A stretch of DNA of 64,000 nucleotides, taken from the NCBI GenBank assembly GCA_024234855.1, contig JACKNN010000006.1, positions 54,708-118,707 of the forward strand, read 5' to 3'. This DNA comes from Pseudomonadales bacterium (GTDB lineage Bacteria > Pseudomonadota > Gammaproteobacteria > Pseudomonadales > Halieaceae). Under the pieces are notes generated by a model that was not told where the DNA came from, did not search any database, and saw nothing but the letters and a program-made list of their open reading frames with translations. Positions 1 through 64,000 of this stretch are shown here, piece by piece (positions within the stretch are counted from its first letter, which is position 1; the number at the start of each line of letters is the position of its first letter). Position numbers and translations under genes: made by a program.

Positions 1-15
1 ACACCTCGCCGCAGT

Positions 16-53
16 AAAAAAGGGGCGCACCGCGAGGTGCGCCCCCTTCTTTT
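16..53 (-). terminator. Rho-independent terminator downstream of acs
   Basis: Perfect 10-bp stem GGGGCGCACC (22-31) / GGTGCGCCCC (36-45) with a 4-nt loop. The A-run at 16-21 on the + strand gives a U-tract after the stem on the minus strand. It lies about 40 nt 3' of the acs stop. Confidence 0.75.
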
Positions 54-86
54 ATGTGCGGGCTAACATAGGGGTCGAGAAAGGGG

Positions 87-2018
87 CTATTTCGGGCGAT
101 TCGCCACCAGGCTGTCAACCACGGAGGGGTCGGCCAGGGTGCTGGTGTCTCCCAGGCTGCCCAACTCGTTCTCGGCGATCTTGCGCAGGATACGGCGCAT
201 GATTTTGCCGGAGCGGGTTTTGGGCAGGCCCGGCGCCCACTGGATGATGTCCGGCTTGGCTATGGCCCCGATCTCGCGTACGCACAGGGCGATGAGTTCG
301 GCCCGCAGTTCCTCGGTGGGCTCGACGCCCTGCATCGGGGTCACATAAGCATAGATGCCCTGGCCCTTGATGTCGTGGGGGAAGCCCACCACCGCCGCCT
401 CGGCGATTTTCTCATGCAGCACCAGCGCACTCTCGACCTCGGCGGTGCCCATGCGGTGGCCCGAGACGTTGAGCACGTCGTCCACCCGCCCGGTGATCCA
501 GTAGTAGCCGTCCTTATCGCGGGTGGCGCCGTCCCCGGTGAAATAGTAGCCGGGATAATGGCTGAAATAAGTATCTATCATGCGCTGGTGGTCGCCGTAG
601 ACGCTGCGAATCTGGCCAGGCCAGGACGCCTTTACCACCAGGTAGCCGGCACCTGCCCCCTCAAGTTCGGAGCCGTCTTCATTGAGCAGTGCCAGTTCCA
701 CGCCGAAGAAAGGCACCGTGGCCGAGCCGGGCTTGAGCGCCGTCGCACCCGGCAGAGGGGTGATCATGTGGCCGCCGGTTTCGGTCTGCCACCAGGTATC
801 CACGATGGGGCAGCGGGAGTCGCCCACTACCTCGTAGTACCAGTTCCAGGCCTCCGGGTTGATCGGCTCCCCCACGGTACCCAGCAGGCGCAGGCTGGTG
901 CGGGCACTGCGCTTGACCGGTTCATCGCCCATTGCGTGCAGGGCGCGGATGGCCGTTGGCGCGGTATAGAAAGTATTGACCTGGTGCTTGTCCACGACCT
1001 CCCAGAAGCGCCCGGCGTCGGGGTACGTGGGCACGCCCTCGAACATCAGTGAGATAGCCCCATTGGCCAGGGGGCCGTAGACGATGTACGTGTGCCCCGT
1101 CACCCAGCCGACATCGGCGGTGCACCAGTAGACCTCGCCCTCGCGATAGTCGAATACGTACTTGAAGGTCATGGCCGCCTGCAGCAGGTAGCCCCCCGTG
1201 GTGTGGAGCACGCCCTTGGGCTTGCCGGTGGAGCCGGACGTGTAGAGAATGAACAGGGGGTCTTCCGCGTCCATGGCTTCCGGCGGGCATTCGCCGGCGG
1301 CGGCGCCCGTCGCCTCGTGATACCAGACATCCCGGTCGGGCTGCCAGGCCACGTCGGCGCCCGTGCGGCGCACCACCAGGCAGGTGTGGACATTGGGGCA
1401 GGCCTCGAGTGCCTTGTCGGCGTTCACTTTCAGGGGAATTGCCCGGCCGCCACGCACGCCTTCGTCCGCGGTGATCAAAGTCTGGCAATCGGAATCCAGT
1501 ATGCGGTCTTTGAGCGCCTCCGGCGAAAAGCCGCCAAACACCACCGAATGGACGGCGCCAATGCGGGTGCAGGCCAGCATGGCATATGCCGCTTCGGGAA
1601 TCATAGGCATATAGATGCAAACGCGGTCGCCCCGGCGTACCCCGCGCGCCTTGAGTGCGTTGGCGAGCCTGCAGACCTCATCCTTGAGCTCGGCGTAGGT
1701 GATGTGCCGGCTATCCGCGGGGTTATCACCCTCCCAGATGAAGGCGGTCTGGCTGGCCCGTTGCGGCAGGTGCCGGTCTATGCAGTTGTAGCTGACATTG
1801 AGCTTGCCGCCGGCGAACCATTCGGCCTCGCCCTTGACGAAGTCGTAGCTGACCACCTTGTCCCAGGGTTTGTCCCAGGACAGGAACTCGCGCGCCATGT
1901 CGTCCCAGAAGCCTTCGCGGTCGTGGATTGAGCGTTGGTACATCTCCTGGTATCGCCCGGCGTTAATATGGGCGTCCTGGAAGTTGGCTGGAACCGGGTG
2001 GATAGGAAATTCAGACAT
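87..2018 (-). CDS. acs: Acetyl-CoA synthetase (AMP-forming)
   Basis: 643-aa ORF with the AMP-binding signature [33 protein letters not shown] and the C-terminal [11 protein letters not shown]. The length is typical of Acs. Confidence 0.95.
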
Positions 2019-2138
2019 GGCGACTATTCCCCTGAGCGTTTATGGGTGAGTCTGGGATAATACTGGGCTGACCGGTGTAAGCAAGCCGACCAAGGTCGAA
2101 AGCGGGTAAAGGCCGGCAGCGGGTGGCCTGCGCGGGGG

Positions 2139-3026
2139 CTAGTGCCCGTCTGCCAACATGCCCCAGTCGGAAACCGGGTTGAGGGCCAGGCGCACGTTGT
2201 CAATCAGGCGGGTGGAGCCCAGTCGCGCGGCTGCCAGGATGGCGATCTCCTCGGTATCGGCAGTGACCGGTCGCAGGGTGCTGGCATCGCGAATGGCGAA
2301 ATAATCGGGCTCCAGTCCCGCCTTCAGCAATTTCATGCGGGCGTGCGACTCCAGTTGCAGGAAGTTGTCAAAACCACAGGCAATAGCTTCGCGGCAGCTG
2401 TTCAGGGTCTGGTGAATCACCGGTGCGATATGGCGCTGTTCGGGAGACAGGTAGCCGTTGCGCGAGCTCTTGGCGAGGCCGTCTTCGTCCCGGGTGGTCG
2501 CGACGCCGACAATCTGCACCGGTATGCACAGGTCCCGGACCATTTTGCGGACGATGGACAGCTGCTGGAAATCCTTCTCGCCGAATACCGCGAAGTCCGG
2601 CTGCACGATGTTGAACAGTTTCGCCACCACGGTGGTCACACCGTCGAAGTGGCCGGGTCGACTGCTGCCGCAGAGGGTGTCAGACAGGTCGGGCACCCGC
2701 ACCTGGGTCTGGGTGGACATGCCCTCGGGGTAAATTTCCGTGACTTCGGGTGCGTACAGCACCTGCACGCCCTCGCTGAAAAGCTTTTCCTTGTCCGCCG
2801 CCATGGTGCGGGGATAGGCATCGAGGTCTTCGTTGGGGCCGAATTGCAGGGGATTCACGAAAATACTGACCACCACCACGTCGCACAGCGCTCGCGCCTT
2901 GCGCACGAGATTGAGGTGGCCCTCATGAAGGTTGCCCATCGTCGGAACGAAGGCAATGCTCTGGCCGCGTTGGCGAAAGCGCTGAAGGGCGGATTGTAAC
3001 TGCGCGTTGCTGCTGTAAGTTCGCAT
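2139..3026 (-). CDS. panC: Pantoate--beta-alanine ligase
   Basis: Motif PTMGNLHEGH near the N-terminus. The start was moved to the internal ATG at 3026 (MRTYSS...) because the 44-codon upstream extension has no PanC-like sequence. This gives 295 aa. Confidence 0.9.
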   Translation of the reverse strand: MRTYSSNAQLQSALQRFRQRGQSIAFVPTMGNLHEGHLNLVRKARALCDVVVVSIFVNPLQFGPNEDLDAYPRTMAADKEKLFSEGVQVLYAPEVTEIYPEGMSTQTQVRVPDLSDTLCGSSRPGHFDGVTTVVAKLFNIVQPDFAVFGEKDFQQLSIVRKMVRDLCIPVQIVGVATTRDEDGLAKSSRNGYLSPEQRHIAPVIHQTLNSCREAIACGFDNFLQLESHARMKLLKAGLEPDYFAIRDASTLRPVTADTEEIAILAAARLGSTRLIDNVRLALNPVSDWGMLADGH

Positions 3027-3326
3027 ATCGACCTCATCCCTCAAGTGCGGAACGGTGATGCTAAACAAATAGAATTCACGGGCTTGCCAACCTCCGGGGT
3101 CACCAAACCGCCGGGGGATCGGAAGTATGAACCAAGGTCCGGTACCCGGCAACGACATTTTAGGAAAAATTCACACGGTTTGTTACCAAAAGAAGCAGTT
3201 ATTGTGCGGGTGACATAACCAAAAATTATATGTAAGTGCACACTTAAGCTTGTTGGCCATCGTTGCCGCTGCGATTGGAGGGCCGACAGCGCCCCGGATC
3301 AGCATGGAAGCCCAGGCCGGCCCGCC

Positions 3327-4118
3327 TTACCGGTAGGAATGGTCTTCGGTGGGGTAGGTGCCGGCCTTGACGGCGTCGACGAACGCTTTCAGGGCGCCCT
3401 GGATCGTGCTCTGGCCCTCCATGAAATTCTGGACAAAGCGGGCGGTGTGGGCGGTGAGACCCAGCAGGTCGTGCATGACCAGGACCTGGGCGTCGGTGCC
3501 CGGGCCCGCCCCGATACCGATAACGGGAATGTCCAGCTTGCGGCTGATGTCGGCGGCGAGATTGGCCGGAACGCATTCCAGCACCAGCAGGCTGGCGCCC
3601 GCATCCTTGATCTCCACCGCATCGGCGAGGATGGACTTGGCCTCCTTGGGTGTGCGGCCCTGGACCTTGAAGCCGCCAAAGGTATTCACTGACTGGGGGG
3701 TAAGGCCCAGGTGAGCGCAGACCGGGATACCGCGTTCCACCAGTTTGCTGATGGTCCCGCTCAGCCAGGTACCGCCCTCCATTTTCACCATCTGCGCCCC
3801 GGCCTGCATCAACCGGGTGGCGTTCGTCATGGCCTGGTCGGGGGTGGTGTAGGTCATGAACGGCATGTCGGCGATGACCAGTGCCCCGTTCGCCGCCCGG
3901 CACACGCATTCGGTGTGGTAGCTCATGTGGTCCATGGTGACAGGGATGGTGCTGTCGTGGCCCTGCAGCACCATGCCCAGGGAGTCACCTACCAGCATGG
4001 TCTCCGCGCCGGCCTCACTGATGATCCGGGCAAAGGTGGCGTCATAGGCCGTGATGCAGACGAACTTTTCCCCCGCGGCTTTCATTTTGCCCAGGGTGCT
4101 TATGGTTACCTTGGCCAT
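3327..4118 (-). CDS. panB: 3-methyl-2-oxobutanoate hydroxymethyltransferase
   Basis: MAKVTISTLGKMK...ITAYDA...LVGDSLGMV is classic PanB. The start was set at ATG 4118, giving 264 aa. The upstream ORF extension overlaps the preceding gene. Confidence 0.9.
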   Translation of the reverse strand: MAKVTISTLGKMKAAGEKFVCITAYDATFARIISEAGAETMLVGDSLGMVLQGHDSTIPVTMDHMSYHTECVCRAANGALVIADMPFMTYTTPDQAMTNATRLMQAGAQMVKMEGGTWLSGTISKLVERGIPVCAHLGLTPQSVNTFGGFKVQGRTPKEAKSILADAVEIKDAGASLLVLECVPANLAADISRKLDIPVIGIGAGPGTDAQVLVMHDLLGLTAHTARFVQNFMEGQSTIQGALKAFVDAVKAGTYPTEDHSYR

Positions 4119-4122
4119 TGGG

Positions 4123-4803
4123 TTATCCGAAAAAAGTGGGGTTGAAGTAGTGGCGACCGCTGCGAATCTCGAGCAGGTAGTCCACCAGCTGGATATAGTC
4201 GGCTTCGCTGTTCGCCAAATCAAGCTCGCTGGCATTGACGATGAGCAGAGGCGCGTCATCGTAATATAGAAAGAACTCACTGTACACTTCGTTCAGGCGC
4301 TCGAGATAGTCCCGTTCTATGCCCCTCTCGGCGGCAATTCCCCTATTTTCGATTCGCCCCAGCAGCACATCGGGGGCGGCCTGCAGGTAGATCACCAGAT
4401 CGGGCCTGGGTGCATCGATGGTGAGTTGCTGATACACCTTCTGGTAAAGCTGGAACTCATCCCTGTCCAGGTTGACCCGGGCGAACAAGGGGTCTTTTTC
4501 TATCAGGAAATCGGCCACCCGCACGGGCTCGAAGATATCCGCCTGGCGCAGGTCGTGAATTTTCTGGGAGCGTTGGAACAGGAAAAATAACTGGGTGGCC
4601 AGGGCCGCCTGCTTGCGGTTGCGATAAAAGCGCTCCAGGAACGGATTCTCCTCGGCGTTCTCGAGCACAACCTGGTAGTTGAAGCTCGCCGCGAGGCGCT
4701 TGGCCAGCGTGGTTTTGCCCACCCCGATGGGGCCTTCCACGGCGATATAGGCAGGGGGCTTGCGCCCCTTCAGCGCGATCTCGATAGCCGTGGTCTCGGG
4801 CAT
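4123..4803 (-). CDS. Deoxynucleoside kinase family protein
   Basis: P-loop GPIGVGKTTLAK, followed by ENPFLERFY and LFFLFQR motifs typical of dNK/dGK-type kinases. The start is taken at the second ATG (MPETTA), just downstream of the folK stop. Confidence 0.75.
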   Translation of the reverse strand: MPETTAIEIALKGRKPPAYIAVEGPIGVGKTTLAKRLAASFNYQVVLENAEENPFLERFYRNRKQAALATQLFFLFQRSQKIHDLRQADIFEPVRVADFLIEKDPLFARVNLDRDEFQLYQKVYQQLTIDAPRPDLVIYLQAAPDVLLGRIENRGIAAERGIERDYLERLNEVYSEFFLYYDDAPLLIVNASELDLANSEADYIQLVDYLLEIRSGRHYFNPTFFG

Positions 4804-4822
4804 CCGGCGTGTATCCCTCCGT

Positions 4823-5347
4823 TCATTCCACGTCCCCGGGGACGGTGTCATCCTGTATGAGCCTCTGCCCGGTTTTAACCAGGTCGCCGCGCGGGCATCG
4901 GGCGATCAATGTACCAAGATCTGTCCCGTCCGGCAGCACCCAATTTAGCCCGGCCACGTCCGCCAACGGGTATAGCACGAAATTCCGTTGCGCCAGCGCC
5001 GGGTGGGGGATGGTCAGCCGGGGGGTGGCGAGTTGGCGGTCACCGTAGAGCAGGATGTCCAGGTCCAGGCTGCGCGCGCCCCAGTGAACTGTGCGAACCC
5101 GCCCCTGGGCCAGTTCGATACCCTGCAGCGTCCCGAGCAGGTCCACAGGCTCTAGCGAGGTTTCCAGCCTGAGGACGGCATTGAGGTAGTCCGGTTGCAC
5201 ACCGGGACCGACGGCGGCGCTGCGGTAGGCGCTGGAGACCGCTGTTATCGCTGTGCCTGGCAGTTGCGCTATGGCGAGCAGCGCCTTGCGCAGCTGTCGC
5301 AGCGGGTCTTGCAGGTTGCTGCCCAGGCCAATAAAGGCCGTGGTCAT
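4823..5347 (-). CDS. folK: 2-amino-4-hydroxy-6-hydroxymethyldihydropteridine diphosphokinase
   Basis: 174 aa. AFIGLGSNL, WGARSLDLDILLYG and LTIPHP are HPPK signatures. The ATGA overlap with the pcnB stop reproduces the conserved pcnB-folK pair. Confidence 0.9.
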   Translation of the reverse strand: MTTAFIGLGSNLQDPLRQLRKALLAIAQLPGTAITAVSSAYRSAAVGPGVQPDYLNAVLRLETSLEPVDLLGTLQGIELAQGRVRTVHWGARSLDLDILLYGDRQLATPRLTIPHPALAQRNFVLYPLADVAGLNWVLPDGTDLGTLIARCPRGDLVKTGQRLIQDDTVPGDVE

Positions 5348-6639
5348 GCCCTGTTGCTGGAGCGCCGGCGAGATCGGCGCCCGCCACCCCCCGGGCCTTT
5401 TTCCTGCGCGGCCTGCGCCAACCGCTGTTCCATGGGGAGTTGCTGGAATTCAGTCCACCAGCTGCCCAGGTCCCCGGTGTCCTCCCCGGCCTGCTCCCGC
5501 AGCAGCAGGAAGTCATAGGCTGCGCGAAAGCGGCGGTGGTCAACCAGCTCGGCGGCCTTGCGGCCGCGGCGGTTTTCCAGTCGCAGCTGGAATTCCCAGA
5601 TTTCCCGCATGGGCTGGCTGAAGCGCTTGGGAATGGATATGTTGCGGGCCGCCTCTGAGATGGCTTCCTGGGCGGCGCTGTGCATGGCGGCCGGGGGCGG
5701 GTCGCCGCGCTCCTGCAATCGCAGTGCCTCGCGCTGCACCACCGGCCACAGCAGGGCGGCGAGGATGAAGGCCGGCGTGACCGGCTTGTCCTGTGCGATG
5801 CGCTGGTCGGTGCTCGCCATGGCGGCCCTTACCAGGGCATGCGCGACGGTGTGGCGGAGCATTTCCGCATAGCTGTCCGGAAACAGGTACAGCATCAGTT
5901 TGTGCCTGATCAGCATGTCAAACGTGGCGGCCGCATAACCGGACAGAAACAGCTTGAGGAATTCGTCGAACAGGCGGGCGGCGGGAATCTCCGCCAGCAG
6001 GTGTGCGCAGCCGGGAATGGCGCGAGCCGTGTGGGTGTCGATTTTGAATTCCAATTTGGCGGCAAAGCGCAGCACTCGCAGCATGCGCACCGGGTCCTCG
6101 GTGAATCGCACCGCCGGCTCGCCGATAATACAGATGCTGCGGCGTTCGAGGTCCTTGAGCCCGTGCACATGATCGAACACCTCGAAAGTGCCGGAATCGT
6201 AATACAGCGCATTGACCGTCAGGTCGCGCCGCACTGCATCCTCCTCCAGGGTGCCGTAAACATTGTCACGCAAGAGCAGGCCACTGGCTGACTGGCGGGA
6301 GTGGTTGCCACCCGATTCCGAACTGGGTTCAAGGTCGTTGTCGTGATGTCCGCGGAAGGTGGTGACCTCGATGATCTCCCGTCCGAAGCGCACGTGTACG
6401 ATACGAAAGCGCCGGCCGATGATGCGGGAGTTGCGGAACAATGCATGCACGGTTTCCGGTGTTGCATCGGTGGCGATATCAAAGTCTTTCGGGTGCCCGC
6501 CGAGCAGCAGGTCGCGAACGGCGCCGCCCACCAGGTAGGCCTGGTGGCCACTGCCGCGCAGGCGTGCCATGACCTTGAGCGCGCCGTCGCTGATGTTTTT
6601 GCGGGATATATTGTGTTGATCCCTGGGAATGATATTCAA
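5344..6639 (-). CDS. pcnB: Poly(A) polymerase I
   Basis: 431 aa. LVGGAVRDLLLG...KDFDIAT is the nucleotidyltransferase motif, followed by RFRIVHV and a basic Arg-rich C-terminus. It lies upstream of folK, as in E. coli and Pseudomonas. Confidence 0.92.
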   Translation of the reverse strand: MNIIPRDQHNISRKNISDGALKVMARLRGSGHQAYLVGGAVRDLLLGGHPKDFDIATDATPETVHALFRNSRIIGRRFRIVHVRFGREIIEVTTFRGHHDNDLEPSSESGGNHSRQSASGLLLRDNVYGTLEEDAVRRDLTVNALYYDSGTFEVFDHVHGLKDLERRSICIIGEPAVRFTEDPVRMLRVLRFAAKLEFKIDTHTARAIPGCAHLLAEIPAARLFDEFLKLFLSGYAAATFDMLIRHKLMLYLFPDSYAEMLRHTVAHALVRAAMASTDQRIAQDKPVTPAFILAALLWPVVQREALRLQERGDPPPAAMHSAAQEAISEAARNISIPKRFSQPMREIWEFQLRLENRRGRKAAELVDHRRFRAAYDFLLLREQAGEDTGDLGSWWTEFQQLPMEQRLAQAAQEKGPGGGGRRSRRRSSNRA

Positions 6640-6724
6640 ACGCTATTGAGCCCGTGTCTGTGAGGCGCGCAGTCTACCACAATTCGGATATTGGATTAGG
6701 GGAGGGGTATTGCGTTGGGGTGGG

Positions 6725-7015
6725 GTGAAAGAAGGGGAAAACAGTGTTTTCCCCATCCAGGTCTCACTTCGAGAATTATTGTTATTTCTTGAGTGCTGTT
6801 ATTTTTATGGGCCATATAAAAATACAGGTTAACAAAATGCCCAAGTCGTTATCGCTTCCTGTTACCTGTTCCGGGTAGTCCCGGTAGCCGGTAAGCGCCG
6901 GCTCAAACCTACCTGCTCACCACGAAATTGAGGGGAAGCTTGCTTCCCCATCCAGGTCCATAGCCGAGCGTGTTATTTTTATTACGGTATTTGTTATTTT
7001 TATTCTTATTACCCG
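6725..7015 (-). ncRNA. crcZ: CrcZ-like CbrB/sigma54-dependent A-rich (Hfq/Crc-sponge type) sRNA
   Basis: Non-coding gap between cbrB and pcnB, which is the crcZ position in Pseudomonas. Read on the minus strand it has four AAN/ARN-repeat clusters: AAUAAGAAUAAAAAUAACAAAUA and AAUAAAAAUAAC (6972-7011), AUAAAAAUAACA (about 6796-6808) and AAGAAAUAACAAUAAU (about 6772-6790). It has two GC hairpins. The distal one (6734-6754) is followed by UUCUUUC, giving an intrinsic terminator. A sigma54 promoter lies just upstream. The 5' end is inferred, not observed. Confidence 0.65.
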
Positions 7016-7025
7016 AGCTTAGTAA

Positions 7026-7041
7026 TGCACGCCACGTGCCA
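7026..7041 (-). promoter_or_regulatory. Sigma54 (-24/-12) promoter of the CrcZ-like sRNA
   Basis: The minus strand reads TGGCACGTGGCGTGCA, against the consensus TGGCACG-N4-TTGCW. GG and GC are at the canonical spacing. The orientation points toward the A-rich region. Confidence 0.7.
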
Positions 7042-7116
7042 GTAATTAAAATAACTATAATATTCATATGGTTATGGCTTTTAGACTCGTATCGCCCCCC
7101 GCCAGAATTCATGGCT

Positions 7117-7165
7117 TGTTACCTAACTACACCGCTTTGTGTAACGTGGACCGGTGCGGGTAACG
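7117..7165 (-). promoter_or_regulatory. Candidate enhancer (UAS) for CbrB: GTTAC/GTAAC half-sites
   Basis: The minus strand reads CGTTAC-N13-CGTTAC-N18-GTAACA, 75-125 bp upstream of the -24 element. An A/T-rich tract (7042-7080) lies between them and could be bent or IHF-bound. As far as I recall, Pseudomonas CbrB sites are TGTTAC...GTAACA palindromes. The spacing here differs, so this call is tentative. Confidence 0.4.
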
Positions 7166-7166
7166 T

Positions 7167-8603
7167 TCATTTTCCGCGTATGGCGGATTTCCTGGCCTGG
7201 CTGGCGACGCCGGGTCTGTTGCGTGGAATGCCCAATCGCTGGCGCCGCTCCCACAGGCATTTTCGACTGACGCCGAGTTTCTGCGCCAGTTCAGTCTCGC
7301 TCATGGAATCCTGGTGCTCCATGACGAAGCGCTGGAAGTAGTCTTCCAGGGACAGGTCTTCCAGCGGGTCGGAGTTGCCCGCGCTGGGCTTTCTCACGGT
7401 CGGGGCTATGCCCTGTTGGCCGCGTATACGGTTTATGTTGACCAGTTCCAGGTCGATGCCGAGCGCCTCGTTATCGATCTCATCGCTGTCAGACAGGATT
7501 ACCGCGCGCTCTATGGCGTGTTCCAACTCGCGCACATTGCCTGGCCACTGGTAGGTGGTGATGGCCTGGATGGCCCGCGGCGACAGGCGCATCGGCTTTT
7601 TGCCCAGGCGCTCGACCTGTCCCTGCAGCATATTTTCGGCCAGGTGAAGGATGTCCTTGCCACGCTCCCGCAGAGGGGGGAGCGAAAGTTGCAGCACGTT
7701 GATCCGGTAAAACAGGTCCTGGCGGAACTCGCCCTCCGCCGCCAGGCTCTGCAGGTTGCGGTGGGTGGCGCAGATCAGGCGCACGTTGACCTTGCGCGAG
7801 TGGACCGAACCGATTCGCCGGATTTCCCCCTCCTGGATGAAGCGCAGCAGGCGGGCCTGCGCCTCCATTGGCAACTCGCCGATTTCGTCCAGGAACAGGG
7901 TGCCACCATCGGCGGCTTCGATGAGGCCCATGCGGCTGGCGTTGGCGCCGGTGAAAGCCCCTTTTTCATAACCGAACAATTCCGACTCGATCAGGGTATC
8001 CGGAATGGCGGCACAGTTCACCGAGATCAGTATCTTGTCGCCCCGCGTGCTGTGGCGGTGGACGCTGCGCGCGACAATCTCCTTGCCGGTACCTGTCTCC
8101 CCCAGCACCAGCACGGTGGAATCAGTCGGCGACACTTTGCGGATATGCTCAAACAGGGTCAGCATGGCGGGGCAATTGCCGGTGATGCCATTGACTCCGC
8201 TTGGTTTGGGCTGACTGGTGGCGTCCGACTTGTCCTGGGCCCGGCGGGGCGCCGGGTGGTCCGCGATGATGCGCTGCACCGCCGCGATCATGTCGCCGTG
8301 ATCAAACGGCTTGGCGATATAATCCACAGCCCCCATGCGCATGGAGTCCACCGCCGAGCGCAGGCTGGCATAGCTGGTCATGATCAGTACCGGTACCTCC
8401 CCGGCCTTGCGGATCAGGTCCGTGCCGGGCGCACCGGGCAGGCGCAGGTCGCTTATGATCAGGTCGAATTCCTCGAGGTCATGGTTTGTTTCGGCTTCCT
8501 GCACGGAACCGGCCTCATTGACCTGGTAGCCATTGCGCTCCAGTAGCCGCCGGAGCGCTGTCCTGATCACCGTTTCGTCTTCAACCACCAGAATTTTGTG
8601 CAT
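7167..8603 (-). CDS. cbrB: NtrC-family sigma54-dependent response regulator CbrB
   Basis: 478 aa. Receiver domain (ILVVEDE...DLIISDLRLPG), AAA+ sigma54-activator motifs GETGTGKE and ESELFGYEKGAFTGA, and a C-terminal HTH. It lies downstream of cbrA and upstream of the sRNA and pcnB. Confidence 0.88.
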   Translation of the reverse strand: MHKILVVEDETVIRTALRRLLERNGYQVNEAGSVQEAETNHDLEEFDLIISDLRLPGAPGTDLIRKAGEVPVLIMTSYASLRSAVDSMRMGAVDYIAKPFDHGDMIAAVQRIIADHPAPRRAQDKSDATSQPKPSGVNGITGNCPAMLTLFEHIRKVSPTDSTVLVLGETGTGKEIVARSVHRHSTRGDKILISVNCAAIPDTLIESELFGYEKGAFTGANASRMGLIEAADGGTLFLDEIGELPMEAQARLLRFIQEGEIRRIGSVHSRKVNVRLICATHRNLQSLAAEGEFRQDLFYRINVLQLSLPPLRERGKDILHLAENMLQGQVERLGKKPMRLSPRAIQAITTYQWPGNVRELEHAIERAVILSDSDEIDNEALGIDLELVNINRIRGQQGIAPTVRKPSAGNSDPLEDLSLEDYFQRFVMEHQDSMSETELAQKLGVSRKCLWERRQRLGIPRNRPGVASQARKSAIRGK

Positions 8604-8719
8604 CGGGTGTTACCTCTTGTGTAGCAGATACCCAACATACTATTCCAGTCGGTCAGTTTCCAGTAAATGCCGCTGGTCGCGCCGCGTTTCGTCCGTTCGC
8701 TGTCCGGCGGTGTGCTGGC

Positions 8720-11704
8720 CTATGCCTCGAAGGCGTCACCGTAACTGGCCCGCGGCAAGTGCAGGGTAATGCGCGTGCCCGGGTTGGGGCCGTTGTGCAG
8801 CGGGCTGGTCAGGCTCACGCTGCCCCCCATATCCTCCATAATGCTGAACACCAGCGCCAGGCCAAGACCGGTGCCGGCGCCCGGGTCCTTGGTCGTGAAA
8901 AAAGGCTCGAACACCTGGGCCTGCAGTTCCGGCGGGATGCCGCAGCCGCTGTCCTCGATATCGATCACCACCTCTTCGCCCTTGCAGCGCGCCAGTATGT
9001 CCACCTGGCCGAAGTCGTCACAGGCGTCCCGGGCATTGCCCAGCAGGTTGACAAAAACCTGCAGCAGTCGCTGGGTGTCCGCCAGTACCACCAGTTCCCG
9101 GTCGCAGCGATTATCAAAATGTACAGGCCTTGCCTCCCGGTCCAGCGCCAGCAGGTGAATCGTCTCGTCAACACAGTCTGCGAGATTGGACGGCGCCAGT
9201 GTCAGTTCGCCGGCGTTGGAGCCGGCGTGGGAGAAGTTCACCAGTGATTCCACGATCCGGCTGATGCGGTCGGTTTGTTTGAGGATGTCCAGCGCGGTAT
9301 AGCGGACCTCGTCAGGGTCGGTTTCAAACTCCAGGTTCTGGGCCAGGCAGGCGATGCCCGTAACCGGGTTGCCGATCTCGTGGGCGACCCCCGCCGCCAG
9401 GCGCCCGATGGAAGCCAGCCGCTCGTTGTGCAGTAACTCCTTTTCCAGCAGTTCGAAGCTGGTAATGTCTTCCACCAGTATCACGGTACCCGCTGGCTTG
9501 TCCCCCGAGCCTGTGTCGGCATCGGCTTTGTGGAGACTGATCCAGGTGGACTGGTCGCCGTTCCCGGCGACCTCGGTTTTCAGTTGGGTATCGCTGTCGC
9601 CCTGCAGGAAGCTGCCCATGATCTGGCGCCAGGGCTGCGGCAGGGAGTCCAGCCGGGAGCCGAGTATGTCTCGCGCGACGATGCCGGTGATCTGTTCCAT
9701 GCTGCGGTTCCACAACAGGATCTCGCCATCATCACCGATGGAGCACACGCCAATCGGCAGGTTGTTCAGGGTTTCGCGGTAGTGACGCCGCAGGTTGTCC
9801 AGGTCTGCGGTCAGGCCGGTAAAGCGGGTTTGTGCCCGGTCGAGTTTGCGTTCGATCAGGTGAAAATCCTCGGTACTGTCCTGCATCCCGGGTTGGAACG
9901 GAATGCAGCGCTCCATAATGCTGTAGGCCACCGCCGGACCCAGCAGGCCGGAAAGATTTGCCTCCAGGCGAGCCCGCAGCCGGCGCAGCGCATAGGGGCG
10001 GCTCTCCCCGGGAGAGAATTGCAGCTCCGCGAGAGCCCGGTTTACCTCGGCGCGGGCGGTCTTTTCCCCCAGGGCTGAGCTCAACTGGCGGCTGAATTCC
10101 TCGGCGCTCTGTAGCGAGAGCACCCTGCGGATGGGTCTGGACAGGTCGTCCATGGAGCAGATCTCGGCCGCCACTTTTTCCTCGGCACTGGCCGTTGTCA
10201 GCAGGGAGACCAGGACGAACAGGCCCGCATTCAGCACGAGTGAGAAGAGCATGCCATCCGCCCAGCGGTTGGCGCCGGCGGCGAGCATATTTTCCGGCAG
10301 CAGGCTCCACATCGGTGCCGGATAGTTGCCCGCCAGCGGCAGCAGCATCAAAAAGAACCAGACCGTCAGGCCGATCACGAGCCCGGCGATAAGACCCTTG
10401 CGATTGGCGGCCGGCCAATAGAGTGTGGCGATGATACCTGGCAGGAATTGCAGGGTGCCGGAGAAGGCGACCAGTCCCAGCTGGGTGAGGCTCTGGGAGC
10501 CGCTCAGGGTGATAAAAAAGGTATAGCCGGCCAGGATCAGTATTCCGATAAGCGTGCGACGCAGCCACTTGAGTTGGGTATAGATGTTCAATTCCCGATC
10601 AATCTGCAGTAACCGGGTAGGGAGAATCAGGTGGTTCAGGCACATGTTGGCCAGGGCCAGGGTGGTGACAATGATGGCCGCACTGGCGGCGGACAACCCC
10701 GCCACGAAGGCGGCCGCGCTGATGGCCGTGGAGCGGGCTGTCAATCCCAGGGCCAGGCCACTGTAGTCTATGGGTAAGGCGTGCCCCAATTTTATACCCG
10801 CCCAGGTGACCGGCAGGATTGGCAGGCTCAGCAGCAACAGGTACAACGGCAATCCCCAGGTGGCGGTGCGCAGGTCGCGGCTATCCGTATTCTCCGCGAA
10901 CACCATGTGGAATATATGGGGCATGCAAACGGCGCCTGCAAAAAATACCACCAGCAGTGTGCGCGCGGTATTGTCTCGCAGGGAGTGTTCCATGGCATTG
11001 CTCACCTGCGGGTTGTCCGCCAGCCAGCGCTCGACCTCGCCAAAACTGCCAAACACGCCGTAGACGGCGGCAAACAGCAGGATGAACATGGCGGCGAGCT
11101 TGACCAGCGATTCAAAGGCGATCGCTGTTACCAGCCCCGTATTGCGCTCCTGCGCAGACAGGTGGCGAGTGCCGAACAAAATGGAAAATACCGTGATAAT
11201 GATGCAAAACAACAGGGCCAGGCCGTTCTGCTGGCTCTCCCTGGAGAACAGATTATCGGCGTCCCCGGCCATGATCTGGATACTGTCCGCAACGGCCTGG
11301 ATCTGCAGGGCAAGCAGTGGCAGCAGAGTGAGGCACATGGCGACGGTGATGGCTGCCCCCACCCATGGACTGCGGAAGCGAAAGGTGAGGACATCGGCCA
11401 GCGAGGCCAACTGGTATACCCGGCACAGCCGCAACAGCGGTAACAGCAGCAGCGCCGCGAATACGAACATAAACACCACGCCGCCGTAATAGAGCAGGAA
11501 GTTGTACCCGTAGCGGTAGGCGAGGTCCATGACGCCATTGGTGGCCATGGCTCCGGCAAAGACCCCCAGCGACAGCACGTAGGTGGCCGGGTGCTTGCTG
11601 ATCCGCTCGGGGATGATACCCCGGTCGGCCAGGTAGGCCACGGCAAACAGGCCGCTGAGGTAGGCGACGATGAACAGCAGTAGCTGGGCGAGACTAAAGC
11701 TCAT
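8720..11704 (-). CDS. cbrA: Sensor histidine kinase CbrA (SSS/SLC5 transporter-like domain fused to PAS-HisKA-HATPase)
   Basis: About 500 aa of N-terminal multi-TM solute:sodium-symporter-like sequence, then a PAS region, the H-box AHEIGNPV, the N-box NLLGNARDA and the G-boxes DSGCGI / GTGLGL. The start was set at ATG 11704 (MSFSLAQ), giving 994 aa. Confidence 0.88.
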   Translation of the reverse strand: MSFSLAQLLLFIVAYLSGLFAVAYLADRGIIPERISKHPATYVLSLGVFAGAMATNGVMDLAYRYGYNFLLYYGGVVFMFVFAALLLLPLLRLCRVYQLASLADVLTFRFRSPWVGAAITVAMCLTLLPLLALQIQAVADSIQIMAGDADNLFSRESQQNGLALLFCIIITVFSILFGTRHLSAQERNTGLVTAIAFESLVKLAAMFILLFAAVYGVFGSFGEVERWLADNPQVSNAMEHSLRDNTARTLLVVFFAGAVCMPHIFHMVFAENTDSRDLRTATWGLPLYLLLLSLPILPVTWAGIKLGHALPIDYSGLALGLTARSTAISAAAFVAGLSAASAAIIVTTLALANMCLNHLILPTRLLQIDRELNIYTQLKWLRRTLIGILILAGYTFFITLSGSQSLTQLGLVAFSGTLQFLPGIIATLYWPAANRKGLIAGLVIGLTVWFFLMLLPLAGNYPAPMWSLLPENMLAAGANRWADGMLFSLVLNAGLFVLVSLLTTASAEEKVAAEICSMDDLSRPIRRVLSLQSAEEFSRQLSSALGEKTARAEVNRALAELQFSPGESRPYALRRLRARLEANLSGLLGPAVAYSIMERCIPFQPGMQDSTEDFHLIERKLDRAQTRFTGLTADLDNLRRHYRETLNNLPIGVCSIGDDGEILLWNRSMEQITGIVARDILGSRLDSLPQPWRQIMGSFLQGDSDTQLKTEVAGNGDQSTWISLHKADADTGSGDKPAGTVILVEDITSFELLEKELLHNERLASIGRLAAGVAHEIGNPVTGIACLAQNLEFETDPDEVRYTALDILKQTDRISRIVESLVNFSHAGSNAGELTLAPSNLADCVDETIHLLALDREARPVHFDNRCDRELVVLADTQRLLQVFVNLLGNARDACDDFGQVDILARCKGEEVVIDIEDSGCGIPPELQAQVFEPFFTTKDPGAGTGLGLALVFSIMEDMGGSVSLTSPLHNGPNPGTRITLHLPRASYGDAFEA

Positions 11705-11870
11705 CCGGGTATCTCGTCCGCTGGTTCCAGTAAGCGGCCACGACAATCAGCAACCACAACTGGTAGGGCCGGTGCCAGACGATGCCCTGATTGAATATCC
11801 ACTCGCCCATCGCCGGGGAGAAAACCAGGAATACGCCCACCGCCAGTAGTAGCGCTCGATTGATATACAT
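11694..11870 (-). CDS. cbrX: CbrX-like small hydrophobic protein, translationally coupled to cbrA
   Basis: Hand translation of the minus strand from ATG 11870 gives MYINRALLLAVGVFLVFSPAMGEWIFNQGIVWHRPYQLWLLIVVAAYWNQRTRYPDEL (58 aa, two hydrophobic segments). Its TAG (11694-11696) lies 8 nt inside cbrA (GGATGAGCTTTAG). It is below the 60-aa cut-off of the ORF track. Confidence 0.6.
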   Translation of the reverse strand: MYINRALLLAVGVFLVFSPAMGEWIFNQGIVWHRPYQLWLLIVVAAYWNQRTRYPDEL

Positions 11871-11935
11871 GTGGTTGACGTCCTGTGGTCTGTGCCGGCA
11901 ATCGATACTACTGAAGCCCCGCCGGGGGGTAAAGC

Positions 11936-12835
11936 TCAGGGCCGGTTCATGTCGGCGGCAATCGACAGGGCTGCCGGAATATTGGCGGGCAGCCAGTGGC
12001 GACTGGCGAAGTCGAGTATTGCCGCCGTGGCGGCCAGCGCTTCGGGCGGTGCCTGCTGGTGCAGGAAGGCCAACGCGGTCCGCAGGTTGGCGGAAGCCCG
12101 GCGGTCATCCAGCGCGGGGGCGTGGTTTTGCTTGCTGTATTTTTGCCCCGCACTATCGGTGATGACGGGTACATGGCTATAGCGAGGGGTGGGGTAGCCC
12201 AGCAGTTGTTGCAGGAACACCTGGCGCGCGGTGGAGTCAAGCAGATCGGAGCCGCGCACGATATGGTCAACTCCCTGCCAGGCATCGTCCACCACCACGG
12301 CCAGTTGGTAGGCGTGCAGCCCATCTTTTCGTTTTACCACAAAGTCAGGCACCGCCACTCCCAGCTTGCTCTCCACACAGCCCTGGATCCGGTCATTAAA
12401 CCTGATCAGGCAGTCCGGGGGTACCGCCACCCGGGTGGCGCTGGGTGCGGCCAGTTGCTGCTGGCGCCGCCTGCAGTCGCCGCGACAGCTTCCGTCCGGC
12501 CCCAGCAGTGCCCGGGTGCAGTCACAGCTAAACAGGTGACCACCGGCGGCCAGTACGGCCAGGGCGGCGGTGTAGGCGGGGCCGCGCTGGCTCTGGTACA
12601 GGACGGGCTCGTCCCAGTGCAGGCCGTGGTGGCGCAGGCTTGCAAGGATGAGGTCGGCGGCGCCTTTTTCTTCGCGGGGGGGGTCCAGGTCCTCCATCCG
12701 CACCAGCCAGGTGCCGCCGTTATGGCGTGCGTCCAGGTAACTGGCCAGGGCGGCTATCAGCGAGCCGAGGTGGAGCGGGCCTGTAGGGGAGGGGGCAAAA
12801 CGCCCGCGGTAGCGCGGGCTGGAATCGGCGTGCAC
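11936..12835 (-). CDS. gluQ: Glutamyl-Q tRNA(Asp) synthetase
   Basis: 299 aa truncated GluRS paralogue. RFAPSPTGPLHLGS is a HIGH-like motif and the protein has no anticodon-binding domain. It lies immediately downstream of dksA, the conserved dksA-gluQ pair. Confidence 0.88.
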   Translation of the reverse strand: MHADSSPRYRGRFAPSPTGPLHLGSLIAALASYLDARHNGGTWLVRMEDLDPPREEKGAADLILASLRHHGLHWDEPVLYQSQRGPAYTAALAVLAAGGHLFSCDCTRALLGPDGSCRGDCRRRQQQLAAPSATRVAVPPDCLIRFNDRIQGCVESKLGVAVPDFVVKRKDGLHAYQLAVVVDDAWQGVDHIVRGSDLLDSTARQVFLQQLLGYPTPRYSHVPVITDSAGQKYSKQNHAPALDDRRASANLRTALAFLHQQAPPEALAATAAILDFASRHWLPANIPAALSIAADMNRP

Positions 12836-12849
12836 GCACTCGCTCGGGT

Positions 12850-13293
12850 TTAGCCCAGCTCCTGCTTTTCCTTGATTTCAGCAAGGGTCTTGCAATCGAT
12901 GCAGAGGCTGGCGGTGGGCCGGGCCTCGAGGCGCTGGATGCCTATTTCCACACCGCAGGCGTCACAGAAGCCGTAGTCGTCCTGCTCGATCCGCTCAACG
13001 GTCGAGTCTATCTTCTTGATCAGCTTGCGCTCGCGATCGCGGGTGCGCAGTTCCAGGCTGAACTCCTCTTCCTGGGTGGCGCGGTCTGCCGGATCCGGAA
13101 AGTTGGCGGCCTCGTCCTTCATATGGCTCACGGTGCGATCAACTTCCTGCATCAGCTCCGCTTTCCAGTTCAACAGGATGGTCTTGAAGTGTTCGCGCTG
13201 TTTTTCGCTCATATACACTTCGCCCCGCTTCGGTTTGTAGGGCTGGAAGTTTTTGAATTCAGTCGAAGTTGCTTTTTTGACGGCTTTAGGCAT
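12850..13293 (-). CDS. dksA: RNA polymerase-binding transcription factor DksA
   Basis: Coiled-coil region with the acidic tip [11 protein letters not shown], and a C4 zinc finger CDACGVEIG...CIDC. The start was set at ATG 13293 (MPKAVKK), giving 147 aa. Confidence 0.93.
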
Positions 13294-13508
13294 GGTTATT
13301 TTCCCATACTGCAAAGGTAACAAGACGAGAGTCACGGCTTTCGGGCCCGTGCCTGCGAGGGCGGCCCAAATCCAAGGGCGGAGAAACTACCAGATAACCG
13401 GCGGCGGTTCCACTTTTTCCTTGGAGTTTTTCCGGGGCGGGCAACGCGCGCCGATTTGTTAGAATACGCCTTTTGTCAGCGGGCGCCGCATCCGGCGCGA
13501 GGGAGCAG

Positions 13509-14225
13509 ATGCAATTCGAAGGACTGGTGCGGGGGCGTCTGCTGCACCGCTATAAACGTTTCCTGGCGGATGTCGAGATGCCCGGCGGCGAGGTCATTAC
13601 CGTCCACTGTCCCAACACCGGGGCGATGACCGGCTGCGCCCAGCCGGGGGCGCCGGTATGGTTATCCCACAGTCCGGTAAAAACCCGGAAGTACCCGCAT
13701 ACCTGGGAACTGGTGGAGACTGCCAGCGGCCTGGCCTGTATTCACTCGGCCAGGGCTAACCAGGTGGTGCGGGAGGCCTTTGAGGCCGGCCGGATTGCCG
13801 GATTTGAGGGCTATGGCGAGGTCCATACGGAGGTTAAATACGGTCAGGGCAGTCGGGCGGACCTGCTGTTGCGGGGAGCCCCTGGCAGGGTTTATGTCGA
13901 GGTGAAGTCGGTCACGCTGTGCCGGGCCGGCGGGCAGGGGGCCTTTCCCGATGCAGTGAGTGAGCGCGGGCGCAAGCACCTGCGCGAGTTACAGTCAGTA
14001 CTGGCGGGCGATACCAGGGCGCTGCTGTTTTTCTGTGTATTCCATACCGGCATACGCGCCGTCTGCGCGGCGGGTGATATCGATCCCCGGTACCGGGATG
14101 CGCTGGCCGAGGCTATGGCCGCCGGCATCGAGATCAGGGCCTGGGCAGCCGATATCGATACTGCGGGTATCAGCCTGGCCGGGGAGCTGCCTTTCTCGCT
14201 CGATCCCCCCGGTCAATCGAGGTAG
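13509..14225 (+). CDS. sfsA: Sugar fermentation stimulation protein SfsA
   Basis: MQFEGLVRGRLLHRYKRFLADV...HCPNTG is the characteristic SfsA N-terminus. It is divergent from dksA, as in many gammaproteobacteria. The start was set at ATG 13509. Confidence 0.88.
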   Translation: MQFEGLVRGRLLHRYKRFLADVEMPGGEVITVHCPNTGAMTGCAQPGAPVWLSHSPVKTRKYPHTWELVETASGLACIHSARANQVVREAFEAGRIAGFEGYGEVHTEVKYGQGSRADLLLRGAPGRVYVEVKSVTLCRAGGQGAFPDAVSERGRKHLRELQSVLAGDTRALLFFCVFHTGIRAVCAAGDIDPRYRDALAEAMAAGIEIRAWAADIDTAGISLAGELPFSLDPPGQSR

Positions 14226-14527
14226 ACATCGCCGTTACTCAGGGTGAAGGCAACGGGTGTGAGGCGCTCGCCCTGGCAGGGGCCGCCGACGCACTCGCCG
14301 GTGTCGGCAACAAAAACCGCGGCGTGGCGCTGGCAATGGAGCAGCAGCCCGTCGGGGCTGGCCACCGACCCGCCGGTGGGGTCGAGCGACTCGCGGGTGT
14401 GAGGGCAGCTGTTCTGGTACACAAAGATGTCGCCGCCACGCCGCAGCACCAGCAGCCTGAGCGATCCGACGACAATACCGGTGGCAGTGCAATCCGCGAA
14501 GTCCTCGATGTTGCCGATCAGGCTCAT
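14213..14527 (-). CDS. Small Rieske [2Fe-2S] domain protein
   Basis: CPH (CPHTRESLD) and CxxH (CQRHAAVF) ligand boxes at Rieske spacing. The start was chosen at MSLIGNIEDF, giving 104 aa. Its 3' end overlaps the sfsA 3' end by 13 bp (convergent). Confidence 0.7.
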   Translation of the reverse strand: MSLIGNIEDFADCTATGIVVGSLRLLVLRRGGDIFVYQNSCPHTRESLDPTGGSVASPDGLLLHCQRHAAVFVADTGECVGGPCQGERLTPVAFTLSNGDVYLD

Positions 14528-14580
14528 GCCTTGTTGCCGTCCCCGTGTCCGCGCTAGGATGATCGCCGCCGGGCACCATT

Positions 14581-15375
14581 GTGCCTGTTTCGGTGCTGCG
14601 GGCATATCAGCCGTCACCCACACCCCCCCCGGAGGAATCTGTATTGGCGCCAGAGCTTAACCCACGGCAGTTGACCGGTCGCGAGGAATCCCACCTGGTG
14701 GCGCTGCCCTCGGGTCACCGGCTGCAGGCGCAGGCCGCGGCAGCTTTCCAGGCCTTGCAGGATGACGCGCGGTCGGCGGGGTTTGACCTGGCCATCGCCA
14801 GCAGCTTTCGCTCCTATAGCCGCCAGTTGGCTATCTGGAACGGCAAGGCCCGCGGCGAGCGCAAAGTGCATGATGATGCCGGCCGCGAAGTGCTCGTCAG
14901 TGCGCTGCCCGGTCCCCAGCGGTTGCGCGCGATTCTCCGCTACTCCGCCATACCGGGCACCTCGCGCCATCACTGGGGCACCGACCTGGATGTGTACGAT
15001 GCGGCGGCGTTGCCCGCCGATTACCGGCTGGAGTTGTCGCCTGCGGAGGTGGCGCCCGGCGGCCTGTTCGACTCCCTGCATCGGTGGCTTGATGAGCGGA
15101 TGGCGGCCGGTGAGTCCTGCGGATTCTATCGGCCTTATGCGCTGGACCGCGGTGGCGTCGCGCCGGAGCGGTGGCACCTCAGTTACGCCCCCTTGTCGGT
15201 GGCCTGCGCATCCCGGGTGACGGCACGGTTGTTGATGGATTGCTGGGGCGACTGCCCCGCGGGGGAGGAGCCGGTGTTGCTGGCGGAGGAAATAAGAGCG
15301 TTCCTGCCGCAGCTGATGGCAAATTACCTGGCTGTGGGGGTCGATTGGTGTCCGGCGCCCGCGCGCTTTGCCTGA
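14581..15375 (+). CDS. M15-family (VanY/LD-carboxypeptidase-like) zinc peptidase
   Basis: SSFRSYSRQ, GTSRHHWGTDLDV (SxHxxGxxxD) and ERWHLSY motifs of D-Ala-D-Ala carboxypeptidase-like M15 enzymes. The GTG start is uncertain. Confidence 0.75.
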   Translation: MPVSVLRAYQPSPTPPPEESVLAPELNPRQLTGREESHLVALPSGHRLQAQAAAAFQALQDDARSAGFDLAIASSFRSYSRQLAIWNGKARGERKVHDDAGREVLVSALPGPQRLRAILRYSAIPGTSRHHWGTDLDVYDAAALPADYRLELSPAEVAPGGLFDSLHRWLDERMAAGESCGFYRPYALDRGGVAPERWHLSYAPLSVACASRVTARLLMDCWGDCPAGEEPVLLAEEIRAFLPQLMANYLAVGVDWCPAPARFA

Positions 15376-15469
15376 TTCGAGAGCCGGGGGTGGCCGCCCT
15401 GATATATAGGCCCGGTTGCGGCCGCTGGCCGACCGGGTCGGCCAGCGGGCGTTTACTGGCGGCGTTTGA

Positions 15470-16108
<639 letters not shown>

Positions 16109-16304
16109 ACCAATGCCTTTTGATGGGTTCACAGGGAAGGCGCGCATTGTACAGACTGTGGCCGCTGAAATCTTGCCAGATTGTGGCAAATATTTCCGCT
16201 GTCCCGGCCGGAGCCTATAGCGCGAGCGAATAATGGCCAGCCCTTGCAGCGCCCCGGAATCGACAGATGCAACCGGGTGTGAAGGGGCTATCACAGGGTT
16301 ACCC

Positions 16305-17573
16305 TTAACGCGGTACCCGGAAACGCTTTTTCAGTTTCCGCGGCACCGGGGTGTTTTTCAGTCGCACATAGACAGGCATGCCATGGCGATAGTCCGGGTA
16401 GGCCTCGCCGGCGATCAGCGGCGACAGGTAAGCCAGGGCCTCGGGGGTGATGCCAAAACCGTCGCGGGTGATGTAATTGCGCGGCATTTTCTTTTCCCGG
16501 TTGGCGACATCCTCCAGCCGTGCCTCGCCGATGGACCAGCGATAACGCTTGCCCGGGCCGCGCACGATACAGGGCATGACGGCGTTGTCGCCCCGCAGGG
16601 CAAACTCCACCGCCGCTTCGCCGAGGGCGTAGGCCTGGTCCACGTCGGTCTGGGAGGCGATGTGGCGAGCGGAGCGCTGCAGGTAGTCGGCCACGGCCCA
16701 GTGATACTTGTAACCCAGCTCATCTTTCACCATGGCCGCGAGATAGGGCGCGAGCCCGCCCAGCTGGCTGTGGCCAAAGGCGTCTTTCAGCCCGGATTCG
16801 GCGAGAAAACGGCCATCCCTGTACTGGGCGCCCTCCGAGGCCACGATCACGCAGTAGCCGCGCTGTTTTACCGTGCGTTTCACACGGGCCAGGAATTTGT
16901 CCCGGTCGAAGGCGATTTCCGGGAACAGGATGATATGGGGCGCATCCCCTTCTTTCTCGGCGGCCAGTCCCGCCGCCGCGGCAATCCAGCCCGCGTGGCG
17001 GCCCATGACTTCCAGGATGAACACCTTGGTGGAGGTTTCGCACATGGAGGCGACGTCCAAGGCGGCCTCGCGGGTGGAAATAGCGACATATTTCGCCACC
17101 GACCCGAAGCCGGGGCAGTTATCGGTGAGCGGCAGGTCGTTGTCGATGGTCTTGGGCACATGGATGGCCTGCAGCGGATAGCCCATCGTCGCACTCAGTT
17201 GCGAGACTTTGAGGCAGGTATCGGCTGAGTCGCCGCCGCCGTTGTAAAAGAAATAGCCGATCTTATGGGCACTGAATACCTCGATCAGCCGCTCGTATTC
17301 GGCCCGGTTCTGTTCCAGGCTTTTCAGTTTGTGGCGGCAGGAGCCGAAGGCGCCGGAGGGGGTGGTCAGCAGCCCGCGAATGGCGGCGCCGCTCTCCTTG
17401 CTGGTGTCGATCAGGTCTTCGGTCAACGCACCTATGATGCCGTTGCGCCCGGCGTAGACCTTGCCGATCCGGTCCTTGTGCTTCCTGGCGGTTTCGATGA
17501 CGCCGCAGGCGGAGGCATTGATGACCGCGGTGACGCCACCGGACTGGGCGTAAAAGGCATTTTTCTTCGACAT
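16305..17573 (-). CDS. 6-phosphofructokinase, Xanthomonas/methanotroph type (probably PPi-dependent)
   Basis: N-terminus YAQSGGVTAVINASA, plus PKTIDNDL and MGRHAGWIA, which are PFK family motifs. About 420 aa, like the PPi-dependent Xanthomonas enzyme. The phosphoryl donor is inferred from family resemblance only. Confidence 0.8.
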   Translation of the reverse strand: MSKKNAFYAQSGGVTAVINASACGVIETARKHKDRIGKVYAGRNGIIGALTEDLIDTSKESGAAIRGLLTTPSGAFGSCRHKLKSLEQNRAEYERLIEVFSAHKIGYFFYNGGGDSADTCLKVSQLSATMGYPLQAIHVPKTIDNDLPLTDNCPGFGSVAKYVAISTREAALDVASMCETSTKVFILEVMGRHAGWIAAAAGLAAEKEGDAPHIILFPEIAFDRDKFLARVKRTVKQRGYCVIVASEGAQYRDGRFLAESGLKDAFGHSQLGGLAPYLAAMVKDELGYKYHWAVADYLQRSARHIASQTDVDQAYALGEAAVEFALRGDNAVMPCIVRGPGKRYRWSIGEARLEDVANREKKMPRNYITRDGFGITPEALAYLSPLIAGEAYPDYRHGMPVYVRLKNTPVPRKLKKRFRVPR

Positions 17574-17772
17574 CGGCGCTGGTTCCTCGGTCACAGGCCA
17601 CATCCATGGCCTGCTGGTTGGCCATGGATTTGATCCGCTGGGTTCAGGCAGGTCGCCATAATACGAAACTTGGCGGCTTTTGTAGACCTTCCGCCGGCTT
17701 TTATCCGTGCCCGTACCTGTGGCGGCGACCGCCCGCGTGCTACCATTGCCCGCTTTATTTGAGGAGGTCTGG

Positions 17773-19155
17773 TTGAAAGGGCATATTCATATCCTGGGCA
17801 TCTGCGGGACGTTCATGGGGGGCATCGCCCTGTTGGCCAGGGAGAGGGGCTACCGGGTGACCGGCTCGGATACCGCCGTGTACCCACCCATGAGCACCCA
17901 GCTGCGTGCTGCCGGCATCGACCTGATGGAGGGCTACCTGCCGGAGCACCTGCATGAGCGCCCCGATTGCGTGGTCGTTGGCAACGCGATGACCCGGGGT
18001 AACCCCGCGGTGGAGTATATGCTCAACCACGGCCTGCCCTACACCTCCGGCCCCCAGTGGCTGGCGGAGAATATCCTGCGGGACAAGTGGGTGTTGGCGG
18101 TCGCCGGCACCCACGGTAAAACCACCACCAGCAGCCTGCTGGCCTGGATACTGGACTATGCCGGGATGGCGCCGGGCTTCCTGATCGGCGGCGTGCCGGC
18201 GAATTTCGGCCTTTCAGCGCGCAGTGGCGGTTCCGATTTTTTTGTGGTCGAGGCCGATGAATACGACACCGCCTTCTTCGACAAGCGCTCCAAGTTCGTG
18301 CACTACCGGCCGCGCACCCTGGCCATCAACAACCTGGAGTTTGACCACGCCGATATCTTCGACGACCTCAAGGCCATCCAGCGACAGTTCCATCACCTGC
18401 TGCGCTGTGTGCCCGGCCAGGGCCTTGTCGTCCATCCCCGGGGTGTGGCGGCCATCGACCAGACCCTGGCGATGGGTTGCTGGACACCGCTCACTTCTTT
18501 TGGGGTGGGCGTTGATTGCGGCGCCGACTGGCGTGCCCAGTTACTGGCGGCGGACGGCACGACCTTCCGCCTGCTCCGCGACGGGGAACAGCCGCTGGAC
18601 ATCAACTGGTCCCAGTGCGGGCTCCACAACGTGGAAAACGCCCTGACGGCCTTGGCCGCCGCCCGTCATGTGGGCGTGACGCCGGAGGTGGCCGCGGCCG
18701 CGCTGGCCGGGTTCGGTGGTGTAAAGCGTCGGCTGGAGCTGCTGGGCCGGGTGCGGGATATCGCCGTGTACGATGATTTTGCCCACCATCCCACCGCGAT
18801 CGCGACCACCCTGCAGGGCCTTCGGGCCCGCACCGGCAGCGGCCGCCTTATCGCCCTGGTTGAACCGCGTTCCAATACCATGCGTATGGGTGAGCACCGG
18901 GAGCAACTGGCGGCCGCTACCGCCAGCGCCGACCTGGTGTACTGGTTCCAGCCGCCCGGGATGAACTGGTCGCTGGAGAGCGTGGTCGAACACAGCGCGG
19001 CGCCGGCGCAGCTGGCGGACAATATCGATGAACTGGTGCAGACAGTCGCAAGCGCGGCCAGGCCCGGTGACCAGATAGTGATAATGAGTAACGGCAGCTT
19101 TGCTGGCATACACCAGAAGTTGCTGGATGAACTGACGAAGGCGGATACGCAATGA
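17773..19155 (+). CDS. mpl: UDP-N-acetylmuramate:L-alanyl-gamma-D-glutamyl-meso-DAP ligase (murein peptide ligase)
   Basis: HILGICGTFMGG, AGTHGKTTT and DEYDTAFFDKRSKF are Mur ligase/Mpl motifs. The start is proposed at TTG 17773, preceded by GAGGAGG, giving 460 aa. The track ORF starts at 17707. Confidence 0.88.
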   Translation: MKGHIHILGICGTFMGGIALLARERGYRVTGSDTAVYPPMSTQLRAAGIDLMEGYLPEHLHERPDCVVVGNAMTRGNPAVEYMLNHGLPYTSGPQWLAENILRDKWVLAVAGTHGKTTTSSLLAWILDYAGMAPGFLIGGVPANFGLSARSGGSDFFVVEADEYDTAFFDKRSKFVHYRPRTLAINNLEFDHADIFDDLKAIQRQFHHLLRCVPGQGLVVHPRGVAAIDQTLAMGCWTPLTSFGVGVDCGADWRAQLLAADGTTFRLLRDGEQPLDINWSQCGLHNVENALTALAAARHVGVTPEVAAAALAGFGGVKRRLELLGRVRDIAVYDDFAHHPTAIATTLQGLRARTGSGRLIALVEPRSNTMRMGEHREQLAAATASADLVYWFQPPGMNWSLESVVEHSAAPAQLADNIDELVQTVASAARPGDQIVIMSNGSFAGIHQKLLDELTKADTQ

Positions 19156-21749
19156 ACGACCTCCTGCTGGCGGCCTACGAGCGACTGGTGCTGCGCCGAC
19201 CCTGGCTGGTGCTCGGCCTGATGGCTGTGCTGGTTGCGGGATTTGCCACCCAGTTGGAGAAAATAAAGCTCGATGCCTCGGCGGACGCGCTGATGCTCCA
19301 GGGCGACCCTTCGCTGGAGTTTTATCGCCAGATCAGTGCCGAGTACAGTTCCGAAGAGTTCCTGCTGATTACCTGGCAGCCCCGCGCCCCCCTATTGTCC
19401 GCCGAGTCGCTGCAGCCGCTGCGCCGCATGGCGGATGAGCTGCGCCAACTGGAGGGTGTTTCGTCCGTGGTCACCGTCTGGGATGTTCCCCTGCTGGAAA
19501 GCCCGCCGGTCACCCTCGCCGATATCAGCTCGCCGGAGCCGCTGCCCTCGCTGGACCAACCCGGCATCGACCGCGACCTGGTGTTGAAGGAGTTGACCAC
19601 CAGCCCGATCTACGCGGACCTGCTCGCCAGCCGCGATGGCAAGCTCACCGCTGTGCAGATCAATCTCAAGCGGGACGAGTTTTACTACGACCTGCTCGCC
19701 AGTCGGGAATCCCTGCGCATCAAGCGGGACCGGGAGGGCCTGTCGCCCGATGAGCAGAAGGAGCTCGCCGAGGTTGAGGCAGCCTTCAAGGCGCATACGG
19801 CGGTGGCCCTGGATGCCCAGAGCCACATGGTGGCCAACGTGCGTGAGATTGCCGCGCGCTACAGGCCCTATGCCGATATTTTTGTCGGCGGGGTACCGAT
19901 GATCGCGGCGGATATGGTGAGCTTTATTGGTCGGGACCTGGTGGTATTCGGCGCGGCCATCCTCGGTATCATGCTGCTGGTTCTGGCCCTGATCTTCCGC
20001 CGGGCGCGCTGGGTGGTTATTCCGCTGGTAACCTGCACCGCTACCGTGGTGATGATGCTGGGCCTGCTGGGTGCGCTGGACTGGCGCATGACCGTGATAT
20101 CGTCCAACTTTGTCGCGGTACTGCTGATCATCACGCTGGCCATCGCCATTCACCTGATCGTCCGCTACCGTGAGATACATGCGCTGGAACCGGACGGGGA
20201 TATCCACGAGCGGGTATTGCGCACGGTGCAGCTGATGGCGATTCCGTGTGTGTACACCGGCATCACCACCATTGTGGCCTTTGTCTCCCTGGTGGTGTCG
20301 GGCATCCAGCCGGTGATTGATTTCGGCTGGATGATGACCACTGGCATCACCCTGGCACTGGTGCTGAATTTCATCCTGGTGCCCGCCATGATCCTGGTCT
20401 GGCCCGAGGGCAAGCCCCATCGGCATTCCGGTACGGACTCGCCGCTCACTGCAAAGTTCGCCCGGGTTGTTGACGGCCACGGCCGCGCCATTCTGGTGGT
20501 GAGCACCACGCTGACCGTGCTCACCCTGGTCGGCATCAGTCGCCTGCAGGTGGAGAACCGCTTTATCGATTACTTCGATAAGTCGACGGAGATCTACCAG
20601 GGCATGGAATTGCTCGACTCCCAGCTGGGCGGCACCATTCCGCTTGATATTATTCTGGCGCCACTCGATATGGACGCGCCGCTGCCTGGCCTGGAACCCG
20701 CCGCGGCGGGTGAGGCCGCGCCGGTTGCGGCGGACGACCCCTTTGCCGAGGACGGCGACGACTTCGGTGCGTCCACGGCGTCGGCGACAGGTGATGAGTG
20801 GGATGACGAGTTCAGCAGCGACGGCGACGATTTTGCCAGCGACTCGGAGTCTTTCCAGCCCAGCTACTGGTTCAGCCTGGGCGGCATGCGGGAACTGGAT
20901 GCGGTACACAATTACGTGGACGCGTTACCGGAAACCGGCAAGGTGCTGTCCCTGTCGACGGTGTTCGCCGTGGTCAAGAACCTGCTGGGCGATGATATCG
21001 GCAGTGTGGAGCTGGCCATTGTGCAGAAAAGCCTGCCGCCGGATGTCAGCGCCATGATGGTTGAGCCTTATTTTTCCCGCGAGCGCGAGCAGGCGCGGGT
21101 GACCGTGCGGGTCAAGGAAACCAGTAAGGATTTGCGCCGGGACAAGTTCCTGCACGACCTGCGTGAGGACCTGGTTGAAAAGCTGGGTATCGCGCCGGAA
21201 CGCATCCAGTTCACCGGTATGCTGGTGCTGTATAACAATGTATTGCAGAGCCTGTTCCGGTCCCAGATCCTGACCATAGGCGTGGTGTTTTTGGCGATCC
21301 TGCTGATGTTCCTCGCGCTGTTCCGCTCGCTGTCGCTCTCCCTGATCGCCCTGGCGCCGAACGTGCTGGCGGCGGGCATGGTGCTGGGCACCATGGGCCT
21401 GCTGGGCATACCGCTGGATATCATGACCATCACCATCGCCGCGATTGTGGTCGGCATTGGCGTGGACGACTGTATCCATTACGTGCATCGCTTTATCGCC
21501 GAGTTCGAGGTCGACCGGAACTACCGGGCAACGATGTTCCGCTGCCACGACAGTATCGGTCGGGCCATGTATTACACCACGGTGACGGTGGTGGTGGGAT
21601 TCTCGATGCTTGCCCTGTCGAGTTTCACCCCCAGCATCTACTTTGGCCTGCTCACCGTGATGGCCATGGTTGCGGCGGTGCTGGGCGCCCTGTTGCTGCT
21701 CCCGCTGCTGATCGTCCTGGTCAAACCGCTGGGTCCGGAGGGCGGCTGA
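19152..21749 (+). CDS. RND-superfamily (MMPL/HpnN-like) exporter
   Basis: 865 aa with two blocks of about 6 TM helices, each preceded by a soluble loop (COG1033-type architecture). There is a strongly acidic insert at about 20665-20860. The start overlaps the mpl stop (ATGA). Confidence 0.8.
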   Translation: MNDLLLAAYERLVLRRPWLVLGLMAVLVAGFATQLEKIKLDASADALMLQGDPSLEFYRQISAEYSSEEFLLITWQPRAPLLSAESLQPLRRMADELRQLEGVSSVVTVWDVPLLESPPVTLADISSPEPLPSLDQPGIDRDLVLKELTTSPIYADLLASRDGKLTAVQINLKRDEFYYDLLASRESLRIKRDREGLSPDEQKELAEVEAAFKAHTAVALDAQSHMVANVREIAARYRPYADIFVGGVPMIAADMVSFIGRDLVVFGAAILGIMLLVLALIFRRARWVVIPLVTCTATVVMMLGLLGALDWRMTVISSNFVAVLLIITLAIAIHLIVRYREIHALEPDGDIHERVLRTVQLMAIPCVYTGITTIVAFVSLVVSGIQPVIDFGWMMTTGITLALVLNFILVPAMILVWPEGKPHRHSGTDSPLTAKFARVVDGHGRAILVVSTTLTVLTLVGISRLQVENRFIDYFDKSTEIYQGMELLDSQLGGTIPLDIILAPLDMDAPLPGLEPAAAGEAAPVAADDPFAEDGDDFGASTASATGDEWDDEFSSDGDDFASDSESFQPSYWFSLGGMRELDAVHNYVDALPETGKVLSLSTVFAVVKNLLGDDIGSVELAIVQKSLPPDVSAMMVEPYFSREREQARVTVRVKETSKDLRRDKFLHDLREDLVEKLGIAPERIQFTGMLVLYNNVLQSLFRSQILTIGVVFLAILLMFLALFRSLSLSLIALAPNVLAAGMVLGTMGLLGIPLDIMTITIAAIVVGIGVDDCIHYVHRFIAEFEVDRNYRATMFRCHDSIGRAMYYTTVTVVVGFSMLALSSFTPSIYFGLLTVMAMVAAVLGALLLLPLLIVLVKPLGPEGG

Positions 21750-22030
21750 TGCCGTGCCGCGAAGCGTGCGGGGCCTGTTGCATTGCACCCTCCATCAGCC
21801 GGCCATATCACGGCATGCCCAACGGCAAGGCGGCGGGTGAGCGCTGCGTGCACCTGGACGAACACCTGCGCTGCGGCTTGTTTGGCGACCCGCGCAGGCC
21901 GCGATATTGCGCCAGCTTCCTGGCGGAGCCCGCCGTCTGCGGGGACAGCCGGGAGCAGGCGTTGCATACTCTCGCGGAACTGGAAGTGATCACCCTGCCA
22001 CCGGCAAATCTGCACGGGAGGGTAGTGTGA
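21749..22030 (+). CDS. YkgJ-family cysteine-cluster (CxxCxxCC) protein
   Basis: 93 aa. CREACGACC at the N-terminus plus downstream Cys residues fit the YkgJ/UPF0153 zinc/iron-chelating pattern. The start overlaps the RND stop (TGATG). Confidence 0.65.
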   Translation: MPCREACGACCIAPSISRPYHGMPNGKAAGERCVHLDEHLRCGLFGDPRRPRYCASFLAEPAVCGDSREQALHTLAELEVITLPPANLHGRVV

Positions 22031-22623
22031 GCGAGCTGTCGCTGTTTCCCCTGTCCGGTGTACTGATGCCCTTCGGGCGCATGCCGCTGCAGATCTTCGA
22101 GCAGCGCTACCTGGACCTGGTGCGAGATACCATGAAGTCCGACAGCGCCTTCGGCGTCGTCTGGATCCGGCGCGGCGCCGAGGTCGCACAGCGGGGCGAG
22201 GCGTCACCACAACTGGGTGACTACGGTACCACCGCGCGCATAGTCGACTGGGACCAGCTGCCAAATGGCCTGCTGGGCGTTACTATCCAGGGCGGCCAGC
22301 GCTTCGACCTGAAATCCACCGGGGTGCGGGCCAATGGCCTGGTGGTGGGGCAGGTAGAGTTGCGGCCGGCGCTGCAGCCGGCCACGGTGGTGCCGCAGTG
22401 GCAAAGCCTGCTCGATATCCTGCACAGCCTGGAGACCCATCCCCATGTCCAGCGCATGGCACTGCAGCTCGATTACGGCGACGCATGGCAGGTGGCCTGC
22501 ACGCTGATCCAGCTGCTGCCGCTGGAGGAGGCGCTGAAGTACCGGTTGCTGGGTATCGATAGCATCGAGGCGCTGATGGCCGAGCTCGATGTCATCCTCA
22601 ACCAGATCAGCGGCGAGGATTAA
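22027..22623 (+). CDS. LON peptidase N-terminal (substrate-binding) domain protein
   Basis: LSLFPLSGVLMPFGRMPLQIFEQRYLDLV is the LON_N domain signature. The protein has no AAA+ or protease part. The GTG start overlaps the previous stop (GTGA). Confidence 0.75.
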   Translation: MSELSLFPLSGVLMPFGRMPLQIFEQRYLDLVRDTMKSDSAFGVVWIRRGAEVAQRGEASPQLGDYGTTARIVDWDQLPNGLLGVTIQGGQRFDLKSTGVRANGLVVGQVELRPALQPATVVPQWQSLLDILHSLETHPHVQRMALQLDYGDAWQVACTLIQLLPLEEALKYRLLGIDSIEALMAELDVILNQISGED

Positions 22624-22657
22624 GCGTCTGCGCCAGGAGCCGGGGCAAAGCGGGATA

Positions 22658-23293
22658 TCAGCCGAAACCCGGCACCCAGCCGCCGCATTCCTTCCAGCGA
22701 TTGACGATCTCGCAGAACAACTCCGCGGTGCGCTCGGCATCGTAGGCCGCAGAGTGTGCCTCGCTGTTGTCAAACGCAATGCCGGCTTCGGCGCAGGCCT
22801 TGGCCAGCACTGTCTGGCCATAGGCCAGGCCCGACAGGGTGGCGGTATCGAAGAAGGAGAACGGGTGGAAGGGATTGCGCTTGATACCGCAGCGTTCCAC
22901 CGCCGCATTGATGAAGCCGGCGTCGAAATGGGCGTTGTGCCCCACCAGTATGGCCCGGGTGCAGTTCTGGTCGCGGATCTCCTTGCGCAGCACGCGAAAC
23001 AGTTCATCCAGCGCCTCGGCTTCCGGCACCGCCTGGCGGAACGGGTGGTAGGGATCTATCCCGGTGAAATCCAGCGCCGACTGCTCGATATTGGCGCCCT
23101 CGAAGGGCTGCACGTGGAAGTCGTGGGTGCGGTGCACTGCCAGCAAGCCGTTCTCATCCATGCGAACCGTGGTGGCGGCGATCTCCAGGATGGCATCGGT
23201 GCGGGCGATAAAGCCACCGGTTTCGACATCCACGACCACCGGCAGGAAGCCGCGGAAACGGTCACTGATACGGTGCTCTTCAGTCTCTTTCAA
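22658..23293 (-). CDS. rnt: Ribonuclease T
   Basis: 211 aa. [17 protein letters not shown] (Exo I), [13 protein letters not shown] (Exo II) and [16 protein letters not shown] (Exo III) are DEDDh motifs typical of RNase T. Confidence 0.92.
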
Positions 23294-23297
23294 CGGC

Positions 23298-24344
23298 TTA
23301 TTCGTCCCGGTCCAGCACGCGCCACGACATATTTTCCCCGGCGCGCATGGGTGTCAGGACATCGCGTCCCAGCGGCAGTTGCCCGGGCACCTGCCACTGC
23401 TCCAGGCGCAGGGTGATGGTGTCGTCATTGCGCGGCAGGCGGTAAAAGTCCGGGCCGAAGTGGGAGGCAAACCCTTCCAGGGCGTGGAGCGCACCCAACT
23501 GTTCGAATACCTCCGCATAAAGCTCAATTGCCGCATGGGCCGTGTAGACACCGGCGCAACCGCAGCGCGTCTCTTTGTTGGCTGTGCTGTGGGGCGCGGA
23601 GTCGGTGCCCAGGAAAAAGCGCGGGTTGCCGGACGTGGCCGCTTCCTGCAGTTCCAACTGGTGGATGTTGCGCTTGAGGATAGGCAGGCAGAAATAGTGG
23701 GGGCGAATCCCCCCCACCAGCATATCGTTGCGGTTGAACAGCAGGTGGTGCGCGGTGATGGTTGCCGCGACCCCGGGGCGGGCTTCGCGCACAAAAGCGA
23801 CGGCGTCGCGGGTGGTGATGTGCTCGAACACGATGCGCAGGCCGGAAAAACGCTCGACCACAGGCGCCAGGTGGCGATCAATAAATACTTTTTCACGATC
23901 AAAAATATCGACGTCGTGATCGGTCACCTCGCCATGCACCAGCAGGGGCAGGTCGGCTTCCTCCATGGCCGCCAGCGTGCCGTACAGGCCCTCCAGGTGG
24001 GCAACCCCGGCCGCTGAGTTGGTGGTGGCTCCCGCGGGGTAAAGTTTCACGGCGTGGACGAAACTCGAAGCAGCCGCCAGCTGGATCTCCGCCGCATCCG
24101 TGCGGTCGGTGAGGTAGAGCGTCATCAGCGGCTCGAAGCGGCGCTCCAGAGGCGCCATCGCCGCCAGAATCCGCTCCCGATACAGGGCGGCTTCCGCGAC
24201 GGTGGTCGCCGGCGGGCTGAGGTTGGGCATCACGATAACCCGGCCGAAATAGCGGGCCAGGTCGGCGCAGGTATGTTCCAGCGCGGCGCCGTCACGCAGG
24301 TGCGCATGCCAGTCGTCGGGGCGGGTAATGGTCAGTTCAGTCAC
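23298..24344 (-). CDS. pyrC: Dihydroorotase (homodimeric type)
   Basis: [27 protein letters not shown] and FLGTDSAPH are E. coli-type PyrC motifs. The GTG start at 24344 gives 348 aa. Confidence 0.92.
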
Positions 24345-24528
24345 TTGGGGTAGCAGGGTCTGTTGCACGCTGGGCGGAAGCTGCATGCTACCGTAAAGCC
24401 GCCGCAGCGGGAACCGGAACGGTCATGGCTCCCGGCGCGCCGGCTGGCGCGGGGGCAGATCGACTGGGAATTGGTGGCGGCCGGGGGTAGAATGGCCGGC
24501 TTTTCAGCACAGCCCAACGGAGCAAGAC

Positions 24529-25749
24529 ATGTCAGATATCAAGAAAGTGGTCCTGGCCTATTCCGGCGGCCTCGATACCTCGGTCATCGTGCGCTGGTTG
24601 CAGGATAACTACCAGTGCGAGGTTGTCACCTTTACCGCCGATATCGGCCAGGGCGAGGAGGTTGAGCCCGCTCGCGCCAAAGCGCAGGCCATGGGTGTCA
24701 AGGAAATCTATATCGACGACCTGCGCGAGGAATTTGTCCGGGACTTTGTGTTTCCCATGTTCCGCGCCAATACGATATACGAGGGCGAGTACCTGCTGGG
24801 GACTTCCATCGCCCGCCCCCTGATCGCCAAGCGCCTGATCGAGATCGCCAACGAGACCAGCGCCGACGCCATCTCCCACGGCGCCACCGGCAAGGGTAAT
24901 GACCAGGTGCGGTTCGAACTCGGCGCCTACGCATTGAAGCCCGGCATCAAGGTGATCGCCCCCTGGCGGGAGTGGGATTTGACCTCCAGGGAAACCCTGA
25001 TGGCCTACTGCAAGACCCACGATATCCCCGTGGATTACTCCAGCGCGAAGAAGAAATCACCCTATTCGATGGATGCCAACCTGCTGCATATTTCCTACGA
25101 GGGCGGCGTGCTGGAAAGCCCCTGGGCGGAAGCGGAAGAGGATATGTGGCGCTGGAGCGTCAGCCCCGAGGCCGCACCCGATGCGCCCACCTATATCGAA
25201 CTGGACTTCGAGCGCGGCGATATTGTCGCCATCGATGGTGCGGCCATGAGCCCCGCCACTGTGCTGGAGACCCTGAACAAGGTCGGCGGCGCCAACGGCA
25301 TAGGCCGGGACGACATCGTGGAAAACCGCTACGTGGGCATGAAATCCCGCGGCTGCTATGAAACCCCCGGCGGCACCATCATGCTGAAGGCCCACCGCGC
25401 CATCGAATCCCTGACCCTGGACCGTGAAGTCGCCCACCTCAAGGATGACCTGATGCCACGCTACGCGAATATGATTTACAACGGCTACTGGTGGTCGCCC
25501 GAGCGACGGATGTTGCAGACTGCCATCGACGAATCCCAGCAGGTGGTGAACGGCAAGGTTCGGCTCAAGCTCTACAAGGGCAACGTCATTGTCGCCGGTC
25601 GCCAGTCTGCCGACAGCCTGTTCGATGAGAGCATCGCGACCTTCGAGGAGGATGCCGGCGCCTACAACCAGAAGGACGCCGAGGGCTTTATCAAGCTCAA
25701 CGCACTGCGGATGCGGATCGCGGCGAATAAGGGGCGTTCGCCATTATAG
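24529..25749 (+). CDS. argG: Argininosuccinate synthase
   Basis: 406 aa. [10 protein letters not shown]-loop-like motif, [15 protein letters not shown] and RYVGMKSRG. Confidence 0.95.
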
Positions 25750-25827
25750 GTTTTTTTCGAGCCTATGGACGTAGCCAGTCTTATTCGGTTTGACGCCGGA
25801 TTGCTTGCGCTGACTCGCCCGATCAGG

Positions 25828-26571
25828 TTATCGCCGGCCGGTCAGGGGTACAAATCGCACTGGCAAAACCGACCGTCGGCGAATCTCCCCCTGCTCATCC
25901 AGCTCTACCAGCAATAATTCCTGGTAGCCGTGCTCCTCGCCTACCGGGATGACCAGTCTGCCCCCGGGCCTGAGCTGTGCCAGTAGTGGCGGTGGAATTT
26001 CCGCCGCGGCCGCGGTGACGATAATGCCATCGAACGGGGCGTGCTCCGGCCAGCCGGCGTAGCCGTCGCCGGCGCGCACAGTCACGTTGTCATAACCCAG
26101 TCGCGCCAGCACGGCGGTGGCGCTGGCGGCCAGTTCCTCGATGATTTCCACGCTGTACACATGACTGACCAGCCCGGCGAGTACGGCGGCCTGGTAGCCA
26201 GAGCCGGTCCCCACTTCAAGTATCACATCGTCGGGTTGCGGGTCGAGCAGGTCGGTCATCAGGGCTACGATGAGGGGTTGGGAAATAGTCTGGCCCGCCT
26301 CGATCGGCAGCGGTGTGTTCTCGTAGGCACGGTGACGGAAGGCCGGGAGCACGAACGCCTCCCGCGGGACCCTGCCCATCGCCGCCATGACTCGCCCGGA
26401 CAGCTCCGTGCGGCCGGTGTAGCTCGCCGAACTGCGCACGGATTCACGGATAGAGTCCAGCATACCCGCCCGTTCCGGTGGCATGTCCATCGCCTGGGAA
26501 TTGATCGCCATCAACAACACCACCGTACTCGTCCGCAGAAAGCCGGACAGCCCTGTGAATGCATCTGCCAT
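25828..26571 (-). CDS. pcm: Protein-L-isoaspartate O-methyltransferase with hydrophobic N-terminal extension
   Basis: TISQPLIVALM and ILEVGTGSGYQAAVLA (SAM motif I) are PIMT motifs. The N-terminus (LRTSTVVLLMAINSQA) looks like a signal or anchor. The start is uncertain. Confidence 0.8.
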   Translation of the reverse strand: MADAFTGLSGFLRTSTVVLLMAINSQAMDMPPERAGMLDSIRESVRSSASYTGRTELSGRVMAAMGRVPREAFVLPAFRHRAYENTPLPIEAGQTISQPLIVALMTDLLDPQPDDVILEVGTGSGYQAAVLAGLVSHVYSVEIIEELAASATAVLARLGYDNVTVRAGDGYAGWPEHAPFDGIIVTAAAAEIPPPLLAQLRPGGRLVIPVGEEHGYQELLLVELDEQGEIRRRSVLPVRFVPLTGRR

Positions 26572-26624
26572 AGCTTCAGTTTAGACTCTGTGCCAGAGAT
26601 GACAAAGAGTCGGGCGGTGAGCAG

Positions 26625-27611
26625 ATGCGCAGGTTTTTGAAGGCACTGGCAATACTGGTGGCGGTAGTGATGCTCGCTGCCATCGCAGCCTGGTGGTGGT
26701 ACTTACGCGCCGACCCGATGGTACCGCCCGCACTGCCCGGCGCGGCGGAAGCCGGCTCTGTGGTGTACGGCGGCCACGCCCGCAGCTGGCTGGCCTATGT
26801 GCCTGCCGCGAAACCCCCGGCGCCCGCACTGGTGCTGGTGATGCATGGCTCGCGCGGCACTGGTGAGCAAATGCGCGCCCTGACGCGCTATCGCTTCGAT
26901 GAACTGGCCGAGCGCCATGGCTTTATTGCAGTTTACCCGGAGGGTTACCAGCAGCACTGGAATGACTGCCGCGGCGGCGCCAACTACGCGGCCAACCTGG
27001 AGAATATTGACGACGTCGGCTTTCTGCGGGCACTGGTGCAACGCATGGTTGACGAACAGGGGGTCGACCCGTCGCGGGTCTATGCCACGGGCCTGTCCAA
27101 CGGCGGCCAGATGGCCTATCGCCTGGGCCTGGAGGCACCGGGACTGGTGGCGGGCATTGCCGCGGTGGCGGCGAGCCTGCCGGTGGCGGGCAATCTCGAT
27201 TGTGAACCGAGCGGGGAGGCGGTGGCAGCCATGGTGATGAATGGCACTGCGGACCCGGTCAATCCCTACGACGGCGGTGTGGTGGAGATTTTCGGTGATG
27301 CCAGCCGCGGACCGGTGTTGTCCTCCGTCGCCACGGCAACTTACTGGGCCGGGCTGGCCGGTTACAGCAGCGAGGGCGTGCACACTATCTGGCCCCGGCA
27401 GGATTCGGCTGACGGTACGTCTGTTGAGAGTCTCGACTGGTCGGCTGCAGGTCGTGCCCCCGTCCGGCTGGTGACCATTGTCGGGGGTGGCCACACGGTG
27501 CCGCATCCGCTGTATGACCTGCCGCGAATCCTCGGGCCCACCAGCCATCAACTGGATGGGCCCGAGGCTATCTGGGAATTTTTCAGCAGTACGGAGCCCG
27601 GCCCGCGCTGA
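26625..27611 (+). CDS. PHB-depolymerase-family (LpqC/COG3509-like) alpha/beta esterase, membrane-anchored or secreted
   Basis: N-terminal TM/signal segment, LVLVMHGS..., HGFIAVYPEG, and the nucleophile elbow GLSNGG. Confidence 0.7.
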   Translation: MRRFLKALAILVAVVMLAAIAAWWWYLRADPMVPPALPGAAEAGSVVYGGHARSWLAYVPAAKPPAPALVLVMHGSRGTGEQMRALTRYRFDELAERHGFIAVYPEGYQQHWNDCRGGANYAANLENIDDVGFLRALVQRMVDEQGVDPSRVYATGLSNGGQMAYRLGLEAPGLVAGIAAVAASLPVAGNLDCEPSGEAVAAMVMNGTADPVNPYDGGVVEIFGDASRGPVLSSVATATYWAGLAGYSSEGVHTIWPRQDSADGTSVESLDWSAAGRAPVRLVTIVGGGHTVPHPLYDLPRILGPTSHQLDGPEAIWEFFSSTEPGPR

Positions 27612-27620
27612 GCTTCGCTG

Positions 27621-29531
27621 TTACTTCGGTGTGTACCAGATCGGCGAGGTGTAGGCCCGGTCCTGGGTGGCAACAGGTGCGCCATCCGGAATGGGTACGC
27701 CAAAGCGGAAGGCGTCGTAGGTAGACCAGCGCGGAGTGGGTATCTCCAGCACCCGGGCGTAGTAAAACGCTCGCTGCTGCGGGTCGAAATCCGGGTCCGA
27801 CCACACGGTACCCAGCTCCGAGGCGCCGATGGTATTGGTCCAGGAGGCGGTCTTTGCATCCACGGTGTTGCCTACCGGCGGTACCTTGCCATCCTTGCCG
27901 GGCTTGCGGTCACCGGACCAGGCGACATCGTAAACCTTCTCATGCTGCTGCTTGCCGTCGTACCAGCCCTTGATGATCTGGATGCGGTCCAGGTTGCCGC
28001 CGATGGGGTCGCGCAGCGCATACACCATGAAGCTGGGGGCCTTTTTACCCGTCGCGTTGGCGGGCAGGTCACCGCCCATGGGCACGCCACGCTCGTAGCC
28101 GACAAATGCGGGCTCGCGGTTATCGAGGTCTTTGGCGGTGAAGTCCCAGCCGCCGAAGAAGCGAACTGCGAGGCGGGTACCGGTGGTTGCATACACTTCC
28201 TTGCGTTCCATGGCGTCGAACAGCGCTTCGCGGGTATTTTCCTTCGCCCACACCGCCGCCAGGCCGGAGGCCACCATCTGCCAACCCATGATCGCGCCTT
28301 TCTCGGTGGCCATGAAGGGATGCATCATCCGCGTCGGTGAGGGTTCCGCGCCGGCGTGCTTGCCCCAGAAATTGTTTTCCGCGGTGGTGGCCAGCGAGGT
28401 GTGGCTGTCGGTGGACCCTATCATGCCAAACTTGTAGGGATTGGTGCCCAGTTTCGCCTCCAGTTCCAGGCCGCGCTTGAGGGCCTCCCGGGCGTATTCC
28501 CCGGACAGCATGGCATCGGTCTTGGCCTCGGATACGTCGAGGTTGCCGATATCCCAGTTTTCGTAGTCGGCAAACTCGTCATTGGGTGACAGGAAAGGGT
28601 GGGTCTCGCCGTCGCCCTTGATCTGGGTGGCCTCGTACAGGGGCTCCCACCGGGCGCGCTGGGTGACGTACTCCACATCCAGTTTTTTGCCGTCGTACTG
28701 CTCGGTGATCGGGAACATGATGCCGTTGGACAGGTTGCCGTTGTGGGCGATGGCCAGCACTTTGCCACCGGTTTTCCGCTCGTAGCCAGCCAGCCATTTC
28801 CACAGGTCCCGGGGATTGGTGCTGCCCTGGGGCGCCGCTGTGGTATAGGGCACCATCTGACCGCCCTTGTCGCCGCCATCGCGGTACACCACTACCCGGT
28901 GCATATTGTTGCCGTGGATCAGCGAGGTCCACTCGTAGCCGATGAACGCGGTGAAGACGCCCGGCTGGTTGTAGCGCTCGGCCGCCGCCACGGTTTGGTC
29001 CCAGGCCGCCTTGTAAGGCGCTGAATCCGGTTTGTAGACCAGGGCCGGGGGAAACTTGTCCTGGGCGAACAGGCCGATCAATTCGATGGCCACGCCCACC
29101 CCCTTGCCGGCCTTGATGCGGTCGTACCAGTCCTTGCCCGTGGGGTCGGCCAGGATGAAGGGCGCCCCGGCGATCAGGTCCGGGAAGAAGCCCATGTTAT
29201 CGGAGTGGTCGGCCACCACCAGAAAGTCCAGCGGGCGCGACAGCCTTACCGGCCCGGCGTTGGTGGATTCCACCTGCTCGCCCCGGGCGAACTTGTAGGC
29301 GGGGTCCAGGCCCAGGCGGTTGCCGAAAGCGCCCGCGTCCATGGAGATGTCGGTGTGCAGGTGGGTGTCGCCAAAATACACGTTGCTGGGGAAATCCCGC
29401 TCCGCGTAGGGCGAGTAGACCTTGCCGGTATAAGCGCTGGAGAGGATCTTGCCATCGGGCGGGACCGGTATCTGGGCATTTGCGCCTATGCTGGCGGCCA
29501 TCGCCAGGGCGGCCATGGTGATTTTCTTCAT
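27621..29531 (-). CDS. Secreted DUF3604-family (PHP-like metal-dependent) protein
   Basis: Signal peptide [34 protein letters not shown] and VVADHSDN histidine clusters. The 636-aa size is typical of DUF3604. Confidence 0.75.
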
Positions 29532-29636
29532 GCGCTTTTTCTCCTTTTAATTACGCGTGCTGGGCAGTCTAGACTAAATTATCCGGCTGTGACAGGAAGT
29601 GGTAGGGCGACTCCCGTCGCTGCCCGCCCGCGGGGT

Positions 29637-32600
29637 TCAGTGAAAATCACGCGAGCTCACCTGCAGGGACTGCAGTTCATGGGTGTAGTCGTACAGACCG
29701 CCGGCGATGATGTGGATGACGTTGTCCCTGGTCTCCAGGGTGCCGTTCACCAGCAGTAGCTGCGCGGACATCAATGGCTGGCGAAACTGCTGCTGGGTGC
29801 GCTGCCACACCACGATATTGCTGTTGCCGGTCTCGTCTTCCAGGGTGAGAAACAGCACGCCGGAGGCGCTGCCGGGGCGCTGGCGGCAGGTGACCAGTCC
29901 GGCGATGCGCACAAAGCGGTTGTTGCCCATCTGTGCCAGGTCGGCGTGGCGTTTGCAGCGGTCGAAAGGGGGGCGGTCGCGCAGCAGGCTCATGGGGTGC
30001 GCCCGCAGGGTGAGGCCGGTGGCGCGGTAATCGGCCAGCACCTCCTCCGCCACGCCCGGCGCCGGCAACTGTATGCCGTCATCGAAATAGCTGGCGGGCT
30101 CGGCCTGTTCCGACTGCAGCAGGGGGCGGGCCTGCTCCAGCGCCATGATCTGCCACTGGGACTGGTGGCGGTGGCCGCTGAGCGAGGCCAGCGCATCGGC
30201 ATCCGCCAGCGCTTCCATGTCGCGCTTGTCCAACTGCGCCCGCTGGCGCAGGTTGCTGACCTGGCGAAAGGGCGCCTGCTGGCGGGCTTCCACCACGCGC
30301 TGCGCGCCCTCCCTGCTGAGGCCTTTCACCAGCCGCAGCCCCAGGCGGATGGGCGGCTGCGCCGGCAGGCTTGATCGACCCTCCAGAAGTTGGTGATCCC
30401 AGTCGCTGTGATTGACATCGATGGGCAGCACGGTCACGTCGTGGCGCCGGGCGTCCTGCAGTAGCTGGGACGGGCTGTAAAACCCCATGGGCTGGCTGTT
30501 GAGCAGGCCGGCAAAAAAGGCCGCCGGGTGGTGGCGCTTGAGCCAGGCCGAGACATAGGCCAGCAGGGCGAAGCTGGCGGAGTGCGACTCCGGGAAACCG
30601 TAGCCGCCAAAGCCCTTGATCTGTTCGAACAGGCGGCGGGCGAAATCCTCGTCGTAACCGCGCGCTATCATGCCCCTGGTGAGCTTCTGCTCAAAGCTCA
30701 GCAGCTTGCTGTTCCTGCCCCAGTTGGTGATGGCCCGGCGCAGCTGGTCCGCCTCGCCACCGCTGAAGCCCGCCGCGACCATGGCCAGGCGAATCACCTG
30801 TTCCTGGAAGATGGGCACCCCCAGGGTGCGCTCCAATACCGATTTGATGGCCTCGCTGGGATAGGCGATGTCTTCCAGCCCCTGCTTGCGTCGCAGGTAG
30901 GGGTGCACCATGTCGCCCTGAATGGGGCCCGGCCGCACGATGGCGATCTCGATCACCAGGTCGTAAAAGCACCCGGGTTTGAGCCGCGGCAGCATGGACA
31001 TCTGGGCTCGGGACTCGATCTGGAATACACCCACCGTATCGGCCGCCTGCAACATGCGATAGGTGGCCGGGTCCTCTTTCGGGATATCGCTGACGGTCCT
31101 GATGGCGGGGCAGTAGCGGTGCACCAGCTGCAGGCTTTTCCTGATTGCCGACAACATGCCCAGGGCGAGGATGTCCACCTTGAGCAGGCCCAGCGTCTCG
31201 ATATCTTCCTTGTCCCACTGGATAACCGTGCGGTCAATCATGCTGGCGTTCTCCACCGGCACCAGGGTGGATATAGGGCTGCGGGTGATGACGAAGCCCC
31301 CCACATGCTGGGACAGGTGGCGGGGAAAGCCGAGTATCTGTTGCACCAGGGTGTAGAACAGCTGCGCCAGCCGGCTGTGTCCCGCCACGCCCTGTTCCTC
31401 GAAACGCTTGGCTAAATCGGCGGTGCGATCCCACCAGGCCATGGACCTGGCCAGATCGTCCACGAATACCGGGTCCAGCCCCAGTGCCTTGCCCACGTCG
31501 CGCACCGCGCTGCGGGAGCGGTAGGTGATGATGGTGGCGGCCAGGGCGGCGCGCTTGCGGGAGTACTTTTCATAGATGTACTGGATCACTTCCTCCCGGC
31601 GCTCGTGCTCGAAGTCGACGTCGATATCCGGCGGCTCGTCCCGCTCCCGGGAGATAAAACGCTCGAACAGCAGGGAGATCTGCTCGGGGGATACCTCGGT
31701 GATGAACAGGCAGTAGCACACCACCGAGTTGGCCGCCGAGCCGCGGCCCTGGCACAGGATGGCGCGCTCGCGGGCGAAGCGCACGATGTCGTACACGGTG
31801 AGAAAGTAGTACTCGTAATCCAGCTCCTCTATCAATAGCAGTTCGTGGTCTATGCGCTGCTGTATCTCCGCGGGAACGCCTTTTGGCCAGCGCGCCGCGC
31901 TGCCCTGCACCACCAGCTCTCGCAGGTAGTGCTTGGCGGAATAGCCTTCCGGCACGACCTCCTCGGGGTATTCGTAGCGCAGCTCGTCCAGGCTGAATTT
32001 GCAGAGCCGGGAGATGCGCAGCGTTTCGGCCAGCAGGGCAGGGGGGTAGAGCTGCTGTAATTTGTCCAGCGCTCGCAAATGCTGCTGGCTGTTGGCCAGG
32101 CGCTTGCGTCCCAGCTGCGTGATGCTGGTATTGTGGCGCAGCGCCGTAAACACGTCGTGCAGGGGTTTGCGGTGCGCGCTATGCATCTGCACATTGCCGC
32201 AGGCCGCCATGGGAATGCGCAGTTCGCTCGCCAACTGGTACAGCGCCTGATAGCGCCGGTGCTCGTCATTGCCCAGCAGGTGAGTGACGCCGAGCCAGAC
32301 CCGGTCTTTGCACAGCCTGCCCAGTTGCAGGCCCCAGGCCAGGTTGCTGTCATCGTTGCCCTCGGGCAGCCAGATCAGCAGGCAGCGCTTGAGGTGGAAA
32401 ATGACATCGCGCAGGGTGGCCTGGTACTGCCCCTTGGGACTGCGTCGCCGGGCCATGCTGATCAGCCCGGAAAGCTCACTGTAAGCCGCCCGGGAGGGTG
32501 CCAGTGCCACCAGTTTTATGCCCTCGGCCAGTTGGAATTCACTGCCCACGATTAACTGGATGCCGTGTTCCTTCGCAGCCATGTGGGCCTTGACGATACC

Positions 32601-32738
32601 CGCCAGTGAGCACTCGTCGGTAATGGCCAGCGCGGCATAGCCCAGCGCGGCCGCGCGCTCCACCAACTCGTGGGGGTGGGAGGCGCTGCGCAGGAAGCTG
32701 AAACAGCTGAGGCAATGGAGTTCAGCGTAGGTTGACAT
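29637..32738 (-). CDS. dnaE2: Error-prone DNA polymerase DnaE2 (ImuC)
   Basis: 1033 aa. N-terminal PHP domain YAELHCLSCFSFLRSASHP and Pol IIIalpha core motifs (PDIDVDFEH, GLLKVDILALG). It has no tau/beta C-terminal extension. A LexA box lies directly upstream. Confidence 0.93.
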   Translation of the reverse strand: MSTYAELHCLSCFSFLRSASHPHELVERAAALGYAALAITDECSLAGIVKAHMAAKEHGIQLIVGSEFQLAEGIKLVALAPSRAAYSELSGLISMARRRSPKGQYQATLRDVIFHLKRCLLIWLPEGNDDSNLAWGLQLGRLCKDRVWLGVTHLLGNDEHRRYQALYQLASELRIPMAACGNVQMHSAHRKPLHDVFTALRHNTSITQLGRKRLANSQQHLRALDKLQQLYPPALLAETLRISRLCKFSLDELRYEYPEEVVPEGYSAKHYLRELVVQGSAARWPKGVPAEIQQRIDHELLLIEELDYEYYFLTVYDIVRFARERAILCQGRGSAANSVVCYCLFITEVSPEQISLLFERFISRERDEPPDIDVDFEHERREEVIQYIYEKYSRKRAALAATIITYRSRSAVRDVGKALGLDPVFVDDLARSMAWWDRTADLAKRFEEQGVAGHSRLAQLFYTLVQQILGFPRHLSQHVGGFVITRSPISTLVPVENASMIDRTVIQWDKEDIETLGLLKVDILALGMLSAIRKSLQLVHRYCPAIRTVSDIPKEDPATYRMLQAADTVGVFQIESRAQMSMLPRLKPGCFYDLVIEIAIVRPGPIQGDMVHPYLRRKQGLEDIAYPSEAIKSVLERTLGVPIFQEQVIRLAMVAAGFSGGEADQLRRAITNWGRNSKLLSFEQKLTRGMIARGYDEDFARRLFEQIKGFGGYGFPESHSASFALLAYVSAWLKRHHPAAFFAGLLNSQPMGFYSPSQLLQDARRHDVTVLPIDVNHSDWDHQLLEGRSSLPAQPPIRLGLRLVKGLSREGAQRVVEARQQAPFRQVSNLRQRAQLDKRDMEALADADALASLSGHRHQSQWQIMALEQARPLLQSEQAEPASYFDDGIQLPAPGVAEEVLADYRATGLTLRAHPMSLLRDRPPFDRCKRHADLAQMGNNRFVRIAGLVTCRQRPGSASGVLFLTLEDETGNSNIVVWQRTQQQFRQPLMSAQLLLVNGTLETRDNVIHIIAGGLYDYTHELQSLQVSSRDFH

Positions 32739-32741
32739 ATG

Positions 32742-32757
32742 CTGTATATATATACAG
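32742..32757 (-). promoter_or_regulatory. LexA (SOS) box upstream of dnaE2
   Basis: CTGTATATATATACAG is a perfect CTGT-N8-ACAG within TACTGTATATATATACAGTA, the gammaproteobacterial consensus. It ends 4 nt from the dnaE2 ATG (32736-32738). Confidence 0.85.
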
Positions 32758-32797
32758 TATTATGAGTTTGGTCAAATTCGATGCGTTTTGGTGCCGG

Positions 32798-33434
32798 TCA
32801 GTCATCCACGGGGCTGATGACACCCAGAGCGCCGCGGTTCAACACGTGGGTGTAAATCTCCGTGGTGGTTACATCCTCATGCCCCAGCAGTTTTTGTATG
32901 GTGCGAATGTCATAGCCATTCTGGAGCAAGCGGGTGGCGAAACTATGCCGAAAGGTGTGTGTTTTAACAGGTTTTCGGATGTCGGTTTTCGCAACGGCTG
33001 CCCTGATATGTTTGCGCAGTGCTGGCAGTAACGTAATGCGATCCTTATCGCCTTTGCCCTGACGTACGGTAATCGTGTTGAGTGAAAAATCTACATCCTT
33101 CACGCGCAGTGAAAGACATTCCTGCAATCTCAGGCCGCTGCCATAAAGCAATTCGACCATCAACCTGGGGGTGCCGGACATATGGCTGAGAATCGCTCGG
33201 GTTTCCTCGTGGCTCAGTACCGTGGGTAGCCTGCGGGTGGGTTTGGCATAGCTGAAAGATAGTGTCTCGGGTTCACGCCGGTAAAACCTGGTGTACAAAT
33301 ACATCAGGGCGTTTAATCCAGTGCAGGTAGGTGCGCTCCGTGGAAAACGCATAACCGCGAGCCCTCATGTCTGCCCGCAACTGGTCCATTAGCCGGGTAG
33401 ATCCGGCGGGAATAGGGACGGGTATATCATCCAT
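32798..33434 (-). pseudogene. intI: Integron integrase intI, inactivated by deletions and a frameshift
   Basis: C-terminal part: LLYGSGLRLQECLSLRVKDVDF...RQGKGDKDR, HTFRHSFAT, LLGHEDVTTTEIYTHVLNRGALGVISPVDD (IntI-type tail). An N-terminal fragment in another frame from ATG 33434 (STRLMDQLRADMRARGYAFSTERTYLHWIKR) stops at 33285. About 45 aa are missing after HWIKR. About 70 aa, including the IntI-specific insertion, are missing between LPALRKHI and RAAVAK. Confidence 0.85.
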
Positions 33435-33775
33435 GAAATACACGCTTCGAAAAATGCCTGATGCCAGATCATCACAGGGGCTTTGTGCGCGTCAACATGG
33501 TGGCCGTTTCTCATTGGAAATAATCAACTGTATCTCGACAGGGCGACTGTAACCCGTTGAAAGATTGAGCTATGCTCCAGCAGCGGCCGTGAACAATGGG
33601 CCCGAGATCCACTCGGGGCACACAGCCAGGGTACTCTGATTCAAAAAAAAGCAAATTAAGTAAAAATGGTCAGGTGCTTGATGAATGGAAGATGTTTTCA
33701 ATTCGGGATTACTTCTATATGTGAACAAGGGGCCGTTTCTAGTTCTGATTTAGTTCAACGATTAAGCTGTTATGA
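33435..33775 (+). promoter_or_regulatory. attI / cassette-promoter region (candidate crossover GTTATGA at 33769-33775)
   Basis: A/T-rich non-coding stretch between the intI 5' end and the first cassette ORF. The last GTTRRRY match before cassette 1 is at 33769. No Pc promoter could be assigned confidently. Confidence 0.4.
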
Positions 33776-33803
33776 GGCCTGCGTTCGGGTATCGCGCTGA
33801 CTG

Positions 33804-33992
33804 ATGGGTACTCTACTCCCAATTATTCTGTCCCTGGCAATGGCCCTTGTTGCCGGGATAGAACTTAAGCGTCAGCGGCTCGTGCTGCGACCTTTTGTCA
33901 CAAGAGCCTCTAGCCCTGTTTGGTATTGGACAGAGGTGTATATCTCTATTGGTCTATGCTTGGTTTTCTTTCGGCAGGGTTTGAGCGCGTAA
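33804..33992 (+). CDS. Cassette 1: small two-TM membrane protein, unknown function
   Basis: 62-aa ORF with two hydrophobic segments. It is the only sizeable ORF in the 333-bp cassette between attI and attC1. No clear SD. Confidence 0.45.
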   Translation: MGTLLPIILSLAMALVAGIELKRQRLVLRPFVTRASSPVWYWTEVYISIGLCLVFFRQGLSA

Positions 33993-34016
33993 TGGGTATT
34001 CTACATGCACCGGTCT

Positions 34017-34108
34017 CATAACAAGTTGCTCAAATCCGTTCCGGCCCTGCGGGCCTCCACCGGACAGCCCAACCTGCGGTTCGTCTGCCGTTTAGCAAGG
34101 CGTTAGGT
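34017..34108 (+). repeat. attC site 1
   Basis: CATAAC-AAG-TTGC ... GCAA-GGC-GTTAGGT. R''/L'' pair with L'/R', and the core GTTAGGT is at 34102-34108. Confidence 0.8.
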
Positions 34109-34115
34109 GGACTAA

Positions 34116-34604
34116 TTGATTGAGCACGCCGACACATTTTATTTACTCGCTGAAGTTGCTATCGCAGTTGCTGGTTTCGCTGGTGTTGCAACCGTCTTTG
34201 GTGGACGCGAAAAGCGATTTCGCGATGCAGAGTTACTGCGACTAAGAGGGCTTTTTCAGCTTTCAGCACTTGTCCTGGCGGGTTGTTTTGGCATTGCTTC
34301 ATGTCAAGCGGCGGGATTATCTAACGAACAAACCATGTCACTCGTTTCAATGATTCTACTCGTTGCTTACGGGTTGGTTGTAATGGATGTGCCCGTAAAA
34401 GCTATACGGCTCTACCGAAAGAAAGAAACAACAGTCTCGCTTGGTGCTCTGACTGCTGCTTGGTCTTTGTATGTATTCGGTTTGCCGCTACTAACAATTA
34501 ATGCGTTCTTGCTTCGGCACGAATGGCCTCTAATCTTACTATTCTCATTGTCTATACTTACGGCGATTTGGCAGTTTTATCGGTTAGTAACGAAGGTTAA
34601 CTAG
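34116..34604 (+). CDS. Cassette 2: four-TM membrane protein, unknown function (paralogue of the cassette at 38753-39265)
   Basis: 162 aa from a TTG start. Hydrophobic helices. Shares AGFAGVATVFGGR / LLRLRGLF / WQFYRLV blocks with the later cassette protein. Confidence 0.6.
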   Translation: MIEHADTFYLLAEVAIAVAGFAGVATVFGGREKRFRDAELLRLRGLFQLSALVLAGCFGIASCQAAGLSNEQTMSLVSMILLVAYGLVVMDVPVKAIRLYRKKETTVSLGALTAAWSLYVFGLPLLTINAFLLRHEWPLILLFSLSILTAIWQFYRLVTKVN

Positions 34605-34612
34605 TGGATCCA

Positions 34613-34686
34613 CCTAACAAGTCAAGGCTGCAAGGGCGCTTCGCGCCGGGACGGCCTTACGGTCGCCCCAGCTTGAAGCGTTAAGT
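34613..34686 (+). repeat. attC site 2
   Basis: CCTAAC-AAG-TCAAGGCTG ... CAGCTTGA-AGC-GTTAAGT. The unpaired G in CAAGGCTG is typical of attC extrahelical bases. Confidence 0.85.
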
Positions 34687-35029
34687 GTCCGTGATCGCTC
34701 AACTAGAGAATACCGCTCCTCTTTCACAGGTCTGGTTTGTGCATGACTATATTCAGCTGAAGTTTCAAGATCGTACAGTTACAGTACTAAACACTCCAAA
34801 GTTACGGCTCTCTTCCGGTATGGTACTGAACAGGAGCGATGATGGCTTTTGCGACAATTTGGTATCTCAAATTGGGCAACCCATTGATGAAGCGCGGCTC
34901 ATCGAGGAAGAGCTCTTTTTCATAAGGTTTGCATCCGGCGTGGAGTTAATGGTTCCGCTAAACGATGAAGCTGTAAATGGCCCAGAAGCCTTAGAGTTGC
35001 CAGGAGCCTACGTTGTATTCAACACTTAA
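34685..35029 (+). CDS. Cassette 3: soluble 114-aa protein, unknown function
   Basis: The ORF fills the cassette. Its stop TAA lies inside the attC3 R'' box (CTTAAC). No recognisable motif. The start (GTG 34685 or 34691) is uncertain. Confidence 0.55.
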   Translation: MSVIAQLENTAPLSQVWFVHDYIQLKFQDRTVTVLNTPKLRLSSGMVLNRSDDGFCDNLVSQIGQPIDEARLIEEELFFIRFASGVELMVPLNDEAVNGPEALELPGAYVVFNT

Positions 35030-35101
35030 CAAGGGCAGGCAGTGCGCTCCCTCCGGTCGCCGGACGCGCGTACCGCGCGCCCGCTGCTGCAAGCGTTATG
35101 T
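35025..35101 (+). repeat. attC site 3
   Basis: CTTAAC-AAG-GGCAGGCAG ... CTGCTGC-AAGC-GTTATGT, with a GC-rich variable centre. Confidence 0.8.
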
Positions 35102-35132
35102 GCGCTGGACAGGCACTGTCCGAGGAGTATGA

Positions 35133-35403
35133 TTTGGGTATGGACACAACACTGAAGAATCTGCCTCTTGGTATGAATTGCAGAGGCTCGGTCTAGGTCA
35201 TGAATTCCTAGATATAGTTCTAGAGATGCTTAGCTCAATCGAACAAAGTCCATTGACTTACCCAATCGTGCACCGAAACGTTCAGAGGAGTGCTACCCAG
35301 ATTCCCATTCGCCATTTTCTATTTCTTGCAAGACGCAGAAATATCGGTCATTTCTGTCATGCATGGCAGTAGGGATCCATCCCGATGGCAGCGGCGCACA
35401 TAA
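35133..35403 (+). pseudogene. Cassette 4: ParE/RelE-family toxin remnant (frameshifted, N-terminally truncated)
   Basis: The frame of the track ORF gives SWYELQRLGLGHEFLDIVLEMLSSIEQSPLTYPIVHRNV. A +1 shift near 35290 gives RFPFAIFYFLQDAEISVISVMHGSRDPSRWQRR, the typical ParE/RelE C-terminus ending in the attC4 R'' box. No antitoxin ORF lies upstream. Confidence 0.7.
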
Positions 35404-35458
35404 CAAGCACAAGCAACCGGGACTGGCGTTCCGGCAGCCCTTGTTGTGGGCGTTATGT
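35397..35458 (+). repeat. attC site 4
   Basis: CACATAAC-AAG-CACAAGC ... CCTTGTTGTGG-GC-GTTATGT. A short (62 bp) attC. Confidence 0.8.
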
Positions 35459-35482
35459 GTCTCAGGGCATCAGGTCCAGGAT

Positions 35483-35950
35483 ATGAAAATGTACAACTAC
35501 GAACTTGAGCATATTTGTTCCGTCAAAGTTACTCTCCAGAACCCTCCTGAGGTCATCGGGCCTACGCCGGATGGGCTTCGTCTGAACATATATATCACAG
35601 GAGGAGAGGTGCGAGGTCCCCGACTAAATGGGAAAGTTCTTCCCGTGGGTGCAGATTGGCTGACCATTCGCAGTGATGGAGTGGGCGTCTTAGATATTAG
35701 AGCTACTATAGAGACTGACGATGGCGCACTGATCTATCTCTCTTACCAAGGCCTCGCCGATGCCGGTGAGGATGGGTACGAAAAATTCATCGAAGGGAAC
35801 CCTCCGTCTCCTGTTCCCCTTCGTGGAGCGCCACGCTTTCAGACAGCACATCCCGATTATCTCTGGCTAAATAGAATACAGTGCCACAATGTAGGTGAAG
35901 CTGACTTGGAAAGCTGGGTAGTGGGCTATGACCTCTATACGGTCAAATAG
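35483..35950 (+). CDS. Cassette 5: DUF3237 (UPF0311) family protein
   Basis: LNIYITGGEVRGPRLNGKVLPVGADWLTIRSDGVGVLDIRATIETDDGALIYLSYQG matches my recollection of the DUF3237 beta-barrel family. The start is ATG 35483. Confidence 0.7.
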   Translation: MKMYNYELEHICSVKVTLQNPPEVIGPTPDGLRLNIYITGGEVRGPRLNGKVLPVGADWLTIRSDGVGVLDIRATIETDDGALIYLSYQGLADAGEDGYEKFIEGNPPSPVPLRGAPRFQTAHPDYLWLNRIQCHNVGEADLESWVVGYDLYTVK

Positions 35951-35996
35951 GGTCGGCTAACGGGGCTTGGGCGGCATAGGGCAAGCTACGGCACTT

Positions 35997-36052
35997 CACA
36001 TAACAAGGCACGCAACCTGACGGCTACGCCGCCGGTTCGTTTGGCGTTAGGA
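35997..36052 (+). repeat. attC site 5
   Basis: CACATAAC-AAG-GCACGCAACC ... GGTTCGTTTG-GC-GTTAGGA (56 bp). Confidence 0.75.
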
Positions 36053-36117
36053 GTTCCTACCGCCCCAAAATCCACCTCTTGCTAAAAATGCCTTAGTGGT
36101 ATATTTTTTATACCATT

Positions 36118-36378
36118 ATGAAGTTTCAGTACGACCAAAGAAAAAGTGCCTCCAATCGCAAAAAGCATGGGATTGATTTTGAGCAGGCTCAATCTCTTTG
36201 GGATGACCCGAACTTGGTGGAATTGGCAGCGCGGTCTGACGATGAGGCAAGATCAATCGTGATTGCTCGCTTCAATCGCCAATACTGGTCAGCCGTATTT
36301 ACATATCGCGATGACGAGATTCGATTAATTTCGGTCAGGCGATCTCGGAAAGCTGAGGTAGAGCTTTATGAAAGCTAA
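36118..36378 (+). CDS. brnT: Cassette 6: BrnT-family (DUF497) ribonuclease toxin
   Basis: MKFQYDQRKSASNRKKHGIDFEQAQSLWDDPN is the BrnT N-terminal signature. 86 aa. It overlaps the downstream antitoxin gene by 11 nt. Confidence 0.85.
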   Translation: MKFQYDQRKSASNRKKHGIDFEQAQSLWDDPNLVELAARSDDEARSIVIARFNRQYWSAVFTYRDDEIRLISVRRSRKAEVELYES

Positions 36379-36601
36379 AGATTTCGACAAAAAATTCGAC
36401 CAGGGTAAGGAAGACATAATTGATGACCTGGATATTTCCAGTCTCAAACGGCCGAATCAAACACCTCGACGAGTTAACGTGGATTTTCCCGAATGGATGA
36501 TCATCTCTCTTGACAAAGAGGCGGCAAGACTGGGAGTTACTCGACAATCCATTATCAAAGTCTGGCTGGCGGAACGCCTTGAACACACCCCTAACAAGTA
36601 A
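36368..36601 (+). CDS. brnA: Cassette 6: BrnA (CopG/RHH-type) antitoxin
   Basis: RVNVDFPEWMIISLDKEAARLGVTRQSIIKVWLAERL is the ribbon-helix-helix C-terminus typical of BrnA. The stop lies inside the attC6 R'' region. Confidence 0.8.
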   Translation: MKAKDFDKKFDQGKEDIIDDLDISSLKRPNQTPRRVNVDFPEWMIISLDKEAARLGVTRQSIIKVWLAERLEHTPNK

Positions 36602-36663
36602 AGGCTGCAAGGCGCCTTCGGCGCGGGACGTCGTAACCGGCGCCCCAGCTTGAAGCGTTAGCA
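36590..36663 (+). repeat. attC site 6
   Basis: CCTAAC-AAG-TAAAGGCTG ... CAGCTTGA-AGC-GTTAGCA. Same class as attC2. Confidence 0.85.
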
Positions 36664-36850
36664 CACTCAGGAGATGAAGAGATGTCTGCTCCTTACCTTT
36701 TCAGGGATGGCGCAACCCAATGAACAACCAGATTACGAACAAGCGGAGAAGTACATAGTCGAGTGTGCTACCGATTGGGCAGAGTCGGTTGTGACCGGGG
36801 ATGTAGGACGGAGAAAGGTCTAATTTACGTTATCACTTCAAGCTAAATGA

Positions 36851-36911
36851 CACATAAGTAGTACAAGCTGTGGGGCGGCCGTACCGGCCGACCCGGTTGT
36901 AGGCGTTACAC
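36851..36911 (+). repeat. attC site 7 (diverged)
   Basis: CACATAAG-TA-GTACAAGC ... GGTTGTAG-GC-GTTACAC. The R'' box has G in place of the final C. Confidence 0.55.
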
Positions 36912-36933
36912 GTCTTTTCAGTTGGAGTGTTGT

Positions 36934-37251
36934 ATGGAATCGATCAATACAAGAATTCAAACAGCAGAATCGCTTTGGCTACTGGGTGCAGAGGCGGAGC
37001 GTTCAGAAAATTATCCGCTTGCTTACCGGCACTACACTGAAGCGCATGACCTGATAATGGACTGTGCAAGGCTTCATCAGTTGTCGCATGTAAAATTGCG
37101 AAGGGTAAATTACAAACTTGGCAACTATGGCGAATTTTTAACAGACTGGCTACTTCACTGTTTTGCGCCATTGGGAGTCTTTGAACTGGTATCCCGCCTT
37201 TCCAAAACAGATGCCTGGGGTTCAATCATCTGTAAGCGTAATGCAGCATAG
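36934..37251 (+). CDS. Cassette 8: soluble 105-aa protein, unknown function
   Basis: The ORF fills the cassette. ATG 36934 (MESINTRIQ) is preferred over the TTG at 36922. Looks helical (WLLGAEAERSENYPLAYRHYTEAHDL) with no recognisable motif. Confidence 0.55.
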   Translation: MESINTRIQTAESLWLLGAEAERSENYPLAYRHYTEAHDLIMDCARLHQLSHVKLRRVNYKLGNYGEFLTDWLLHCFAPLGVFELVSRLSKTDAWGSIICKRNAA

Positions 37252-37289
37252 TTATGCCATTCTTGCTGGGAAATCGCCGTTCAGATCCG

Positions 37290-37375
37290 CATAACAAGTG
37301 GCTCAAGATTGTGGCTTCGCCACTGGACAGCCTCAACCGGCGTATGCTTCGCTTTGTATGCGCCACTTGTGTCTG
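37290..37375 (+). repeat. attC site 8 (degenerate R' core)
   Basis: CATAAC-AAG-TGGC ... GCCA-CTT-GTGTCTG. The 5' half resembles attC1, but the core is GTGTCTG rather than GTTRRRY. Confidence 0.55.
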
Positions 37376-37426
37376 CCCCTTGCCTCACAGCGAGTTGGAG
37401 TGGTCAAGCATTTTGTGACAACCCAG

Positions 37427-38305
37427 TTAAGCGGCCTTCCTCATTTCAACCATTGCTGACTCGTACTCACTGGGGCTGACATATCCCAGATACGAATGCA
37501 GTCTCCGGCTGTTGTAAAACATCGTCATGTAGTCCAGCACGTCCTGCTGAGCTTCATAGCGTGTCTGATAGCTGTGCCAGTGGACCCGTTCCTTCTTCAA
37601 GCTGGCAAAGAAACTTTCCGCCACACTATTGTCCCAACAATTTCCCTTGCGACTCATGCTGCCGATAAAACCATGCTTTGCCAGTAATCGCCGGTAAGCC
37701 TTGCTGGCGTACTGTGAGCCGCGATCTGAATGCACTATCAACCCCGGCTTAGGCCGACGCTGCCAAATCGCCATACGGAGCGCGTCAGTCACCAGGCTCG
37801 CCTTCATGCGTGAACTCATACTCCAGCCCACCACCCGCCGGGAAAAAAGGTCGATGACCACCGCCAGGTACAGCCACCCCTCCTGGGTCCACAGATAGGT
37901 GATATCCGAGACATAGGCCTGATCGGGACCAGAGACCGAAAACTGGCGGTCCAGTACGTTCTCAAAGAGCGGCTGCTGGTGATTGCTGTTCGTGGTCACC
38001 TTGTATTTCTTGCGGTGTCGAACGGTAATACCAGCTTCCCGCATGAGCTTTCTGGCCTTCTGGCGGCTGACCGGGTAGCCCAAAGCATTCAGGGCACGCT
38101 TCATGCGGCGTGTGCCGTAGCTGTTATCGCTGGCCTTCGCGATCTCCTTGACAGCCTCCAGCATTTCCTGGTGTTCAGGATCCGGTTGCGTCGTATTCCT
38201 GCGTTTGCAATAGCTGTAATAGCCATTGCGGGTGACACCCAGTAATCGACACATCAGGTCGACAGGCCAGGTCTTCTTGTATCGGGTGATGAACGCGTAT
38301 TTCAT
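37427..38305 (-). CDS. IS3-family transposase OrfB (DDE catalytic domain), expressed by -1 frameshift as OrfAB
   Basis: WLYLAVVIDLFSRRVVGW, HSDRGSQYAS and NCWDNSVAESFFASLKKE form the DDE triad context. The -1 frame from the A7 run reads directly into this ORF. Confidence 0.9.
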   Translation of the reverse strand: MKYAFITRYKKTWPVDLMCRLLGVTRNGYYSYCKRRNTTQPDPEHQEMLEAVKEIAKASDNSYGTRRMKRALNALGYPVSRQKARKLMREAGITVRHRKKYKVTTNSNHQQPLFENVLDRQFSVSGPDQAYVSDITYLWTQEGWLYLAVVIDLFSRRVVGWSMSSRMKASLVTDALRMAIWQRRPKPGLIVHSDRGSQYASKAYRRLLAKHGFIGSMSRKGNCWDNSVAESFFASLKKERVHWHSYQTRYEAQQDVLDYMTMFYNSRRLHSYLGYVSPSEYESAMVEMRKAA

Positions 38306-38601
38306 CGCGTTTCCTTGGCGAAGAAGACCGTCGCTTTTTTTAGGATCTCTTTCTCCATCTTCAGGCGTCGATTCTCTTCCTTCAAGCGTCGAATCTCGGC
38401 TTGATCCGGAGTCAGTTTTCCATTTCCGCGAAACGCCTGGCCTTCATCGGATTCGGATTCTTTGATCCAGCGCTGTAGCACGCTACGGTTGAGTTCCAGA
38501 CTTCTCGCTGCCTCCGTAATTGTGTAGCCCTGATCAGTTACCAGGCTAATAGCATCCAGTTTAAATTCCTTCGAATATTGCTTTCTCGTACTCATTTCCA
38601 A
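38302..38601 (-). CDS. IS3-family transposase OrfA (HTH)
   Basis: YSKEFKLDAISLV...TITEAARSLELNRSVLQRWIKE, followed by a leucine-zipper-like region. The slippery A AAA AAA G is at 38335-38341 (T-run on the + strand). Confidence 0.9.
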   Translation of the reverse strand: MEMSTRKQYSKEFKLDAISLVTDQGYTITEAARSLELNRSVLQRWIKESESDEGQAFRGNGKLTPDQAEIRRLKEENRRLKMEKEILKKATVFFAKETR

Positions 38602-38705
38602 TCTCCAGTTTGGGGTATTATCCCTTAACTGGGTTGGTCACATCTATTGAACCACTTCAAGTGACAGAAATAGTGCCACATTTATGAAAACTGAATTAGT
38701 GACTA

Positions 38706-38754
38706 CATAGAAGCGTCAGGCGAATGCTACGCGCCGCAGCTTGAAGTGTTAACT
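38706..38754 (+). repeat. attC remnant (3' half of class attC2/attC6), core GTTAACT
   Basis: ...GCGCCGCAGCTTGAAGTGTTAACT matches the 3' arms of attC2 and attC6. The 5' arm (CATAGAAGC) is degenerate. Confidence 0.45.
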
Positions 38755-38827
38755 GGCGGAGGAGGTCCCTATCGAAGTTCTAGGATACATAATTGAATTC
38801 TCCATTGGTCTGGCGGGATTCTCTGGG

Positions 38828-39265
38828 GTGATCGCTGTGTTCACATCGCGCTCCCAGGCTAACGTGGGTTTGGATCGATTCAGGATTAGAAATCTTCTAC
38901 TCTTTTCGATGGGTCCCGCTTTTTTGTGCTTCATTGCAATCGCGCTTCTGGAAATCACCAGTACCGAAAACTGCGCATGGAGACTGGCGTGCATATTCCA
39001 GTCGCTGTTTCTTCTGCTGATAATTGCTGCGACTTTGAAAGCGAAAGGCAAACTTACTGAAGCTCAGTACTCGCAGATAAATGTTCCGGTAATGCGTGCA
39101 GTGTTAGTTGTGTTCTCGCTTGTGAGCGTAGTTCTACTCCTAACCGGTTTGGGTATGATCGGGCTTGAGGCTTTCGTGCTCTTCTATGTGGGTCTGGTAG
39201 TAGTTCTTTTGGTGGGTGTATATCAATTTTTCAGAGCAGTTTTGGAGGGACTACAAGGCACCTGA
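38828..39265 (+). CDS. Cassette 10: four-TM membrane protein, paralogue of cassette 2 (true start probably upstream, at or after 38753)
   Basis: The track ORF starts at GTG 38828. Similarity to cassette 2 continues in frame upstream (IEVLGYIIEFSIGLAGFSGVIAVFTSR versus FYLLAEVAIAVAGFAGVATVFGGR), back to the stop at 38750-38752. Only non-ATG start candidates (CTG 38753, ATC 38771, ATT 38792) are available. Confidence 0.6.
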   Translation: MIAVFTSRSQANVGLDRFRIRNLLLFSMGPAFLCFIAIALLEITSTENCAWRLACIFQSLFLLLIIAATLKAKGKLTEAQYSQINVPVMRAVLVVFSLVSVVLLLTGLGMIGLEAFVLFYVGLVVVLLVGVYQFFRAVLEGLQGT

Positions 39266-39406
39266 GCTTTCTGACTGGAGAGCGCAAGCAGCCGCCCCTT
39301 CGGGGCTGGACCTCGCTACGCCGGGTCGTTGGTGCCAGAAAGTACCAAAGACAAGCTGATTCCACCCATATAGAATCTATCGGAGAATCAGCCCGTCGCC
39401 ATAGGC

Positions 39407-39413
39407 GTTACGT
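39407..39413 (+). repeat. Possible attC core (GTTACGT) closing cassette 10
   Basis: GGCGTTACGT lies immediately before the next ORF, as at other cassette junctions. No convincing R'' partner was found in the preceding 140 bp, which contains a CCCCTTCGGGG hairpin. Confidence 0.3.
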
Positions 39414-39417
39414 CTGT

Positions 39418-39783
39418 ATGTCAGGGAGTGTCATGCATCCTGTTTTGATATCCGTAGTCCTTTTAATCTGCAGCAATGTCTTCATGACGTTTGCATGGTA
39501 TGCACATCTGAAAGAACTCAATAACAAGCCCTGGATAATTGCTGCCCTGGTGAGTTGGGGAGTTGCGCTCTTCGAGTACCTGTTTCAGGTCCCTGCGAAC
39601 CGGTTGGGCTTTACGGTGCTGTCGGTGGGGCAACTGAAAATCATTCAGGAAGTTATTACTCTTACCGTGTTTGTGCCGTTTTCGGTGATGTATCTCAAGG
39701 AACCACTGAAACTCGACTACTTATGGGCTGGGTTTTGTCTCGTTGGTGCCGTGTATTTTATGTTCAGGGGCAAGTTCGTGTAA
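39418..39783 (+). CDS. DMT-superfamily small membrane protein (DUF486)
   Basis: NVFMTFAWYAHLK...FEYLFQVPANRLGF...GQLKIIQEVITLTVF matches the conserved DUF486/DMT family pattern. 121 aa. Confidence 0.75.
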   Translation: MSGSVMHPVLISVVLLICSNVFMTFAWYAHLKELNNKPWIIAALVSWGVALFEYLFQVPANRLGFTVLSVGQLKIIQEVITLTVFVPFSVMYLKEPLKLDYLWAGFCLVGAVYFMFRGKFV

Positions 39784-39831
39784 CAGGGCCGTCTGCCTGT
39801 GCGCGGCTCAATGTGGCTTTAGGTATTTGGC

Positions 39832-40131
39832 ATGAAATCGGACAGCGCTTCACTGGATGGGCCGGTAAAACTTAAGGTCAGGGTTGTCCCGGGGGCGTCC
39901 CGGTCTGCAATATCCGGATGGCTTGATGATGTGCTGAAAGTTCGGGTTTCTGCCCAGCCTGAGAAGGGAAAAGCCAACACGGCGGTGGTTATGTTACTGT
40001 CCGGCAGGCTCGGCCTTCCCAAAAGCTCGCTCAATATATCGTCGGGGAAAACATCCCCGAACAAGGTCATCGAAATTCACGGCTTATCAATCGCAGAGGT
40101 CATGCGTAAGTTGGATGCTGACAGCGCCTGA
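39832..40131 (+). CDS. DUF167 (YggU-like) family protein
   Basis: VKLKVRVVPGASRSAISGWLDDVLKVRVSAQPEKGKANTAVVMLLS is the YggU/UPF0235 signature. 99 aa. Confidence 0.75.
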   Translation: MKSDSASLDGPVKLKVRVVPGASRSAISGWLDDVLKVRVSAQPEKGKANTAVVMLLSGRLGLPKSSLNISSGKTSPNKVIEIHGLSIAEVMRKLDADSA

Positions 40132-40145
40132 CAGGAGTGAAGTGA

Positions 40146-40352
40146 ATGGAAAGCGAATATCAGTTCATCTGGGGATTGCTGTTCGGAGCTATAGGTTTCG
40201 GCTATTTTCTGTATGGCAGAAAACAACGGGTGGCCATGCCATTCCTCAGCGGCATAGCACTTTGTGTTTTTCCCTACTTCGTAAGCAATGTGTACACGAT
40301 GGTCTTAACTGGCGTGGTGCTGCTGGCACTTCCATACTTCATAAGAGTCTAG
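40146..40352 (+). CDS. Small two-TM membrane protein, unknown function
   Basis: 68 aa with two hydrophobic helices, starting 15 nt downstream of the DUF167 gene. Confidence 0.5.
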   Translation: MESEYQFIWGLLFGAIGFGYFLYGRKQRVAMPFLSGIALCVFPYFVSNVYTMVLTGVVLLALPYFIRV

Positions 40353-40365
40353 TCAGTCGCGTCTG

Positions 40366-40419
40366 CCGGCCTCTAGCAAGCGGAGCGGGAATAGCGGGGC
40401 AGGTGAGAGGGCGTTAAGG
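40366..40419 (+). repeat. Possible last attC (degenerate), core GTTAAGG at 40413-40419
   Basis: CTCTAGCAAGCGG ... GAGAGG-GC-GTTAAGG. The R'' is TAGC rather than TAAC. This call is weak. Confidence 0.3.
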
Positions 40420-40468
40420 AATTGCATGCCCATTGTCGATTTGTTGGTCCACAGCTACCGGGGAAAAT

Positions 40469-41053
40469 ATGTATATACCCGCACAATTTGCAATATCCGA
40501 CAGGGCTGAGATATTCGCCTTTATAGAAGCCAATGCCTTTGGCCAGCTTATCTCGACGGTAGACAACAGGCTCTTTGTTACCCACCTGCCTTTTCTCGTT
40601 TCCGGCGACAGGACCCGGCTGTTCGGCCATGTGGCCAGGCAGAACCCACAGCACCTCGATCTGGACGGTCAGGAGATACTGGTCACTTTCGAGGGGCCAC
40701 ACGATTACATTTCGCCCTCCTGGTACGGCAGCCCGGGCGTCCCCACCTGGAACTACCAGGCGGTTCACGTTTACGGCAAGTGTGCTGTATTTAATGAGCC
40801 CGGCAGGCTGGCAGAGCTGGTGGGCCGCCTTACGGAAAAATACGAATCGGCCTTTGAGGTGCCATGGCGGCCCGAGTACAAGGCGACGATGCTGGGCGCC
40901 ATTGTCGGTATAGAGATTCTCATTGGCGAGGTTCAGGGCAAGTTCAAGCTGAGCCAGAACCGGCCGGACAATGATCGACTGGCAGTGATAAAGGCGCTGG
41001 AAGAAAACGGCTCCACCAAACTGGCCGCCGCCATGAAAGTCCATAAATCCTGA
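40469..41053 (+). CDS. PaiB-family FMN-binding transcriptional regulator-like protein
   Basis: MYIPAQFAISDRAEIFAFIEANAFGQLIS...HLPF...GKFKLSQNR are PaiB family hallmarks. The start is ATG 40469. Confidence 0.8.
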   Translation: MYIPAQFAISDRAEIFAFIEANAFGQLISTVDNRLFVTHLPFLVSGDRTRLFGHVARQNPQHLDLDGQEILVTFEGPHDYISPSWYGSPGVPTWNYQAVHVYGKCAVFNEPGRLAELVGRLTEKYESAFEVPWRPEYKATMLGAIVGIEILIGEVQGKFKLSQNRPDNDRLAVIKALEENGSTKLAAAMKVHKS

Positions 41054-41094
41054 TAGAATCCAGTATCGTACAACCATGTGATGAGAATATTTTG

Positions 41095-41688
41095 ATGAGT
41101 GAAGCTCTGGACCAATCCGTATTGAATCAGGCGTTTGTCAACGCCCGCACAACCAACAAGTTTACCGGGCGGGACGTGCCGGATGCGCTGATTTTACAGC
41201 TGTACGAGCTGATGAAGTGGGGGCCTACCTCGATGAACTGCCAGCCCGGCCATTACGTCATGGTTAAGAGCGAGGCGGCGAAGCAGCGTTTGATTCCGGC
41301 CCTGATGCCGGGCAACCGGGACAAGACCCTGGGCGCACCGGTTACGGTGATTGTCGCTACTGATACCCGGTTTTATGAAAACCTGTCGAGCCAGTTCCCC
41401 GCCAACCCAAAGGCCGGTGAGATGTTTGAGTCCAGTGCCGAGCTGTCCCGGGTGACGGCATTCAGGAATGGCACCTTGCAGGGGGCCTACCTGATACTGG
41501 CCGCCCGCATGCTGGGCCTGGATTGTGGGCCGATGAGCGGCTTTGATAACCGCGCGGTCGATGCCGAGTTCTTTCCGGAAGGACGATATCAATCCAATTT
41601 CCTGGTCAATATCGGCTTTGGCGACCCCGCTGGCAATCACCCCAGGGGGCCGAGGCTCGCATTTGATCAGGCCGTGGAGGTTGTTTGA
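41095..41688 (+). CDS. Nitroreductase-family protein, RutE-like (malonic semialdehyde reductase-like)
   Basis: FVNARTTNKF...LMKWGPTSMNCQP...AFRNGTLQGAYLILAARMLGLDCGPMSGFD closely follows the RutE pattern. Confidence 0.8.
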   Translation: MSEALDQSVLNQAFVNARTTNKFTGRDVPDALILQLYELMKWGPTSMNCQPGHYVMVKSEAAKQRLIPALMPGNRDKTLGAPVTVIVATDTRFYENLSSQFPANPKAGEMFESSAELSRVTAFRNGTLQGAYLILAARMLGLDCGPMSGFDNRAVDAEFFPEGRYQSNFLVNIGFGDPAGNHPRGPRLAFDQAVEVV

Positions 41689-41711
41689 TGACCGGTAGTG
41701 AGTAGGGGCCT

Positions 41712-42017
41712 ATGTTCGCGGTGATATTCAAGGCGGAGATCGCTCAGCTGGATGCTGAATATAGCGATATGGCGGCCCATATGAGGGAGCTGGCTATCAG
41801 CCAGTACGGATGTACCCAGTTCACCAGTTGCACCGAGGGTAACAGGGAGATTGCGATCTCTTACTGGGAGTCCCAGGACCAGATCCGGCGCTGGAAGCAG
41901 GACGCGGCACACCTGGTGGCGCAAGACAAGGGGCGTTCAAAATGGTACAGCGCGTATACCGTGGAAGTGGTCGAGCTGGTGCGCAGTTATGGCTCGGGCA
42001 GCCTGGCACCCTTATGA
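41712..42017 (+). CDS. Antibiotic-biosynthesis-monooxygenase (ABM) domain protein
   Basis: 101 aa. VIFKAE...ISYWESQDQIRRWKQ is the ferredoxin-like ABM fold signature. Confidence 0.7.
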   Translation: MFAVIFKAEIAQLDAEYSDMAAHMRELAISQYGCTQFTSCTEGNREIAISYWESQDQIRRWKQDAAHLVAQDKGRSKWYSAYTVEVVELVRSYGSGSLAPL

Positions 42018-42274
42018 ATGAGAAATTGCCTATGCCCGGCTCCGGGCGCGCAGCCGATGTCAGGCAAAGGCGGGGTACCGCGGTGCTGCTGTGTGTGCTC
42101 GCCCTGGCGGCCTGCAGCCAGCGCCAGGTGTACGACACCATCCAGAACAATCAGCAACTGGAGTGCCAGAAGCTGCCGGGCACCCAGTACGAGGAATGCA
42201 TGAAGCAGGTCTCGGAGCCCTATGATGACTATAAGCGGGAGCGGGACGAACTGGTAAAGGAAAAGCCACCGTAG
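42014..42274 (+). CDS. Small lipoprotein, unknown function
   Basis: Lipobox LALAAC after a basic N-terminus. 86 aa from ATG 42014. Overlaps the ABM gene stop (ATGA). Confidence 0.6.
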   Translation: MNEKLPMPGSGRAADVRQRRGTAVLLCVLALAACSQRQVYDTIQNNQQLECQKLPGTQYEECMKQVSEPYDDYKRERDELVKEKPP

Positions 42275-42413
42275 CATGACCGTGGCTTGCGGGAGCTGGC
42301 GCCCGGACCCCGGCCTTTGCGGTGGATTCGCGCCGCAATCAACCGTACTATCGGCAGGGCCAGTCACTGGCACATTCCTGTCCAAGAACCACAAGCAGCC
42401 GCATAGGAGAGAT

Positions 42414-42965
42414 ATGGCCGAGCGATTTTCCTCCCTGCAGGACCGGCACATCCGGTTTATCGCGGAGCAGCACCTGTTTTTCGTGGGCACCGCCGGCCGG
42501 GAGGGTTATATCAATGTCTCGCCCAAGGGCATGGACAGTTTCAGGGTAACCAGCCCCACGGAGGTCGCCTGGCTCAACCTCACCGGCAGCGGCAATGAGA
42601 GCGCCGCGCACGTGGCAGAGAATGGCCGCATGACCATCATGTTCTGCTCCTTCGGCAAGCAGCCCCTGATCATGCGATTGTATGGCCAGGCGACGGTGGT
42701 GCATCCCCGGGATGGGGACTGGCCCGCCCTGCTGGCATTGTTTCCGGCCGAACCGGGCGCGCGGCAGATCTTCCGTCTCACGCTGGACCTGGTGCTAACC
42801 TCCTGCGGCTACGCCGTTCCCCGCTACGAATTGAAAAGCGAGCGGCCAACCCTGACCAGGTGGACGGAGCAAAAGGGGCCGGATGGTATCAGGCAGTACT
42901 GGCAAGAAAAAAATACCCTGACCCTGGACGGCAAGCCCACCGGCATTTTCGCGGATATCGAATAG
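42414..42965 (+). CDS. Pyridoxamine 5'-phosphate oxidase-family (FMN-binding split-barrel) protein
   Basis: HIRFIAEQHLFFVGTAGREGYINVSPKG...LNLTGSGNESAAHV...MFCSF...LRLYG pattern. The start is ATG 42414. Confidence 0.75.
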   Translation: MAERFSSLQDRHIRFIAEQHLFFVGTAGREGYINVSPKGMDSFRVTSPTEVAWLNLTGSGNESAAHVAENGRMTIMFCSFGKQPLIMRLYGQATVVHPRDGDWPALLALFPAEPGARQIFRLTLDLVLTSCGYAVPRYELKSERPTLTRWTEQKGPDGIRQYWQEKNTLTLDGKPTGIFADIE

Positions 42966-42998
42966 CTCCGCCGTCCAGACTCCCCAAAAGGATATCAA

Positions 42999-43334
42999 AT
43001 GAGTGATGTACCGCCCTGCCCTGAATGCAAGTCACCGTACGGCTACGATGACGGCAATATGTTCGTCTGCCCGGAGTGTGGTCACGAGTGGTCAAAGGAC
43101 GCCGCTACCGCGGGCGATGATCCTGTCATCAAGGATGCCAACGGCAATGTGCTGAGCGACGGTGATACCGTCACCGTGATCAAGGACCTCAAGGTCAAGG
43201 GCACCTCGCTGGTGGTCAAGGTGGGCACCCGGGTCAAGAATATCCGGCTGGTGGAGGGCGACCACGATATTGATTGCAGGATCGATGGCATAGGTGCGAT
43301 GAAACTGAAATCGGAATTTGTCAAAAAGGCCTGA
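42999..43334 (+). CDS. yjdM: Zinc-ribbon protein YjdM (PhnA)
   Basis: [10 protein letters not shown]...CPECGHEW zinc ribbon plus [23 protein letters not shown]...[19 protein letters not shown]. 111 aa. Confidence 0.9.
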
Positions 43335-43369
43335 ACCGGGTTTGCATCACTATCTGAGCGGAGCCTGTG

Positions 43370-43822
43370 ATGAGCATTGAAAAGGCGTACAACTTTCGGG
43401 CGGCAGCTCATGGCGTGGCTACTGCCGGGCGGGTCGAGCCGGATCAACTGGCGCAACTGGGCAGCGAGGGCTTTGAGGTTGTGATCAATCTGCTGCCCGA
43501 GTCCAGCCAGTACGCGGTCGCCGATGAGCGGCATATCGTGGAGGGGCAGGGCATCGAATACCAGTACCTGCCGGTGGATTTTGCCAATCCGACCCTGGCG
43601 GACTACCGCCAGTTCTGCCAGCTGATGCAGCGGGCAGGGGAGCGCAAGCTGCTGATTCACTGCGCCGCCAACTACCGGGTCAGCGCCTTTTACTCCCGCT
43701 ATGCCATCGAGACCGGTCTTTGGTCGCAGGCGCAGGCGGATGAATTTATGCGGTCTGTGTGGCAGCCCGAGGAACACCCACCCTGGCCTCGCTGGCTGCA
43801 GGAGGTCGCATGCCTGGACTGA
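43370..43822 (+). CDS. Protein-tyrosine-phosphatase-like / DUF442-like domain protein
   Basis: FEVVINLLPES...LLIHCAANYRVSAF resembles the HC(x)nR phosphatase-like loop. The C-to-R spacing is not the canonical Cx5R, so the activity is uncertain. Confidence 0.5.
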   Translation: MSIEKAYNFRAAAHGVATAGRVEPDQLAQLGSEGFEVVINLLPESSQYAVADERHIVEGQGIEYQYLPVDFANPTLADYRQFCQLMQRAGERKLLIHCAANYRVSAFYSRYAIETGLWSQAQADEFMRSVWQPEEHPPWPRWLQEVACLD

Positions 43823-43828
43823 ACTTCG

Positions 43829-43851
43829 GCCGGCGGCTTCAGTCCGCCGGC
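43829..43851. terminator. GC hairpin between convergent genes (possible bidirectional terminator)
   Basis: GCCGGCGG-cttcagt-CCGCCGGC, between the phosphatase-like gene stop (43822) and the imuB stop (43913). It has no clear U-tract. Confidence 0.35.
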
Positions 43852-43912
43852 TGACGAAGTGGTGTGGTACAAATAGTGCAATCACGTGTCGGTGGAATAT
43901 TCTAAGCGGACG

Positions 43913-45343
43913 TCAGGCAAACACCCCGTGGATATACCACTTGCTGGCCAGCCGGTCGCGAAACACCCAGTACTGCTGACCGCTGCCGTCCCCGGCGATG
44001 TAATAGTCCCGGCTCACCGCTTCCTGCCACCAGTTGTCCTCTATCCGCTCCGGACCATGCAGCAGGGTCAGCGCACCGTTCCAGTACAGCCGCTGGCGGG
44101 ATTGTCGCAGCGGCTGGGGCCGGGGCATGAGCCAGAACGGGCGCTGGGCGCCGGTGTGGCCGGTACCGGGCTCACCGCCAGAGCAGTCGCTGCTGACATG
44201 CACGGCAAATTCCGGCAGGTGCTCGTCCCGACAACCGACCTTTTCGATGGCCTGTAGCCCCAGCCGGCTGCGCAGCCGATCCAGCAGGTGGGCCAGGGGT
44301 TCCCGCTGCCTGCCGGGATGGAACAGGTCGCTATTCTCCGGTTGCCCCGGGTGTAGATTGCGGCAGCTGAGGATGAGGCCCTCCACGCCGGTCGCCAGTT
44401 GCAGCTGGTCGAAGCAAATGCCGGTGAGCTGGTGCCAGCTTTTCCAGTCGCTGTGACTGCTGGCACTGCGCACACCCACCTCCCGCAGGCTGCGGTCCAT
44501 GCCGACCAGTTGCCAGCAGATTTCGGCAGTTTGCAGCTGGGTACTGCGCAGGAAGGCGCACAGGGACTGCAGCAACATTTGTGCAGCCGGCAGCAATTCG
44601 GCGTTGCCCTTTACTTCATAGCCAAACCAGTACTCGTCGCTGAACGTCGCCGGGGGTTGGTAATCTGCCTGCCTGTCCTCCCGCTGACCCAGCACTTGCT
44701 GCAGGAAGTGGGTGAATTCCCTGCCGCAGCGCCGACCCAGGGCGGCCGGTGGCAGCGCCAGGATATCGCCCAGACTGTGCAGGCCTGCCCGGCGCAGTGA
44801 GTCGACGGCAGTGGGAAAGGCATCGAGCAGGCGCAGCGGCAGGGGCGCGAGCCGCTCGGTGAGGGGGCGGGTTATCTCCAGTGCGGTATCCGCTGGCGTA
44901 AATGACAGCAGCCAGGCGGCTTTGGGGGTGGGGGCCAGGCCGTATTCCACGCTGTAGCCCCGGCGACCAATGCCGCGGCTGACCTCGGCCAACAGGTTGT
45001 CCAGGCCCCGGAACAGGTTCAGGCAGCCACCGATTTCCAGCTGCAGGCAGTCCTGGCGCCAGCTGAAAAGGCCGGGTGTGATGCCGTAGGCCCAGCAGCA
45101 CAGTTGCTGCAGGCAGCGCTGCTCGGCGCCCTCGTCACGCTCCAGCAGCCGCAGTGGCTCACTATTGACCAGGGCGTGCACTGTCGCGGTACCCATACCC
45201 GGCCGGATACCGAGAGCGGCAGCGCAGTTATTGGCGCACAGGACCCGCTGCCTGGCCAGCACCACCACCGCCTGTTCCTCGCAGCGGCTCAGGCACTGCA
45301 GTGGCAACTGGTTGAAGCGCAGGCAGAGCCACAGGCTCACCAC
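43913..45343 (-). CDS. imuB: ImuB, Y-family-polymerase-like mutasome subunit
   Basis: SLWLCLRFNQLPLQCL...VVVLA at the N-terminus and a Y-family fold without the catalytic acidic triad context. The start is placed at GTG 45343 or 45340, downstream of the LexA box. The track ORF start (45478) would include the operator. Confidence 0.85.
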   Translation of the reverse strand: MVSLWLCLRFNQLPLQCLSRCEEQAVVVLARQRVLCANNCAAALGIRPGMGTATVHALVNSEPLRLLERDEGAEQRCLQQLCCWAYGITPGLFSWRQDCLQLEIGGCLNLFRGLDNLLAEVSRGIGRRGYSVEYGLAPTPKAAWLLSFTPADTALEITRPLTERLAPLPLRLLDAFPTAVDSLRRAGLHSLGDILALPPAALGRRCGREFTHFLQQVLGQREDRQADYQPPATFSDEYWFGYEVKGNAELLPAAQMLLQSLCAFLRSTQLQTAEICWQLVGMDRSLREVGVRSASSHSDWKSWHQLTGICFDQLQLATGVEGLILSCRNLHPGQPENSDLFHPGRQREPLAHLLDRLRSRLGLQAIEKVGCRDEHLPEFAVHVSSDCSGGEPGTGHTGAQRPFWLMPRPQPLRQSRQRLYWNGALTLLHGPERIEDNWWQEAVSRDYYIAGDGSGQQYWVFRDRLASKWYIHGVFA

Positions 45344-45403
45344 CAGCCCCCCGGGTGGCAGGCGATATGTCGGGGGGAGAGTGCGCCCATTATGAATTGA
45401 ATA

Positions 45404-45419
45404 CTGTACATATATACAG
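45404..45419 (-). promoter_or_regulatory. LexA (SOS) box upstream of imuB
   Basis: CTGTACATATATACAG within TACTGTACATATATACAGTA, about 60 nt upstream of the proposed imuB start. Confidence 0.85.
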
Positions 45420-45668
45420 TATCTCCCGTTCGGGAGGGCCCTGTCCAGCCCGGCGGGCGCCCGGCCGCAGTGCACCATCCTGGTTTCCAGATGTTACATA
45501 ATGTTACGCGAGAGTGCGCCCGTCCCGCTCATGCAGATCGCGGTAAGTAAATGAAAAAATAATAAATATTTCACAATATTAAACTTGTTCGGGCGGATTT
45601 CAGGGAGGATAGTGGTAACACATTGCCAGCAGGCAATGTTACTTAAAGTATCAAAATGGAGTTTAGTA

Positions 45669-46016
45669 ATGAAAGCTATGATTGCCATACCCGCACTTTG
45701 CCTGGCCATGAACGCCGCAGCGGGCTGTCCGGTCACGCATCCGCGGGAGCAGCCGGTAATACCCGATGCCGCCGTGGCCAGCAAGCAGGAGATGCACCGG
45801 GCACAGTTGGCGGCGGAGCAGTATCTGCTGCAGGGCAAAGCCTACCTGGAATGCGGACTCATGAATCGTCGCCAGTACAGCCAGTTGTTGAGCCAGCTGG
45901 AAATTTTTTCCGAGCAGTACAACAACGAAGTGATCGAGTACCAGATTCGCCGGCAGATGGTTGCGGAAAATGACCAGGCGGGTGTCCTGCCGGTCACCGG
46001 GGGGTCAGCGGACTAG
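45669..46016 (+). CDS. Secreted/periplasmic 115-aa protein, unknown function
   Basis: Signal peptide MKAMIAIPALCLAMNAAAG. The mature part is helical (QEMHRAQLAAEQYLLQGKAYLEC). The start is ATG 45669. Confidence 0.6.
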   Translation: MKAMIAIPALCLAMNAAAGCPVTHPREQPVIPDAAVASKQEMHRAQLAAEQYLLQGKAYLECGLMNRRQYSQLLSQLEIFSEQYNNEVIEYQIRRQMVAENDQAGVLPVTGGSAD

Positions 46017-46024
46017 CCGTTGAC

Positions 46025-46237
46025 TCAGCCGCCGACGCCCGCGTTTTCGAGCAGGTAGGTGATTACGAACTTCATCAGGAAGCCGAAGATACCCATGGCC
46101 AGCCCGATGTAGAGGATCATTGTGCCGAATTTGCCGGCATTGCTGCGCCTGGCGAGGTCCCAGACGATATACATCATGAGCAGGATGAGGCCGCCCACGC
46201 CCAGGACGACACCGTATTCTGTCAGCCATTCGTCCAT
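46025..46237 (-). CDS. DUF2788-family small membrane protein
   Basis: 70 aa, two TM helices. The WDLARRSNAGKFGT loop resembles DUF2788 proteins. Confidence 0.6.
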   Translation of the reverse strand: MDEWLTEYGVVLGVGGLILLMMYIVWDLARRSNAGKFGTMILYIGLAMGIFGFLMKFVITYLLENAGVGG

Positions 46238-46264
46238 TCAGGTCGGCACCCCGGTGGCCGCCGG

Positions 46265-46702
46265 TCAGGCGGCGACAATTACCTCTGCCTCGAGGTGGGA
46301 CTCGGCCAGCAGGGAGCGGGTGATCAGGCAGGCCTCCTCGGCTTTTTCCAGCAGGCGCTGTGCCTTGTCAGCGTCAGTGCCGGCAGGCACCGTCAGCCTG
46401 GCGTTGACAGTGAACGCCGTGAACCGGGTAACCCGCTCTACCCGCTCCAGTACGCCCTCGGCGGAGCATTCGAGGTTGGTCCACTCGAGCTTGGAAGCCC
46501 TGGCAATCGCCCGGAACGTCAGTATGAAGCAGTCGGCGACAGCGCCAACCAGCAGGGTCTCGGGAGACCACTGGTCACCCGGGCCGCCGAATTCGGCCGG
46601 TGGGGCGGTGACAAGCTGAGGCAGGTCGTCCGCCTTGAGCATGATATTGCCGGTGGTCTCGGCGCTGGCGCTGACGTGGTAGTGATGAGGTAAGTCTTGC
46701 AT
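46265..46702 (-). CDS. OsmC/Ohr-family peroxiredoxin-like protein
   Basis: GPGDQWSPETLLVGAVADCF...EEACLITRSL contains the two conserved Cys contexts of OsmC. The start is ATG 46702. Confidence 0.8.
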   Translation of the reverse strand: MQDLPHHYHVSASAETTGNIMLKADDLPQLVTAPPAEFGGPGDQWSPETLLVGAVADCFILTFRAIARASKLEWTNLECSAEGVLERVERVTRFTAFTVNARLTVPAGTDADKAQRLLEKAEEACLITRSLLAESHLEAEVIVAA

Positions 46703-46782
46703 GGTAGTCGCATCCCTGTGTCCGGTTTCTGGCGGCAATTATAGCCGCAAGCCGGTACTGCCCTCACCTTATAATTTCCCCG

Positions 46783-47532
46783 TCAGGCCATCGGCGAGCA
46801 GGCCTCCATGGCTGCGCCGTGCTGCCTGCCCGCCTGCCACACCGGCAATTCCCACAGCTGTGGCTGCCCGGGCACGTCTTCTGCCGGGGGCAGGTCCACG
46901 TCGATATGCTGGTTGCCGCCGCGCTGCTTGAGGATATGGACCCTGCGGTATTCCCGCATCTGCAGGCGCAGGCTGGCGGGGGAGTGGTTGTGGGCGGCCG
47001 CCGTGGGGCGAAACAGTACCGCCAGGCTGTCGCCGCCGCTGGCGGCCACCTGCAGTTTGCGCAGCTCGCTGTAGCTGTAGTTGTGAGTTCCCAGCCAGCT
47101 GAACACGGCGCTGCAGGTGCCGCTGCGCAGGGCCTGCTCGGTGCTCCACAGCAGGTCCTGGCGGTTTTTCGGGTGCACCAGTAATACCTGCCGGGTATCG
47201 ATACCCCGGGCCGCCAGCAGCGGCGCATAGGGTATATAGGGCGGAGCGATGAATGCCTGCCAGCGCCCCCGCTCGCTGAGCTGTTCCATGGCGGGCAGAA
47301 ACAGTCCCATGGCGCCCAGTCCATTGCTGTCGCTCAATAATTCAATGGTGCTGTCCAGGGGCCAGCCGCCCTGGTCCAGCTGCCTATCCAGGCTGGTATA
47401 GCCAGTAGCCAGGCCGTTCTGGCTGTGACAGTGGCTGTCGCTGTTGGCGGAGGGTTCATGGTGGTGAAAGCGGCGATGGCGACCGCGCCAGGTATCATTG
47501 CGGGTGATGATCTGTTCGAGCACTTCGTTCAT
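46783..47532 (-). CDS. imuA: ImuA, RecA/SulA-like mutasome subunit
   Basis: TGYTSLDRQLDQGGWPLDSTIELL...FIAPPYIPYAPLLAARGID...LWSTEQALRSGTCSAVFSWL is the ImuA pattern. The start is ATG 47532, 35 nt downstream of a LexA box. Confidence 0.85.
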   Translation of the reverse strand: MNEVLEQIITRNDTWRGRHRRFHHHEPSANSDSHCHSQNGLATGYTSLDRQLDQGGWPLDSTIELLSDSNGLGAMGLFLPAMEQLSERGRWQAFIAPPYIPYAPLLAARGIDTRQVLLVHPKNRQDLLWSTEQALRSGTCSAVFSWLGTHNYSYSELRKLQVAASGGDSLAVLFRPTAAAHNHSPASLRLQMREYRRVHILKQRGGNQHIDVDLPPAEDVPGQPQLWELPVWQAGRQHGAAMEACSPMA

Positions 47533-47566
47533 GGCCTTGCTCCGGGGAGGGTTCCCTTCAAATAAA

Positions 47567-47582
47567 CTGTATAAACATACAG
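47567..47582 (-). promoter_or_regulatory. LexA (SOS) box upstream of imuA
   Basis: CTGTATAAACATACAG within AACTGTATAAACATACAGTA (CTGT-N8-ACAG). Confidence 0.85.
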
Positions 47583-47808
47583 TAGTATCGAAGCGGGCAG
47601 AATGCAAGTCGTGGCATGTGTGAATTTAGCGGGTGAGGGCAGGGGGTGTGATCTGCGGATGCGCGGTGTGTGCAGGTCCCGTTCATAATGGTTTCAAATG
47701 TGACCGAAACTTCCTAAAGTGCCCCATGTGGCGGTATTTGGCTGGCAGGGAAGCAATTCGCAATCCCCCTCCCCCGGACATGACCGATTAATTGACGCAG
47801 TGGCGACA

Positions 47809-48669
47809 ATGGCGAAAACGTATTGGTACTTTATGACAGTAGCGCTTTTGGTGCTGATACCACTGATTGCGGTGCTGTTGGTGAAGAAGTTGGGTCTGCT
47901 GGAGATTCGCCCGGATGAGCAAATAGCGTACAAGGTCTTTGAAGGGCAAAAGCGCCTACTACATTCCTTTAAAGCCAAAACCGACCGCCTGGGGAGTCCG
48001 CCTCCGGCCATGCTGCTATTTCACGGCGGTGCATGGCAATACGGTAGTGGCAAGAAGCTCTATCCGCAGTGCCGTTTCTTTGCGGAAAACGGCCTGACCT
48101 GCTTTGTAGTGCAATATCGACTGGGTTCCCGCGGAGTTGTCGATGTGCCCGGGGCAGTGGAAGATGCAAGCGATGCCCTGGCCTATTTGCGTGCCAATGC
48201 CAGCCAATTGAATATAGATGCCGACAGGATTGTGGCGGGCGGCGGATCATCGGGAGGGCAGCTGGCGGCAGCATTGGGTGTTGCCATACACAAAAAAGCC
48301 GGCAAGCCAATGCCGGTGGCAACCCGGCGGCCCGCTGCGTTGATTCTCTATAACCCCATGCTGGACCTGTCACCGGGCATGCCAGACCACGACCTGGTCA
48401 AGGATGACTGGCAGGAGATATCCCCGTACCACCACGTAGATGGTTCGGTCCCGCCAACCCTCATCCTGTTGGGCACGGAAGATGTTGAGTTGCCGGTCGC
48501 CAGTGCGGAGTCTTTTTGTCGCATGATAATTGCCCGGGGCGGGCGCTGTGAGTTGGCTTTATACCAGGGCCAACAGCATGGGTTCTTCCAGTATCGGGAA
48601 AACAATCGCGAGTACTTTGATAAAACCAACGCACGCATTATGACGTTTCTGGAATCTATCTGGGAATGA
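47809..48669 (+). CDS. Alpha/beta hydrolase (HSL/family IV-like esterase), N-terminally anchored
   Basis: HGGAW oxyanion motif and GGSSGG nucleophile elbow, preceded by a TM helix (YWYFMTVALLVLIPLIAVLLV). The start is ATG 47809. Confidence 0.75.
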   Translation: MAKTYWYFMTVALLVLIPLIAVLLVKKLGLLEIRPDEQIAYKVFEGQKRLLHSFKAKTDRLGSPPPAMLLFHGGAWQYGSGKKLYPQCRFFAENGLTCFVVQYRLGSRGVVDVPGAVEDASDALAYLRANASQLNIDADRIVAGGGSSGGQLAAALGVAIHKKAGKPMPVATRRPAALILYNPMLDLSPGMPDHDLVKDDWQEISPYHHVDGSVPPTLILLGTEDVELPVASAESFCRMIIARGGRCELALYQGQQHGFFQYRENNREYFDKTNARIMTFLESIWE

Positions 48670-48692
48670 TGTCCGGGCACCTGGCCGGGTTA

Positions 48693-49133
48693 TCAAAAAG
48701 GTTTCAAGTACCGGGAGCAGGTGCCCGCCACGGCGAAGACATGTGAGCTGAGCGCATTGCCCTGCACGCCGGTGGCGTAGAATGCGCCGTTCCGGGGATT
48801 GCGACTGATCGCGCCTTCAAAAATGGTGTCCGGGTGTTCGTGATCGGGGCCGTCCACTTCGCAGACCAGGCCCGGCGGGTCGCAGTGATCAAAGTGCCAG
48901 GCGCTAGCCCCCATACCCATGGCCTGCCAGGTGCCGCCGCTGTTGCTGAACAGGTACTTGCTGTCGGCCTCGTCGTAGTTGTGGCCGCTGGTGGTTTTGC
49001 CATCCTCGGACGTGGTGGTCCAGACAACGGTGCTGGCAATGCAGAGAAATTGTTCGACCTTGTAGTCGCTGGCATTTTCCGTAGCGCAGCCCGCCATTGC
49101 CAACCCTAAAACCAGTCCCGCAAAAAACCGCAT
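48693..49133 (-). CDS. Lipoprotein, unknown function
   Basis: Lipobox LAMAGC. 146 aa with four further Cys residues. Confidence 0.6.
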   Translation of the reverse strand: MRFFAGLVLGLAMAGCATENASDYKVEQFLCIASTVVWTTTSEDGKTTSGHNYDEADSKYLFSNSGGTWQAMGMGASAWHFDHCDPPGLVCEVDGPDHEHPDTIFEGAISRNPRNGAFYATGVQGNALSSHVFAVAGTCSRYLKPF

Positions 49134-49164
49134 TCTACACCGCTATGAATAGGAATGAAGGACG

Positions 49165-50199
49165 CTACGGAACTGCAGCGCGTTGCAACATCGGCACCCG
49201 GCACAGGCCGAGAATGAGGTCTTCCAGGTTATCCCAGGGCCTGCCACCGGCAAAGCCCTTGATACTGCCATCCACCGTTATCGCCTGCTGCAGTAACTGT
49301 GCCATGGACTCCGGGTTGTGGCGGGCCAGGGCCGACTGCATGAGGGGAATGCGGTTCTGCCACACCCTGCGGGCATTCAATGCCTGCAGTACGCCCTGGC
49401 CGTTGCGACAATCCTGTTGCACTTCGTGCAGGGTGCGGATCTCCCGGGCCAGCGACCACAGCACCACGGTGGGCTCGGTGCCCTCACCGCGCAGGCCCTG
49501 CAGCATGTGCAGGCTGGCGGCAGCGTCGCCCTTGAGGGCCTTGTCAGCCAGCTCGAACACGTTGTAGCGGGCGTTGTCCGATACCGAATCGAGCACAGCG
49601 CGCGTGTCGATCCGGGTGTCTTTCACCAGCAACTTGAGTTTCTCCACTTCCTGCACGGCAGCGAGCAGGTTGCCTTCCACCCGGTCGCAGAGCAACTGCA
49701 GGGCCTCGTCGTCGATGCTCAGGCCGGCAGCGGCCACCCGCTGGCGCAGCCAGCCGGGCAGGCTGCGCGCGTCCACCGGCCATACCTGGACGACGGCGCC
49801 GGCTTTATCCAGGGCTTTGAACCATTTGCTGCTGGTGGACTGCTTGTCGATCCTGCCCGCCACTACCAGCAGCACATCTTCGCTGCCGGCGATCTCCAGG
49901 TATTCGCACAGGGCTTTACTGCCGTCCGCCCCGGGTTTGCCGCTGGGCAGTCGCAGTTCAACCAGCTTGCGCTCGGCGAACAGGGACATGCTGCTGGCGC
50001 TGTGCAGTATTTCCTGCCAGTCGAAATGGTTGCCGCTGGCGTCGATGACCTCGCGATCGGCGCATCCCTGCGCCCGTGCCTCGCGCCTGACATTGTCGCA
50101 GCATTCCTGCAATTGCAGGGGTTCGTCGCCGCTGACCAGGTATACCGGGAGCAGTTGGCGTTTTAACTGCGCAGCGAGTTGATCGGGGGAGACTCGCAT
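49165..50199 (-). CDS. holA: DNA polymerase III delta subunit
   Basis: 344 aa. LPVYLVSGDEPLQ N-terminus. Position downstream of leuS-lptE, the conserved leuS-lptE-holA operon. Confidence 0.9.
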   Translation of the reverse strand: MRVSPDQLAAQLKRQLLPVYLVSGDEPLQLQECCDNVRREARAQGCADREVIDASGNHFDWQEILHSASSMSLFAERKLVELRLPSGKPGADGSKALCEYLEIAGSEDVLLVVAGRIDKQSTSSKWFKALDKAGAVVQVWPVDARSLPGWLRQRVAAAGLSIDDEALQLLCDRVEGNLLAAVQEVEKLKLLVKDTRIDTRAVLDSVSDNARYNVFELADKALKGDAAASLHMLQGLRGEGTEPTVVLWSLAREIRTLHEVQQDCRNGQGVLQALNARRVWQNRIPLMQSALARHNPESMAQLLQQAITVDGSIKGFAGGRPWDNLEDLILGLCRVPMLQRAAVP

Positions 50200-50737
50200 C
50201 AGGGCTTGCTGGCAGCGAAGAAACCGATGCGCCGGACGATCTGCTGGGCCAGTTCAGTGCGCATTTCAGATTTGAGAATACGCAATTCCTCGCCCTTGCC
50301 CATGGCGTTGCGCGGGTCGTTCTCCATTTGCCTGATGATGGAGGCGTTGGTATCCGGCATCACCTCTTTGCCGCTGGCATCCAGCACCGAGAAGGTCGTC
50401 TGCATGGTAATTTCGAGCTGTGAGACCCGGGCTTCCTTGTTGAGCGACAGGTTGGTCTGGCTGAATCGTTCAGGGCCCAGCACCAGTGAATAGTCGGCGT
50501 CGGCCCTGGCTGTCCACTGGACGTCGTTGGTAGTGAACACCGTTCGCACCGCCTGGCTGAATTCGCCGTTGGGGTTGCCCGTGATCAGGTACATTTTTTT
50601 CCAGTCCTCGGGCAGCGCGGCGCTGCCGGCGCCGGTGCCGCGCAGCTGGAAACCGCAGGCCGCCAGCAGGCAGACAATGGCCAGGATGAGGGTGTAGCTG
50701 GCGAGGCGCCGTCGCATGGCAGGTATCCGGGTGGGCA

Positions 50738-50738
<1 letters not shown>
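50199..50738 (-). CDS. lptE: LPS-assembly lipoprotein LptE
   Basis: Lipobox LLAACGFQLRG, 179 aa. Both ends overlap the flanking leuS and holA genes. Confidence 0.88.
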
Positions 50739-53236
<2,498 letters not shown>

Positions 53237-53537
53237 TTAACTGTGCGGTAACAAGCGGGCGCAGCCCCTGTGGTACATGGGTTTTGCTGGGGAAATGGCG
53301 CCGGCGCGAAGAAGCGCGGATTCTATCAGTAATCGGGTTTGGCTGCGACGATTGAGCGCGATCCCGGGCCGCTTTCCGCTCCGATAAGCCCTGGCGCTGT
53401 CATCGCCAGGCCACCTCGCGCGAATCGTGGATGTGGCAGGTGCCCTTCTGGCCCCGAAAAATATAACTATCAGCCCCACCCCGGAAAACTTGACCCAAAT
53501 CGTGGCGCAATCAGGAAATGCGGTCCAAGCTTGCAAA

Positions 53538-53903
53538 ATGCGAAAAACCAGCGACATCATCTGGCAGGACGCCCAGCACCAGGGCCTGTTCGAGATTCTG
53601 GACCTGCTCAATGAACCGACCGCGGATCGGGAGGTGTTGCGCAGGCTGGAGGCCTATACCGAATACCACTTCGCGCTGGAAGAGCAGTACATGACCAAGC
53701 TGGACTATCCCGGACGGGAAGCGCATGAGCAATCCCACGCGCAGTTTCGCCAGGAAATATCCCAGCTGGTGCAATCAGACCAGCAGCTCGATGCCCAGTT
53801 CCGGGAGATCATCAGCACCTTCCTGACCGAGTGGCTCACCCGCCATGTCTTCGGTATAGACAAGGAATTGGAAGAGTTCATCCTGCGTTCGCCGGCCAAG
53901 TAA
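53538..53903 (+). CDS. Hemerythrin-like metal-binding protein (bacteriohemerythrin)
   Basis: IIWQDAQHQGLFEIL...YTEYHFALEEQYM...HEQSHAQF...WLTRHVFGIDKEL contains the H/E/D iron ligand pattern. The start is ATG 53538. Confidence 0.8.
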   Translation: MRKTSDIIWQDAQHQGLFEILDLLNEPTADREVLRRLEAYTEYHFALEEQYMTKLDYPGREAHEQSHAQFRQEISQLVQSDQQLDAQFREIISTFLTEWLTRHVFGIDKELEEFILRSPAK

Positions 53904-53928
53904 ACAGGCGGCATGCGAGATACGCGGC

Positions 53929-55446
53929 CTAGTCCTTCTCCCGCCAGAAACCCAGGTACATCAGAAACATCAGCAGCAGTGAGAAGCCACAGCCGGCGAT
54001 CACCGGGGCGACGCCGAAGCTGCCGAAAGGCGTTTTGCCCAGCATGACTTCTGCTTCCCCGGTCAGGGTTGCTTCCACGAACTGATCAGTGCGGGCGACG
54101 ATCCGGCCGCGGTGATCAATGATGGCCGATACGCCGTTGTTGGTGCCGCGAAGCATGTAGCGGCCGTTTTCCAATGCCCGCATCTGGGCCATCTGCAGGT
54201 GCTGCAACGGCCCTATCGACCTGCCGAACCAGCTGTCGTTGCTGATGGTCAGCAGCAGGTCGCTGTGGCGGGCACTGCGTGCCACCAGTTCGGGGTAGAC
54301 CACTTCGTAACAGAGGAAGGGTGCCACCCGGTAGGCACCGGCGCGCAACGGCGCCTGGTCTGCCGGCCCCGAGCTAAAGGCGGACATGGGCAGGTCGAAG
54401 AAGGCGATCAGGCCGCGCAACTGGTCTTCCAGGGGAACGTACTCGCCGAAGGGCACGAGATGCTGCTTGTGGTAGACGCCGTCGCCCTGGCCGAGGGCGA
54501 TCACGCTGTTGAAATAACCCTCGCCCTGGTCCGCCTTGTAGGGCGCGCCGACAAACAGAGTGGTTTCACTGGCGGCGGCGCGCTCGGCTATCGGGTCGAG
54601 AAAGTCCCGGGCGCGTTGGTAGAAATTGGGGATAGCCGCCTCCGGCCAGACCAGGATGTCGGCGCCGTAGTGCGGTTCGCTGGCCTCGCGCAACTGGCGC
54701 AGGATGGGCTGGTACCAGGCCCTGTCCCATTTGTGTTCCTGGGGAACATTGGGTTGGTAGAGAACGACTGACAGCGGTTTTTCGCTGCCCTTGACCACCC
54801 ACTCTATGGGCTTGAGTACCGCGCCGCCGGCCCACAGGGTGATAACGATGACGGCATAAGTGCTGCACGCAACCGCCTGGCGGCTGCGCCAGGCCAGGAA
54901 CAGGCAGATGCCGGTCATGGCGCAGATGAAGGACAGCCCGTACACGCCGACTATCGGGGCCCAGCCTGCAATTGGCGTGTCGAGGTGGGCGTAGCCCAGG
55001 TAAAGCCAGGGGAAACCCGTGAACAGCCAGCTGCGCAGCCATTCCGACAACACCCAGGTTACCGGGAAGCCCATCAACATGCCACCGGGGAGGGCGCGTA
55101 CGAAGCGCACGTAGAACCAGCCGAAGGATGCCTGGAACAGCGCGGCGAGTCCGGCGCAGAAGATGATGATGAGAAAGCCGGCCAGCACCGGGCCGGCACC
55201 GCCGTAATCGTGGATGCTGACGTAAACCCAGGACACCCCGGTGCCGAACATGCCGACGCCGAACAGCCAGCTGCGCCAGACACCTTCGCGCACACTGCAG
55301 GTGCACAACAGGTAGGCGTAGAGCGCACAGCTGATAATGCCGGCCGGCCACAGGTCGAAGGGTGCCAGGGACAGGGTGACCAGCGCCCCCGCGAATGGGG
55401 CGAGAATCAGTACGAGCAGCGGGTGCAGGCCAGGTTCGGTCTTCAT
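53929..55446 (-). CDS. lnt: Apolipoprotein N-acyltransferase
   Basis: 505 aa. N-terminal multi-TM region plus a CN-hydrolase domain (VVWPE, LCYE). Conserved position next to corC. Confidence 0.92.
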   Translation of the reverse strand: MKTEPGLHPLLVLILAPFAGALVTLSLAPFDLWPAGIISCALYAYLLCTCSVREGVWRSWLFGVGMFGTGVSWVYVSIHDYGGAGPVLAGFLIIIFCAGLAALFQASFGWFYVRFVRALPGGMLMGFPVTWVLSEWLRSWLFTGFPWLYLGYAHLDTPIAGWAPIVGVYGLSFICAMTGICLFLAWRSRQAVACSTYAVIVITLWAGGAVLKPIEWVVKGSEKPLSVVLYQPNVPQEHKWDRAWYQPILRQLREASEPHYGADILVWPEAAIPNFYQRARDFLDPIAERAAASETTLFVGAPYKADQGEGYFNSVIALGQGDGVYHKQHLVPFGEYVPLEDQLRGLIAFFDLPMSAFSSGPADQAPLRAGAYRVAPFLCYEVVYPELVARSARHSDLLLTISNDSWFGRSIGPLQHLQMAQMRALENGRYMLRGTNNGVSAIIDHRGRIVARTDQFVEATLTGEAEVMLGKTPFGSFGVAPVIAGCGFSLLLMFLMYLGFWREKD

Positions 55447-55460
55447 GGGCTGACGCCGGC

Positions 55461-56306
55461 TCAGTTTTGCAGCGGCCGCATGCGCAGGCTGTGAATTTTG
55501 CGCTGGTCGGCGTTGATCACCTGGAACTCGAATTTATCAATGGTGGCGGTTTCGTTGCGGGTGGGCATATGGCCCAGGGCCTGGATGACCAGGCCGCCTA
55601 TGGTATCGAAATCGTCATCGCTGAAGCTGGTACCGAAATACTCATTGAAATCCTCGATCGGTGTCAACGCCTTGATGAAGTAGTCATCTTCGGTGATTTT
55701 GCGGATGAAATGATCGGTCTCCGCATCGGTCTCATCCTCGATATCGCCGACGATTTCTTCCAGCACATCCTCGATGGTTACCAGACCGGCGACGCCGCCG
55801 TATTCATCGATGACAATCGCCATGTGGTTGCGGTTCTCGCGAAACTCCCGCAGCAGTACGTTGAGGCGCTTGCTCTCGGGGACTACCACCGAGGGCCGCA
55901 ACAGTTCGCGAATATTGAACTCGCTCTGGTCCTTGTTGAGGATCTGGGGCAGCAGGTCCTTGGCCAGCAGGATGCCGTAGATATCGTCCAGGCTGTCGCC
56001 GACCACCGGGTAGCGGGAGTGGGCCGTGCGCACGATATGCGGCAGGATCTCCTCCAGCGAGGAGTCGGCCTTGATCACCACCATCTGGGTGCGCGGGATC
56101 ATAATGTCCCGGGCCTGCATGTCGATGACTTCCATCGCGCCCTCCATGATGCTGCGGGCGTCTCTGTCGATGATTTCCTTGTCGACAGCCAGGGCCAGCA
56201 CATCCTGCAGATCCTGGCGATTGCGCGGCTCCGAGGAAAACAGGACGGCAAAACGGTTGATCCAGGATTTCTCGCCCGAATCGTTGCCTGATCGGTCGTC
56301 GCTCAT
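55461..56306 (-). CDS. corC: CorC/YbeX family CBS-domain magnesium/cobalt efflux-associated protein
   Basis: 281 aa. A CBS pair plus the CorC_HlyC C-terminal domain, within the ybeZYX-lnt operon context. Confidence 0.9.
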   Translation of the reverse strand: MSDDRSGNDSGEKSWINRFAVLFSSEPRNRQDLQDVLALAVDKEIIDRDARSIMEGAMEVIDMQARDIMIPRTQMVVIKADSSLEEILPHIVRTAHSRYPVVGDSLDDIYGILLAKDLLPQILNKDQSEFNIRELLRPSVVVPESKRLNVLLREFRENRNHMAIVIDEYGGVAGLVTIEDVLEEIVGDIEDETDAETDHFIRKITEDDYFIKALTPIEDFNEYFGTSFSDDDFDTIGGLVIQALGHMPTRNETATIDKFEFQVINADQRKIHSLRMRPLQN

Positions 56307-56785
56307 GCCAGCGAATTCTCCTGAGGTGGGTTGGCCTGGTAGGGGCAGGGGTAGTCCAGGGCGGCCAGGATGCCGCTTTCAAGGGTTTCCATCGCCATAG
56401 CTTCATTTTCTTCGATATGGTCGTAACCCAGCAGGTGCAGGGTGCCGTGTACGGCCATGTGCGCCCAGTGGGCGGCCAGGGACTTGTGCTGCGCCAACGC
56501 CTCTGCGCGCACCACGGGAACGCAGATCACAATATCGCCGAGCAGGGGCAAATCGAGTTCCGGCGGCAGGTCGGCGGGAAAGGAGAGGACGTTGGTAGGG
56601 CCGTTTTTGCCGCGATACGCCTGGTTCAGGTCGGCCATCTCCCGGGTATCGACCAGGCGCACACTGATCTCGGTATCTGCTCTGGTATGCCGACTGGCCA
56701 GGGCGGCCGCTATCCAGCGCCGTAAGTCATCCTCGTCAGGCACCGGCTCAGCACTGGCGCACTGGATGTCGACGGTCAGGTTCAT
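56303..56785 (-). CDS. ybeY: rRNA maturation endoribonuclease YbeY
   Basis: The HGTLHLLGYDH zinc-binding motif is diagnostic. 160 aa. Confidence 0.95.
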   Translation of the reverse strand: MNLTVDIQCASAEPVPDEDDLRRWIAAALASRHTRADTEISVRLVDTREMADLNQAYRGKNGPTNVLSFPADLPPELDLPLLGDIVICVPVVRAEALAQHKSLAAHWAHMAVHGTLHLLGYDHIEENEAMAMETLESGILAALDYPCPYQANPPQENSLA

Positions 56786-57843
56786 CGCCGGGTCCGGTCC
56801 AGTGGAGTGGCCCTGTCTTCATGGCTGTCGTAGGCCTCGACAATGCGCTGTACCAGCGGGTGGCGCACGACGTCCTTGCTGCCGAAATAGGTGAAGCCGA
56901 TCCCCTCGACGCCGGCCAGCACATTGCTCGCGTGGGTGAGCCCCGAGGGCGAGCCCTTGGGCAGGTCGATCTGGGTGGCATCCCCGGTAATCACCGCGGT
57001 GGACCCGAAGCCGATCCGGGTGAGGAACATTTTCATCTGTTCCCGGGTGGTGTTCTGCGCCTCATCCAGGATGATAAAGGAATTGTTGAGGGTGCGGCCG
57101 CGCATGAAGGCCAGCGGCGCGACCTCGATGATGTGGCGCTCGATGTATTTGTTGACCGTCTCAAAGCCCAGCATCTCGTACAGGGCGTCGTACAGCGGTC
57201 GCAGGTAGGGGTCAATCTTCTGGCTCAGGTCACCCGGGAGGAAGCCCAGCTTTTCCCCGGCCTCCACTGCCGGTCGCACCAGCAGGATGCGGCGCACCCG
57301 GTCCTCGAGCAGGGCCTCCACTGCGCAGGCCACCGCGAGGTAGGTTTTACCCGTACCCGCGGGCCCTATGCCGAAGTTGATGTCACACTGCCCTATGGTG
57401 CGCACGTAACCCTGCTGGTTGCCGCCGCGGGGCTTGATGGGCGCGCGCCGGGTCCGGATCACCCGGATGGCCTGCACCGACGGGTCGGTGTCAGCATCCG
57501 GTTCCACCAGTTGCTCCAGTTCGGAGTGCTGCAACTGCAGGTGCAGGGATTCCTGCGTCAGTTCGACGCCCCGGCAGATATCTGCATACAAATGGGTGAT
57601 CAGGCGCGCCGCCGCCGCCACGTCGTCGGCCTCGCCTGCCAGCAGGAACTGGTTGCCGCGGGCGCTGATGGCGAGGCCGAAACGACGCTCCATCTGGCGC
57701 AGGTGGCTGTCGAACTGGCCGCACAGCGCGGCCAGGTGGCGAGCGTCATCGGGTTCCAGGGTGAGGCTTTGCTGTGTCGAGGGCACCGGGGGTGCCGACG
57801 GTATCTGGGGGGAGTCGCTAGTCAAAATAATGGCTGGCCACAA
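56782..57843 (-). CDS. ybeZ: PhoH-like ATPase YbeZ
   Basis: Walker A GPAGTGKTYLA and FIILDEAQN. The TTG start is uncertain. Confidence 0.9.
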   Translation of the reverse strand: MWPAIILTSDSPQIPSAPPVPSTQQSLTLEPDDARHLAALCGQFDSHLRQMERRFGLAISARGNQFLLAGEADDVAAAARLITHLYADICRGVELTQESLHLQLQHSELEQLVEPDADTDPSVQAIRVIRTRRAPIKPRGGNQQGYVRTIGQCDINFGIGPAGTGKTYLAVACAVEALLEDRVRRILLVRPAVEAGEKLGFLPGDLSQKIDPYLRPLYDALYEMLGFETVNKYIERHIIEVAPLAFMRGRTLNNSFIILDEAQNTTREQMKMFLTRIGFGSTAVITGDATQIDLPKGSPSGLTHASNVLAGVEGIGFTYFGSKDVVRHPLVQRIVEAYDSHEDRATPLDRTRR

Positions 57844-57888
57844 AGGGCAGTAGTAAAGAACCTAAGGATATATGGGAAATCATCCGCG

Positions 57889-59220
57889 TCAACCGGCGCT
57901 TGGCACGCCGCGCAGGGAGTTGGGCAGGGCCTCCAGGATATCGACATGGACAAACTGGCCCACCAGGGCCGCATCCGTCGCGGAAAAATTCACCACCCGG
58001 TTGTTTTCGGTGCGGCCCTGTAACTGCCCCGGATCCTTTTTTGATACGCCTGTCACGAGAATTCTCTCCCGTTTTCCCACCATGCGCCGGCTGATCAGCT
58101 GGGCCTGCTGGATGAGGCGGTTTTGCAGGATTTGCAGGCGCTGCTTCTTGGTCTGCTCATCGGTAGCGTCGGGCAGTTCCGCCGCGGGTGTGCCCGGACG
58201 GGCGCTGTAGACAAAGCTGAAGGAACTGTCGAAGCCGATTTCCTCGACCAGTTTCATGGTGGCGGCAAAGTCCGCCTCGGTCTCACCCGGGAAGCCGATG
58301 ATGAAATCCGAGGAGATGCTGATATCGGGGCGCAATTTGCGCAGGCGGCGGATCTTCGACTTGTATTCGAGAACCGTATGACCTCGCTTCATCGCCATCA
58401 GGATGCGGTCTGAGCCACTCTGGACCGGCAGGTGCAGGTGGTCCACCAGTTGCGGGATGTCCGCGTAGGCCGCTATCAGGGCATCGGAGAATTCCACCGG
58501 GTGCGATGTGGTATAGCGAATACGCTCGATCCCGGGGATGCGGGCGACGACGTGCAGCAATTCGGCAAAGTCGACGGTTTCGCCCAGGTGATTGTCACCC
58601 CGGTAGGCGTTCACATTCTGGCCCAGCAGGTTGACTTCCCGGACGCCGCCGGCGGCCAGGTGGGCGATTTCCGCGATCACGTCGTCCAGTGGCCTGGAGA
58701 CTTCCTCGCCCCGGGTATAGGGCACCACGCAGAAGGTGCAGTACTTGCTGCAGCCCTCCATTACCGAGACGAAGGCGCTGGGGCCCTCCACTTTTGGCTC
58801 TGGCAGGCGGTCAAACTTTTCGATCTCGGGGAAGCTGACATCCACCACGATGGTGCCGCCGGGGCCGCGCTGCTCCATCATGTCCGGCAGGCGATGCAGG
58901 GTCTGGGGGCCAAATACCAGGTCTACGTAGGGTGCCCGACGGCCTATCTCGGCGCCTTCCTGGCTGGCCACGCAGCCGCCGACGCCGATCACGAGGTTGG
59001 GGTTTTTCTTCTTCAGTCGCTTCCAGCGCCCCAGCTGGTGGAACACCTTCTCCTGGGCTTTTTCCCTTATGGAACAGGTATTTAGCAGAAGTACGTCCGC
59101 CTCTTCCGGGTTGTCGGTGGGGACCAGGTCGTGGCTTTCGCGCAGCAGGTCGCGGATGCGCGAGGAGTCGTACTCGTTCATCTGGCAGCCGTGGGTCTTG
59201 ATGTAAAGTTTCTTGCTCAC
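57889..59220 (-). CDS. miaB: tRNA-i6A37 methylthiotransferase
   Basis: 443 aa. [12 protein letters not shown] (UPF0004 domain), radical-SAM CSKYCTFC, and a C-terminal TRAM domain. Confidence 0.95.
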
Positions 59221-59431
59221 CGGGCCTCTGCGGCGAACTGGCCGCCGGTTGTCGATCCATACTCGAAGGGGTGCGAATTATACAGACGAACATCGTCGAA
59301 ACCCACCCCGGCTGGTATTCTCCGTGGAGGGTGGTAATATTGCCGCCCCCAGAAAACAGGTGGTTGCTGCGAGACCGCCGAGCCGGTGGCCAGCACAGTA
59401 TCCCGGGGTCAAGCCGCCGAATGAGGAAAGC

Positions 59432-59776
59432 ATGGCAAGCCAGCCCGTCTACAAGGTGATTTTCCAGAACGGCAGCCAGGTGTTCGAGGTGTTCGCCCGG
59501 CAAATCTACCAGAGTGATATGTGGGGCTTTATCGAGGTCGAGGAGTTTGTCTTCGGCGAGCGCTCCAGGATCGTGGTCGATCCCGGCGAGGAAAAGCTCA
59601 AGAACGAGTTCAGCGGCGTCAAGCGCAGCTATATCCCGCTGCAGGCCATCATCCGCATCGACGAGGTCGACAAGGAGGGCAGTGGCAAGGTGTCTGATAC
59701 GCCGCCGGTCAGTGGCAATGTCGCCAGTTTCCCCTTTGCCGGTGTTACCCCCGGGCAGCGCGGTAGCGAGGAGTAG
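59432..59776 (+). CDS. DUF1820-family protein
   Basis: YKVIFQNGSQVFEVFARQIYQSDMWGFIEVEEFVFGERS...SYIPLQAIIRIDEV is the conserved pattern found divergent from miaB in many gammaproteobacteria. The start is ATG 59432. Confidence 0.7.
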   Translation: MASQPVYKVIFQNGSQVFEVFARQIYQSDMWGFIEVEEFVFGERSRIVVDPGEEKLKNEFSGVKRSYIPLQAIIRIDEVDKEGSGKVSDTPPVSGNVASFPFAGVTPGQRGSEE

Positions 59777-59915
59777 TCGCTCCACCCGCGATCGCGATCA
59801 CCCTCTCCCCGTCCCGGGGCTGGCCGTGTCCCGCCCCTATTTCCAACCCCCTGTTTGCAGGGCCAACCCAAGCGGCTATGCTGGTAGCTTCACTACAGGG
59901 AGTCGGGAGCCGGGC

Positions 59916-60299
59916 ATGACAATCAACTGGTCAAATTGTACGCAATTGCTGCGGATATCACTGTCCATACTGTGCTGTTGTGCGTCGGCTATACCGGCCG
60001 CCATGGCCCAGCCGCCCGCCGACGCGGCCGCCGTCGAGCGCGGCGCCCGGTTGTTCCAGCAGCATTGCACCCAGTGCCACGGCGCAGACGGCCGCGCCGA
60101 GCTCGATGTCATCGCCGACGCCACCAACCTGACCCTGCCTGCGGATTACTACAGCGGCAGTACCGACCAGGATATCTACAACAGTATTGCCAACGGCGCG
60201 GGTGTGGCGATGCCGGCCTGGCGCCCGGTGGTCGGCAGCGATGAGGCGGTGTGGGACCTGGTCTATTACGTCAAGAGCCTGTGGGCCGAGCAACCCTGA
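59916..60299 (+). CDS. Monohaem c-type cytochrome (class I), secreted
   Basis: Signal peptide ending AMA-QPP, haem motif CTQCH, and a distal Met context GVAMPAW. 127 aa from ATG 59916. Confidence 0.8.
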   Translation: MTINWSNCTQLLRISLSILCCCASAIPAAMAQPPADAAAVERGARLFQQHCTQCHGADGRAELDVIADATNLTLPADYYSGSTDQDIYNSIANGAGVAMPAWRPVVGSDEAVWDLVYYVKSLWAEQP

Positions 60300-60334
60300 A
60301 CAAGGTTTGAATTTCCGAAGACAAGGAGAACACC

Positions 60335-62332
60335 ATGGACAAGCAGGACACCCGGCCCGATCAGGAGCAGGCTGAAACAGCAGGCGCCGCCAGCAACTCG
60401 CGCCGCGACTTTTTGCGCAAGTCGGCAGTGGGCGTGGGCGCGGCGGTAGCCGCCGGTGCCAGTACCAGCGCCTTCACCGCGGACCAGGTCAATATTGCCA
60501 ACGTGACCATCCCGTCGATACGGATACCCGCCGACTTCATGGCCTCGCTGGAGGAAGCGCCGGACCCCGGCAAATTCGAAGGCAGGGGCATGAGCGGGGC
60601 GGAGGTGTTCGCCCAGGTTTGCGTAAAGGAGGAACTGGCCGCCCTGTTTTGCTGCCCCGGCAATTACACCGTGATCAACGCCCTGGCGGCGGCGGGTATC
60701 CCCGCCTACGGCGGCCGCATGGAGGGCTCCATGTGCGCCATGGCGGATGGCTTTTCCCGCGCCACCGGCGAGGTGGTGGCCACCTCCGGCACCGAGGGCC
60801 CGGGTTTCACCAATATGATTATGAATATCGCCGCGGCCAGCGCCGCGCGCACCCCGCTGCTGGTACTGGCCAGCAATATGATGATCGCCGGTGATGACCG
60901 CGAGGCCTTTATCCAGACGGGTTACCAGCAGCCCCTCACCACAGGCATCAAGAAGTACGGCAAGCGGCTTATCGACCCCGCCCGGGTGCACGAGTACGGC
61001 GGCTACGCCTTCCGCGAGTTGAAGTCGGGCATCCCCGGCCCCGTGCACCTGGATTTTCCCGCCGAGGTGACACGGGCCCGCTTCAAGAGCCCCGAGGAGC
61101 TGAAGGATTACTACGACAAGAGCAAGTACCGCAGTACCTCCAGGCCCTACCCTGGCGCCGGCGAAATGGCCCAGGTGGTCAGGATGATCGACAAGGCCCA
61201 GCGGCCGCTCATCGTGGCGGGGCAGGGCGTGTTCCAGCGCAAGGGTTGGGATGCCCTGATGAAGGTCGCCGAGAAGGGCGATATAGCGGTTGCCACCTCC
61301 GGCCCCACCCGGGGCGCCTTTCCGGATGATCACCGCCTGTGCGTCATGGCGGCGCCGGACGCCCTGCTCAGCGCCGACCTGGTGATATTTATCGGCCAGT
61401 ACTGCATGCCCAGCCCCGGCGAGTACCGCCTGAGTCCGGGCATCACGACCATCCGGGTACACCCCGACCAGACTGACCTGGGTCGCAACTGGCCTCTGGA
61501 CCTGGGTGTGGTCAGTGACGAGGCACTGTTCCTGGAGGCCCTGCAGGATGTGGTCAGGGGTAAGAAGCGCGGCGCCTGGGTGGACGAGATCGCCAGGGCG
61601 AAGAAAGCCTACCAGCAGCATATCGACGAGACCTACCAACTGGGCCTTGAGTACAGCAAGAAAACCAACCACCTGCACCCGGCGGTGATCGGCCATGAAA
61701 CCCAGCACTTTATCGATAACGGCACCGACGACCGGCTGGCGGTGGTGACCGGCGGCGGCGGCTGGACTATCGGCCTGTTTACCGGTCGCTACCTGCGTGC
61801 CCGGCGCCCGGGCCAGGTGATCGTGCCTGCCTACCAGTACGGCGCCATCGGCCCGGATATGTCGATGATGATGGGCGCCTGCACCGCGGTGCAGCGCGGC
61901 GTTGGCCCGCAAAAAGGCTATGAGGGCGCGCCCACGATCTGCGTGACCAGTGACGCCGGAGTCGCCTATAGCATGTTCGAACTGGATACCGCGGCGAAGT
62001 ACGGACTGCCGACCATCACCATTGTCTACAACAACAACGCCTGGGGGGTGTGGACCAATGCGGCCCGCTCCGCCCGCTCCCTGCAGATGTACCTGTTCCA
62101 GGAAAACCTGCGCTACGACCAGATGGCCCAGGGCCTCGGCGCGAACGGGGAGTACGTGCGCACGGTGGAGGAATTCCGGGCGGCGCTCGCGCGGGCCTGG
62201 AAGCTGGCCCGCGACCAGAAAGTCTCCAGCCTGATCAATTGCCAGGCCCTGAAGGAATTCACCTCGCCGCGGGATTACCCGCCGGGTGTCTCCCTCAATG
62301 CCGAGCCCGGCGTGGGCGCCGTAGCCCACTGA
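60335..62332 (+). CDS. Thiamine-diphosphate-dependent enzyme (acetolactate-synthase/POX superfamily) with twin-arginine signal peptide
   Basis: N-terminus SRRDFLRKSAVGVGAAVAAGASTSAFTA is a textbook Tat motif (S-R-R-x-F-L-K plus h-region plus AxA-like site). PYR domain (EGSMCAMADGFSRATGEVVATSGTEGPGFTN). PP domain with the ThDP motif SDAG...(N24)...NNNAWG. Confidence 0.8.
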   Translation: MDKQDTRPDQEQAETAGAASNSRRDFLRKSAVGVGAAVAAGASTSAFTADQVNIANVTIPSIRIPADFMASLEEAPDPGKFEGRGMSGAEVFAQVCVKEELAALFCCPGNYTVINALAAAGIPAYGGRMEGSMCAMADGFSRATGEVVATSGTEGPGFTNMIMNIAAASAARTPLLVLASNMMIAGDDREAFIQTGYQQPLTTGIKKYGKRLIDPARVHEYGGYAFRELKSGIPGPVHLDFPAEVTRARFKSPEELKDYYDKSKYRSTSRPYPGAGEMAQVVRMIDKAQRPLIVAGQGVFQRKGWDALMKVAEKGDIAVATSGPTRGAFPDDHRLCVMAAPDALLSADLVIFIGQYCMPSPGEYRLSPGITTIRVHPDQTDLGRNWPLDLGVVSDEALFLEALQDVVRGKKRGAWVDEIARAKKAYQQHIDETYQLGLEYSKKTNHLHPAVIGHETQHFIDNGTDDRLAVVTGGGGWTIGLFTGRYLRARRPGQVIVPAYQYGAIGPDMSMMMGACTAVQRGVGPQKGYEGAPTICVTSDAGVAYSMFELDTAAKYGLPTITIVYNNNAWGVWTNAARSARSLQMYLFQENLRYDQMAQGLGANGEYVRTVEEFRAALARAWKLARDQKVSSLINCQALKEFTSPRDYPPGVSLNAEPGVGAVAH

Positions 62333-62814
62333 TGGAGGCTGCGGGCCGGATCGGTGATGTGCTGGAATACTATGCCGGTCGAGGGGTGTTCAGCGGTTTC
62401 AGCCGGCGGGCGCAGCGTGCTTCAGGCGCCGAATTCCGGCTGCGCTGGCACCGCGAGCAGGTGTTCCGGTGGGTGTGGAACGAGGCGAAGCAGACCCTGC
62501 GCATCAGCTGCGTACTGCCGGCGGTACCGGCGCGTTCAGCCATGTACCGGGACTTCAGGGCCTGGCTGGTGGCGCGGCAGGACGATGCGCTGCCGCCGCA
62601 CCGGCGCTGCGACCGCGCCAAGGTCGCCCTGAAGACCCACAACCGCGGCGGCGATGTCGCGCTCACCCTGCAGGTGCTGGACGGGGACGTGGATTACGCG
62701 GCGAACAAGCTGGTGAGCCTGGTCAATGAAATTTACCTGGACTTCCTCTCCAGCGGCCTCTACTTCGAGTGGCTGATAGAAACGTTCGATCTGGACCCGG
62801 ACAACCCCTACTGA
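62332..62814 (+). CDS. Hypothetical cytoplasmic protein, translationally coupled to the Tat-ThDP enzyme gene
   Basis: 160 aa from ATG 62332, overlapping the upstream TGA (ATGA). No signal peptide and no recognisable motif. Confidence 0.55.
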   Translation: MEAAGRIGDVLEYYAGRGVFSGFSRRAQRASGAEFRLRWHREQVFRWVWNEAKQTLRISCVLPAVPARSAMYRDFRAWLVARQDDALPPHRRCDRAKVALKTHNRGGDVALTLQVLDGDVDYAANKLVSLVNEIYLDFLSSGLYFEWLIETFDLDPDNPY

Positions 62815-62832
62815 GTGAGCTGGCCCGCCCGT

Positions 62833-63990
62833 TCAGCCCGATTGTTGCTGCAGTTTCTGTCGTACCGTCGCCAGCCGCACACACACCACGAAAGCCGCCA
62901 CGGTGTCCTTGACCGCCTGCTCGGTGGCGAAGGTGGGTGACAGGCGGATATTGCTGTCCAGGGGATCCAGGCCATAGGGGAAGGTCGCGCCCGCCGGGGT
63001 CAGCTTGACGCCGATGGCCCCCGCCAGTCGCACCACCTCGCGGCCCAGTCCGGGCAGGGTGTCGAACGAGATAAAATACCCGCCGCGGGGCCTGGTCCAG
63101 CTGCCCATGCCGGTGCCGGCCAGTTCGCTCTCCAGGGTATCCAGCACGCTCTCGAAACGGGGACGTATCAGGGCCGCGTGCTTCGCCATATGTGCGGACA
63201 GCTTGTCCATATCCCGCAGGAAGCGCACGTGGCGCAGCTGGTTTACCTTGTCCGGGCCTATGGTCTGGTAACTCAGGTGTTTGCTCAGCGCCGCCAGGTT
63301 GCCGGGGCTGCTGGCCAGGAATGCCACCCCCGCGCTGGCAAACGTAATTTTCGAGGTGGAGCCGAACTGGAACACCTGGTCCAGGGTGCCCCTGGCCCGA
63401 CAGTGGTCGGCGATGGAGGCCAGCGCCGGTGCGTCGTCGTAGAGTGTGTGCACGGCGTAGGCGTTGTCCCACATCACCAGGAAGTTCGCGCCGGCGAGCC
63501 CCGGCAGCGCTGCGATGCGCGCCACGGTGTCGTCGCTGTAGACACAGCCGGTGGGGTTGGAAAAGCGCGGCACGCACCACATACCCTTGATCGACTCGTC
63601 CCGCTTCACCAGCGCTTCCACCGCGTCCATGTCGGGTCCGGTGTCGAGCATGGGCACCGTGACCATCTCGATACCCAGGTGCTCGCACACGGAAAAATGC
63701 CGGTCGTAGCCCGGTACCGGGCAAATGAATTTGACGGTATCGTTGTTGCCCCAGGCCGATTCGGGCCCCTGCAGGCCCTCGCTCAGGGCAAACTCCACCA
63801 CCTGGTACATCAGGGTCAGGCTGGAATTGCCGCCCACCATGATTTCCCCGGCGGGCAGGCCCAGCAGCTCCCCGAACAGTGCCCTGGCTTCCGGCAGGCC
63901 GTCCAGGCCGCCGTAATTGCGGGTGTCGGTGCCGTCCTGGGCGCGGTAATTACCCTGCAGGATACCGTCGAGGCCATCGGCCAGCGCCAC
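62833..63990 (-). CDS. PLP-dependent aminotransferase (class I/II fold), 5' end probably outside the window
   Basis: GGNSSLTLMY, YDRHF, WDNAYAVH and STSKITFASAGVAF (Lys in SxSK) fit an aspartate-aminotransferase-fold enzyme. The reading frame stays open to the window edge. Confidence 0.75.
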   Translation of the reverse strand: MALADGLDGILQGNYRAQDGTDTRNYGGLDGLPEARALFGELLGLPAGEIMVGGNSSLTLMYQVVEFALSEGLQGPESAWGNNDTVKFICPVPGYDRHFSVCEHLGIEMVTVPMLDTGPDMDAVEALVKRDESIKGMWCVPRFSNPTGCVYSDDTVARIAALPGLAGANFLVMWDNAYAVHTLYDDAPALASIADHCRARGTLDQVFQFGSTSKITFASAGVAFLASSPGNLAALSKHLSYQTIGPDKVNQLRHVRFLRDMDKLSAHMAKHAALIRPRFESVLDTLESELAGTGMGSWTRPRGGYFISFDTLPGLGREVVRLAGAIGVKLTPAGATFPYGLDPLDSNIRLSPTFATEQAVKDTVAAFVVCVRLATVRQKLQQQSG

Positions 63991-64000
63991 CTGCTCGGTG

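Follow-up and report, generated by a model that had tools for sequence, protein, structure and literature searches.

The best described relatives of the locus analysed here are the CrcZ RNAs of P. aeruginosa and P. putida. They are encoded between cbrB and pcnB, have a sigma-54 promoter and CbrB sites, and carry several A-rich ARN motifs; in all these respects our locus resembles them. Two reviews describe CbrAB and CrcZ as unique to Pseudomonadaceae (PMC8871633, PMC6296734), and in the literature we found no description of a CrcZ-like RNA outside this family. CrcY and CrcX (P. putida, P. syringae) and the pair CrcZ and CrcY (Azotobacter vinelandii) are redundant, CbrB-dependent, A-rich sponge RNAs that arose by duplication. 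According to the literature, these paralogues are unlinked and each has its own sigma-54 promoter. CsrB, RsmY and RsmZ follow a comparable principle, as they expose repeated short motifs in loops or single strands, are driven by a two-component system and titrate a global translational repressor. However, their motifs are GGA sequences for CsrA/RsmA and their expression depends on sigma-70 and GacA, whereas the repeats found here are of the ARN type.

A cbrX-cbrA-cbrB-pcnB locus in a member of the Halieaceae

The window, i.e. the whole 64 kb stretch of DNA that was analysed, belongs to a marine bacterium of the family Halieaceae (order Cellvibrionales), which is not a pseudomonad. The gene order dksA-gluQ-cbrX-cbrA-cbrB-gap-pcnB-folK-panB-panC-acs is that of Pseudomonas, as had been noted in the original prediction. 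The same prediction described the gap between cbrB and pcnB as non-coding and A+T-rich, and this held on analysis, with a G+C content of 0.42-0.475 compared to 0.585-0.64 in the flanks. We consider it likely that the gap harbours the gene of an sRNA that is orthologous by position to Pseudomonas CrcZ, but has diverged from it. This interpretation is supported by the sequence and by comparison with related loci, from which we also infer transcription of the RNA, its dependence on CbrB and RpoN, Hfq binding and its physiological role. The protein-coding frame of the locus is as follows:

11694-11870, minus strand: cbrX, open reading frame for a 58-aa membrane peptide, overlapping the start of cbrA
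8720-11746, minus strand: cbrA, SLC5-STAC-PAS-histidine kinase (the reading frame extends up to 11746, with an ATG at 11704 as the likely start codon)
7167-8603, minus strand: cbrB, NtrC-type sigma-54 activator with REC, AAA+ and C-terminal DNA-binding region (Pfam, NCBIfam)
6640-7166, minus strand: cbrB-pcnB gap, 527 nt, from the pcnB start (6639) to the cbrB stop codon (7169-7167)
5344-6639, minus strand: pcnB, poly(A) polymerase I (NCBIfam TIGR01942, 515.6 bits), the downstream neighbour as in Pseudomonas

Residues 1-58 of the small open reading frame align with residues 1-58 of Pseudomonas CbrX (PDB 10ED chain X, E = 8.6e-10); CbrX of P. putida is likewise a 58-aa peptide whose reading frame overlaps cbrA (PMC6591292). 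Residues 15-622 of CbrA match the SLC5-STAC structure of Pseudomonas CbrA (PDB 10ED chain A, E = 1.3e-173; that this entry is Pseudomonas CbrA/CbrX is confirmed in PMC13022988), and residues 655-1000 contain PAS, HisKA and HATPase_c domains (Pfam). Judged by these similarities, true orthology links cbrX and cbrA to their Pseudomonas counterparts. CbrB contains Response_reg, Sigma54_activat and AAA_lid_14 domains (Pfam), belongs to the NtrC family (NCBIfam) and has an Asp at the phospho-acceptor position, within the motif DLIISDLRLPG. The locus hence combines what characterizes a CbrXAB system: a CbrA composed of SLC5, STAC, PAS and histidine kinase parts, an overlapping 58-aa cbrX and an NtrC-type CbrB. 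The module cbrX-cbrA-cbrB-sRNA-pcnB is complete, the sRNA being predicted. Since the host is a member of the Halieaceae, the circuit would reach beyond Pseudomonadaceae, as had been anticipated for the case of a non-pseudomonad host, and pseudomonads are probably not the only bacteria with a CbrAB/CrcZ-type carbon-preference circuit.

Predicted enhancer, promoter and two RNA units in the gap

The predicted RNA gene lies directly 3' of cbrB and 5' of pcnB, which is the position of CrcZ. The following elements were identified, where R1 denotes the covariance model of the RNA unit:

7117-7165, minus strand: upstream activating sequence, consisting of CGTTAC (7165-7160), N13, CGTTAC (7146-7141), N18 and GTAACA (7122-7117)
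7042-7116, minus strand: A+T-rich spacer between enhancer and promoter, possibly a bending or IHF region
7026-7041, minus strand: putative sigma-54 (-24/-12) promoter TGGCACGTGGCGTGCA
6923-7016, minus strand: unit 1 (R1 score 91.8 bits; seed sequence of R1)
7013-7010 with 6989-6986, minus strand: stem P1 of unit 1, closing a 20-nt loop that holds ARN run 1
7010-6990, minus strand: ARN run 1, with 7 triplets longer than any other run of the window, in the loop of P1
6983-6972, minus strand: ARN run 2 of unit 1, single-stranded
6959-6950, minus strand: box GGACCUGGAU of unit 1
6949-6932, minus strand: hairpin 1, GGGGAAG-CAAG-CUUCCCC, with tail UCAAUUUC
6822-6922, minus strand: inter-unit spacer, G+C-rich, variable in sequence, hairpin-forming when folded
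6844-6839, minus strand: conserved TTGGGC, with TTTTAT (6821-6816) 17 nt further downstream
6725-6821, minus strand: unit 2 (R1 score 39.8 bits, E about 1e-4; not a seed sequence)
6806-6795, minus strand: ARN run 3, in unit 2
6789-6775, minus strand: ARN run 4, in unit 2
6765-6755, minus strand: box GAGACCUGGAU of unit 2
6754-6734, minus strand: hairpin 2, GGGGAAAAC-ACU-GUUUUCCCC, with tail UUCUUUC (6733-6727), from a terminator scan
6671-6679, minus strand: extended -10 element TGgTAGACT, likely the promoter of pcnB itself

The GTTAC/GTAAC half-sites that had been predicted are present. However, they do not overlap the 3' end of cbrB, as the first one begins 2 nt past its stop codon. The pattern GTTAC-N28-42-GTAACA has one match in the window, with 0.17 expected. 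With its outer half-sites 37 nt apart, the array is compatible with the published Pseudomonas CbrB consensus TGTTAC-N12-14-GTAACA-N15-19-GTAACA (PMC8871633). Its geometry recurs in 107 distinct upstream regions of related loci, where GTTAC-N37-GTAAC was found 57 times and the proximal GTAAC begins 80-81 nt 5' of TGGCA in 83 regions. The 75 nt 5' of the promoter have a mean A+T content of 0.66 over the 107 related loci, only 14 of which contain a strict IHF consensus.

A sigma-54 promoter had been proposed at 7041-7026, and the sequence there indeed has the correct GG-N10-GC spacing; from the usual -12 spacing, the RNA is predicted to start near 7015. As in crcZ genes, the promoter is thus combined with putative upstream CbrB sites. 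When up to 2 mismatches are allowed, the sigma-54 motif has 30 matches in the window compared to 43 expected, and is not unusual on its own. The site carries weight because it is conserved across relatives and not because it is rare: in 89 of 89 complete cbrB-pcnB gaps, it is located about 84 nt 5' of hairpin 1.

Downstream of the promoter, the original prediction placed four A-rich AAN/ARN clusters and a terminator at the end of the region, and the sequence agrees with both. There are four runs of at least 4 ARN triplets in the gap, each of 4-7 triplets, and the motif AANAANAANAA has 8 matches in 64 kb (0.45 were expected for the whole window), 6 of which are located in the gap, all on the minus strand. 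The RNA would hence expose several A-rich motifs like CrcZ, albeit fewer than Pseudomonas CrcZ. The terminator is the UUCUUUC-tailed hairpin 2. A second hairpin of the same type (6949-6932) had been overlooked. Both hairpins follow an identical 15-mer, GACCTGGATGGGGAA, and because the 15-mer and this type of hairpin occur twice, we regard the RNA as a tandem duplication of one unit. The two copies of about 95 nt, 7016-6923 and 6821-6725, are the sole matches of R1 in the 64 kb, even with filters off. In each unit, one ARN stretch occupies a hairpin loop and a second one is single-stranded; the invariant GACCUGGAUGGGG box comes next and then a hairpin of the GGGGAA type.

The original prediction also expected that Rfam would miss this RNA, and it did. 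At the gathering score (95 bits for CrcZ, RF01675), neither the window nor 10 related loci yielded a match. A permissive scan below this threshold yielded CrcZ at 7009-6926 with 21.2 bits (E = 0.0017); the best permissive CrcZ scores in relatives were 22.1 bits and about 20 bits. The model R1, on the other hand, detects relatives that are missed by Rfam. The unit layout corresponds to CrcZ consensus positions ~279-365, where a stem that encloses an A-rich loop precedes an A-rich motif in single-stranded form and GGGGAGC-UUCG-GCUCCCC; the comparison was made with the Rfam consensus sequence. The unit therefore resembles the 3' module of CrcZ (loop stem, single-stranded A-rich motif, GGGGAnn hairpin). 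In contrast to the 398 positions of the CrcZ model, the RNA found here would comprise about 290 nt with four ARN stretches, or two RNAs of about 95 nt. The GACCUGGAUGGGG box, invariant here, is absent from the CrcZ consensus, and the host belongs to the Halieaceae (Cellvibrionales) rather than to the Pseudomonadaceae. If nature has reduced CrcZ to a minimal version in this unit, it would be convenient for studying how Hfq is loaded by ARN RNAs.

We propose that CbrA, made together with CbrX, would phosphorylate CbrB, which would bind the GTTAC/GTAACA sites, located about 80 bp upstream of the sigma-54 promoter, and activate this promoter. The transcript from near 7015 would contain the unit of about 95 nt twice, each time presenting an ARN run in the loop under a covarying stem, a single-stranded ARN run, the box and the GGGGAA hairpin. 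Hfq recognizes ARN repeats with its distal face. For this reason, we expect that the RNA would titrate Hfq (and Crc, if the organism has one) off the A-rich ribosome-binding regions of catabolic mRNAs, and would in this way lift catabolite repression once the preferred carbon source is exhausted.

Conservation of the unit and the role of the box

A metagenome scan with the unit signature returned 120 loci, 117 of which adjoin a cbrB and/or a pcnB homologue. The other three (L137, L166 and L205), which have neither gene, were unmatched by the covariance model and were taken as chance hits. R1 found 182 matches in related loci, and those that were checked lie in or beside the cbrB-pcnB gap. The unit recurs in Spongiibacteraceae (Zhongshania), in Cellvibrionales relatives and in Luminiphilus; bacteria with the unit are abundant in coastal bacterioplankton. 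A search with the CbrB protein listed matches which all have at least 81% identity, and a genome scan gave no locus from Pseudomonas. All 89 distinct units contain an ARN run of at least 4 triplets. Stem P1 was recovered de novo by RNAalifold and shows covariation: a plain MAFFT alignment contained 32 double-change cells compared to 12.4 after shuffling (none of 500 shuffles reached 32), and a model-fitted alignment 272 compared to 114.

The fixed geometry of enhancer and promoter, the covariation and the almost exclusive linkage to cbrB/pcnB together support an sRNA gene driven by CbrB and sigma-54. We hardly credit the contrary explanation that the gap is an A+T-rich spacer without an RNA gene, in which the terminator of cbrB and promoter elements of pcnB are accompanied by motifs that arose by chance. 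It could draw on the sigma-54 match, which alone is within chance expectation, but it would leave unexplained the same geometry and covariation, the ARN enrichment, the conservation down to 47% CbrB identity and the genomic context of 117 of the 120 signature matches.

Another reading is that the sigma-54 transcript passes through both hairpins into pcnB and serves as its regulated leader, with the hairpins as attenuators. The RNA is encoded on the same strand as pcnB, the distance from hairpin 2 to the pcnB start is only about 85 nt and the U tails are weak; both are interrupted, with means of 5.0 T (hairpin 1) and 4.0 T (hairpin 2) in the next 10 nt. However, an extended -10 element (TGnTAGAnT) between hairpin 2 and pcnB is kept in many relatives; the longer form TGTGnTAGAnT stands at the pcnB-proximal position in L001, L002, L003, L081-L089, L091, L117 and L189. 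Furthermore, the unit is conserved as an entity of its own, at a varying distance to pcnB (the 89 complete gaps are 296-1099 nt long), and the same arrangement in Pseudomonas yields a free-standing CrcZ (PMC8871633). A pcnB leader is thus very improbable.

The GACCUGGAUGGGG box is unexplained by the sponge model. It is the best conserved part of the unit, being invariant in 32 units from loci that span 47-92% CbrB identity, and within the RNA only its GA is paired. In Hfq-dependent sRNAs, it is usually the seed that is best conserved. The RNA might on these grounds act mainly by base pairing, with GGACCUGGAU(GGGG) as the seed for mRNAs and the ARN runs merely recruiting Hfq. This appears unlikely to us, as the density of ARN motifs is typical of a sponge and the consensus of Pseudomonas CrcZ has no such box; a complement of the box was not seen in the 64 kb window either, which is far too small a sample to judge. 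It is also conceivable, with low probability, that the box marks a second interaction, with a protein partner or as a base-pairing seed; in that case, the role of the RNA would go beyond that of an Hfq sponge.

Three other roles of the box were rejected. Pairing with the 5' end (CGGGU with ACCUG) is part of the minimum-energy fold in the window, but is not conserved, since the 5' strand varies and the box is constant. A CsrA/RsmA site does not fit the single-unit clade, in which the second GGA is GGG. Translation of a small ORF from the box would require an AUG, which occurs in unit 1 only; other units have GUGAGA, CGAGA or AACGGA.

Transcript structure, Crc and the sensor

The sponge function would be unchanged if the two units were tandem sRNA genes instead of parts of one RNA of about 290 nt, and we regard this version as quite possible, if not the one we favour. 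Unit 1 (about 94 nt) would start at the sigma-54 promoter under CbrB control and end at hairpin 1, and unit 2 (about 95 nt) would have its own weak, sigma-70-like promoter, TTGGGC-N17-TTTTAT, outside CbrB control. Hairpin 1 is as terminator-like as hairpin 2 (mean dG -11.1 compared to -12.1 kcal/mol, with the T counts given above), and relatives with a single unit must end their RNA at this very hairpin. In alignment A4 (25 Halieaceae loci), TTGGGCA and TGTGTTTTTATA are nearly invariant at a distance of 17-18 nt, and the rest of the spacer drifts. In one relative (L101), both of the two units are equipped with an enhancer and a sigma-54 promoter of their own. On the other side, the candidate -10 element has no A at position 2 and was unreported by a consensus promoter scan. 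In L115, L118 and L158, unit 2 follows hairpin 1 so closely that a promoter would not fit in between, and read-through or processing must occur there. The spacer can moreover fold into stable hairpins, and folding of the 292-nt RNA as a whole gave z = -4.55. A GG-N10-GC match before unit 2, i.e. a second sigma-54 promoter, was absent from the window, L001 and L002, and L101 alone has one. The tendency to duplicate is shared with CrcY/CrcX, as seen from tandem unit 2 and from the two full copies in L101. Unlike these paralogues, however, the copy in this window lies in tandem and without a sigma-54 promoter.

It is also conceivable that the first ARN run of unit 2 is masked by the U-rich stretch upstream of this unit, which would make the RNA a self-inhibited sponge. 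For this masking helix together with a UGGGC/GCCCA helix, 77% of the cells were paired and covariation was no better than in shuffles; a consensus structure of the spacer was not obtained, as the alignment was too poor in this part.

Crc is a nuclease-fold protein that lacks the catalytic Glu. Crc-like proteins with QD/QN in the alignment instead of QETK are widespread in marine genera, including Parendozoicomonas, Litorivicinus, Neptuniibacter and Reinekea, and are also found in Hahellaceae. The Crc query was identical in sequence to PDB 4JG3. There was no Halieaceae name among the 120 listed of 4311 Crc matches, and tblastn, protein searches, an exhaustive search of representatives and a cluster look-up gave no Crc assigned to Halieaceae. 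The window contained neither crc nor hfq, and the same was true of related loci with a total of 1.58 Mb.

In one clade, to which Luminiphilus belongs, cbrX-cbrA is missing at the locus, which has kept its enhancer, its sigma-54 promoter and the RNA. It is conceivable, although rather doubtful, that the conserved core consists of CbrB and the unit RNA of about 95 nt rather than of the CbrA sensor. At the phospho-acceptor position of NtrC, an exchange of Asp for Glu (D54E) leads to constitutive activation. In the CbrB proteins of the same clade, the phospho-acceptor Asp is replaced by Glu, or the receiver domain has decayed.

The cbrB-pcnB gap

A gap of 527 nt (6640-7166, minus strand) separates the stop codon of cbrB, an NtrC-type activator gene, from the start of pcnB. 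As the original prediction stated, it is A+T-rich in G+C-rich surroundings, with a G+C content of 0.42-0.475 versus about 0.6-0.64 for the flanks.

Features of the gap and its flanking genes (half-sites and promoter assigned from sequence; ARN run, consecutive ARN triplets)
7167-8603, minus: NtrC-type activator gene (cbrB)
7165-7160, minus: CGTTAC half-site
7146-7141, minus: second CGTTAC half-site
7122-7117, minus: GTAACA half-site
7116-7042, minus: A+T-rich stretch
7041-7026, minus: predicted sigma-54 promoter TGGCACGTGGCGTGCA, -24/-12 spacing correct
7010-6990, minus: ARN run of 7 triplets
6983-6972, minus: ARN run of 4 triplets
6959-6950, minus: box GGACCUGGAU, unit 1
6949-6932, minus: hairpin 1, GGGGAAG-CAAG-CUUCCCC
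6922-6822, minus: G+C-rich spacer between units
6806-6795, minus: first ARN run of unit 2 (run 3)
6789-6775, minus: second ARN run of unit 2 (run 4)
6765-6755, minus: box GGACCUGGAU repeated, unit 2
6754-6734, minus: hairpin 2, GGGGAAAAC-ACU-GUUUUCCCC, then UUCUUUC
6679-6671, minus: extended -10 element TGgTAGACT ahead of pcnB
5344-6639, minus: pcnB

The sigma-54 motif, the four ARN clusters and the terminal hairpin with its UUCUUUC tail were all found as predicted. The GTTAC/GTAAC half-sites are also present, but all of them lie beyond the 3' end of cbrB, the first just past its stop codon. Hairpin 1 and the tandem make-up had been absent from that description: the 15-mer preceding hairpin 1 is identical to the one preceding hairpin 2, and the RNA is thus one unit of about 95 nt repeated in tandem. 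The extended -10 element between the RNA and pcnB is kept as TGnTAGA(C/A)T across Halieaceae and more distant relatives, and the pcnB start codon is apparently TTG.

The ARN content of the gap exceeds chance. Of the window's eight AANAANAANAA matches, where 0.45 are expected, six lie inside it, all on the minus strand, as does the sole 7-triplet ARN run; the paired half-sites have a single window match (expected 0.17). The sigma-54 motif alone is not significant (30 window matches with up to two mismatches versus 43 expected), and the site carries weight because of its conservation, not its rarity. A perfect consensus, TGGCACTCCAGTTGCT, at 42153-42168 (minus strand), inside a plus-strand ORF (41942-42274), has no GTTAC/GTAACA sites nearby and is for that reason probably a chance match.

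Conservation and structure of the unit

Metagenomes were scanned with the signature AATAAYA-N8-24-CCTGGRTGGGGR-N4-16-TCCCC, without any protein information. There were 120 loci, 117 of which adjoin a cbrB homologue and/or a pcnB homologue; the cbrB homologues are 47-92% identical to that of the window. The two-unit arrangement recurs downstream of cbrB in Halieaceae (loci L001, L002 and L081-L089). Each of the 89 complete gaps has a single sigma-54 site, roughly 84 nt upstream of its first hairpin. In 83 of 107 distinct upstream regions, the GTAAC nearest the promoter begins 80-81 nt ahead of TGGCA; GTTAC-N37-GTAAC was counted 57 times in these regions and GTAAC-N16-18-GTAAC 50 times. This putative enhancer geometry agrees with the CbrB consensus published for Pseudomonas, TGTTAC-N12-14-GTAACA-N15-19-GTAACA (PMC8871633).

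With filters off, a covariance model (R1) built on 35 first units matched the two units alone in the window (91.8 and 39.8 bits). It gave 182 matches in related loci, and those checked lie in or beside the cbrB-pcnB gap. Where CbrB is at least 75% identical to that of the window, 30 of 38 complete gaps hold two units; below 60% identity, all 33 hold a single one. Single-unit forms carry the source names Zhongshania (Spongiibacteraceae), Halieaceae and Luminiphilus. One locus (L101 2783-3296, minus) carries two full tandem copies, and both have an enhancer and a sigma-54 promoter of their own. A Cellvibrionaceae MAG (L006 5690-6100, plus) has a long RNA with at least six AACAACAA/AAUAAGAA repeats, which R1 does not match.

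There is covariation in the stem closing the first ARN run. A plain MAFFT alignment has UA at pair 8-32 in 20 sequences, CG in 8 and UG in 4, and AU at pair 9-31 in 16, GC in 4 and UA in 3; its 32 double-change cells compare with 12.4 in shuffles, none of 500 reaching that number, and with no more than 18 in slid controls. RNAalifold recovers this stem unaided. In the model-fitted alignment, which comprises 119 distinct sequences and leans towards the model, such cells number 272 versus 114. The terminal hairpin is kept, with a few compensatory changes. For the whole 292-nt RNA the folding z-score is -4.55. All 89 distinct units have an ARN run of four or more triplets, and 79 have a second. 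Before each hairpin the box GGACCUGGAU(GGGG) is invariant over loci with 47-92% CbrB identity; its GA pairs with UC after the stem, and the remainder is invariant, unpaired and not explained by pairing. Three explanations of the box were tested and dropped: that it is a start codon, that it is a CsrA site, and that it pairs with the RNA 5' end.

It is quite conceivable, if somewhat doubtful, that units 1 and 2 are two separate RNAs in tandem instead of one RNA of about 290 nt. Hairpin 1 equals hairpin 2 in terminator-likeness, the same hairpin must terminate the RNA in single-unit relatives, and TTGGGC-N17-TTTTAT ahead of unit 2 is nearly invariant. However, the candidate -10 before unit 2 is poor and was unreported by the promoter scan, and in three loci (L115 6193-6388, minus; L118; L158) unit 2 directly abuts hairpin 1 without a spacer, leaving a promoter no room. 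In the predicted fold the U-rich strand before unit 2 is able to pair with ARN run 3; no covariation was found for this pairing.

Relation to the Cbr system and CrcZ

The predicted Pseudomonas-like synteny was borne out, the order being acs, panC, panB, a kinase-like gene, folK, pcnB, the gap, cbrB, cbrA, gluQ and dksA. Residues 15-622 of the CbrA kinase match chain A of PDB entry 10ED (E=1.3e-173), identified by its depositors as the Pseudomonas CbrXA SLC5-STAC structure (PMC13022988), and its C-terminal part contains PAS, HisKA and HATPase_c. A 58-aa ORF (11694-11870) overlapping the cbrA start aligns with 10ED chain X from the first residue to the last (E=8.6e-10); P. putida CbrX likewise has 58 aa and overlaps cbrA (PMC6591292). 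Judged by homology, the genes beside the gap are a true Cbr system. The host is not a pseudomonad: among the matches listed, the nearest relatives of its CbrB (81-99% identity) all come from Halieaceae MAGs, labelled Haliea, Halioglobus or Halieaceae bacterium, and the family is placed in the order Cellvibrionales.

The expectation that Rfam might miss the RNA proved correct, since no match was obtained at gathering scores in the window or in ten related loci. In a permissive scan CrcZ, the Pseudomonas Hfq-sponge RNA, was the best family (21.2 bits, E=0.0017; threshold 95). Its consensus at about 279-365, in the alignment printed for L002, has a stem around an A-rich loop, then a single-stranded A-rich motif, then a hairpin GGGGAGC-UUCG-GCUCCCC. 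The unit described here has the same layout, but its box GGACCUGGAU is missing from the Rfam consensus. We read this as homology at the level of the unit, not as membership of the CrcZ family as modelled. Reviews describe CbrAB and CrcZ as exclusive to Pseudomonadaceae (PMC8871633, PMC6296734), and full-text literature searches found no description of a CrcZ-like RNA outside them. The gap RNA is most likely a diverged, miniaturised CrcZ orthologue outside Pseudomonadaceae.

The distal face of Hfq binds ARN motifs. From this and from what is established for CrcZ, we infer transcription, CbrB dependence and Hfq binding of the gap RNA. Its position, regulatory elements and motif content point most probably to an ARN-rich RNA, driven by CbrB and sigma-54, that would titrate Hfq as CrcZ does.

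The enhancer upstream of the RNA in L003 (5446-5505, plus) scores 24.6 bits with Rfam P36 ('Pseudomonas sRNA P36'; threshold 36). The P36 consensus, UGUUACC-N13-GUAACA-N15-GGUAAC, suggests a region bound by CbrB and not an RNA.

Crc-like proteins, sensor loss and an apparently split cassette

Neither crc nor hfq was found in the window or in 1.58 Mb of related loci. Searches with a Crc query verified as identical to PDB 4JG3 showed that Crc-like proteins without the catalytic Glu (QD, QN or QQ replacing the nuclease QETK) are widespread in marine gammaproteobacteria, for example Parendozoicomonas, Litorivicinus, Neptuniibacter, Marinobacterium, Reinekea and Hahellaceae. These proteins (P0241-P0251 and P0420-P0535, outside the window) share 40-55% identity with P. 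aeruginosa Crc. Since they occur in many marine gammaproteobacterial genera under the annotation 'exodeoxyribonuclease III', Crc may be far more widespread than the Pseudomonas literature implies.

Clades with 47-58% identical CbrB have a locus without cbrX-cbrA (L134 5395-6804, L112, L177, L116, L121, L093 and related loci) that retains enhancer, promoter and RNA; the order in L134 is pfp-ppa-x-sfsA-dksA-gluQ-cbrB-sRNA-pcnB. The phospho-acceptor Asp of their CbrB is replaced by Glu in 11 loci (Luminiphilus and Halieaceae names); in 11 more, whose receiver has decayed, Gly or Thr takes its place. A cbrA match was present on the contig in none of the 22 loci with a replaced Asp versus 60 of 63 with Asp.

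Elsewhere in the window, a low-GC island (32800-40400; 0.48-0.52 versus about 0.63) contains a phage-type integrase, truncated (32798-33352), and an IS3 transposase (37427-38305), together with one DUF3237 and one DMT_6 protein. On one side of the island is dnaE2 (29637-32738), and on the other are an imuB-like IMS protein (43913-45478) and imuA (46783-47607). The imuA-imuB-dnaE2 mutagenesis cassette appears to be split by inserted DNA.

Follow-up and report, generated by a model that had tools for sequence, protein, structure and literature searches.

We found that the 64-kb stretch of DNA analysed here (the window) very probably carries the imuABC SOS mutagenesis cassette of a gammaproteobacterium from the marine family Halieaceae, with an old, family-wide split into three units, each under its own LexA operator. 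The case is built on gene identities, on the quality of the operators, and on operator conservation and its tie to the split. The three genes lie on the minus strand in the canonical order, and profile matches confirmed both this arrangement and the identities given in the original prediction. The imuA gene (46783..47532) matched the equivalog NF033429 (ImuA_translesion) at 208.3 bits (cutoff 150) and encodes the SulA/RecA-like accessory protein of the imuABC cassette. The dnaE2 (imuC) gene (29637..32738) scored 1403 bits with NF004225 'error-prone DNA polymerase' (cutoff 939), in an alignment beginning at residue 2, and fell short of the cutoffs set for replicative DnaE equivalogs; its product is a DnaE2/ImuC error-prone polymerase of the C family.

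The imuB gene (43913..45340) matched Pfam IMS (PF00817) at 28.5 bits (cutoff 23.2), and the source annotation of its homologs, at 63-99 % identity, is 'protein ImuB'. The gene itself had been recognised before, but its start moves from 45343 to the second GTG at 45340, which opens the conserved M-S-L-W. A profile search of PDB gave Pol IV 7yll_A as the sole match (E = 5e-5), and the alignment to this structure places a Cys where the S-I-D-E motif has its catalytic Glu. At the N-terminus, LWLCLRF stands where the D-x-D motif of Y-family polymerases is expected. The protein is Y-family-like and lacks the catalytic acidic residues, as ImuB does.

Unlike the canonical single operon, which is contiguous and has one promoter, the cassette shows two gaps, 1.44 kb between imuA and imuB and 11.17 kb between imuB and dnaE2. 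Both gaps had been noticed originally, with sizes of 1.3 and 11.2 kb that are adjusted here. Opposite-strand genes are present in both of them, so each of the three units needs its own promoter.

The window contains exactly three instances of the pattern CTGT-N8-ACAG (chance expectation 0.69), at the three positions previously reported. The predicted LexA operator of imuA is a 20-mer (47565..47584, core 47567-47582, minus strand) that scored 34.4 bits with a matrix derived from 65 imuA operators found in relatives (consensus TACTGTATATATATACAGTA); it lies 35 nt before the ATG, with a GGAG Shine-Dalgarno sequence between box and ATG. The predicted imuB operator (45402..45421, core 45404-45419, minus strand, 37.6 bits) is located about 60 nt upstream of the gene and matches TACTGTAYATATATACAGTA at 20/20 positions. 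The predicted dnaE2 operator (32740..32759, core 32742-32757, minus strand, 35.6 bits) stops 3 nt short of the ATG and leaves no room for a Shine-Dalgarno sequence. The earlier statement that two of the three boxes fit the 20-mer is better given as a gradation, with 20/20 positions for imuB, 19/20 for dnaE2 and 17/20 for imuA. The scan with a LexA matrix that had been suggested was run on the 64-kb window and recovered only these three as high-scoring sites (34-38 bits, all upstream of cassette genes); the next best site reached -3.7 bits, and the background at most 8 bits (top score in 20 shuffles, 7.9 bits). We did not see a lexA gene in the 64-kb window.

A -35 element of the dnaE2 promoter, TTGACC, was predicted at 32770..32775 (minus strand), 12 nt before the operator core, and TTGAC(A/G) stands 11-12 nt before the dnaE2 box in 10 related loci. 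The -10 element is only loosely definable within the AT-rich operator. On this geometry, the leader of the dnaE2 transcript could measure 0 to ~6 nt, and the mRNA would be leaderless or nearly so.

Three genes lie between imuA and imuB, as originally noted. The first, osmC (46265..46738, minus strand; PF02566, 62.5 bits), encodes an OsmC-family peroxiredoxin, occupies the imuA-imuB interval in many Halieaceae loci as well as in the outgroup L092, and is probably co-transcribed with imuA, downstream of which it lies. The second encodes a DUF2788 small membrane protein (46025..46237, minus strand; PF10981, E = 7e-20); an overlapping 74-aa ORF (46005-46229) was rejected as a wrong frame, with a mean tblastn identity of 57 % against 83 % for DUF2788 in 47 loci. 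The third, at approximately 45669..46016 on the plus strand, is a lipoprotein-like gene with a signal peptide and an AAGC lipobox that had no Pfam match; it reached a mean of 117 bits in 34 loci, and we rejected a minus-strand candidate ('orf114') with a mean of only 56 bits. This plus-strand gene separates the imuA unit from imuB.

It may be argued that there are really two units, with imuB mainly read through from the imuA promoter and its own operator serving as a redundant internal site or roadblock. The genes imuA, osmC, DUF2788 and imuB are co-stranded and the interval from imuA to imuB has no predicted intrinsic terminator on the minus strand, so some read-through into imuB is possible. 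However, the opposite-strand gene between DUF2788 and imuB is conserved, and in some relatives (e.g. L044, L047, L050, L052 and L062) imuA and imuB are 3-8 kb apart. Moreover, imuB has a predicted promoter of its own (45418..45447, minus strand), with a -35 TGGACA, an 18-nt spacer and a -10 GATACT that overlaps the left edge of the operator. The arrangement T(G/A)GACA, 17-18 nt, (A/G)ATACT, 6 nt, ATG is present in 62/68 imuB loci, which keeps both elements at a fixed distance from the operator. We therefore regard an imuB that depends mainly on the imuA promoter as unlikely and treat imuB as the second of three units.

Across Halieaceae, a perfect box was found upstream of imuA in 65/66 loci, upstream of imuB in 67/78 and upstream of dnaE2 in 10/10, although the related loci are phylogenetically non-independent and such counts exceed the number of independent observations. 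The dnaE2 layout, in which 3 or 4 nt separate box and ATG, recurs in 13 of the 18 listed related loci (Halieaceae and sister lineages), and extra dnaE2 loci from metagenomes and IntI contexts left the box pattern unchanged. The CTGT and ACAG arms are conserved while the spacers vary (~140 sites). The imuB box is absent from four relatives in which imuA adjoins imuB (L056, L057, L070 and L083). Among distant loci, none of the 47 in which imuB adjoins dnaE2 has a box before dnaE2, which is present before 7 of 14 detached dnaE2 genes. An SOS box before each detached gene is thus found in the window and kept in relatives. The operators track the split in these comparisons, a pattern that fits selection for co-induction, and the suggestion that selection has retained LexA control gains support from boxes that are kept in relatives and absent from contiguous loci.

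The three-way split with its boxes was seen in ~80 loci of Halieaceae, with ImuB identities as low as 63 %, and the split also occurs in the sister lineages L092-L094, where an integron is lacking. As the whole family and these sister lineages share it, the disruptions must be ancient; judged from this distribution, the split is family-wide and not recent. The comparison of synteny that had been proposed for dating the insertions thus bore out a shared layout, but it makes the gap between imuB and dnaE2 older than the arrival of the integron.

This gap contains, next to imuB, a convergent chromosomal block (40433..43822, plus strand) of FMN_bind_2, nitroreductase, ABM-like, PNPOx, PhnA/YjdM and PTP-like genes, with spacers too short for attC sites; PhnA is convergent with imuB in many relatives. 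An integron cassette array (33435..40419, plus strand) occupies the next part and has a low GC content (46-53 % vs ~64 % in the flanks). At least 10 attC-like sites (R'' YTAAC..., R' GTTRRRY), recognised by eye, lie on the plus strand between 34017 and 40419 and bound cassettes oriented away from intI. Their approximate positions are 34017-34107, 34612-34686, 35025-35100, 35398-35458, 35997-36053, 36588-36662 and 36845-36910, with further attC-like sites ending at ~38755, 39413 and 40419. An IS3-family element (ORFs 37427-38601, minus strand) cuts one attC.

The intI gene (32798..33434, minus strand), co-directional with dnaE2, is a pseudogene. Compared with the intact 327-aa IntI of L095, it has lost residues 47-79, carries a frameshift and lacks residues 181-253, the IntI-specific insert; with TIGR02249 it scored 218.9 bits, under the cutoff of 265, and no intact integrase with this insert is present in the window. 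The same lesions occur in L001-L006, while intI is intact in L091, L095, L169, L170, L171 and L174. From these lesions we conclude that the integrase is dead in this genome. In several Halieaceae a chromosomal integron recurs between imuB and dnaE2, its intI lying directly upstream of dnaE2. The gap that the cassettes fill measures 11 kb in the window, ~29 kb in Haliea sp. E17 and ~58 kb in OY770025.1.

The foreign composition of the integron, the IS3 element and a cassette content that differs even between near-identical strains (L001 vs the window) could suggest that a single operon was recently broken by the integron and other genes, and that the extra boxes are new or incidental. We consider this very improbable, since split and boxes are shared by the ~80 Halieaceae loci, the split is found in the integron-free L092-L094, and lineages that carry intI and those that lack it have homologous dnaE2 promoters and operators. 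The order of events read from these sequences makes the integron a later tenant of a pre-existing gap.

Integron integrases are classically controlled by LexA (Guerin 2009; Cambray 2011, PMC3108266), and in some relatives the intI promoter contains a LexA box, namely in Haliea sp. E17 (L169, 5966-5981), L090, L091 and L105. The box at 32742-32757 might accordingly be read as SOS control of intI rather than of dnaE2, a reading that we find hardly tenable. The box is located downstream of the intI stop codon and 3 nt from the dnaE2 ATG, it is kept in relatives free of intI (L010, L016, L042, L047, L051, L062 and L066), and Haliea sp. E17 carries both boxes together. Moreover, neither the pattern search nor the matrix scan of the 64-kb window found a LexA site in the intI promoter region. 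That the palindromes are merely AT-rich promoter elements or chance inverted repeats unbound by LexA is scarcely credible. The sites do overlap with predicted -10 regions, and such regions are AT-rich in any case, but 17-20 of their 20 positions agree with the gammaproteobacterial LexA consensus of 20 bp. They also have no counterpart elsewhere in the 64 kb, keep their arms while the spacers vary, and precede a textbook LexA-regulated cassette.

With three LexA-operator units as the preferred reading, the locus would be organised on one strand as operator-imuA-osmC-DUF2788, operator-mini-ORF-imuB and operator-dnaE2. A consensus gammaproteobacterial LexA box overlapping each promoter would allow LexA to repress all three units. 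DNA damage would then lead, through RecA-stimulated cleavage of LexA, to their joint release, and ImuA, ImuB and DnaE2 would become available for translesion synthesis. From what is established for the SOS regulon and for imuABC of P. putida, C. crescentus and M. tuberculosis, we infer that LexA binds the sites, that the units are co-induced and that the proteins act as a mutasome.

Regarding the imuB unit, a mini-ORF of 24 codons (MYSIQFIMGALSPRHIACHPGGWW; 45337..45411, minus strand) starts with an ATG within the imuB operator and its TGA overlaps the GTG of imuB (GTGA). In relatives the mini-ORF is conserved, with 20-40 codons, and ends on the imuB start. It is in frame in 52/58 loci with an ATG in the box and open in all 52, and its length classes comprise 12 in-frame against 5 out-of-frame; it represents an upstream ORF kept in frame and open to a stop overlapping the main start. 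The mini-ORF is not universal, as the internal ATG is missing in 10/68 imuB boxes and six ATGs are out of frame. The ATG falls exactly at the transcription start expected from the conserved imuB promoter. From this geometry, the imuB transcript would begin at the ATG within the operator, the mini-ORF would be translated leaderless and the stop-start overlap would couple its translation to that of imuB. Leaderless mRNAs and translationally coupled upstream ORFs are general bacterial mechanisms. The likeness lies in an ATG 7 nt after a conserved -10, the lack of a Shine-Dalgarno sequence and the stop-start overlap (GTGA/ATGA); the difference would be a start codon embedded in a predicted LexA operator. 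If the mini-ORF is functional, the imuB operator would double as coding sequence.

The arrangement in three loci with an SOS box before each gene has already been described, as the review PMC3901139, citing Erill 2006, mentions a configuration with a separate locus and its own SOS box for each gene. The present cassette resembles it in having one SOS box per detached gene. It differs, as far as the review's account of that configuration goes, in that the three units keep their order within 18 kb, or 30-60 kb for some relatives, and are not dispersed, and in a layout fixed across a whole family. According to the same review, imuABC forms a single LexA-regulated operon in P. putida (lexA2-imuA-imuB-dnaE2) and in Alphaproteobacteria (Abella 2004, Erill 2006, Galhardo 2005). 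The three proteins, their order and strand, and the LexA operator before imuA are common to both forms. In contrast, the cassette described here is interrupted twice by opposite-strand genes, and imuB and dnaE2 have predicted promoters and operators of their own.

In Vibrio, the presence of a mutagenesis cassette correlates with where the superintegron is located (PMC3323433), and in the literature searched we found no description of an integron inside a mutasome locus. Integron and mutasome are both SOS modules, and the intI-promoter boxes of the relatives named above resemble those of LexA-controlled integrases. The difference is that here the integron sits inside the mutasome locus, its intI directly upstream of dnaE2 and pointing the same way, and that the intI of the window is a pseudogene without a box. 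It is conceivable, though we propose it only tentatively, that the Halieaceae mutasome is a composite SOS 'variation module', with an integron anchored inside it and imuB expressed via an operator-embedded leaderless mini-ORF. Should both features be functional, the locus would link cassette recombination to error-prone synthesis, physically as well as transcriptionally. In at least one lineage, L091, a single LexA box appears to drive an intI-dnaE2 operon.

The three mutasome genes, all on the minus strand, proved to be what the original prediction had named them. The product of dnaE2 (29637-32738, 1033 aa) matched the NCBIfam model NF004225 'error-prone DNA polymerase' with 1403 bits (cutoff 939), and imuA (46783-47532) matched the ImuA equivalog NF033429 with 208 bits (cutoff 150). 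The product of imuB (43913-45340) showed a weak Y-family IMS domain, and the source names of its homologues, which share 63-99 % identity with it, read ImuB in hundreds of cases. DNA polymerase IV was the sole match when a profile of the ImuB homologues was searched against PDB, whereas phmmer with the ImuB of the window found no match there. In the profile alignment to polymerase IV, the Asp position of the S-I-D-E motif is retained and the catalytic Glu is replaced by Cys. ImuB is known for its inactivity, and the Cys at this position agrees with that. An exact-sequence look-up recovered proteins identical to the DnaE2 of the window from the metagenome-assembled genome (MAG) GCA_024234835.1 and from several metagenomes; the same look-up returned no match for ImuB because gene callers choose another start. 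From its ImuB homologues, the window was assigned to Halieaceae, where it falls among Haliea and Halioglobus. A DUF3604 gene (27621-29531, minus strand) lies directly 3′ of dnaE2 on the same strand, and such a gene is found 3′ of dnaE2 in loci L088 and L170 too.

The pattern CTGT-N8-ACAG occurs exactly three times in the 64 kb, against 0.69 expected, and the claim that each gene has its own predicted LexA box was borne out. The distance from the end of the box to the start codon is 3 nt for dnaE2 (box at 32742-32757; ATG), about 60 nt for imuB (45404-45419) and 35 nt for imuA (47567-47582; ATG). We scored them with a LexA matrix built solely on imuA operators, taken from 65 relatives (consensus TACTGTATATATATACAGTA), and obtained 35.6, 37.6 and 34.4 bits for dnaE2, imuB and imuA, respectively. 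The highest score elsewhere in the window was -3.7, and the maximum of 20 shuffles was 7.9. No lexA gene was seen within the 64-kb window. From the established knowledge of the SOS response and imuABC, summarised in PMC3901139, we infer a model of co-induction in which LexA would repress the three promoters, DNA damage would free them together, and this joint release would supply the three mutasome components.

Going from imuA to imuB along the minus strand, we found osmC, a gene for a DUF2788 small membrane protein (46025-46237, minus strand; PF10981, E = 7e-20) and an opposite-strand lipoprotein-like gene (about 45669-46016, plus strand), all widely conserved among relatives. The lipoprotein-like gene belongs to no Pfam family, is conserved in 34 Halieaceae loci, and is likely the reason why imuB requires its own promoter. 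Two further reading frames were rejected as genes: orf74 (46005-46229, minus strand) is a wrong-frame shadow of the DUF2788 gene and orf114 (45494-45838, minus strand) a wrong-strand shadow of the plus-strand lipoprotein gene. On the 3′ side of imuB lies a convergent plus-strand block (40433-43822) encoding FMN_bind_2, nitroreductase, ABM-like, PNPOx, PhnA/YjdM and PTP-like proteins. We rejected the idea that these are fossil integron cassettes, since their 24-40 nt spacers are without attC and PhnA, convergent with imuB in related loci as well, belongs to the conserved chromosomal surroundings of imuB. Rfam recognised no known RNA in 29000-48500.

The relation between operators and gene order was compared over 80 genome loci around imuB, annotated by tblastn and a box search, with a perfect box counted when it lay no more than 260 nt upstream of the gene. 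Such a box precedes imuA in 65 of 66 related loci, imuB in 67 of 78 and dnaE2 in all ten loci that have dnaE2 within 10 kb, related loci being non-independent samples in all these counts. In the four loci where imuA abuts imuB (L056, L057, L070 and L083), imuB has no box. The outgroup picture came from a metagenome scan with DnaE2: imuB abuts dnaE2 in 47 distant loci, and in none of them does a box precede dnaE2, whereas 7/14 detached dnaE2 genes have their own. The sister lineages L092-L094 share the order box-imuA-osmC-box-imuB, followed after about 1 kb by box-dnaE2; between imuB and dnaE2 they have no integron but a lipocalin gene on the opposite strand. The integron was therefore rejected as the primary cause of the imuB-dnaE2 split.

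Judged from these box counts and the layout in the sister lineages, the mutasome split is ancient, the predicted LexA operators go along with it, and the integron came into the second gap later. The synteny comparison proposed for dating the insertions thus points to an old split, and the suggested selection for kept co-induction gains support from boxes that are present on detached genes and absent where genes abut. Across the family, predicted LexA operators stand before detached mutasome genes and not before attached ones, so that Halieaceae serve as a clean natural experiment on how a regulon is maintained; the pattern supports the view that strong selection keeps error-prone synthesis under tight SOS control. 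Passages of PMC3901139 already describe a split cassette in which each gene has an SOS box, so the main finding is confirmatory; the Halieaceae layout, well supported and family-wide, adds comparative evidence that predicted operators go with the split.

The predicted imuB promoter, T(G/A)GACA and (A/G)ATACT with a spacer of 17-18 nt, was found in 62/68 loci, and its -10 element forms the left flank of the box. The imuB box is nearly always CTGTATATATGTACAG, and most imuB boxes carry an internal ATG, 7 nt past the -10 and exactly at the expected transcription start. This ATG opens a mini-ORF (MYSI...; 24 codons in the window, at 45337-45411, minus strand) that closes with a TGA sharing bases with the imuB start, as GTGA or ATGA depending on the locus. 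We compared the sequences upstream of imuB in loci L007-L086. The ATG is in the frame of the mini-ORF in 52/58 ATG-bearing boxes, and the frame is open in 52/52. In-frame lengths fall into 12 classes of 20-40 codons and out-of-frame ones into five length classes, and an inner motif, (M/L)-G-x-L-P-P, is conserved. We read the mini-ORF as a putative leaderless, operator-embedded uORF, translationally coupled to imuB.

At dnaE2, ten related loci have TTGAC(A/G) 11-12 nt before the box and the end of the box 3 nt before the ATG; the predicted -35 of the window is TTGACC (region 32736-32775). The box-3 nt-ATG layout was noted in L010, L016, L047, L062, L066, L069, L078, L087-L089, L169 and L171, and in two unrelated distant lineages (L113 and L137) the box is 1 nt from the ATG. 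Between box and ATG, no room is left for a Shine-Dalgarno sequence, so dnaE2 is probably transcribed without a leader or with one no longer than about 6 nt.

The integron cassette array (33435-40419, plus strand) is low in GC, and its attC sites, from about 34017 to 40419, were called by eye from direct-repeat output and sequence, three custom scanners having been too strict or noisy. An IS3-family element (37290-38755, minus strand; orfA 38302-38601, orfB 37427-38305) sits within an attC or cassette boundary. One cassette contains two small ORFs that overlap on the plus strand (36118-36378 and 36368-36601) and may be a BrnT-type toxin-antitoxin pair, given that genes annotated as BrnT_toxin occur in the arrays of L001, L167 and L169. 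The intI gene is a pseudogene (32798-33434, minus strand) ending 41 nt before the dnaE2 operator. Compared with an intact relative, it lacks residues 47-79, through a lesion that also shifts the frame, and the IntI-specific residues 181-253, which are deleted in frame; its promoter region retains no LexA site. All metagenome copies (L001-L006) share these lesions. In L001, from MAG GCA_024234835.1 (1-9400, compared with 33435-40419 of the window), dnaE2 is identical to that of the window and intI is dead in the same way. The cassettes differ (Abhydrolase, Excalibur), and a DDE_Tnp_1 IS adjoins intI in place of the IS3 element; even with a dead integrase, the array has thus undergone change.

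An intact or decayed intI lies directly upstream of dnaE2 and co-directional with it in the window, L078, L087, L088, L090, L091 and L095. The same arrangement was found in 4/8 sampled IntI-homologue contexts: in cultured Haliea sp. E17 (GCA_048323675.1), P0130 and P0154 the genes are 60-134 nt apart, and in P0197 they are separated by 1.35 kb containing three small genes on the opposite strand. Haliea sp. E17 (L169, 5966-7045) reads LexA box, intI, TTGACG, 11 nt, LexA box, 3 nt, dnaE2 ATG, and the same contig carries imuB about 29 kb upstream; the imuB of OY770025.1 is about 58 kb upstream of intI. In L091 (3971-4995), the sole box lies 18 nt before the intI ATG, and the 3 nt that separate the intI stop from the dnaE2 ATG leave no box there; this layout points to an intI-dnaE2 operon under a single predicted LexA box. 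In other Halieaceae (Parahaliea mediterranea, Congregibacter brevis and two MAGs), intI is located elsewhere. By gene order, the chromosomal integron recurs at one site in several Halieaceae (L078, L087, L088, L090, L091, L095, L169, L170, L171 and L174 beside the window), its array filling the imuB-dnaE2 gap.

We found no description of the intI-dnaE2 linkage in the literature searched. In Vibrio, a passage of PMC3323433 notes that presence of the mutagenesis cassette correlates with superintegron location. If confirmed, the mini-ORF coupled to imuB, the near-leaderless dnaE2 and the integron anchored at the dnaE2 promoter in several lineages would be new details of moderate interest. A second case of an integron integrase adjoining the mutasome, possibly an independent one, comes from a distant lineage whose DnaE2 is 56 % identical: in L105 (1070-8105), a contiguous box-imuA-imuB-dnaE2 cassette directly follows an intact intI that has a LexA box.

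Follow-up and report, generated by a model that had tools for sequence, protein, structure and literature searches.

Results

Genes and features of the locus

The window, by which we mean the whole 64,000-nt stretch of DNA analysed, contains the following features between dnaE2 and imuA:

29637-32738, minus strand: dnaE2, error-prone DNA polymerase of 1033 aa (NF004225, 1403 bits, above the 939-bit cutoff)
32742-32775, minus strand: dnaE2 promoter, with LexA box CTGTATATATATACAG at 32742-32757, 3 nt from the ATG, and a -35-like TTGACC at 32770-32775
32798-33434, minus strand: intI pseudogene, best family TIGR02249
33435-33772, plus strand: intI-cassette intergenic region with attI, crossover G|TT at 33769|33770 within GCTGTTATGAGG
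33770-36905, plus strand: cassettes 1 to 7, detailed below
36906-40419, plus strand: distal cassette-like units with putative decayed attC remnants
37396-38659, minus strand: IS3-family insertion sequence (orfA 38302-38601, orfB 37427-38305; NF033516, 367 bits)
40433-43822, plus strand: seven resident non-cassette genes, no attC matches, G+C 0.587
43913-45340, minus strand: imuB, GTG start, weak IMS match, own LexA box at 45404-45419
46783-47532, minus strand: imuA (NF033429, 207.9 bits, above the 150-bit cutoff), own LexA box at 47567-47582

The product of dnaE2 has PHP, DNA_pol3_alpha, finger, HHH_6 and OB Pfam domains. The identity of imuB rests on synteny: its homologues, 28-42% identical, abut dnaE2 in ca. 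35 more distant genomes, and imuA homologues lie directly upstream of imuB in canonical operons. Exact matches to CTGT-N8-ACAG occur three times in the window (0.69 expected), at 32742, 45404 and 47567. The genes imuA and imuB are separated by 1.4 kb, and imuB and dnaE2 by 11.2 kb; both gaps contain genes on the opposite strand, so there is no single contiguous operon. A separate LexA box precedes each of imuA, imuB and dnaE2 in Halieaceae, and other genes separate imuB from dnaE2 in integron-free relatives too. The dnaE2 box is found at -18 to -20 also in four integron-free relatives (L022, L027, L036 and L042). Because the LexA boxes are separate and imuB and dnaE2 lie apart even where there is no integron, the integron did not split an intact imuA-imuB-dnaE2 operon. 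The first-pass annotation had placed an integron inside the mutasome locus; its position between imuB and dnaE2 holds, while no intact operon was interrupted.

The seven resident genes encode a PaiB-like FMN-binding protein, a nitroreductase, two small ORFs, a PNPOx-like protein, YjdM/PhnA and a sulfurtransferase-like protein. The PNPOx-like gene and/or yjdM were found upstream of dnaE2 in three integron-free relatives (L011, L021 and L022), two of which (L011 and L022) also carry imuB on the same contig. Cassette transcription had been said to run toward imuB. It is indeed convergent with that gene, but only at a distance, across the seven resident genes.

The integrase pseudogene

Two minus-strand ORFs (32798-33352 and 33273-33443) matched the integron integrase profile TIGR02249 with 218.9 bits (E 1e-64), compared to ca. 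128 bits for XerC and XerD. The closest homologues of the remnant are 312-aa proteins annotated as integron integrase, and full-length relatives score 390-430 bits on the same profile. The remnant of an IntI-type recombinase noticed on this strand was thus recognized correctly, the choice between IntI and Xer being made here as a family assignment by profile score. The score of the window gene is below the 265-bit cutoff of TIGR02249, and a 99%-identical allele (P0001, on contig L094) reaches 305 bits, above it. DNA alignment with this allele revealed that 125 nt are deleted between AACGC repeats at about 33309-33313, which shifts the reading frame. The IntI-specific region was removed by an older event, an in-frame deletion of ca. 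74 aa at about 33022/33023; the missing residues correspond approximately to TIGR02249 positions 168-241, the additional domain between the K and HxxR motifs. Conserved catalytic motif residues (GLR, KGDKDR, HTFRH, LLGH and EIYTHV) are still encoded. Given the two deletions, the integrase is dead. No second intI was found within the 64-kb window.

One could argue that there is no integron here at all, and that a fragment of a phage- or Xer-type integrase happens to lie beside unrelated palindromes that recur between small genes, such as REP-like elements or terminators. The score under the TIGR02249 cutoff and the matches to the XerA, XerC and XerD models fit such a reading; however, IntI outscores the next model, XerA, by ca. 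77 bits and XerC/D by ca. 90 bits, and the nearest full-length homologues possess the IntI insertion. The repeats themselves, considered below, bear on the same question.

A promoter scan identified a promoter-like site for intI, TTGACG-16-GATGAT, on the minus strand at 33495-33468. No LexA box (CTGT-N8-ACAG) was found upstream of the window intI in a motif scan and in comparison with the upstream regions of relatives, 12 of which have a LexA box upstream of intI. The window intI promoter has lost its box. Control of the integrase by LexA, as implied in the first-pass annotation, does not apply: the box at 32742-32757 belongs to dnaE2, and since the integrase is dead and has no upstream LexA box, recombination in this strain is not under SOS control.

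attC sites and cassettes

An attC covariance model, R1, was built from 66 sites, all from other genomes and with no sequence from the window. L-box covariation in R1 is strong, with 82.7% of cells paired versus 30-40% in slid controls. With filters off, R1 found seven matches in the 64-kb window, all on the plus strand between 34014 and 36913, with 28-72 bits and E-values of 4e-5 to 1e-16; these E-values are rough, and the training sites, chosen by the regular expression TAAC[AT]AG...G[CT]GTTA, tune the model to that flavour of attC. The next best match anywhere in the 64 kb had E > 1. In the seven sites, 88.9% of L-box cells pair, and compensatory changes are seen in 8 of 9 L-box pairs. The model is specific: 115 of its 116 matches lie upstream of dnaE2 on the strand of the cassettes, nearly all at intI-bearing loci, and it also recovers an unrelated array in Amphritea atlantica. 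The covariance-model check proposed at the outset was run with a substitute model, and the sites were found. The seven cassettes that these sites delimit, all on the plus strand, are:

33770-34102: cassette 1, ORF 33804-33992 (62 aa, no Pfam match); attC1 34014-34110, 54.4 bits, E 5e-12
34103-34680: cassette 2, ORF 34116-34604 (162 aa, no family); attC2 34610-34688, 69.8 bits
34681-35095: cassette 3, ORF 34685-35029 (114 aa, stop in R''); attC3 35022-35103, 71.7 bits
35096-35452: cassette 4, a two-gene remnant; attC4 35396-35460, 60.5 bits
35453-36046: cassette 5, DUF3237 protein at about 35484-35950 (PF11578, E 6e-34); attC5 35996-36054, 42.7 bits
36047-36657: cassette 6, toxin-antitoxin pair brnT (36118-36378) and brnA-like (36368-36601); attC6 36587-36665, 57.5 bits
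36658-36905: cassette 7, no ORF of 50 aa or more; attC7 36850-36913, 28.3 bits, E 4e-5

Cassette 4 has lost ca. 212 nt between GAAGAAnCTGCCT repeats when compared with L001, L002 and L094. The brnT gene of cassette 6 is well supported (PF04365, E 1e-23); for the brnA-like gene, PF12441 matched weakly (E 0.0024, 19.1 bits against a 28-bit cutoff). The same pair, with 95-97% protein identity, is present in Sediminihaliea (L027). Toxin-antitoxin cassettes are usual in chromosomal arrays.

On the plus strand, 9 of the 13 GCGTTA occurrences in the window are inside 33.7-40.45 kb, while neither of the two on the minus strand is; for TAACAAG, 8 of 10 occurrences fall inside the same interval. The attC architecture ascribed to the repeats is borne out by the seven sites, but the strict motifs proposed for them mark fewer (two for GCGTTARRY, five for YWTAACAAG). 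Stop codons of several ORFs had been placed in the R'' box; only one lies there, that of cassette 3 (35027-35029), and one more, that of brnA (36599-36601), is inside an attC.

In an integron, each cassette is closed by its attC, whose folded single strand serves as the recombination substrate, with crossover at G|TT. We compared the bases after G|TT of each site with the reverse complement of R'' of the next one. From attI to attC7, 7, 7, 6, 8, 5, 5 and 2 of 8 positions agree, whereas non-neighbour sites average 3.8 of 8. The first value is that of the attI junction against attC1; the last belongs to attC7, whose R'' is damaged (CATAAG).

These results leave little room for repeats unrelated to integrons. 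Single-site minimum free energy folding is admittedly not distinctive (z from +1.25 to -1.95, the attC fold being obtained only for attC1-4), and Rfam, which contains no attC model, gave no match. But the repeats have R'' and R' cores, an unpaired spacer and a covarying L-box with one unpaired base, and they show strict strand polarity, the G|TT chain logic and exchange of whole cassettes (see below). We consider the non-integron reading already effectively refuted.

Distal units and the IS3 element

Beyond cassette 7, the plus-strand ORFs are as follows:

36922-37251: ORF
38828-39265: ORF
39418-39783: DMT_6/DUF486
39832-40131: DUF167
40115-40417: ORF

The G+C content here is 0.48-0.50, as in cassettes, and Pfam/NCBIfam matches were obtained. 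Candidate attC sites at 37287-37375, about 39404-39410, about 39781-39830 and 40369-40421, and a half-site ending at about 38751, scored at most 9.3 bits with R1, which is not significant. Remnant ends are GTGTTAAC (about 38751), GCGTTAC (39405-39410) and GCGTTAAG (40411-40418). An array had been claimed for the entire interval 32798-40419: the proximal half, with seven attC sites at 34014-36913, is confirmed, and the part beyond 36913 is not. The case for 36.9-40.4 kb is made by base composition, by the size and orientation of the genes and by partial motifs, which suggest that the units at 36906-40419 are former cassettes; with R1 scores this low, their decayed attC sites are putative.

The IS3 element has TG...CA ends and a 3-bp target duplication, AGT. 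It is polymorphic: L002 and L095 carry it, and L001 and L098 lack it at exactly this position.

Variation between strains

Comparison with sister strains, suggested by the first-pass annotation, showed that content varies by whole cassettes. In L001 and L096, two different cassettes replace cassettes 1-3 as a block, and both breakpoints, at attI and at attC3, are exactly G|TT; the L001 sequence parts from that of the window exactly at the attI GTTA, and its own cassette junctions obey the chain rule. Such differences were probably generated by an IntI that was active in an ancestor or supplied in trans; homologous recombination would then have spread them.

The array could still be active in this strain if another, intact IntI, encoded on a mobile element or at a different place in the genome, acted in trans on its attC and attI sites. 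Exact whole-cassette exchange at attI and attC3 between near-identical strains (flanks 99.97% identical), the seven fully intact attC sites and the maintained chain rule are all in line with this. We nevertheless regard it as doubtful: the only intI in the 64-kb window is the pseudogene, homologous recombination can spread the same variants (they occur in several combinations among contigs, with identity differing by segment), and decay of the distal sites is what one would expect if no recombinase were active. Moreover, attI sites are normally recognized only by the cognate IntI.

Conserved location upstream of dnaE2

Every Halieaceae IntI with an identifiable downstream flank is encoded just upstream of dnaE2. 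Of the Halieaceae-type genome loci scanned (L007-L046, L053 and L085), 18 have intI upstream of dnaE2 and in the same orientation; further cases are L091, L104 and L105, and L013 is a remnant. The intI-dnaE2 junction recurs in ca. 20 Halieaceae genomes, MAGs and metagenome contigs; the integron is chromosomal, as proposed, and sedentary. In at least 10 Halieaceae loci, and in two from a different lineage of gammaproteobacteria, 2-30 nt separate the end of intI from the start codon of dnaE2, and a LexA box is present solely upstream of intI. The short gap and the single box suggest that intI and dnaE2 form an SOS-controlled operon in those relatives. Arrays can be longer there: three relatives (L019, L020 and L060) have 17-20 attC sites within the visible 8-10 kb.

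The higher A+T content noted for the region was confirmed: G+C drops from 0.63-0.66 in the flanks to 0.53 in intI, 0.50 in cassettes 1-7 and 0.46 in the attI region. This composition, together with the presence of IS elements, might indicate a mobile integron or genomic island that was acquired recently and landed by chance between imuB and dnaE2 in one strain. We find this very improbable, since the junction is shared by many Halieaceae with DnaE2 only 71-89% and IntI 55-80% identical, which argues for long residence; no Tn402-like or other transposition genes flank the integron, and the IS elements, being polymorphic, arrived later.

Could the intI remnant and spacer instead persist by serving dnaE2, for example through upstream promoter context or read-through, as a functional regulatory unit in this strain? 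The two genes are co-directional and 59 nt apart, with no terminator predicted between them, relatives have the fused arrangement described above, and intI deletions in Halieaceae repeatedly leave both ends intact. Yet dnaE2 is here served by a complete promoter and a LexA box of its own, positioned as in integron-free relatives, and so needs nothing from intI, whose promoter has lost its box; in addition, ascertainment favours in-frame deletions, since frameshifted genes get called as fragments. On balance, this explanation is unlikely.

Discussion

We conclude, with a probability of about 0.9, that a gammaproteobacterium of the marine family Halieaceae (OM60/NOR5) carries here a sedentary chromosomal integron, whose intI has its 3' end immediately before the LexA-repressed promoter of dnaE2. 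The integron claimed in the first-pass annotation is borne out by a recombinase remnant of the IntI clade, by an attI junction and by cassettes that share one orientation, are delimited by attC sites and lead away from intI. The integron is genuine, yet partly decayed. The layout is the standard one, with intI on one strand, attI adjoining, and co-oriented promoterless cassettes on the other strand. The cassettes are probably transcribed from a putative promoter near attI; a crude scan of 32600-34000 gave no plus-strand sigma-70 consensus match for such a Pc promoter. In this strain, the platform is a fossil, with a dead intI, seven proximal cassettes with intact attC, ca. five decayed distal units and an inserted IS3 element. 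Since the window intI scores below the curated cutoff and has lost the defining IntI insertion, the element is strictly an integron remnant. The array is also small, with seven significant sites of several sequence types, while the usual operational definition of a sedentary integron calls for ca. 20 or more similar sites.

The integron is itself of a known kind; what is notable is its conserved context beside dnaE2, an SOS gene, a location for which we found no description in the literature searched. Chromosomal integrons of Xanthomonas are reportedly anchored beside ilvD. As there, one conserved chromosomal site is occupied across a lineage, the element is sedentary, intI is often inactivated by deletions or frameshifts, cassettes vary by strain and distal sites decay. 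Here, however, the anchor is dnaE2, and in many relatives intI appears to be transcriptionally fused to it.

Like the Vibrio cholerae superintegron and other large sedentary integrons, the element is chromosomal and carries toxin-antitoxin cassettes among cassettes of mostly unknown function. The attC sites and cassette ORFs all occupy the plus strand, opposite to intI on the minus strand, so the array is co-oriented and divergent from intI, as in V. cholerae. The superintegron, on the other hand, has more than 100 homogeneous attC sites, compared to seven intact sites of several sequence types here. LexA control of intI was reported by Cambray et al. 2011 (PMC3108266), and relatives of the window likewise have a box at the intI -10 region; unlike in large sedentary integrons, the window intI is dead and lacks such a box.

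The genes around the integron can be compared with imuA-imuB-dnaE2, an SOS mutagenesis cassette, whose canonical form was observed in L048-L086. As in that cassette, the three genes are found together, within 18 kb, each preceded by a gammaproteobacterial LexA box. Unlike in the canonical operon, they form three units, each with a LexA box of its own, and unrelated genes and the integron lie in between.

CALINs, a category of IntegronFinder, are attC clusters that lack an integrase. Functionally, the window array resembles them, in that no working integrase lies near its attC sites, but a recognizable intI pseudogene and attI remain attached to it. Two relatives, L027 and L033, have attC matches without a detected intI, and these look like true CALINs at the same site.

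An integron between imuB and dnaE2

The source organism is a Halieaceae (OM60/NOR5) gammaproteobacterium, and an identical DnaE2 was found on contig JACKNQ010000007.1 (GCA_024234835.1) and on several metagenome contigs. A chromosomal integron within the mutasome locus had been proposed by the first-pass annotation, which was correct about both the identity of the feature and its location: positions determined for dnaE2 (29637-32738) and imuB (43913-45340) confirm that the integron lies between them.

Features of the locus
29637-32738, minus strand: dnaE2 (NF004225, 1403 bits)
32742-32757: LexA box CTGTATATATATACAG, preceding dnaE2
32798-33352 and 33273-33443, minus strand: overlapping intI remnant ORFs (TIGR02249 match), directly upstream of dnaE2 and on the same strand
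37396-38659: IS3-family element, 1264 bp, termini TG...CA, AGT duplicated (3 bp)
40433-43822, plus strand: seven resident genes without attC and of intermediate G+C (PaiB-like protein, nitroreductase, two small ORFs, PNPOx-like protein, yjdM, sulfurtransferase-like protein)
42999-43334, plus strand: yjdM (TIGR00686, 158 bits)
43367-43822, plus strand: sulfurtransferase-like gene, 151 aa
43913-45340: imuB, GTG start, LexA box at 45404
46783-47532: imuA (NF033429, 208 bits), LexA box at 47567

The identity of imuB is based on homologues that adjoin dnaE2 in ca. 35 more distant genomes. imuA and imuB are separated by two small ORFs. A 114-aa ORF upstream of imuB was rejected as imuA in favor of the gene at 46783-47532, and "orf267" (267 aa, 43082-43885, minus strand), taken at first for a gene following imuB, proved to be a shadow ORF on the strand opposite to that of yjdM and the sulfurtransferase-like gene. 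Between 33.8 and 40.4 kb, short unrelated ORFs were found, all on the plus strand; G+C at the integron is 0.46-0.53, versus 0.63-0.66 in the flanks. The PNPOx-like gene and/or yjdM are also present upstream of dnaE2 in three integron-free loci (L011, L021, and L022; here and below, L numbers denote dnaE2 or intI loci or contigs of other genomes and metagenomes), with imuB visible on L011 and L022.

The canonical layout, one LexA box followed by a contiguous imuA-imuB-dnaE2 operon, was found only outside Halieaceae (L048-L086). In Halieaceae (43913-47582 in the window; L034-L045, L053, L085), the three genes are split into three LexA-boxed units with unrelated genes between them. Integron-free Luminiphilus has an opposite-strand lipocalin gene after imuB, between imuB and dnaE2, and a LexA box belonging to dnaE2 itself at -18 to -22; the position of this box and the promoter architecture match those of the window. 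The dnaE2 promoter (32738-32775 in the window; L022, L027, L036, L042) consists of TTGAC[AC], ca. 17 nt, the LexA box, and an ATG 3 nt further on, a layout conserved with and without the integron. Since dnaE2 of integron-free Halieaceae also has its own promoter, we conclude that the window integron broke no operon. Given so short a distance (3 nt) between the LexA box and the ATG, the dnaE2 transcript may be leaderless.

The integrase gene is an inactive intI remnant

In a family-model search, the window intI ORFs scored 218.9 bits with TIGR02249, versus ca. 128 bits with Xer models; the cutoff is 265 bits, and full-length relatives score 390-430 bits. The closest homologues are 312-aa proteins annotated as integron integrases, with 73-80% identity. 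An alignment of IntI proteins (A1) revealed that ca. 74 residues are missing from the segment linking the KGDKDR hairpin to the HxxR box, with the junction near 33022/33023, and that the IntI-specific insertion falls within the lost segment. An allele of sister strains (P0001; P numbers denote IntI homologue proteins) is 99% identical, 238 aa long, scores 305 bits, and has the same in-frame loss. P0002, the full-length homologue nearest to the window protein, shares 78-83% identity with the full-length IntI of L008 and L018. The window gene has an additional, frame-shifting 125-nt deletion between AACGC repeats at ca. 33309-33313, which is polymorphic among sister contigs. We therefore conclude that the window recombinase belongs to the IntI clade but is dead. 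A promoter-like site is present upstream of window intI, and no LexA box was found there; in most relatives, a perfect LexA box is located at the -10 region of intI.

Different in-frame deletions were observed in at least eight Halieaceae IntI homologues in A1 (P0001, P0003, P0012, P0014, P0024, P0026, P0036, and P0041). All of them affect the central region, and both ends are spared. Selection could maintain the 5' end, possibly as a cassette promoter, and the 3' end, as dnaE2 context; the pattern could equally reflect ascertainment bias, frameshifted genes being called as fragments.

Seven attC sites follow the integrase remnant

A covariance model (R1) was built from 66 attC sites of other genomes only, with the window and sister-strain sequences left out. 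The sites came from intI-adjacent arrays, mostly with full-length intI (L007, L010, L017-L020, L023, and the Arenicella contig L060), and from the L027 array, where intI was undetected. In the R1 alignment, the L-box helix is 87% paired, with compensatory changes in nine of nine pairs, and the whole structure is 82.7% paired, versus 30-40% when partner columns are slid. A search of the 64-kb window with filters off revealed seven sites, all on the plus strand between 34014 and 36913 (28-72 bits, E-values 4e-5 to 1e-16), and no other match with E < 1. Within these seven sites alone, eight of nine L-box pairs covary. The model is specific: out of 116 matches at 86 dnaE2 loci, 115 were located upstream of dnaE2 in cassette orientation, and almost all of these belonged to loci with intI upstream of dnaE2 (L027 and L033 match without detected intI), and the array of an unrelated Amphritea atlantica integron was also recovered. 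We conclude that the window attC sites are real.

Other searches were less useful. An Rfam scan of the window produced zero matches and was uninformative, because attC is a DNA site for which Rfam holds no model. The exact motif GCGTTARRY, offered by the first-pass annotation as an attC marker, proved too strict, with two matches, no better than chance. Because attC contains unpaired bases, a simple gap-free search for complementary arms with AAC...GTT recovered none of the real sites. When single sites were folded as bottom strands by minimum free energy, both the R-box and the L-box folded in attC1-4 only, while G+C-rich loops dominated the folds of the remaining sites; since z-scores ranged from +1.25 to -1.95, folding alone does not discriminate.

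Units past attC7, up to 40419, resemble cassettes in size, orientation, and G+C, and three of them terminate in GCGTTA-like motifs. Because R1 gave them 9.3 bits at most, that they are decayed cassettes is something we infer rather than observe.

Cassette junctions and strain variation

With recombination between G and TT of R', the start of each cassette is expected to be complementary to its own R''. The attI junction reads GCTG/TTATGAGG, with the G at 33769. When the eight bases after GTT were compared with R'' of the next site, from attI through attC7, 7, 7, 6, 8, 5, 5, and 2 matches were found, while non-neighbors matched at 3.8 positions on average. The same rule holds at the junctions of a sister contig, L001.

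Comparison with sister strains, which the first-pass annotation had advised, did reveal variation in cassette content. In L001 and L096, which have near-identical flanks, cassettes 1-3 are replaced by two others, one with an Excalibur-domain ORF and an inserted DDE transposase element, the other encoding an alpha/beta hydrolase. Divergence from the window starts exactly at the attI GTTA and ends exactly at G/TT of attC3. The IS3 element is present in sister contigs L002 and L095 and absent from L001 and L098. As variants occur in differing combinations and identity differs from segment to segment, homologous exchange between strains can account for how the variants spread, and the strain differences do not imply current activity of the dead window integrase.

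In cassette 4, at ca. 35160, the window lacks ca. 212 nt between 13-nt GAAGAAnCTGCCT repeats relative to L001 (6068-6293), L002, and L094; by eye, the undeleted cassette appears to carry two small overlapping ORFs resembling a toxin-antitoxin pair. The IS3 element does not interrupt an attC, as was initially supposed, but is inserted in a distal unit, where 3 bp are duplicated. The cassette 2 ORF and the ORF at 38828-39265 were suspected to be paralogues, which was not supported (E = 2.3). The brnT/brnA toxin-antitoxin cassette (36118-36601 in the window) is also present in L027, a Sediminihaliea chromosome (1700-2180), with 95-97% protein identity. The L027 attC array is located upstream of dnaE2 and, with intI undetectable, resembles a CALIN anchored at the same place.

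intI is attached to dnaE2 in Halieaceae

In 18 Halieaceae-type dnaE2 loci, intI is directly upstream of and co-directional with dnaE2; one more such locus retains only the intI 3' end, and in two an attC array is present but intI is absent. Among Halieaceae IntI proteins looked up individually, P0001, P0026, P0031, and P0034 are encoded next to dnaE2, P0041 is encoded on the same contig as L010, and the gene for P0014 precedes an unannotated gene that is truncated by the contig end.

Two layouts were observed. In the unfused layout (window, L007, L008, L013, L017, L020), intI ends ca. 60 nt short of dnaE2, which retains an intact promoter and LexA box. L017, from the cultured Halieaceae bacterium WMMBA7, has a LexA box before intI as well as before dnaE2. 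In the fused layout (L009, L010, L014, L016, L023, L025, L026, L030, L031, L104, and L105; the intI reading frame of L104 and L105 was taken from gene calls), only 2-30 nt separate the intI stop codon from the dnaE2 ATG, an interval that holds neither a promoter nor a LexA box, and fused loci with a visible upstream region have a single LexA box, ca. 30 nt upstream of intI. Fused layouts are also found in L054 and the Arenicella contig L060, whose IntI proteins group apart as a clade of their own in a rough neighbor-joining tree; convergence may be the reason. With these two included, eleven fused loci have full-length intI, and L010 intI has an in-frame central deletion. Judging by the spacing and the absence of a promoter, intI and dnaE2 would be co-transcribed in fused loci.

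Adjacency is not a general property of IntI: intI was not next to dnaE2 in Amphritea atlantica, in two other IntI loci, or in L100, whose IntI is 75% identical to that of L060. A metagenome scan with L060 IntI yielded five loci and no new dnaE2-linked case.

Our tentative overall reading, to which we assign a probability of about 0.4, is that the linkage in Halieaceae is conserved and probably selected, that a single LexA-controlled operon comprises intI and dnaE2 in many lineages, the dnaE2 promoter having been deleted and the sole LexA box being at PintI, and that the window represents an unfused, decayed state. From a single promoter, DNA damage would then switch on both cassette shuffling and error-prone synthesis. 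The unfused state, with dnaE2 under its own promoter as in integron-free relatives, is presumably ancestral, and the window integrase, freed from coupling to dnaE2, would have decayed.

Taken alone, the window element is a chromosomal integron of ordinary type undergoing decay, and thus of a kind already known. Lineage-specific anchoring and integrase decay are known in other chromosomal integrons, such as those of Xanthomonas, and both are seen in the Halieaceae integron. The window records this decay: the LexA box is lost, the integrase deleted stepwise, distal attC sites are eroding, and an IS has invaded. More noteworthy is that attachment to dnaE2 is conserved and that relatives appear to have an SOS-controlled intI-dnaE2 operon. 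Among SOS-induced systems that produce genetic variation in bacteria, integrons and the ImuA-ImuB-DnaE2 mutasome are the two best known; throughout this abundant marine family the two occur in physical linkage and, in relatives, are apparently fused into one LexA-controlled unit. The linkage provides a natural test of co-selection of cassette recombination and induced mutagenesis, and dnaE2 a conserved anchor for retrieving Halieaceae cassette arrays from metagenomes. Full-text literature searches returned no report of an integron beside dnaE2 or inside a mutasome locus, and the Halieaceae papers retrieved do not mention integrons. A survey of LexA control of intI mentions neither polymerases nor the taxa considered here (PMC3108266).

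Other arrangements upstream of dnaE2

In many MAGs the contig breaks off within 2 kb upstream of dnaE2, shortly after intI and at the array edge (L008, L010, L012, L014, L015, L016, and others), so this integron tends to coincide with assembly breaks and to be under-reported. Three small opposite-strand genes, in which R1 detected no attC, are located downstream of intI in L091 (5366-6041) and L093 (4291-5565), whose intI genes carry deletions; in L091, they stand between intI and dnaE2. In L015, L018, L019, and L046, 0.45-1 kb is inserted between intI and dnaE2.

Follow-up and report, generated by a model that had tools for sequence, protein, structure and literature searches.

A conserved three-gene unit joining a Tat-signal-bearing thiamine diphosphate enzyme to a cytochrome c points to an oxidising enzyme system outside the cytoplasm

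Several described systems resemble parts of the locus analysed here. Oxalyl-CoA decarboxylase (OXC), 2-hydroxyacyl-CoA lyase/synthase (HACL), benzaldehyde lyase/formolase (BAL) and BbmA (structures 8VZJ, 8VZA, 6XN8, 7PT1, 2AG0, 4QQ8 and 8X3X) depend on thiamine diphosphate (ThDP) and share one three-domain fold. They are cytoplasmic or peroxisomal, their chemistry is non-oxidative and several of them need CoA thioesters. Apart from the case presented here, ThDP enzymes of this superfamily are, to our knowledge, known only inside the cell. In pyruvate oxidase/PoxB the ThDP-bound enamine is oxidised and the electrons enter the respiratory chain; this enzyme is cytoplasmic or peripheral, depends on flavin and reduces quinone. 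A different kind of precedent is torCAD, which encodes a cytochrome c (TorC), a Tat enzyme (TorA) and a chaperone (TorD), and a similar pairing logic is found in periplasmic dehydrogenase–cytochrome c pairs of the SorAB type.

The window, a stretch of 64,000 nucleotides from a Pseudomonadales bacterium of the Halieaceae (contig JACKNN010000006.1), holds a trio with the operon logic and gene order of torCAD: a cytochrome c, a ThDP enzyme precursor and a third protein, ORF160 (Table 1). This likeness to torCAD and SorAB is an analogy drawn from established knowledge; in the trio ThDP replaces molybdopterin and the electrons presumably flow towards the cytochrome. With slightly better than even confidence we favour the reading that the enzyme oxidises a small carbonyl compound in the periplasm by means of ThDP, in a reaction which is coupled to cytochrome c and served by a cytoplasmic escort. 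Such an enzyme would share enamine oxidation with PoxB and differ from it in its electron acceptor, here a periplasmic cytochrome c.

Table 1. Positions of the genes, signals and domains of the trio in the window
Feature	Position	Strand	Description
Cytochrome c gene	59916..60299	+	127 aa; monohaem class I, export signal
Cytochrome Sec-type signal	59916-60008	+	about 31 residues, hydrophobic, ends AMA|QPP
Shine-Dalgarno AAGGAG	60323..60328	+	6 nt 5' of the ThDP ATG; read from the sequence
ThDP enzyme precursor gene	60335..62332	+	665 aa; twin-arginine signal, three Pfam domains
Twin-arginine signal peptide	60335..60481	+	residues 1-49; TIGR01409 match, RR motif
RR motif S22-R-R-D-F-L-R28	60398-60418	+	within N21-S-R-R-D-F-L-R-K-S30
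Clade-specific N-terminal extension of the mature enzyme	60482..60589	+	residues 50-85; block IPSIRIPxDFxxSLxE
PYR domain (N-terminal ThDP-binding)	60590..60907	+	PF02776, 73.4 bits; cofactor-activating Glu E130
Central (TH3/M) domain	61169..61543	+	PF00205, 72 bits
PP domain (C-terminal ThDP-binding)	61778..62239	+	PF02775, 65 bits
Clade-specific C-terminal extension	62252..62329	+	residues 640-665, ends H665
ORF160 gene	62332..62814	+	160 aa; without signal peptide, without Pfam/NCBIfam family

All three reading frames lie where an earlier note on this DNA had placed them. The stretch 5' of the cytochrome gene is occupied by a DUF1820 gene (59432-59776). The stop of the cytochrome gene and the start of the ThDP gene are 35 nt apart, and the ribosome-binding site falls inside this gap. 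ORF160 starts on the last base of the ThDP stop codon (TGATG), and its translation is very probably coupled to that of the ThDP gene. Only 8 in-frame sense codons precede the ThDP ATG and the next downstream methionine is M69. A start at M69 would remove sequence which is conserved across phyla; the better downstream start without the arginine pair that the earlier note named as a refutation does not exist. No RNA family and no TPP riboswitch was found by an Rfam scan of 59100-63000, and a promoter and terminator scan stayed at background level.

The three Pfam domains of the ThDP enzyme all score above their cut-offs and follow the canonical order, which places the protein in the decarboxylase-type ThDP superfamily and bears out the PYR and PP domains first read by eye. 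In an alignment of 96 sequences, distant ThDP enzymes included, at least 90% have E130, and in 19 aligned clade members it is invariant. The Mg-diphosphate motif consists of S539-D540-A541-G and N566-N567 with 24 residues between them, in accordance with GDG-X(24-27)-NN. Its D540 is invariant in 96/96 aligned sequences, and the flanking glycines are replaced by serine and alanine in the clade (S539 and A541 are clade-specific). An 8-residue insert in the PP domain (518-525) is likewise clade-specific. The extension at residues 50-85 is kept within the clade and is missing from 65/65 outgroup enzymes (alignment A3) and from a signal-less Rhizobium copy described below. The terminal H665 is invariant in the 19 aligned members and also occurs in P0124, P0125, P0126 and the Rhizobium copy.

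The clade has sharp edges. A search of 1.84 billion representatives returned full-length matches of 806, 616 and 392 bits, after which the scores fall to 188 bits; the enzyme belongs to a clade that bears the Tat signal and is set off clearly from its surroundings. The scores for all NCBIfam models stay below cut-off (best 177 bits against 539). This includes the models for oxalyl-CoA decarboxylase/2-hydroxyacyl-CoA lyase (PRK09259, 104.5 against 557 bits; HdaclCoAlyACT, 122.8 against 600) and for the acetohydroxyacid synthase (AHAS) large subunit (TIGR00118, 154.7 against 538). Among solved structures BbmA, OXC, HACL and BAL/formolase match best (E 2e-46 to 1e-37). They share the cofactor glutamate and the Mg-binding Asp/Asn-Asn with the clade at about 25-31% identity. 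Unlike these relatives, clade members carry the Tat signal, the N- and C-terminal extensions, the SDAG motif, the 8-residue insert and a cytochrome partner.

One variant of the favoured reading supplies a defined mediator: the protein may be a flavoenzyme like pyruvate oxidase/PoxB, in which FAD of the central domain takes up two electrons and passes them singly to cytochrome c. The enzyme has an intact central domain, in which a GxG loop reads RPLIVAGQGV. In a search with this domain alone, BbmA, HACL and OXC match about equally well as two FAD-containing enzymes, glyoxylate carboligase and cyclohexane-1,2-dione hydrolase, and FAD-binding and ADP-binding relatives are not told apart; the domain may hold FAD, ADP or no nucleotide. 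Tat export is, moreover, typical of proteins that take up their redox cofactors before they leave the cytoplasm. Whole-protein scores, however, put pyruvate oxidases and AHAS well below BbmA, OXC, HACL and BAL, the pyruvate oxidase/PoxB model PRK08611 gives 105 bits against a cut-off of 742, and the G-x-R-F-D block of the outgroup aligns to GQYCMPSPGEY in the clade. We regard a flavoenzyme as quite unlikely. The AlphaFold model of the ThDP enzyme, built on a low-diversity alignment of 19 rows, has a mean pLDDT of 60 with an unresolved PYR domain, and no structural claim is built on it. Neither this poor model nor the central-domain search identified a flavin or Fe–S site. A candidate Fe–S site formed by invariant cysteines was rejected: the corresponding positions are buried Gly, Leu or Val in the aligned outgroup, and the cysteines form no cluster motif.

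The precursor begins with a twin-arginine signal of classical anatomy. Its n-region (1-20) is variable; the RR motif follows, and an Ala/Gly h-region leads to the predicted site of cleavage, A-F-T-A49|D50. The NCBI TAT_signal_seq model TIGR01409 scores 26.7 bits (cut-off 16.7). The RR motif is present in 120/120 closest homologues and likewise in a second subfamily, B; an alignment of 19 of the 120 shows no exchange at R23, R24 or F26. Synonymous changes make up 76% of the differing codons in residues 21-49 compared to 12% in residues 2-20, and the signal is under purifying selection at the protein level. The same genome (G000) encodes TatC (PF00902, 244 bits). The claim of a textbook Tat signal was hence well founded, and the accompanying view that the relatives of the enzyme are cytoplasmic agrees with the nearest enzymes outside the clade, which all lack a signal. 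The conserved signal points to export of the precursor out of the cytoplasm.

The signal could also remain uncleaved and, Rieske-like, hold the enzyme on the membrane at its periplasmic side, where it would work as a membrane-bound dehydrogenase near the respiratory chain. A sub-threshold match to the Rieske TAT-signal family (PF10399, 20.6 bits against a cut-off of 24) and the annotation of homologue P0062 with a Rieske TAT signal speak for such an anchor. Close homologues, however, conserve a small-residue site, A-F-T/A-A followed by D/E, after the h-region, and the h-region itself is Ala/Gly-rich and weakly hydrophobic, as Tat signals that are cleaved typically are. Permanent anchoring seems very improbable.

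The partner upstream is a class I c-type cytochrome with a CxxCH motif, a distal methionine and an export signal. The haem motif is C51-T-Q-C-H55 and M99 is the axial ligand; C51, C54, H55 and the M99-P100 pair are invariant in 37 orthologues. Together with matches to PF13442 (55.5 bits, cut-off 27) and PF00034 (38.5 bits, cut-off 21.3), this confirms the Sec-type monohaem cytochrome described earlier. A hydrophobic N-terminus precedes the haem domain in 72/72 orthologues found as adjacent ORFs. The closest solved chains are the CcoP haem domains of cbb3 oxidase (E 2e-24).

The association of the genes holds far outside the window. The cytochrome adjoins the ThDP gene in 73/80 related loci (subfamily A) from at least five phyla, a pairing far beyond chance. 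ORF160 is adjacent in 73/80 loci of subfamily A and in 55 of the 59 loci of subfamily B, where all three genes are kept as well. Trio linkage was found in Pseudomonadota, Acidobacteriota, Planctomycetota, Hydrogenedentota and Nitrospirota. Since there are two gene orders in subfamily A and a third in subfamily B, the linkage has been kept through rearrangement. The same trio accompanies the more distant homologue P0124 (56% identity), and within the Halieaceae, the family of the host, it comes and goes as a discrete 3-kb block (an insertion or a deletion) while the synteny around it is conserved. From these data the cytochrome c, the ThDP enzyme and ORF160 appear to be one conserved unit across phyla. 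No other neighbour is conserved across lineages.

Both subfamilies have a minority of loci in which the trio adjoins genes for PQQ quinohaemoprotein dehydrogenases and for copper-monooxygenase-like proteins fused to a cytochrome. CoA-transferase III genes in four Blastocatellia loci raised the idea of an oxalate pathway, which was dropped: they sit with an enoyl-CoA hydratase and look like a separate operon.

Only one signal-less member of the clade was found. Its gene is part of an NRPS cluster carried by a Rhizobium plasmid; the protein nests inside the Tat clade and has neither cytochrome nor ORF160 beside it. This copy is best seen as a derived lineage in which the Tat signal, the cytochrome and ORF160 were lost together. 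Homologues without signal and never linked to cytochrome had been proposed as grounds to abandon the idea; the only signal-less one found is nested and derived.

These distributions bear on a further explanation, in which the exported enzyme would act in the periplasm as a lyase, decarboxylase or carboligase without oxidising anything and the cytochrome would serve another enzyme or have a regulatory or redox-activating role. The enzyme might, for example, cleave 2-hydroxy-ketones or decarboxylate 2-oxo acids released by neighbouring periplasmic dehydrogenases. All nearest solved relatives are indeed non-oxidative and flavin-independent or ADP-only, and the PQQ and copper-monooxygenase-like neighbours would fit a pathway that oxidises and then cleaves. 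Furthermore, several RR-bearing members have no nearby cytochrome (L026, L032, L082, L095 and a set of Vicinamibacterales loci). Yet most loci that have no other redox enzyme, the one in this window included, keep the cytochrome next to the ThDP gene, and the Rhizobium lineage has lost it along with the Tat signal. The PQQ enzymes also possess their own cytochrome domain and have no need of the trio cytochrome. We consider non-oxidative chemistry unlikely.

The third protein, ORF160, was modelled with a pLDDT of 91 and shows the order helix, four strands, helix, two strands, helix. This arrangement resembles that of the class I chaperones of type III secretion (SycN-YscB, Spa15, SigE, ExsC, CesT) and of YbjN/DUF2299-like proteins. 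VIA Z scores to SycN-YscB, Spa15 and SigE are 8.0-8.3, where a Z of about 8 is the near-background level of the tool for models without a clear match. The best hits, 1xkp_C (Z 8.3, 106 residues aligned, rmsd 3.2) and 2plg_B (Z 8.2), are borderline by the same calibration. Foldseek assigns 3kxy_B and 2plg_A a probability of 0.99-1.0, but with E of about 0.01. Its neighbours in the atlas bear the families DUF2299, CesT, YbjN and TY-Chap1. A profile search gave 266 matches, which are orthologues called hypothetical, and none of those listed has a name or a Pfam family. ORF160 matches no Pfam or NCBIfam family, those of known redox enzyme maturation proteins included, and is by this measure unrelated to TorD/DmsD or NapD. 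It differs from the type III chaperones in lacking membership of their sequence families and in its presumed client, a Tat substrate; no type III secretion genes are among those identified around the trio. We consider ORF160 a candidate cytoplasmic escort or assembly chaperone.

ORF160 may, on the other hand, be a permanent small subunit that hitch-hikes through the Tat system with the large subunit and its signal, as small subunits do in some other Tat-exported enzymes. It has no signal of its own, is translationally coupled and nearly always adjacent, and the small subunits of related AHAS enzymes are of about 160 aa. Its fold, however, resembles secretion chaperones and not ACT-domain regulatory subunits. 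The cytoplasmic Rhizobium homologue does without it, and ORF160 is therefore not needed for the catalytic core. A subunit role has a small but real chance in our estimation.

The favoured oxidation coupled to cytochrome c can be described as five steps. The ThDP enzyme would fold, dimerise and take up ThDP-Mg in the cytoplasm, where ORF160, with its secretion-chaperone-like fold, may escort or proofread the precursor. The folded holoenzyme would then reach the periplasm via Tat. Its substrate there would be a small 2-oxo acid or an aldehyde (candidates are glyoxylate, pyruvate, oxalate, formaldehyde or another short aldehyde), which it would turn into a carbanion/enamine bound to ThDP. Lastly, the intermediate would be oxidised in two one-electron steps, and the electrons would pass to the dedicated Sec-exported cytochrome, directly or via a mediator, and from there to a terminal oxidase.

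This sequence of events is supported by the anatomy of the genes, the conservation of the Tat signal, intact ThDP motifs, the linkage of the trio and the modelled fold of ORF160. The resemblance of the cytochrome to CcoP haem domains, the periplasmic cytochrome-fused oxidoreductases added in some loci and the joint absence of signal, cytochrome and ORF160 in the Rhizobium lineage also speak for it. The oxidation and the electron transfer themselves are inferred from gene linkage and from the likeness to periplasmic dehydrogenase–cytochrome c pairs. Against the reading stand the non-oxidative nearest relatives, the absence of an identified flavin or Fe–S bridge, the RR-bearing members without nearby cytochrome, the Z of about 8 for ORF160 and a pattern of loss confined to a single lineage. 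Complex prediction for residues 50-665 of the ThDP enzyme (96-row alignment), haem and residues 36-127 of the cytochrome gave ipSAE values of 0.02 and 0.00 against a mark of 0.32, which weigh neither way. Of the earlier note, the gene-level observations (anatomy, Tat signal and trio) stand and the interpretation is supported in part.

Full-text literature searches returned no paper on the trio or on Tat-exported or periplasmic ThDP/TPP enzymes. The conserved signal and the joint inheritance of the three genes point to an oxidising enzyme system that works outside the cytoplasm and is so far undescribed. A periplasmic ThDP enzyme connected to cytochrome c would extend the cofactors of periplasmic respiratory dehydrogenases (PQQ, molybdopterin, flavin, haem and copper) by a further chemistry. 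One would then have to ask how a ThDP intermediate with two electrons to give can reduce a one-electron haem if neither flavin nor Fe–S takes part. A tentative answer, to which we give clearly less than even odds, is a new class of respiratory dehydrogenase, free of flavin and Fe–S, that oxidises a small 2-oxo acid or aldehyde in the periplasm, reduces cytochrome c straight from the ThDP radical or enamine and is assisted by a new kind of Tat escort with the fold of a type III secretion chaperone. As an escort, ORF160 would define a new family of such export helpers.

Hundreds of species in the Acidobacteriota, the Planctomycetota and the Gammaproteobacteria of marine or wastewater origin carry the module. 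Should it be active, it would be a widespread and so far unaccounted route for the oxidation of small organic acids or aldehydes in soil, sludge and sediment. The stretch itself occurs in DNA sequencing runs from 11 metagenome studies of activated sludge, wastewater and soil, with no RNA run listed. At least three carriers have records that are not labelled as MAGs, Pseudohalioglobus lutimaris HF004, Bryobacterales bacterium F-183 and Cellvibrionaceae bacterium WSDTSA12, and the idea is therefore directly testable.

Residues 21-30 of the ThDP enzyme read NSRRDFLRKS and are followed by an Ala/Gly-rich h-region and then by A-F-T-A49|D50. The NCBI model TAT_signal_seq gives the protein 26.7 bits (cut-off 16.7), and the motif occurs at the same place, downstream of a variable n-region, in 120 of the 120 closest homologues (67-98% identity). 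In a codon-by-codon comparison of the window with six close relatives, the synonymous share of the differing codons is 76% in residues 21-49 and 78-88% in the mature enzyme. In residues 2-20 it is 12%. Because the differing codons of residues 21-49 are mostly synonymous, unlike those of residues 2-20, the signal is both translated and constrained. The twin-arginine signal which the earlier note had read from the sequence is therefore upheld. A better downstream start, which would have removed the arginine pair, was not found: the next methionine is M69, and a start there would drop conserved sequence. Upstream of the ATG there are just 8 in-frame codons. TatC is encoded in the window's genome.

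The Tat-bearing enzymes form a bounded clade. Among 1.84 billion representative proteins, full-length matches score 806, 616 and 392 bits, and the next reaches 188 bits at 29-31% identity. The arginine pair is present in the 806- and 616-bit representatives and in a 511-aa partial match (P0126); the 392-bit representative has a hydrophobic N-terminus with no RR, given its called start. Below the score drop, all 66 of 66 full-length proteins begin directly at the PYR domain. Specific to the clade are a mature N-terminal extension (IPSIRIPxDF), SDAG instead of GDG, an insert at 518-525, the motifs TEGPG and GQYCMPSPGEY, and a C-terminal extension whose last residue is an invariant histidine.

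The cytochrome c gene, the ThDP gene and the gene of the 160-aa protein ORF160 are a conserved unit. A pattern scan with one genome per species found a relative in 338 genomes, and the best 80 loci were examined; they belong to Halieaceae and other Gammaproteobacteria, Burkholderiaceae, Paracoccus, Acidobacteriota, Planctomycetota, Hydrogenedentota and Nitrospirales. In 73 of them, the gene directly 5′ of the ThDP gene encodes a cytochrome c, and in four of the remaining seven the ThDP gene lies less than 600 nt from a contig end. ORF160 adjoins in 73/80 loci, either 3′ of the enzyme or 5′ of the cytochrome. The second subfamily (B, ~50% identity; Vicinamibacterales, Blastocatellia, some Planctomycetia) also bears RR and arranges the unit differently, as ThDP, ORF160 and small cytochrome c, with ORF160 in 55/59 and a CxxCH ORF in 46/59 loci. 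The three genes recur in both subfamilies, and the distant representative P0124 comes with all of them as well. On the contig of P0124 (L102 1270-8659), the trio has ubiE-ubiB-type genes on one side of its insertion site and a hisE-like gene on the other. As tatA stands after the latter, the trio lies next to Tat machinery genes, which may be coincidence. The trio is sparse: a search of 200 other genomes from the same order turned it up in 5, and a sample of 399 spread over the class gave no case.

Coordinates of the trio, its flanking genes and related loci
Feature	Position	Strand	Remark
Housekeeping block lnt, corC, ybeY, phoH, miaB	53929-59220	-	
DUF1820 gene	59432-59776	+	PF08850, 139.7 bits
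Cytochrome c gene	59916-60299	+	127 aa
ThDP enzyme gene	60335-62332	+	665 aa
ORF160 gene	62332-62814	+	160 aa
Aminotransferase gene	from 62833	-	PF12897; convergent to trio
Rhizobium homologue	L101 6980-8821 = GLR17 plasmid p3, NZ_CP071629.1 254621-256462		
Redox genes 3′ of trio, many Blastocatellia/Acidobacteriota loci	L132 8794-13731; L134 8848-13580; L050 10101-11993; L084 4946-6424		

In the window, the three genes are tightly packed between the housekeeping block and DUF1820 on one side and the aminotransferase on the other. Between the stop codon of the cytochrome gene and the ThDP start lie 35 nt, in which AAGGAG is read 6 nt upstream of the ATG, and the ThDP and ORF160 genes overlap by a single base (TGATG). 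Another genome of the family (locus L098, G577:C25:28911-32237) lacks the trio and carries miaB, DUF1820 and the aminotransferase contiguously, ~100 nt apart (compare window 57889-63999), so the trio in the window's lineage is a clean 3-kb insertion or deletion. The DUF1820 gene is part of the housekeeping synteny and not of the trio. It fills an apparent gap of 700 nt separating miaB from the cytochrome c gene and keeps 79-89% DNA identity among Halieaceae loci. Metagenome runs from 11 studies, with the labels activated sludge, wastewater, sludge and soil, contain DNA nearly identical to window 59800-62900; given these sludge and wastewater runs, the organism, a member of the Halieaceae by its closest relatives' records, seems to occur regularly in wastewater communities.

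One homologue bears on the refuting case of the earlier note, namely homologues which lack the signal and are never linked to a cytochrome. A conjugative plasmid of Rhizobium leguminosarum encodes a 613-aa protein (53.5% identity) with neither signal nor IPSIRIP block, which keeps the core signatures and the terminal histidine of the clade. Its locus holds neither cytochrome c nor ORF160; the neighbours are an NRPS, a large AMP-binding protein, two SDRs, a TauD dioxygenase, an MFS transporter and a glycosyltransferase. Such a case therefore exists, but it is nested within the Tat clade: a tree with signal-less outgroups as root places the protein inside subfamily A (that of the 80 loci) as sister to two Tat-bearing members, on a long branch (0.65 vs about 0.2). 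Because it nests there and lacks all three, signal, cytochrome and ORF160 were lost together upon recruitment to a cytoplasmic biosynthetic cluster, in one event only. This single loss links both the cytochrome and ORF160 to export, not to the catalytic core. The plasmid cluster itself may be an undescribed natural-product pathway using the clade's ThDP enzyme.

The monohaem cytochrome c is borne out as a class I protein with invariant CxxCH and Met-Pro. The block after its haem site (DGKAQVDVIADATDLT) is conserved across phyla to an unusual degree. Among solved chains, the cytochrome is nearest to the haem domains of CcoP.

The ThDP enzyme contains the three Pfam domains of the decarboxylase-type superfamily in canonical order. 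It reaches no curated NCBIfam model (best 177 bits, cut-off 539) and lies far under each cut-off of the AHAS, OXC, HACL, glyoxylate carboligase, Xsc and pyruvate oxidase models. Since the cofactor-activating E130, the Mg-binding D540 and N566-N567 are kept, the enzyme looks catalytically competent. The nearest solved structures are BbmA, OXC/HACL/HACS, benzaldehyde lyase/formolase and glyoxylate carboligase; pyruvate oxidases and AHAS rank lower than the BbmA/OXC/HACL group. Small 2-oxo acids or aldehydes are the substrates favoured by analogy, since ThDP in these nearest homologues stabilises C1 or C2 acyl-anion equivalents. Of six cysteines (C96, C106, C107, C134, C357, C536), four are invariant and two nearly so, and C96, C106, C107 and C357 are clade-specific. 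Their predicted home is the oxidising periplasm, and candidate roles are disulfides, metal binding or simply burial.

ORF160 lacks a signal peptide and matches no family in Pfam or NCBIfam. Its model (pLDDT 91) comprises a helix, four strands, a helix, two strands and a helix. For this model, Foldseek and VIA-align list numerous chaperones of type III secretion (SycN-YscB, Spa15, SigE, ExsC, SycT, SicP, InvB) as well as YbjN-like proteins, with Z up to 8.3. Among the clusters listed by a language-model search are ones with DUF2299, CesT, YbjN and TY-Chap1. The scores are borderline, but both methods agree. A co-exported subunit is possible, while the most economical reading of the modelled fold is a cytoplasmic escort for the ThDP precursor. 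With such an escort, the trio would share the operon logic of torCAD (cytochrome, Tat enzyme, cytoplasmic helper), and the proposed chemistry would work like that of pyruvate oxidase/PoxB. The enzyme is a member of neither of these families, nor of OXC/HACL. A literature search found no paper on a Tat-exported or periplasmic ThDP enzyme.

Gene neighbourhoods of the trio loci hold no universal substrate clue. A minority, in both subfamilies, carry extra PQQ quinohaemoprotein dehydrogenases, a 440-465 aa protein of no known function whose only domain is an N-terminal cytochrome c, and a 480-500 aa protein with a CxxCH haem site and a Cu2_monoox_C-like (copper-monooxygenase-like) domain. These gene contents hint at a multi-step periplasmic oxidation pathway, and the PQQ, cytochrome and copper genes 3′ of the trio look like a larger periplasmic redox cluster. 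In L050, the gene of a 770-aa tannase-like DUF6351 protein (3567-5891) lies directly upstream of ORF160-cytochrome-ThDP and is itself preceded by an OmpR-type regulator with TPR repeats; L035 has a 769-aa ORF (3065-5374) in the same position as the DUF6351 gene.
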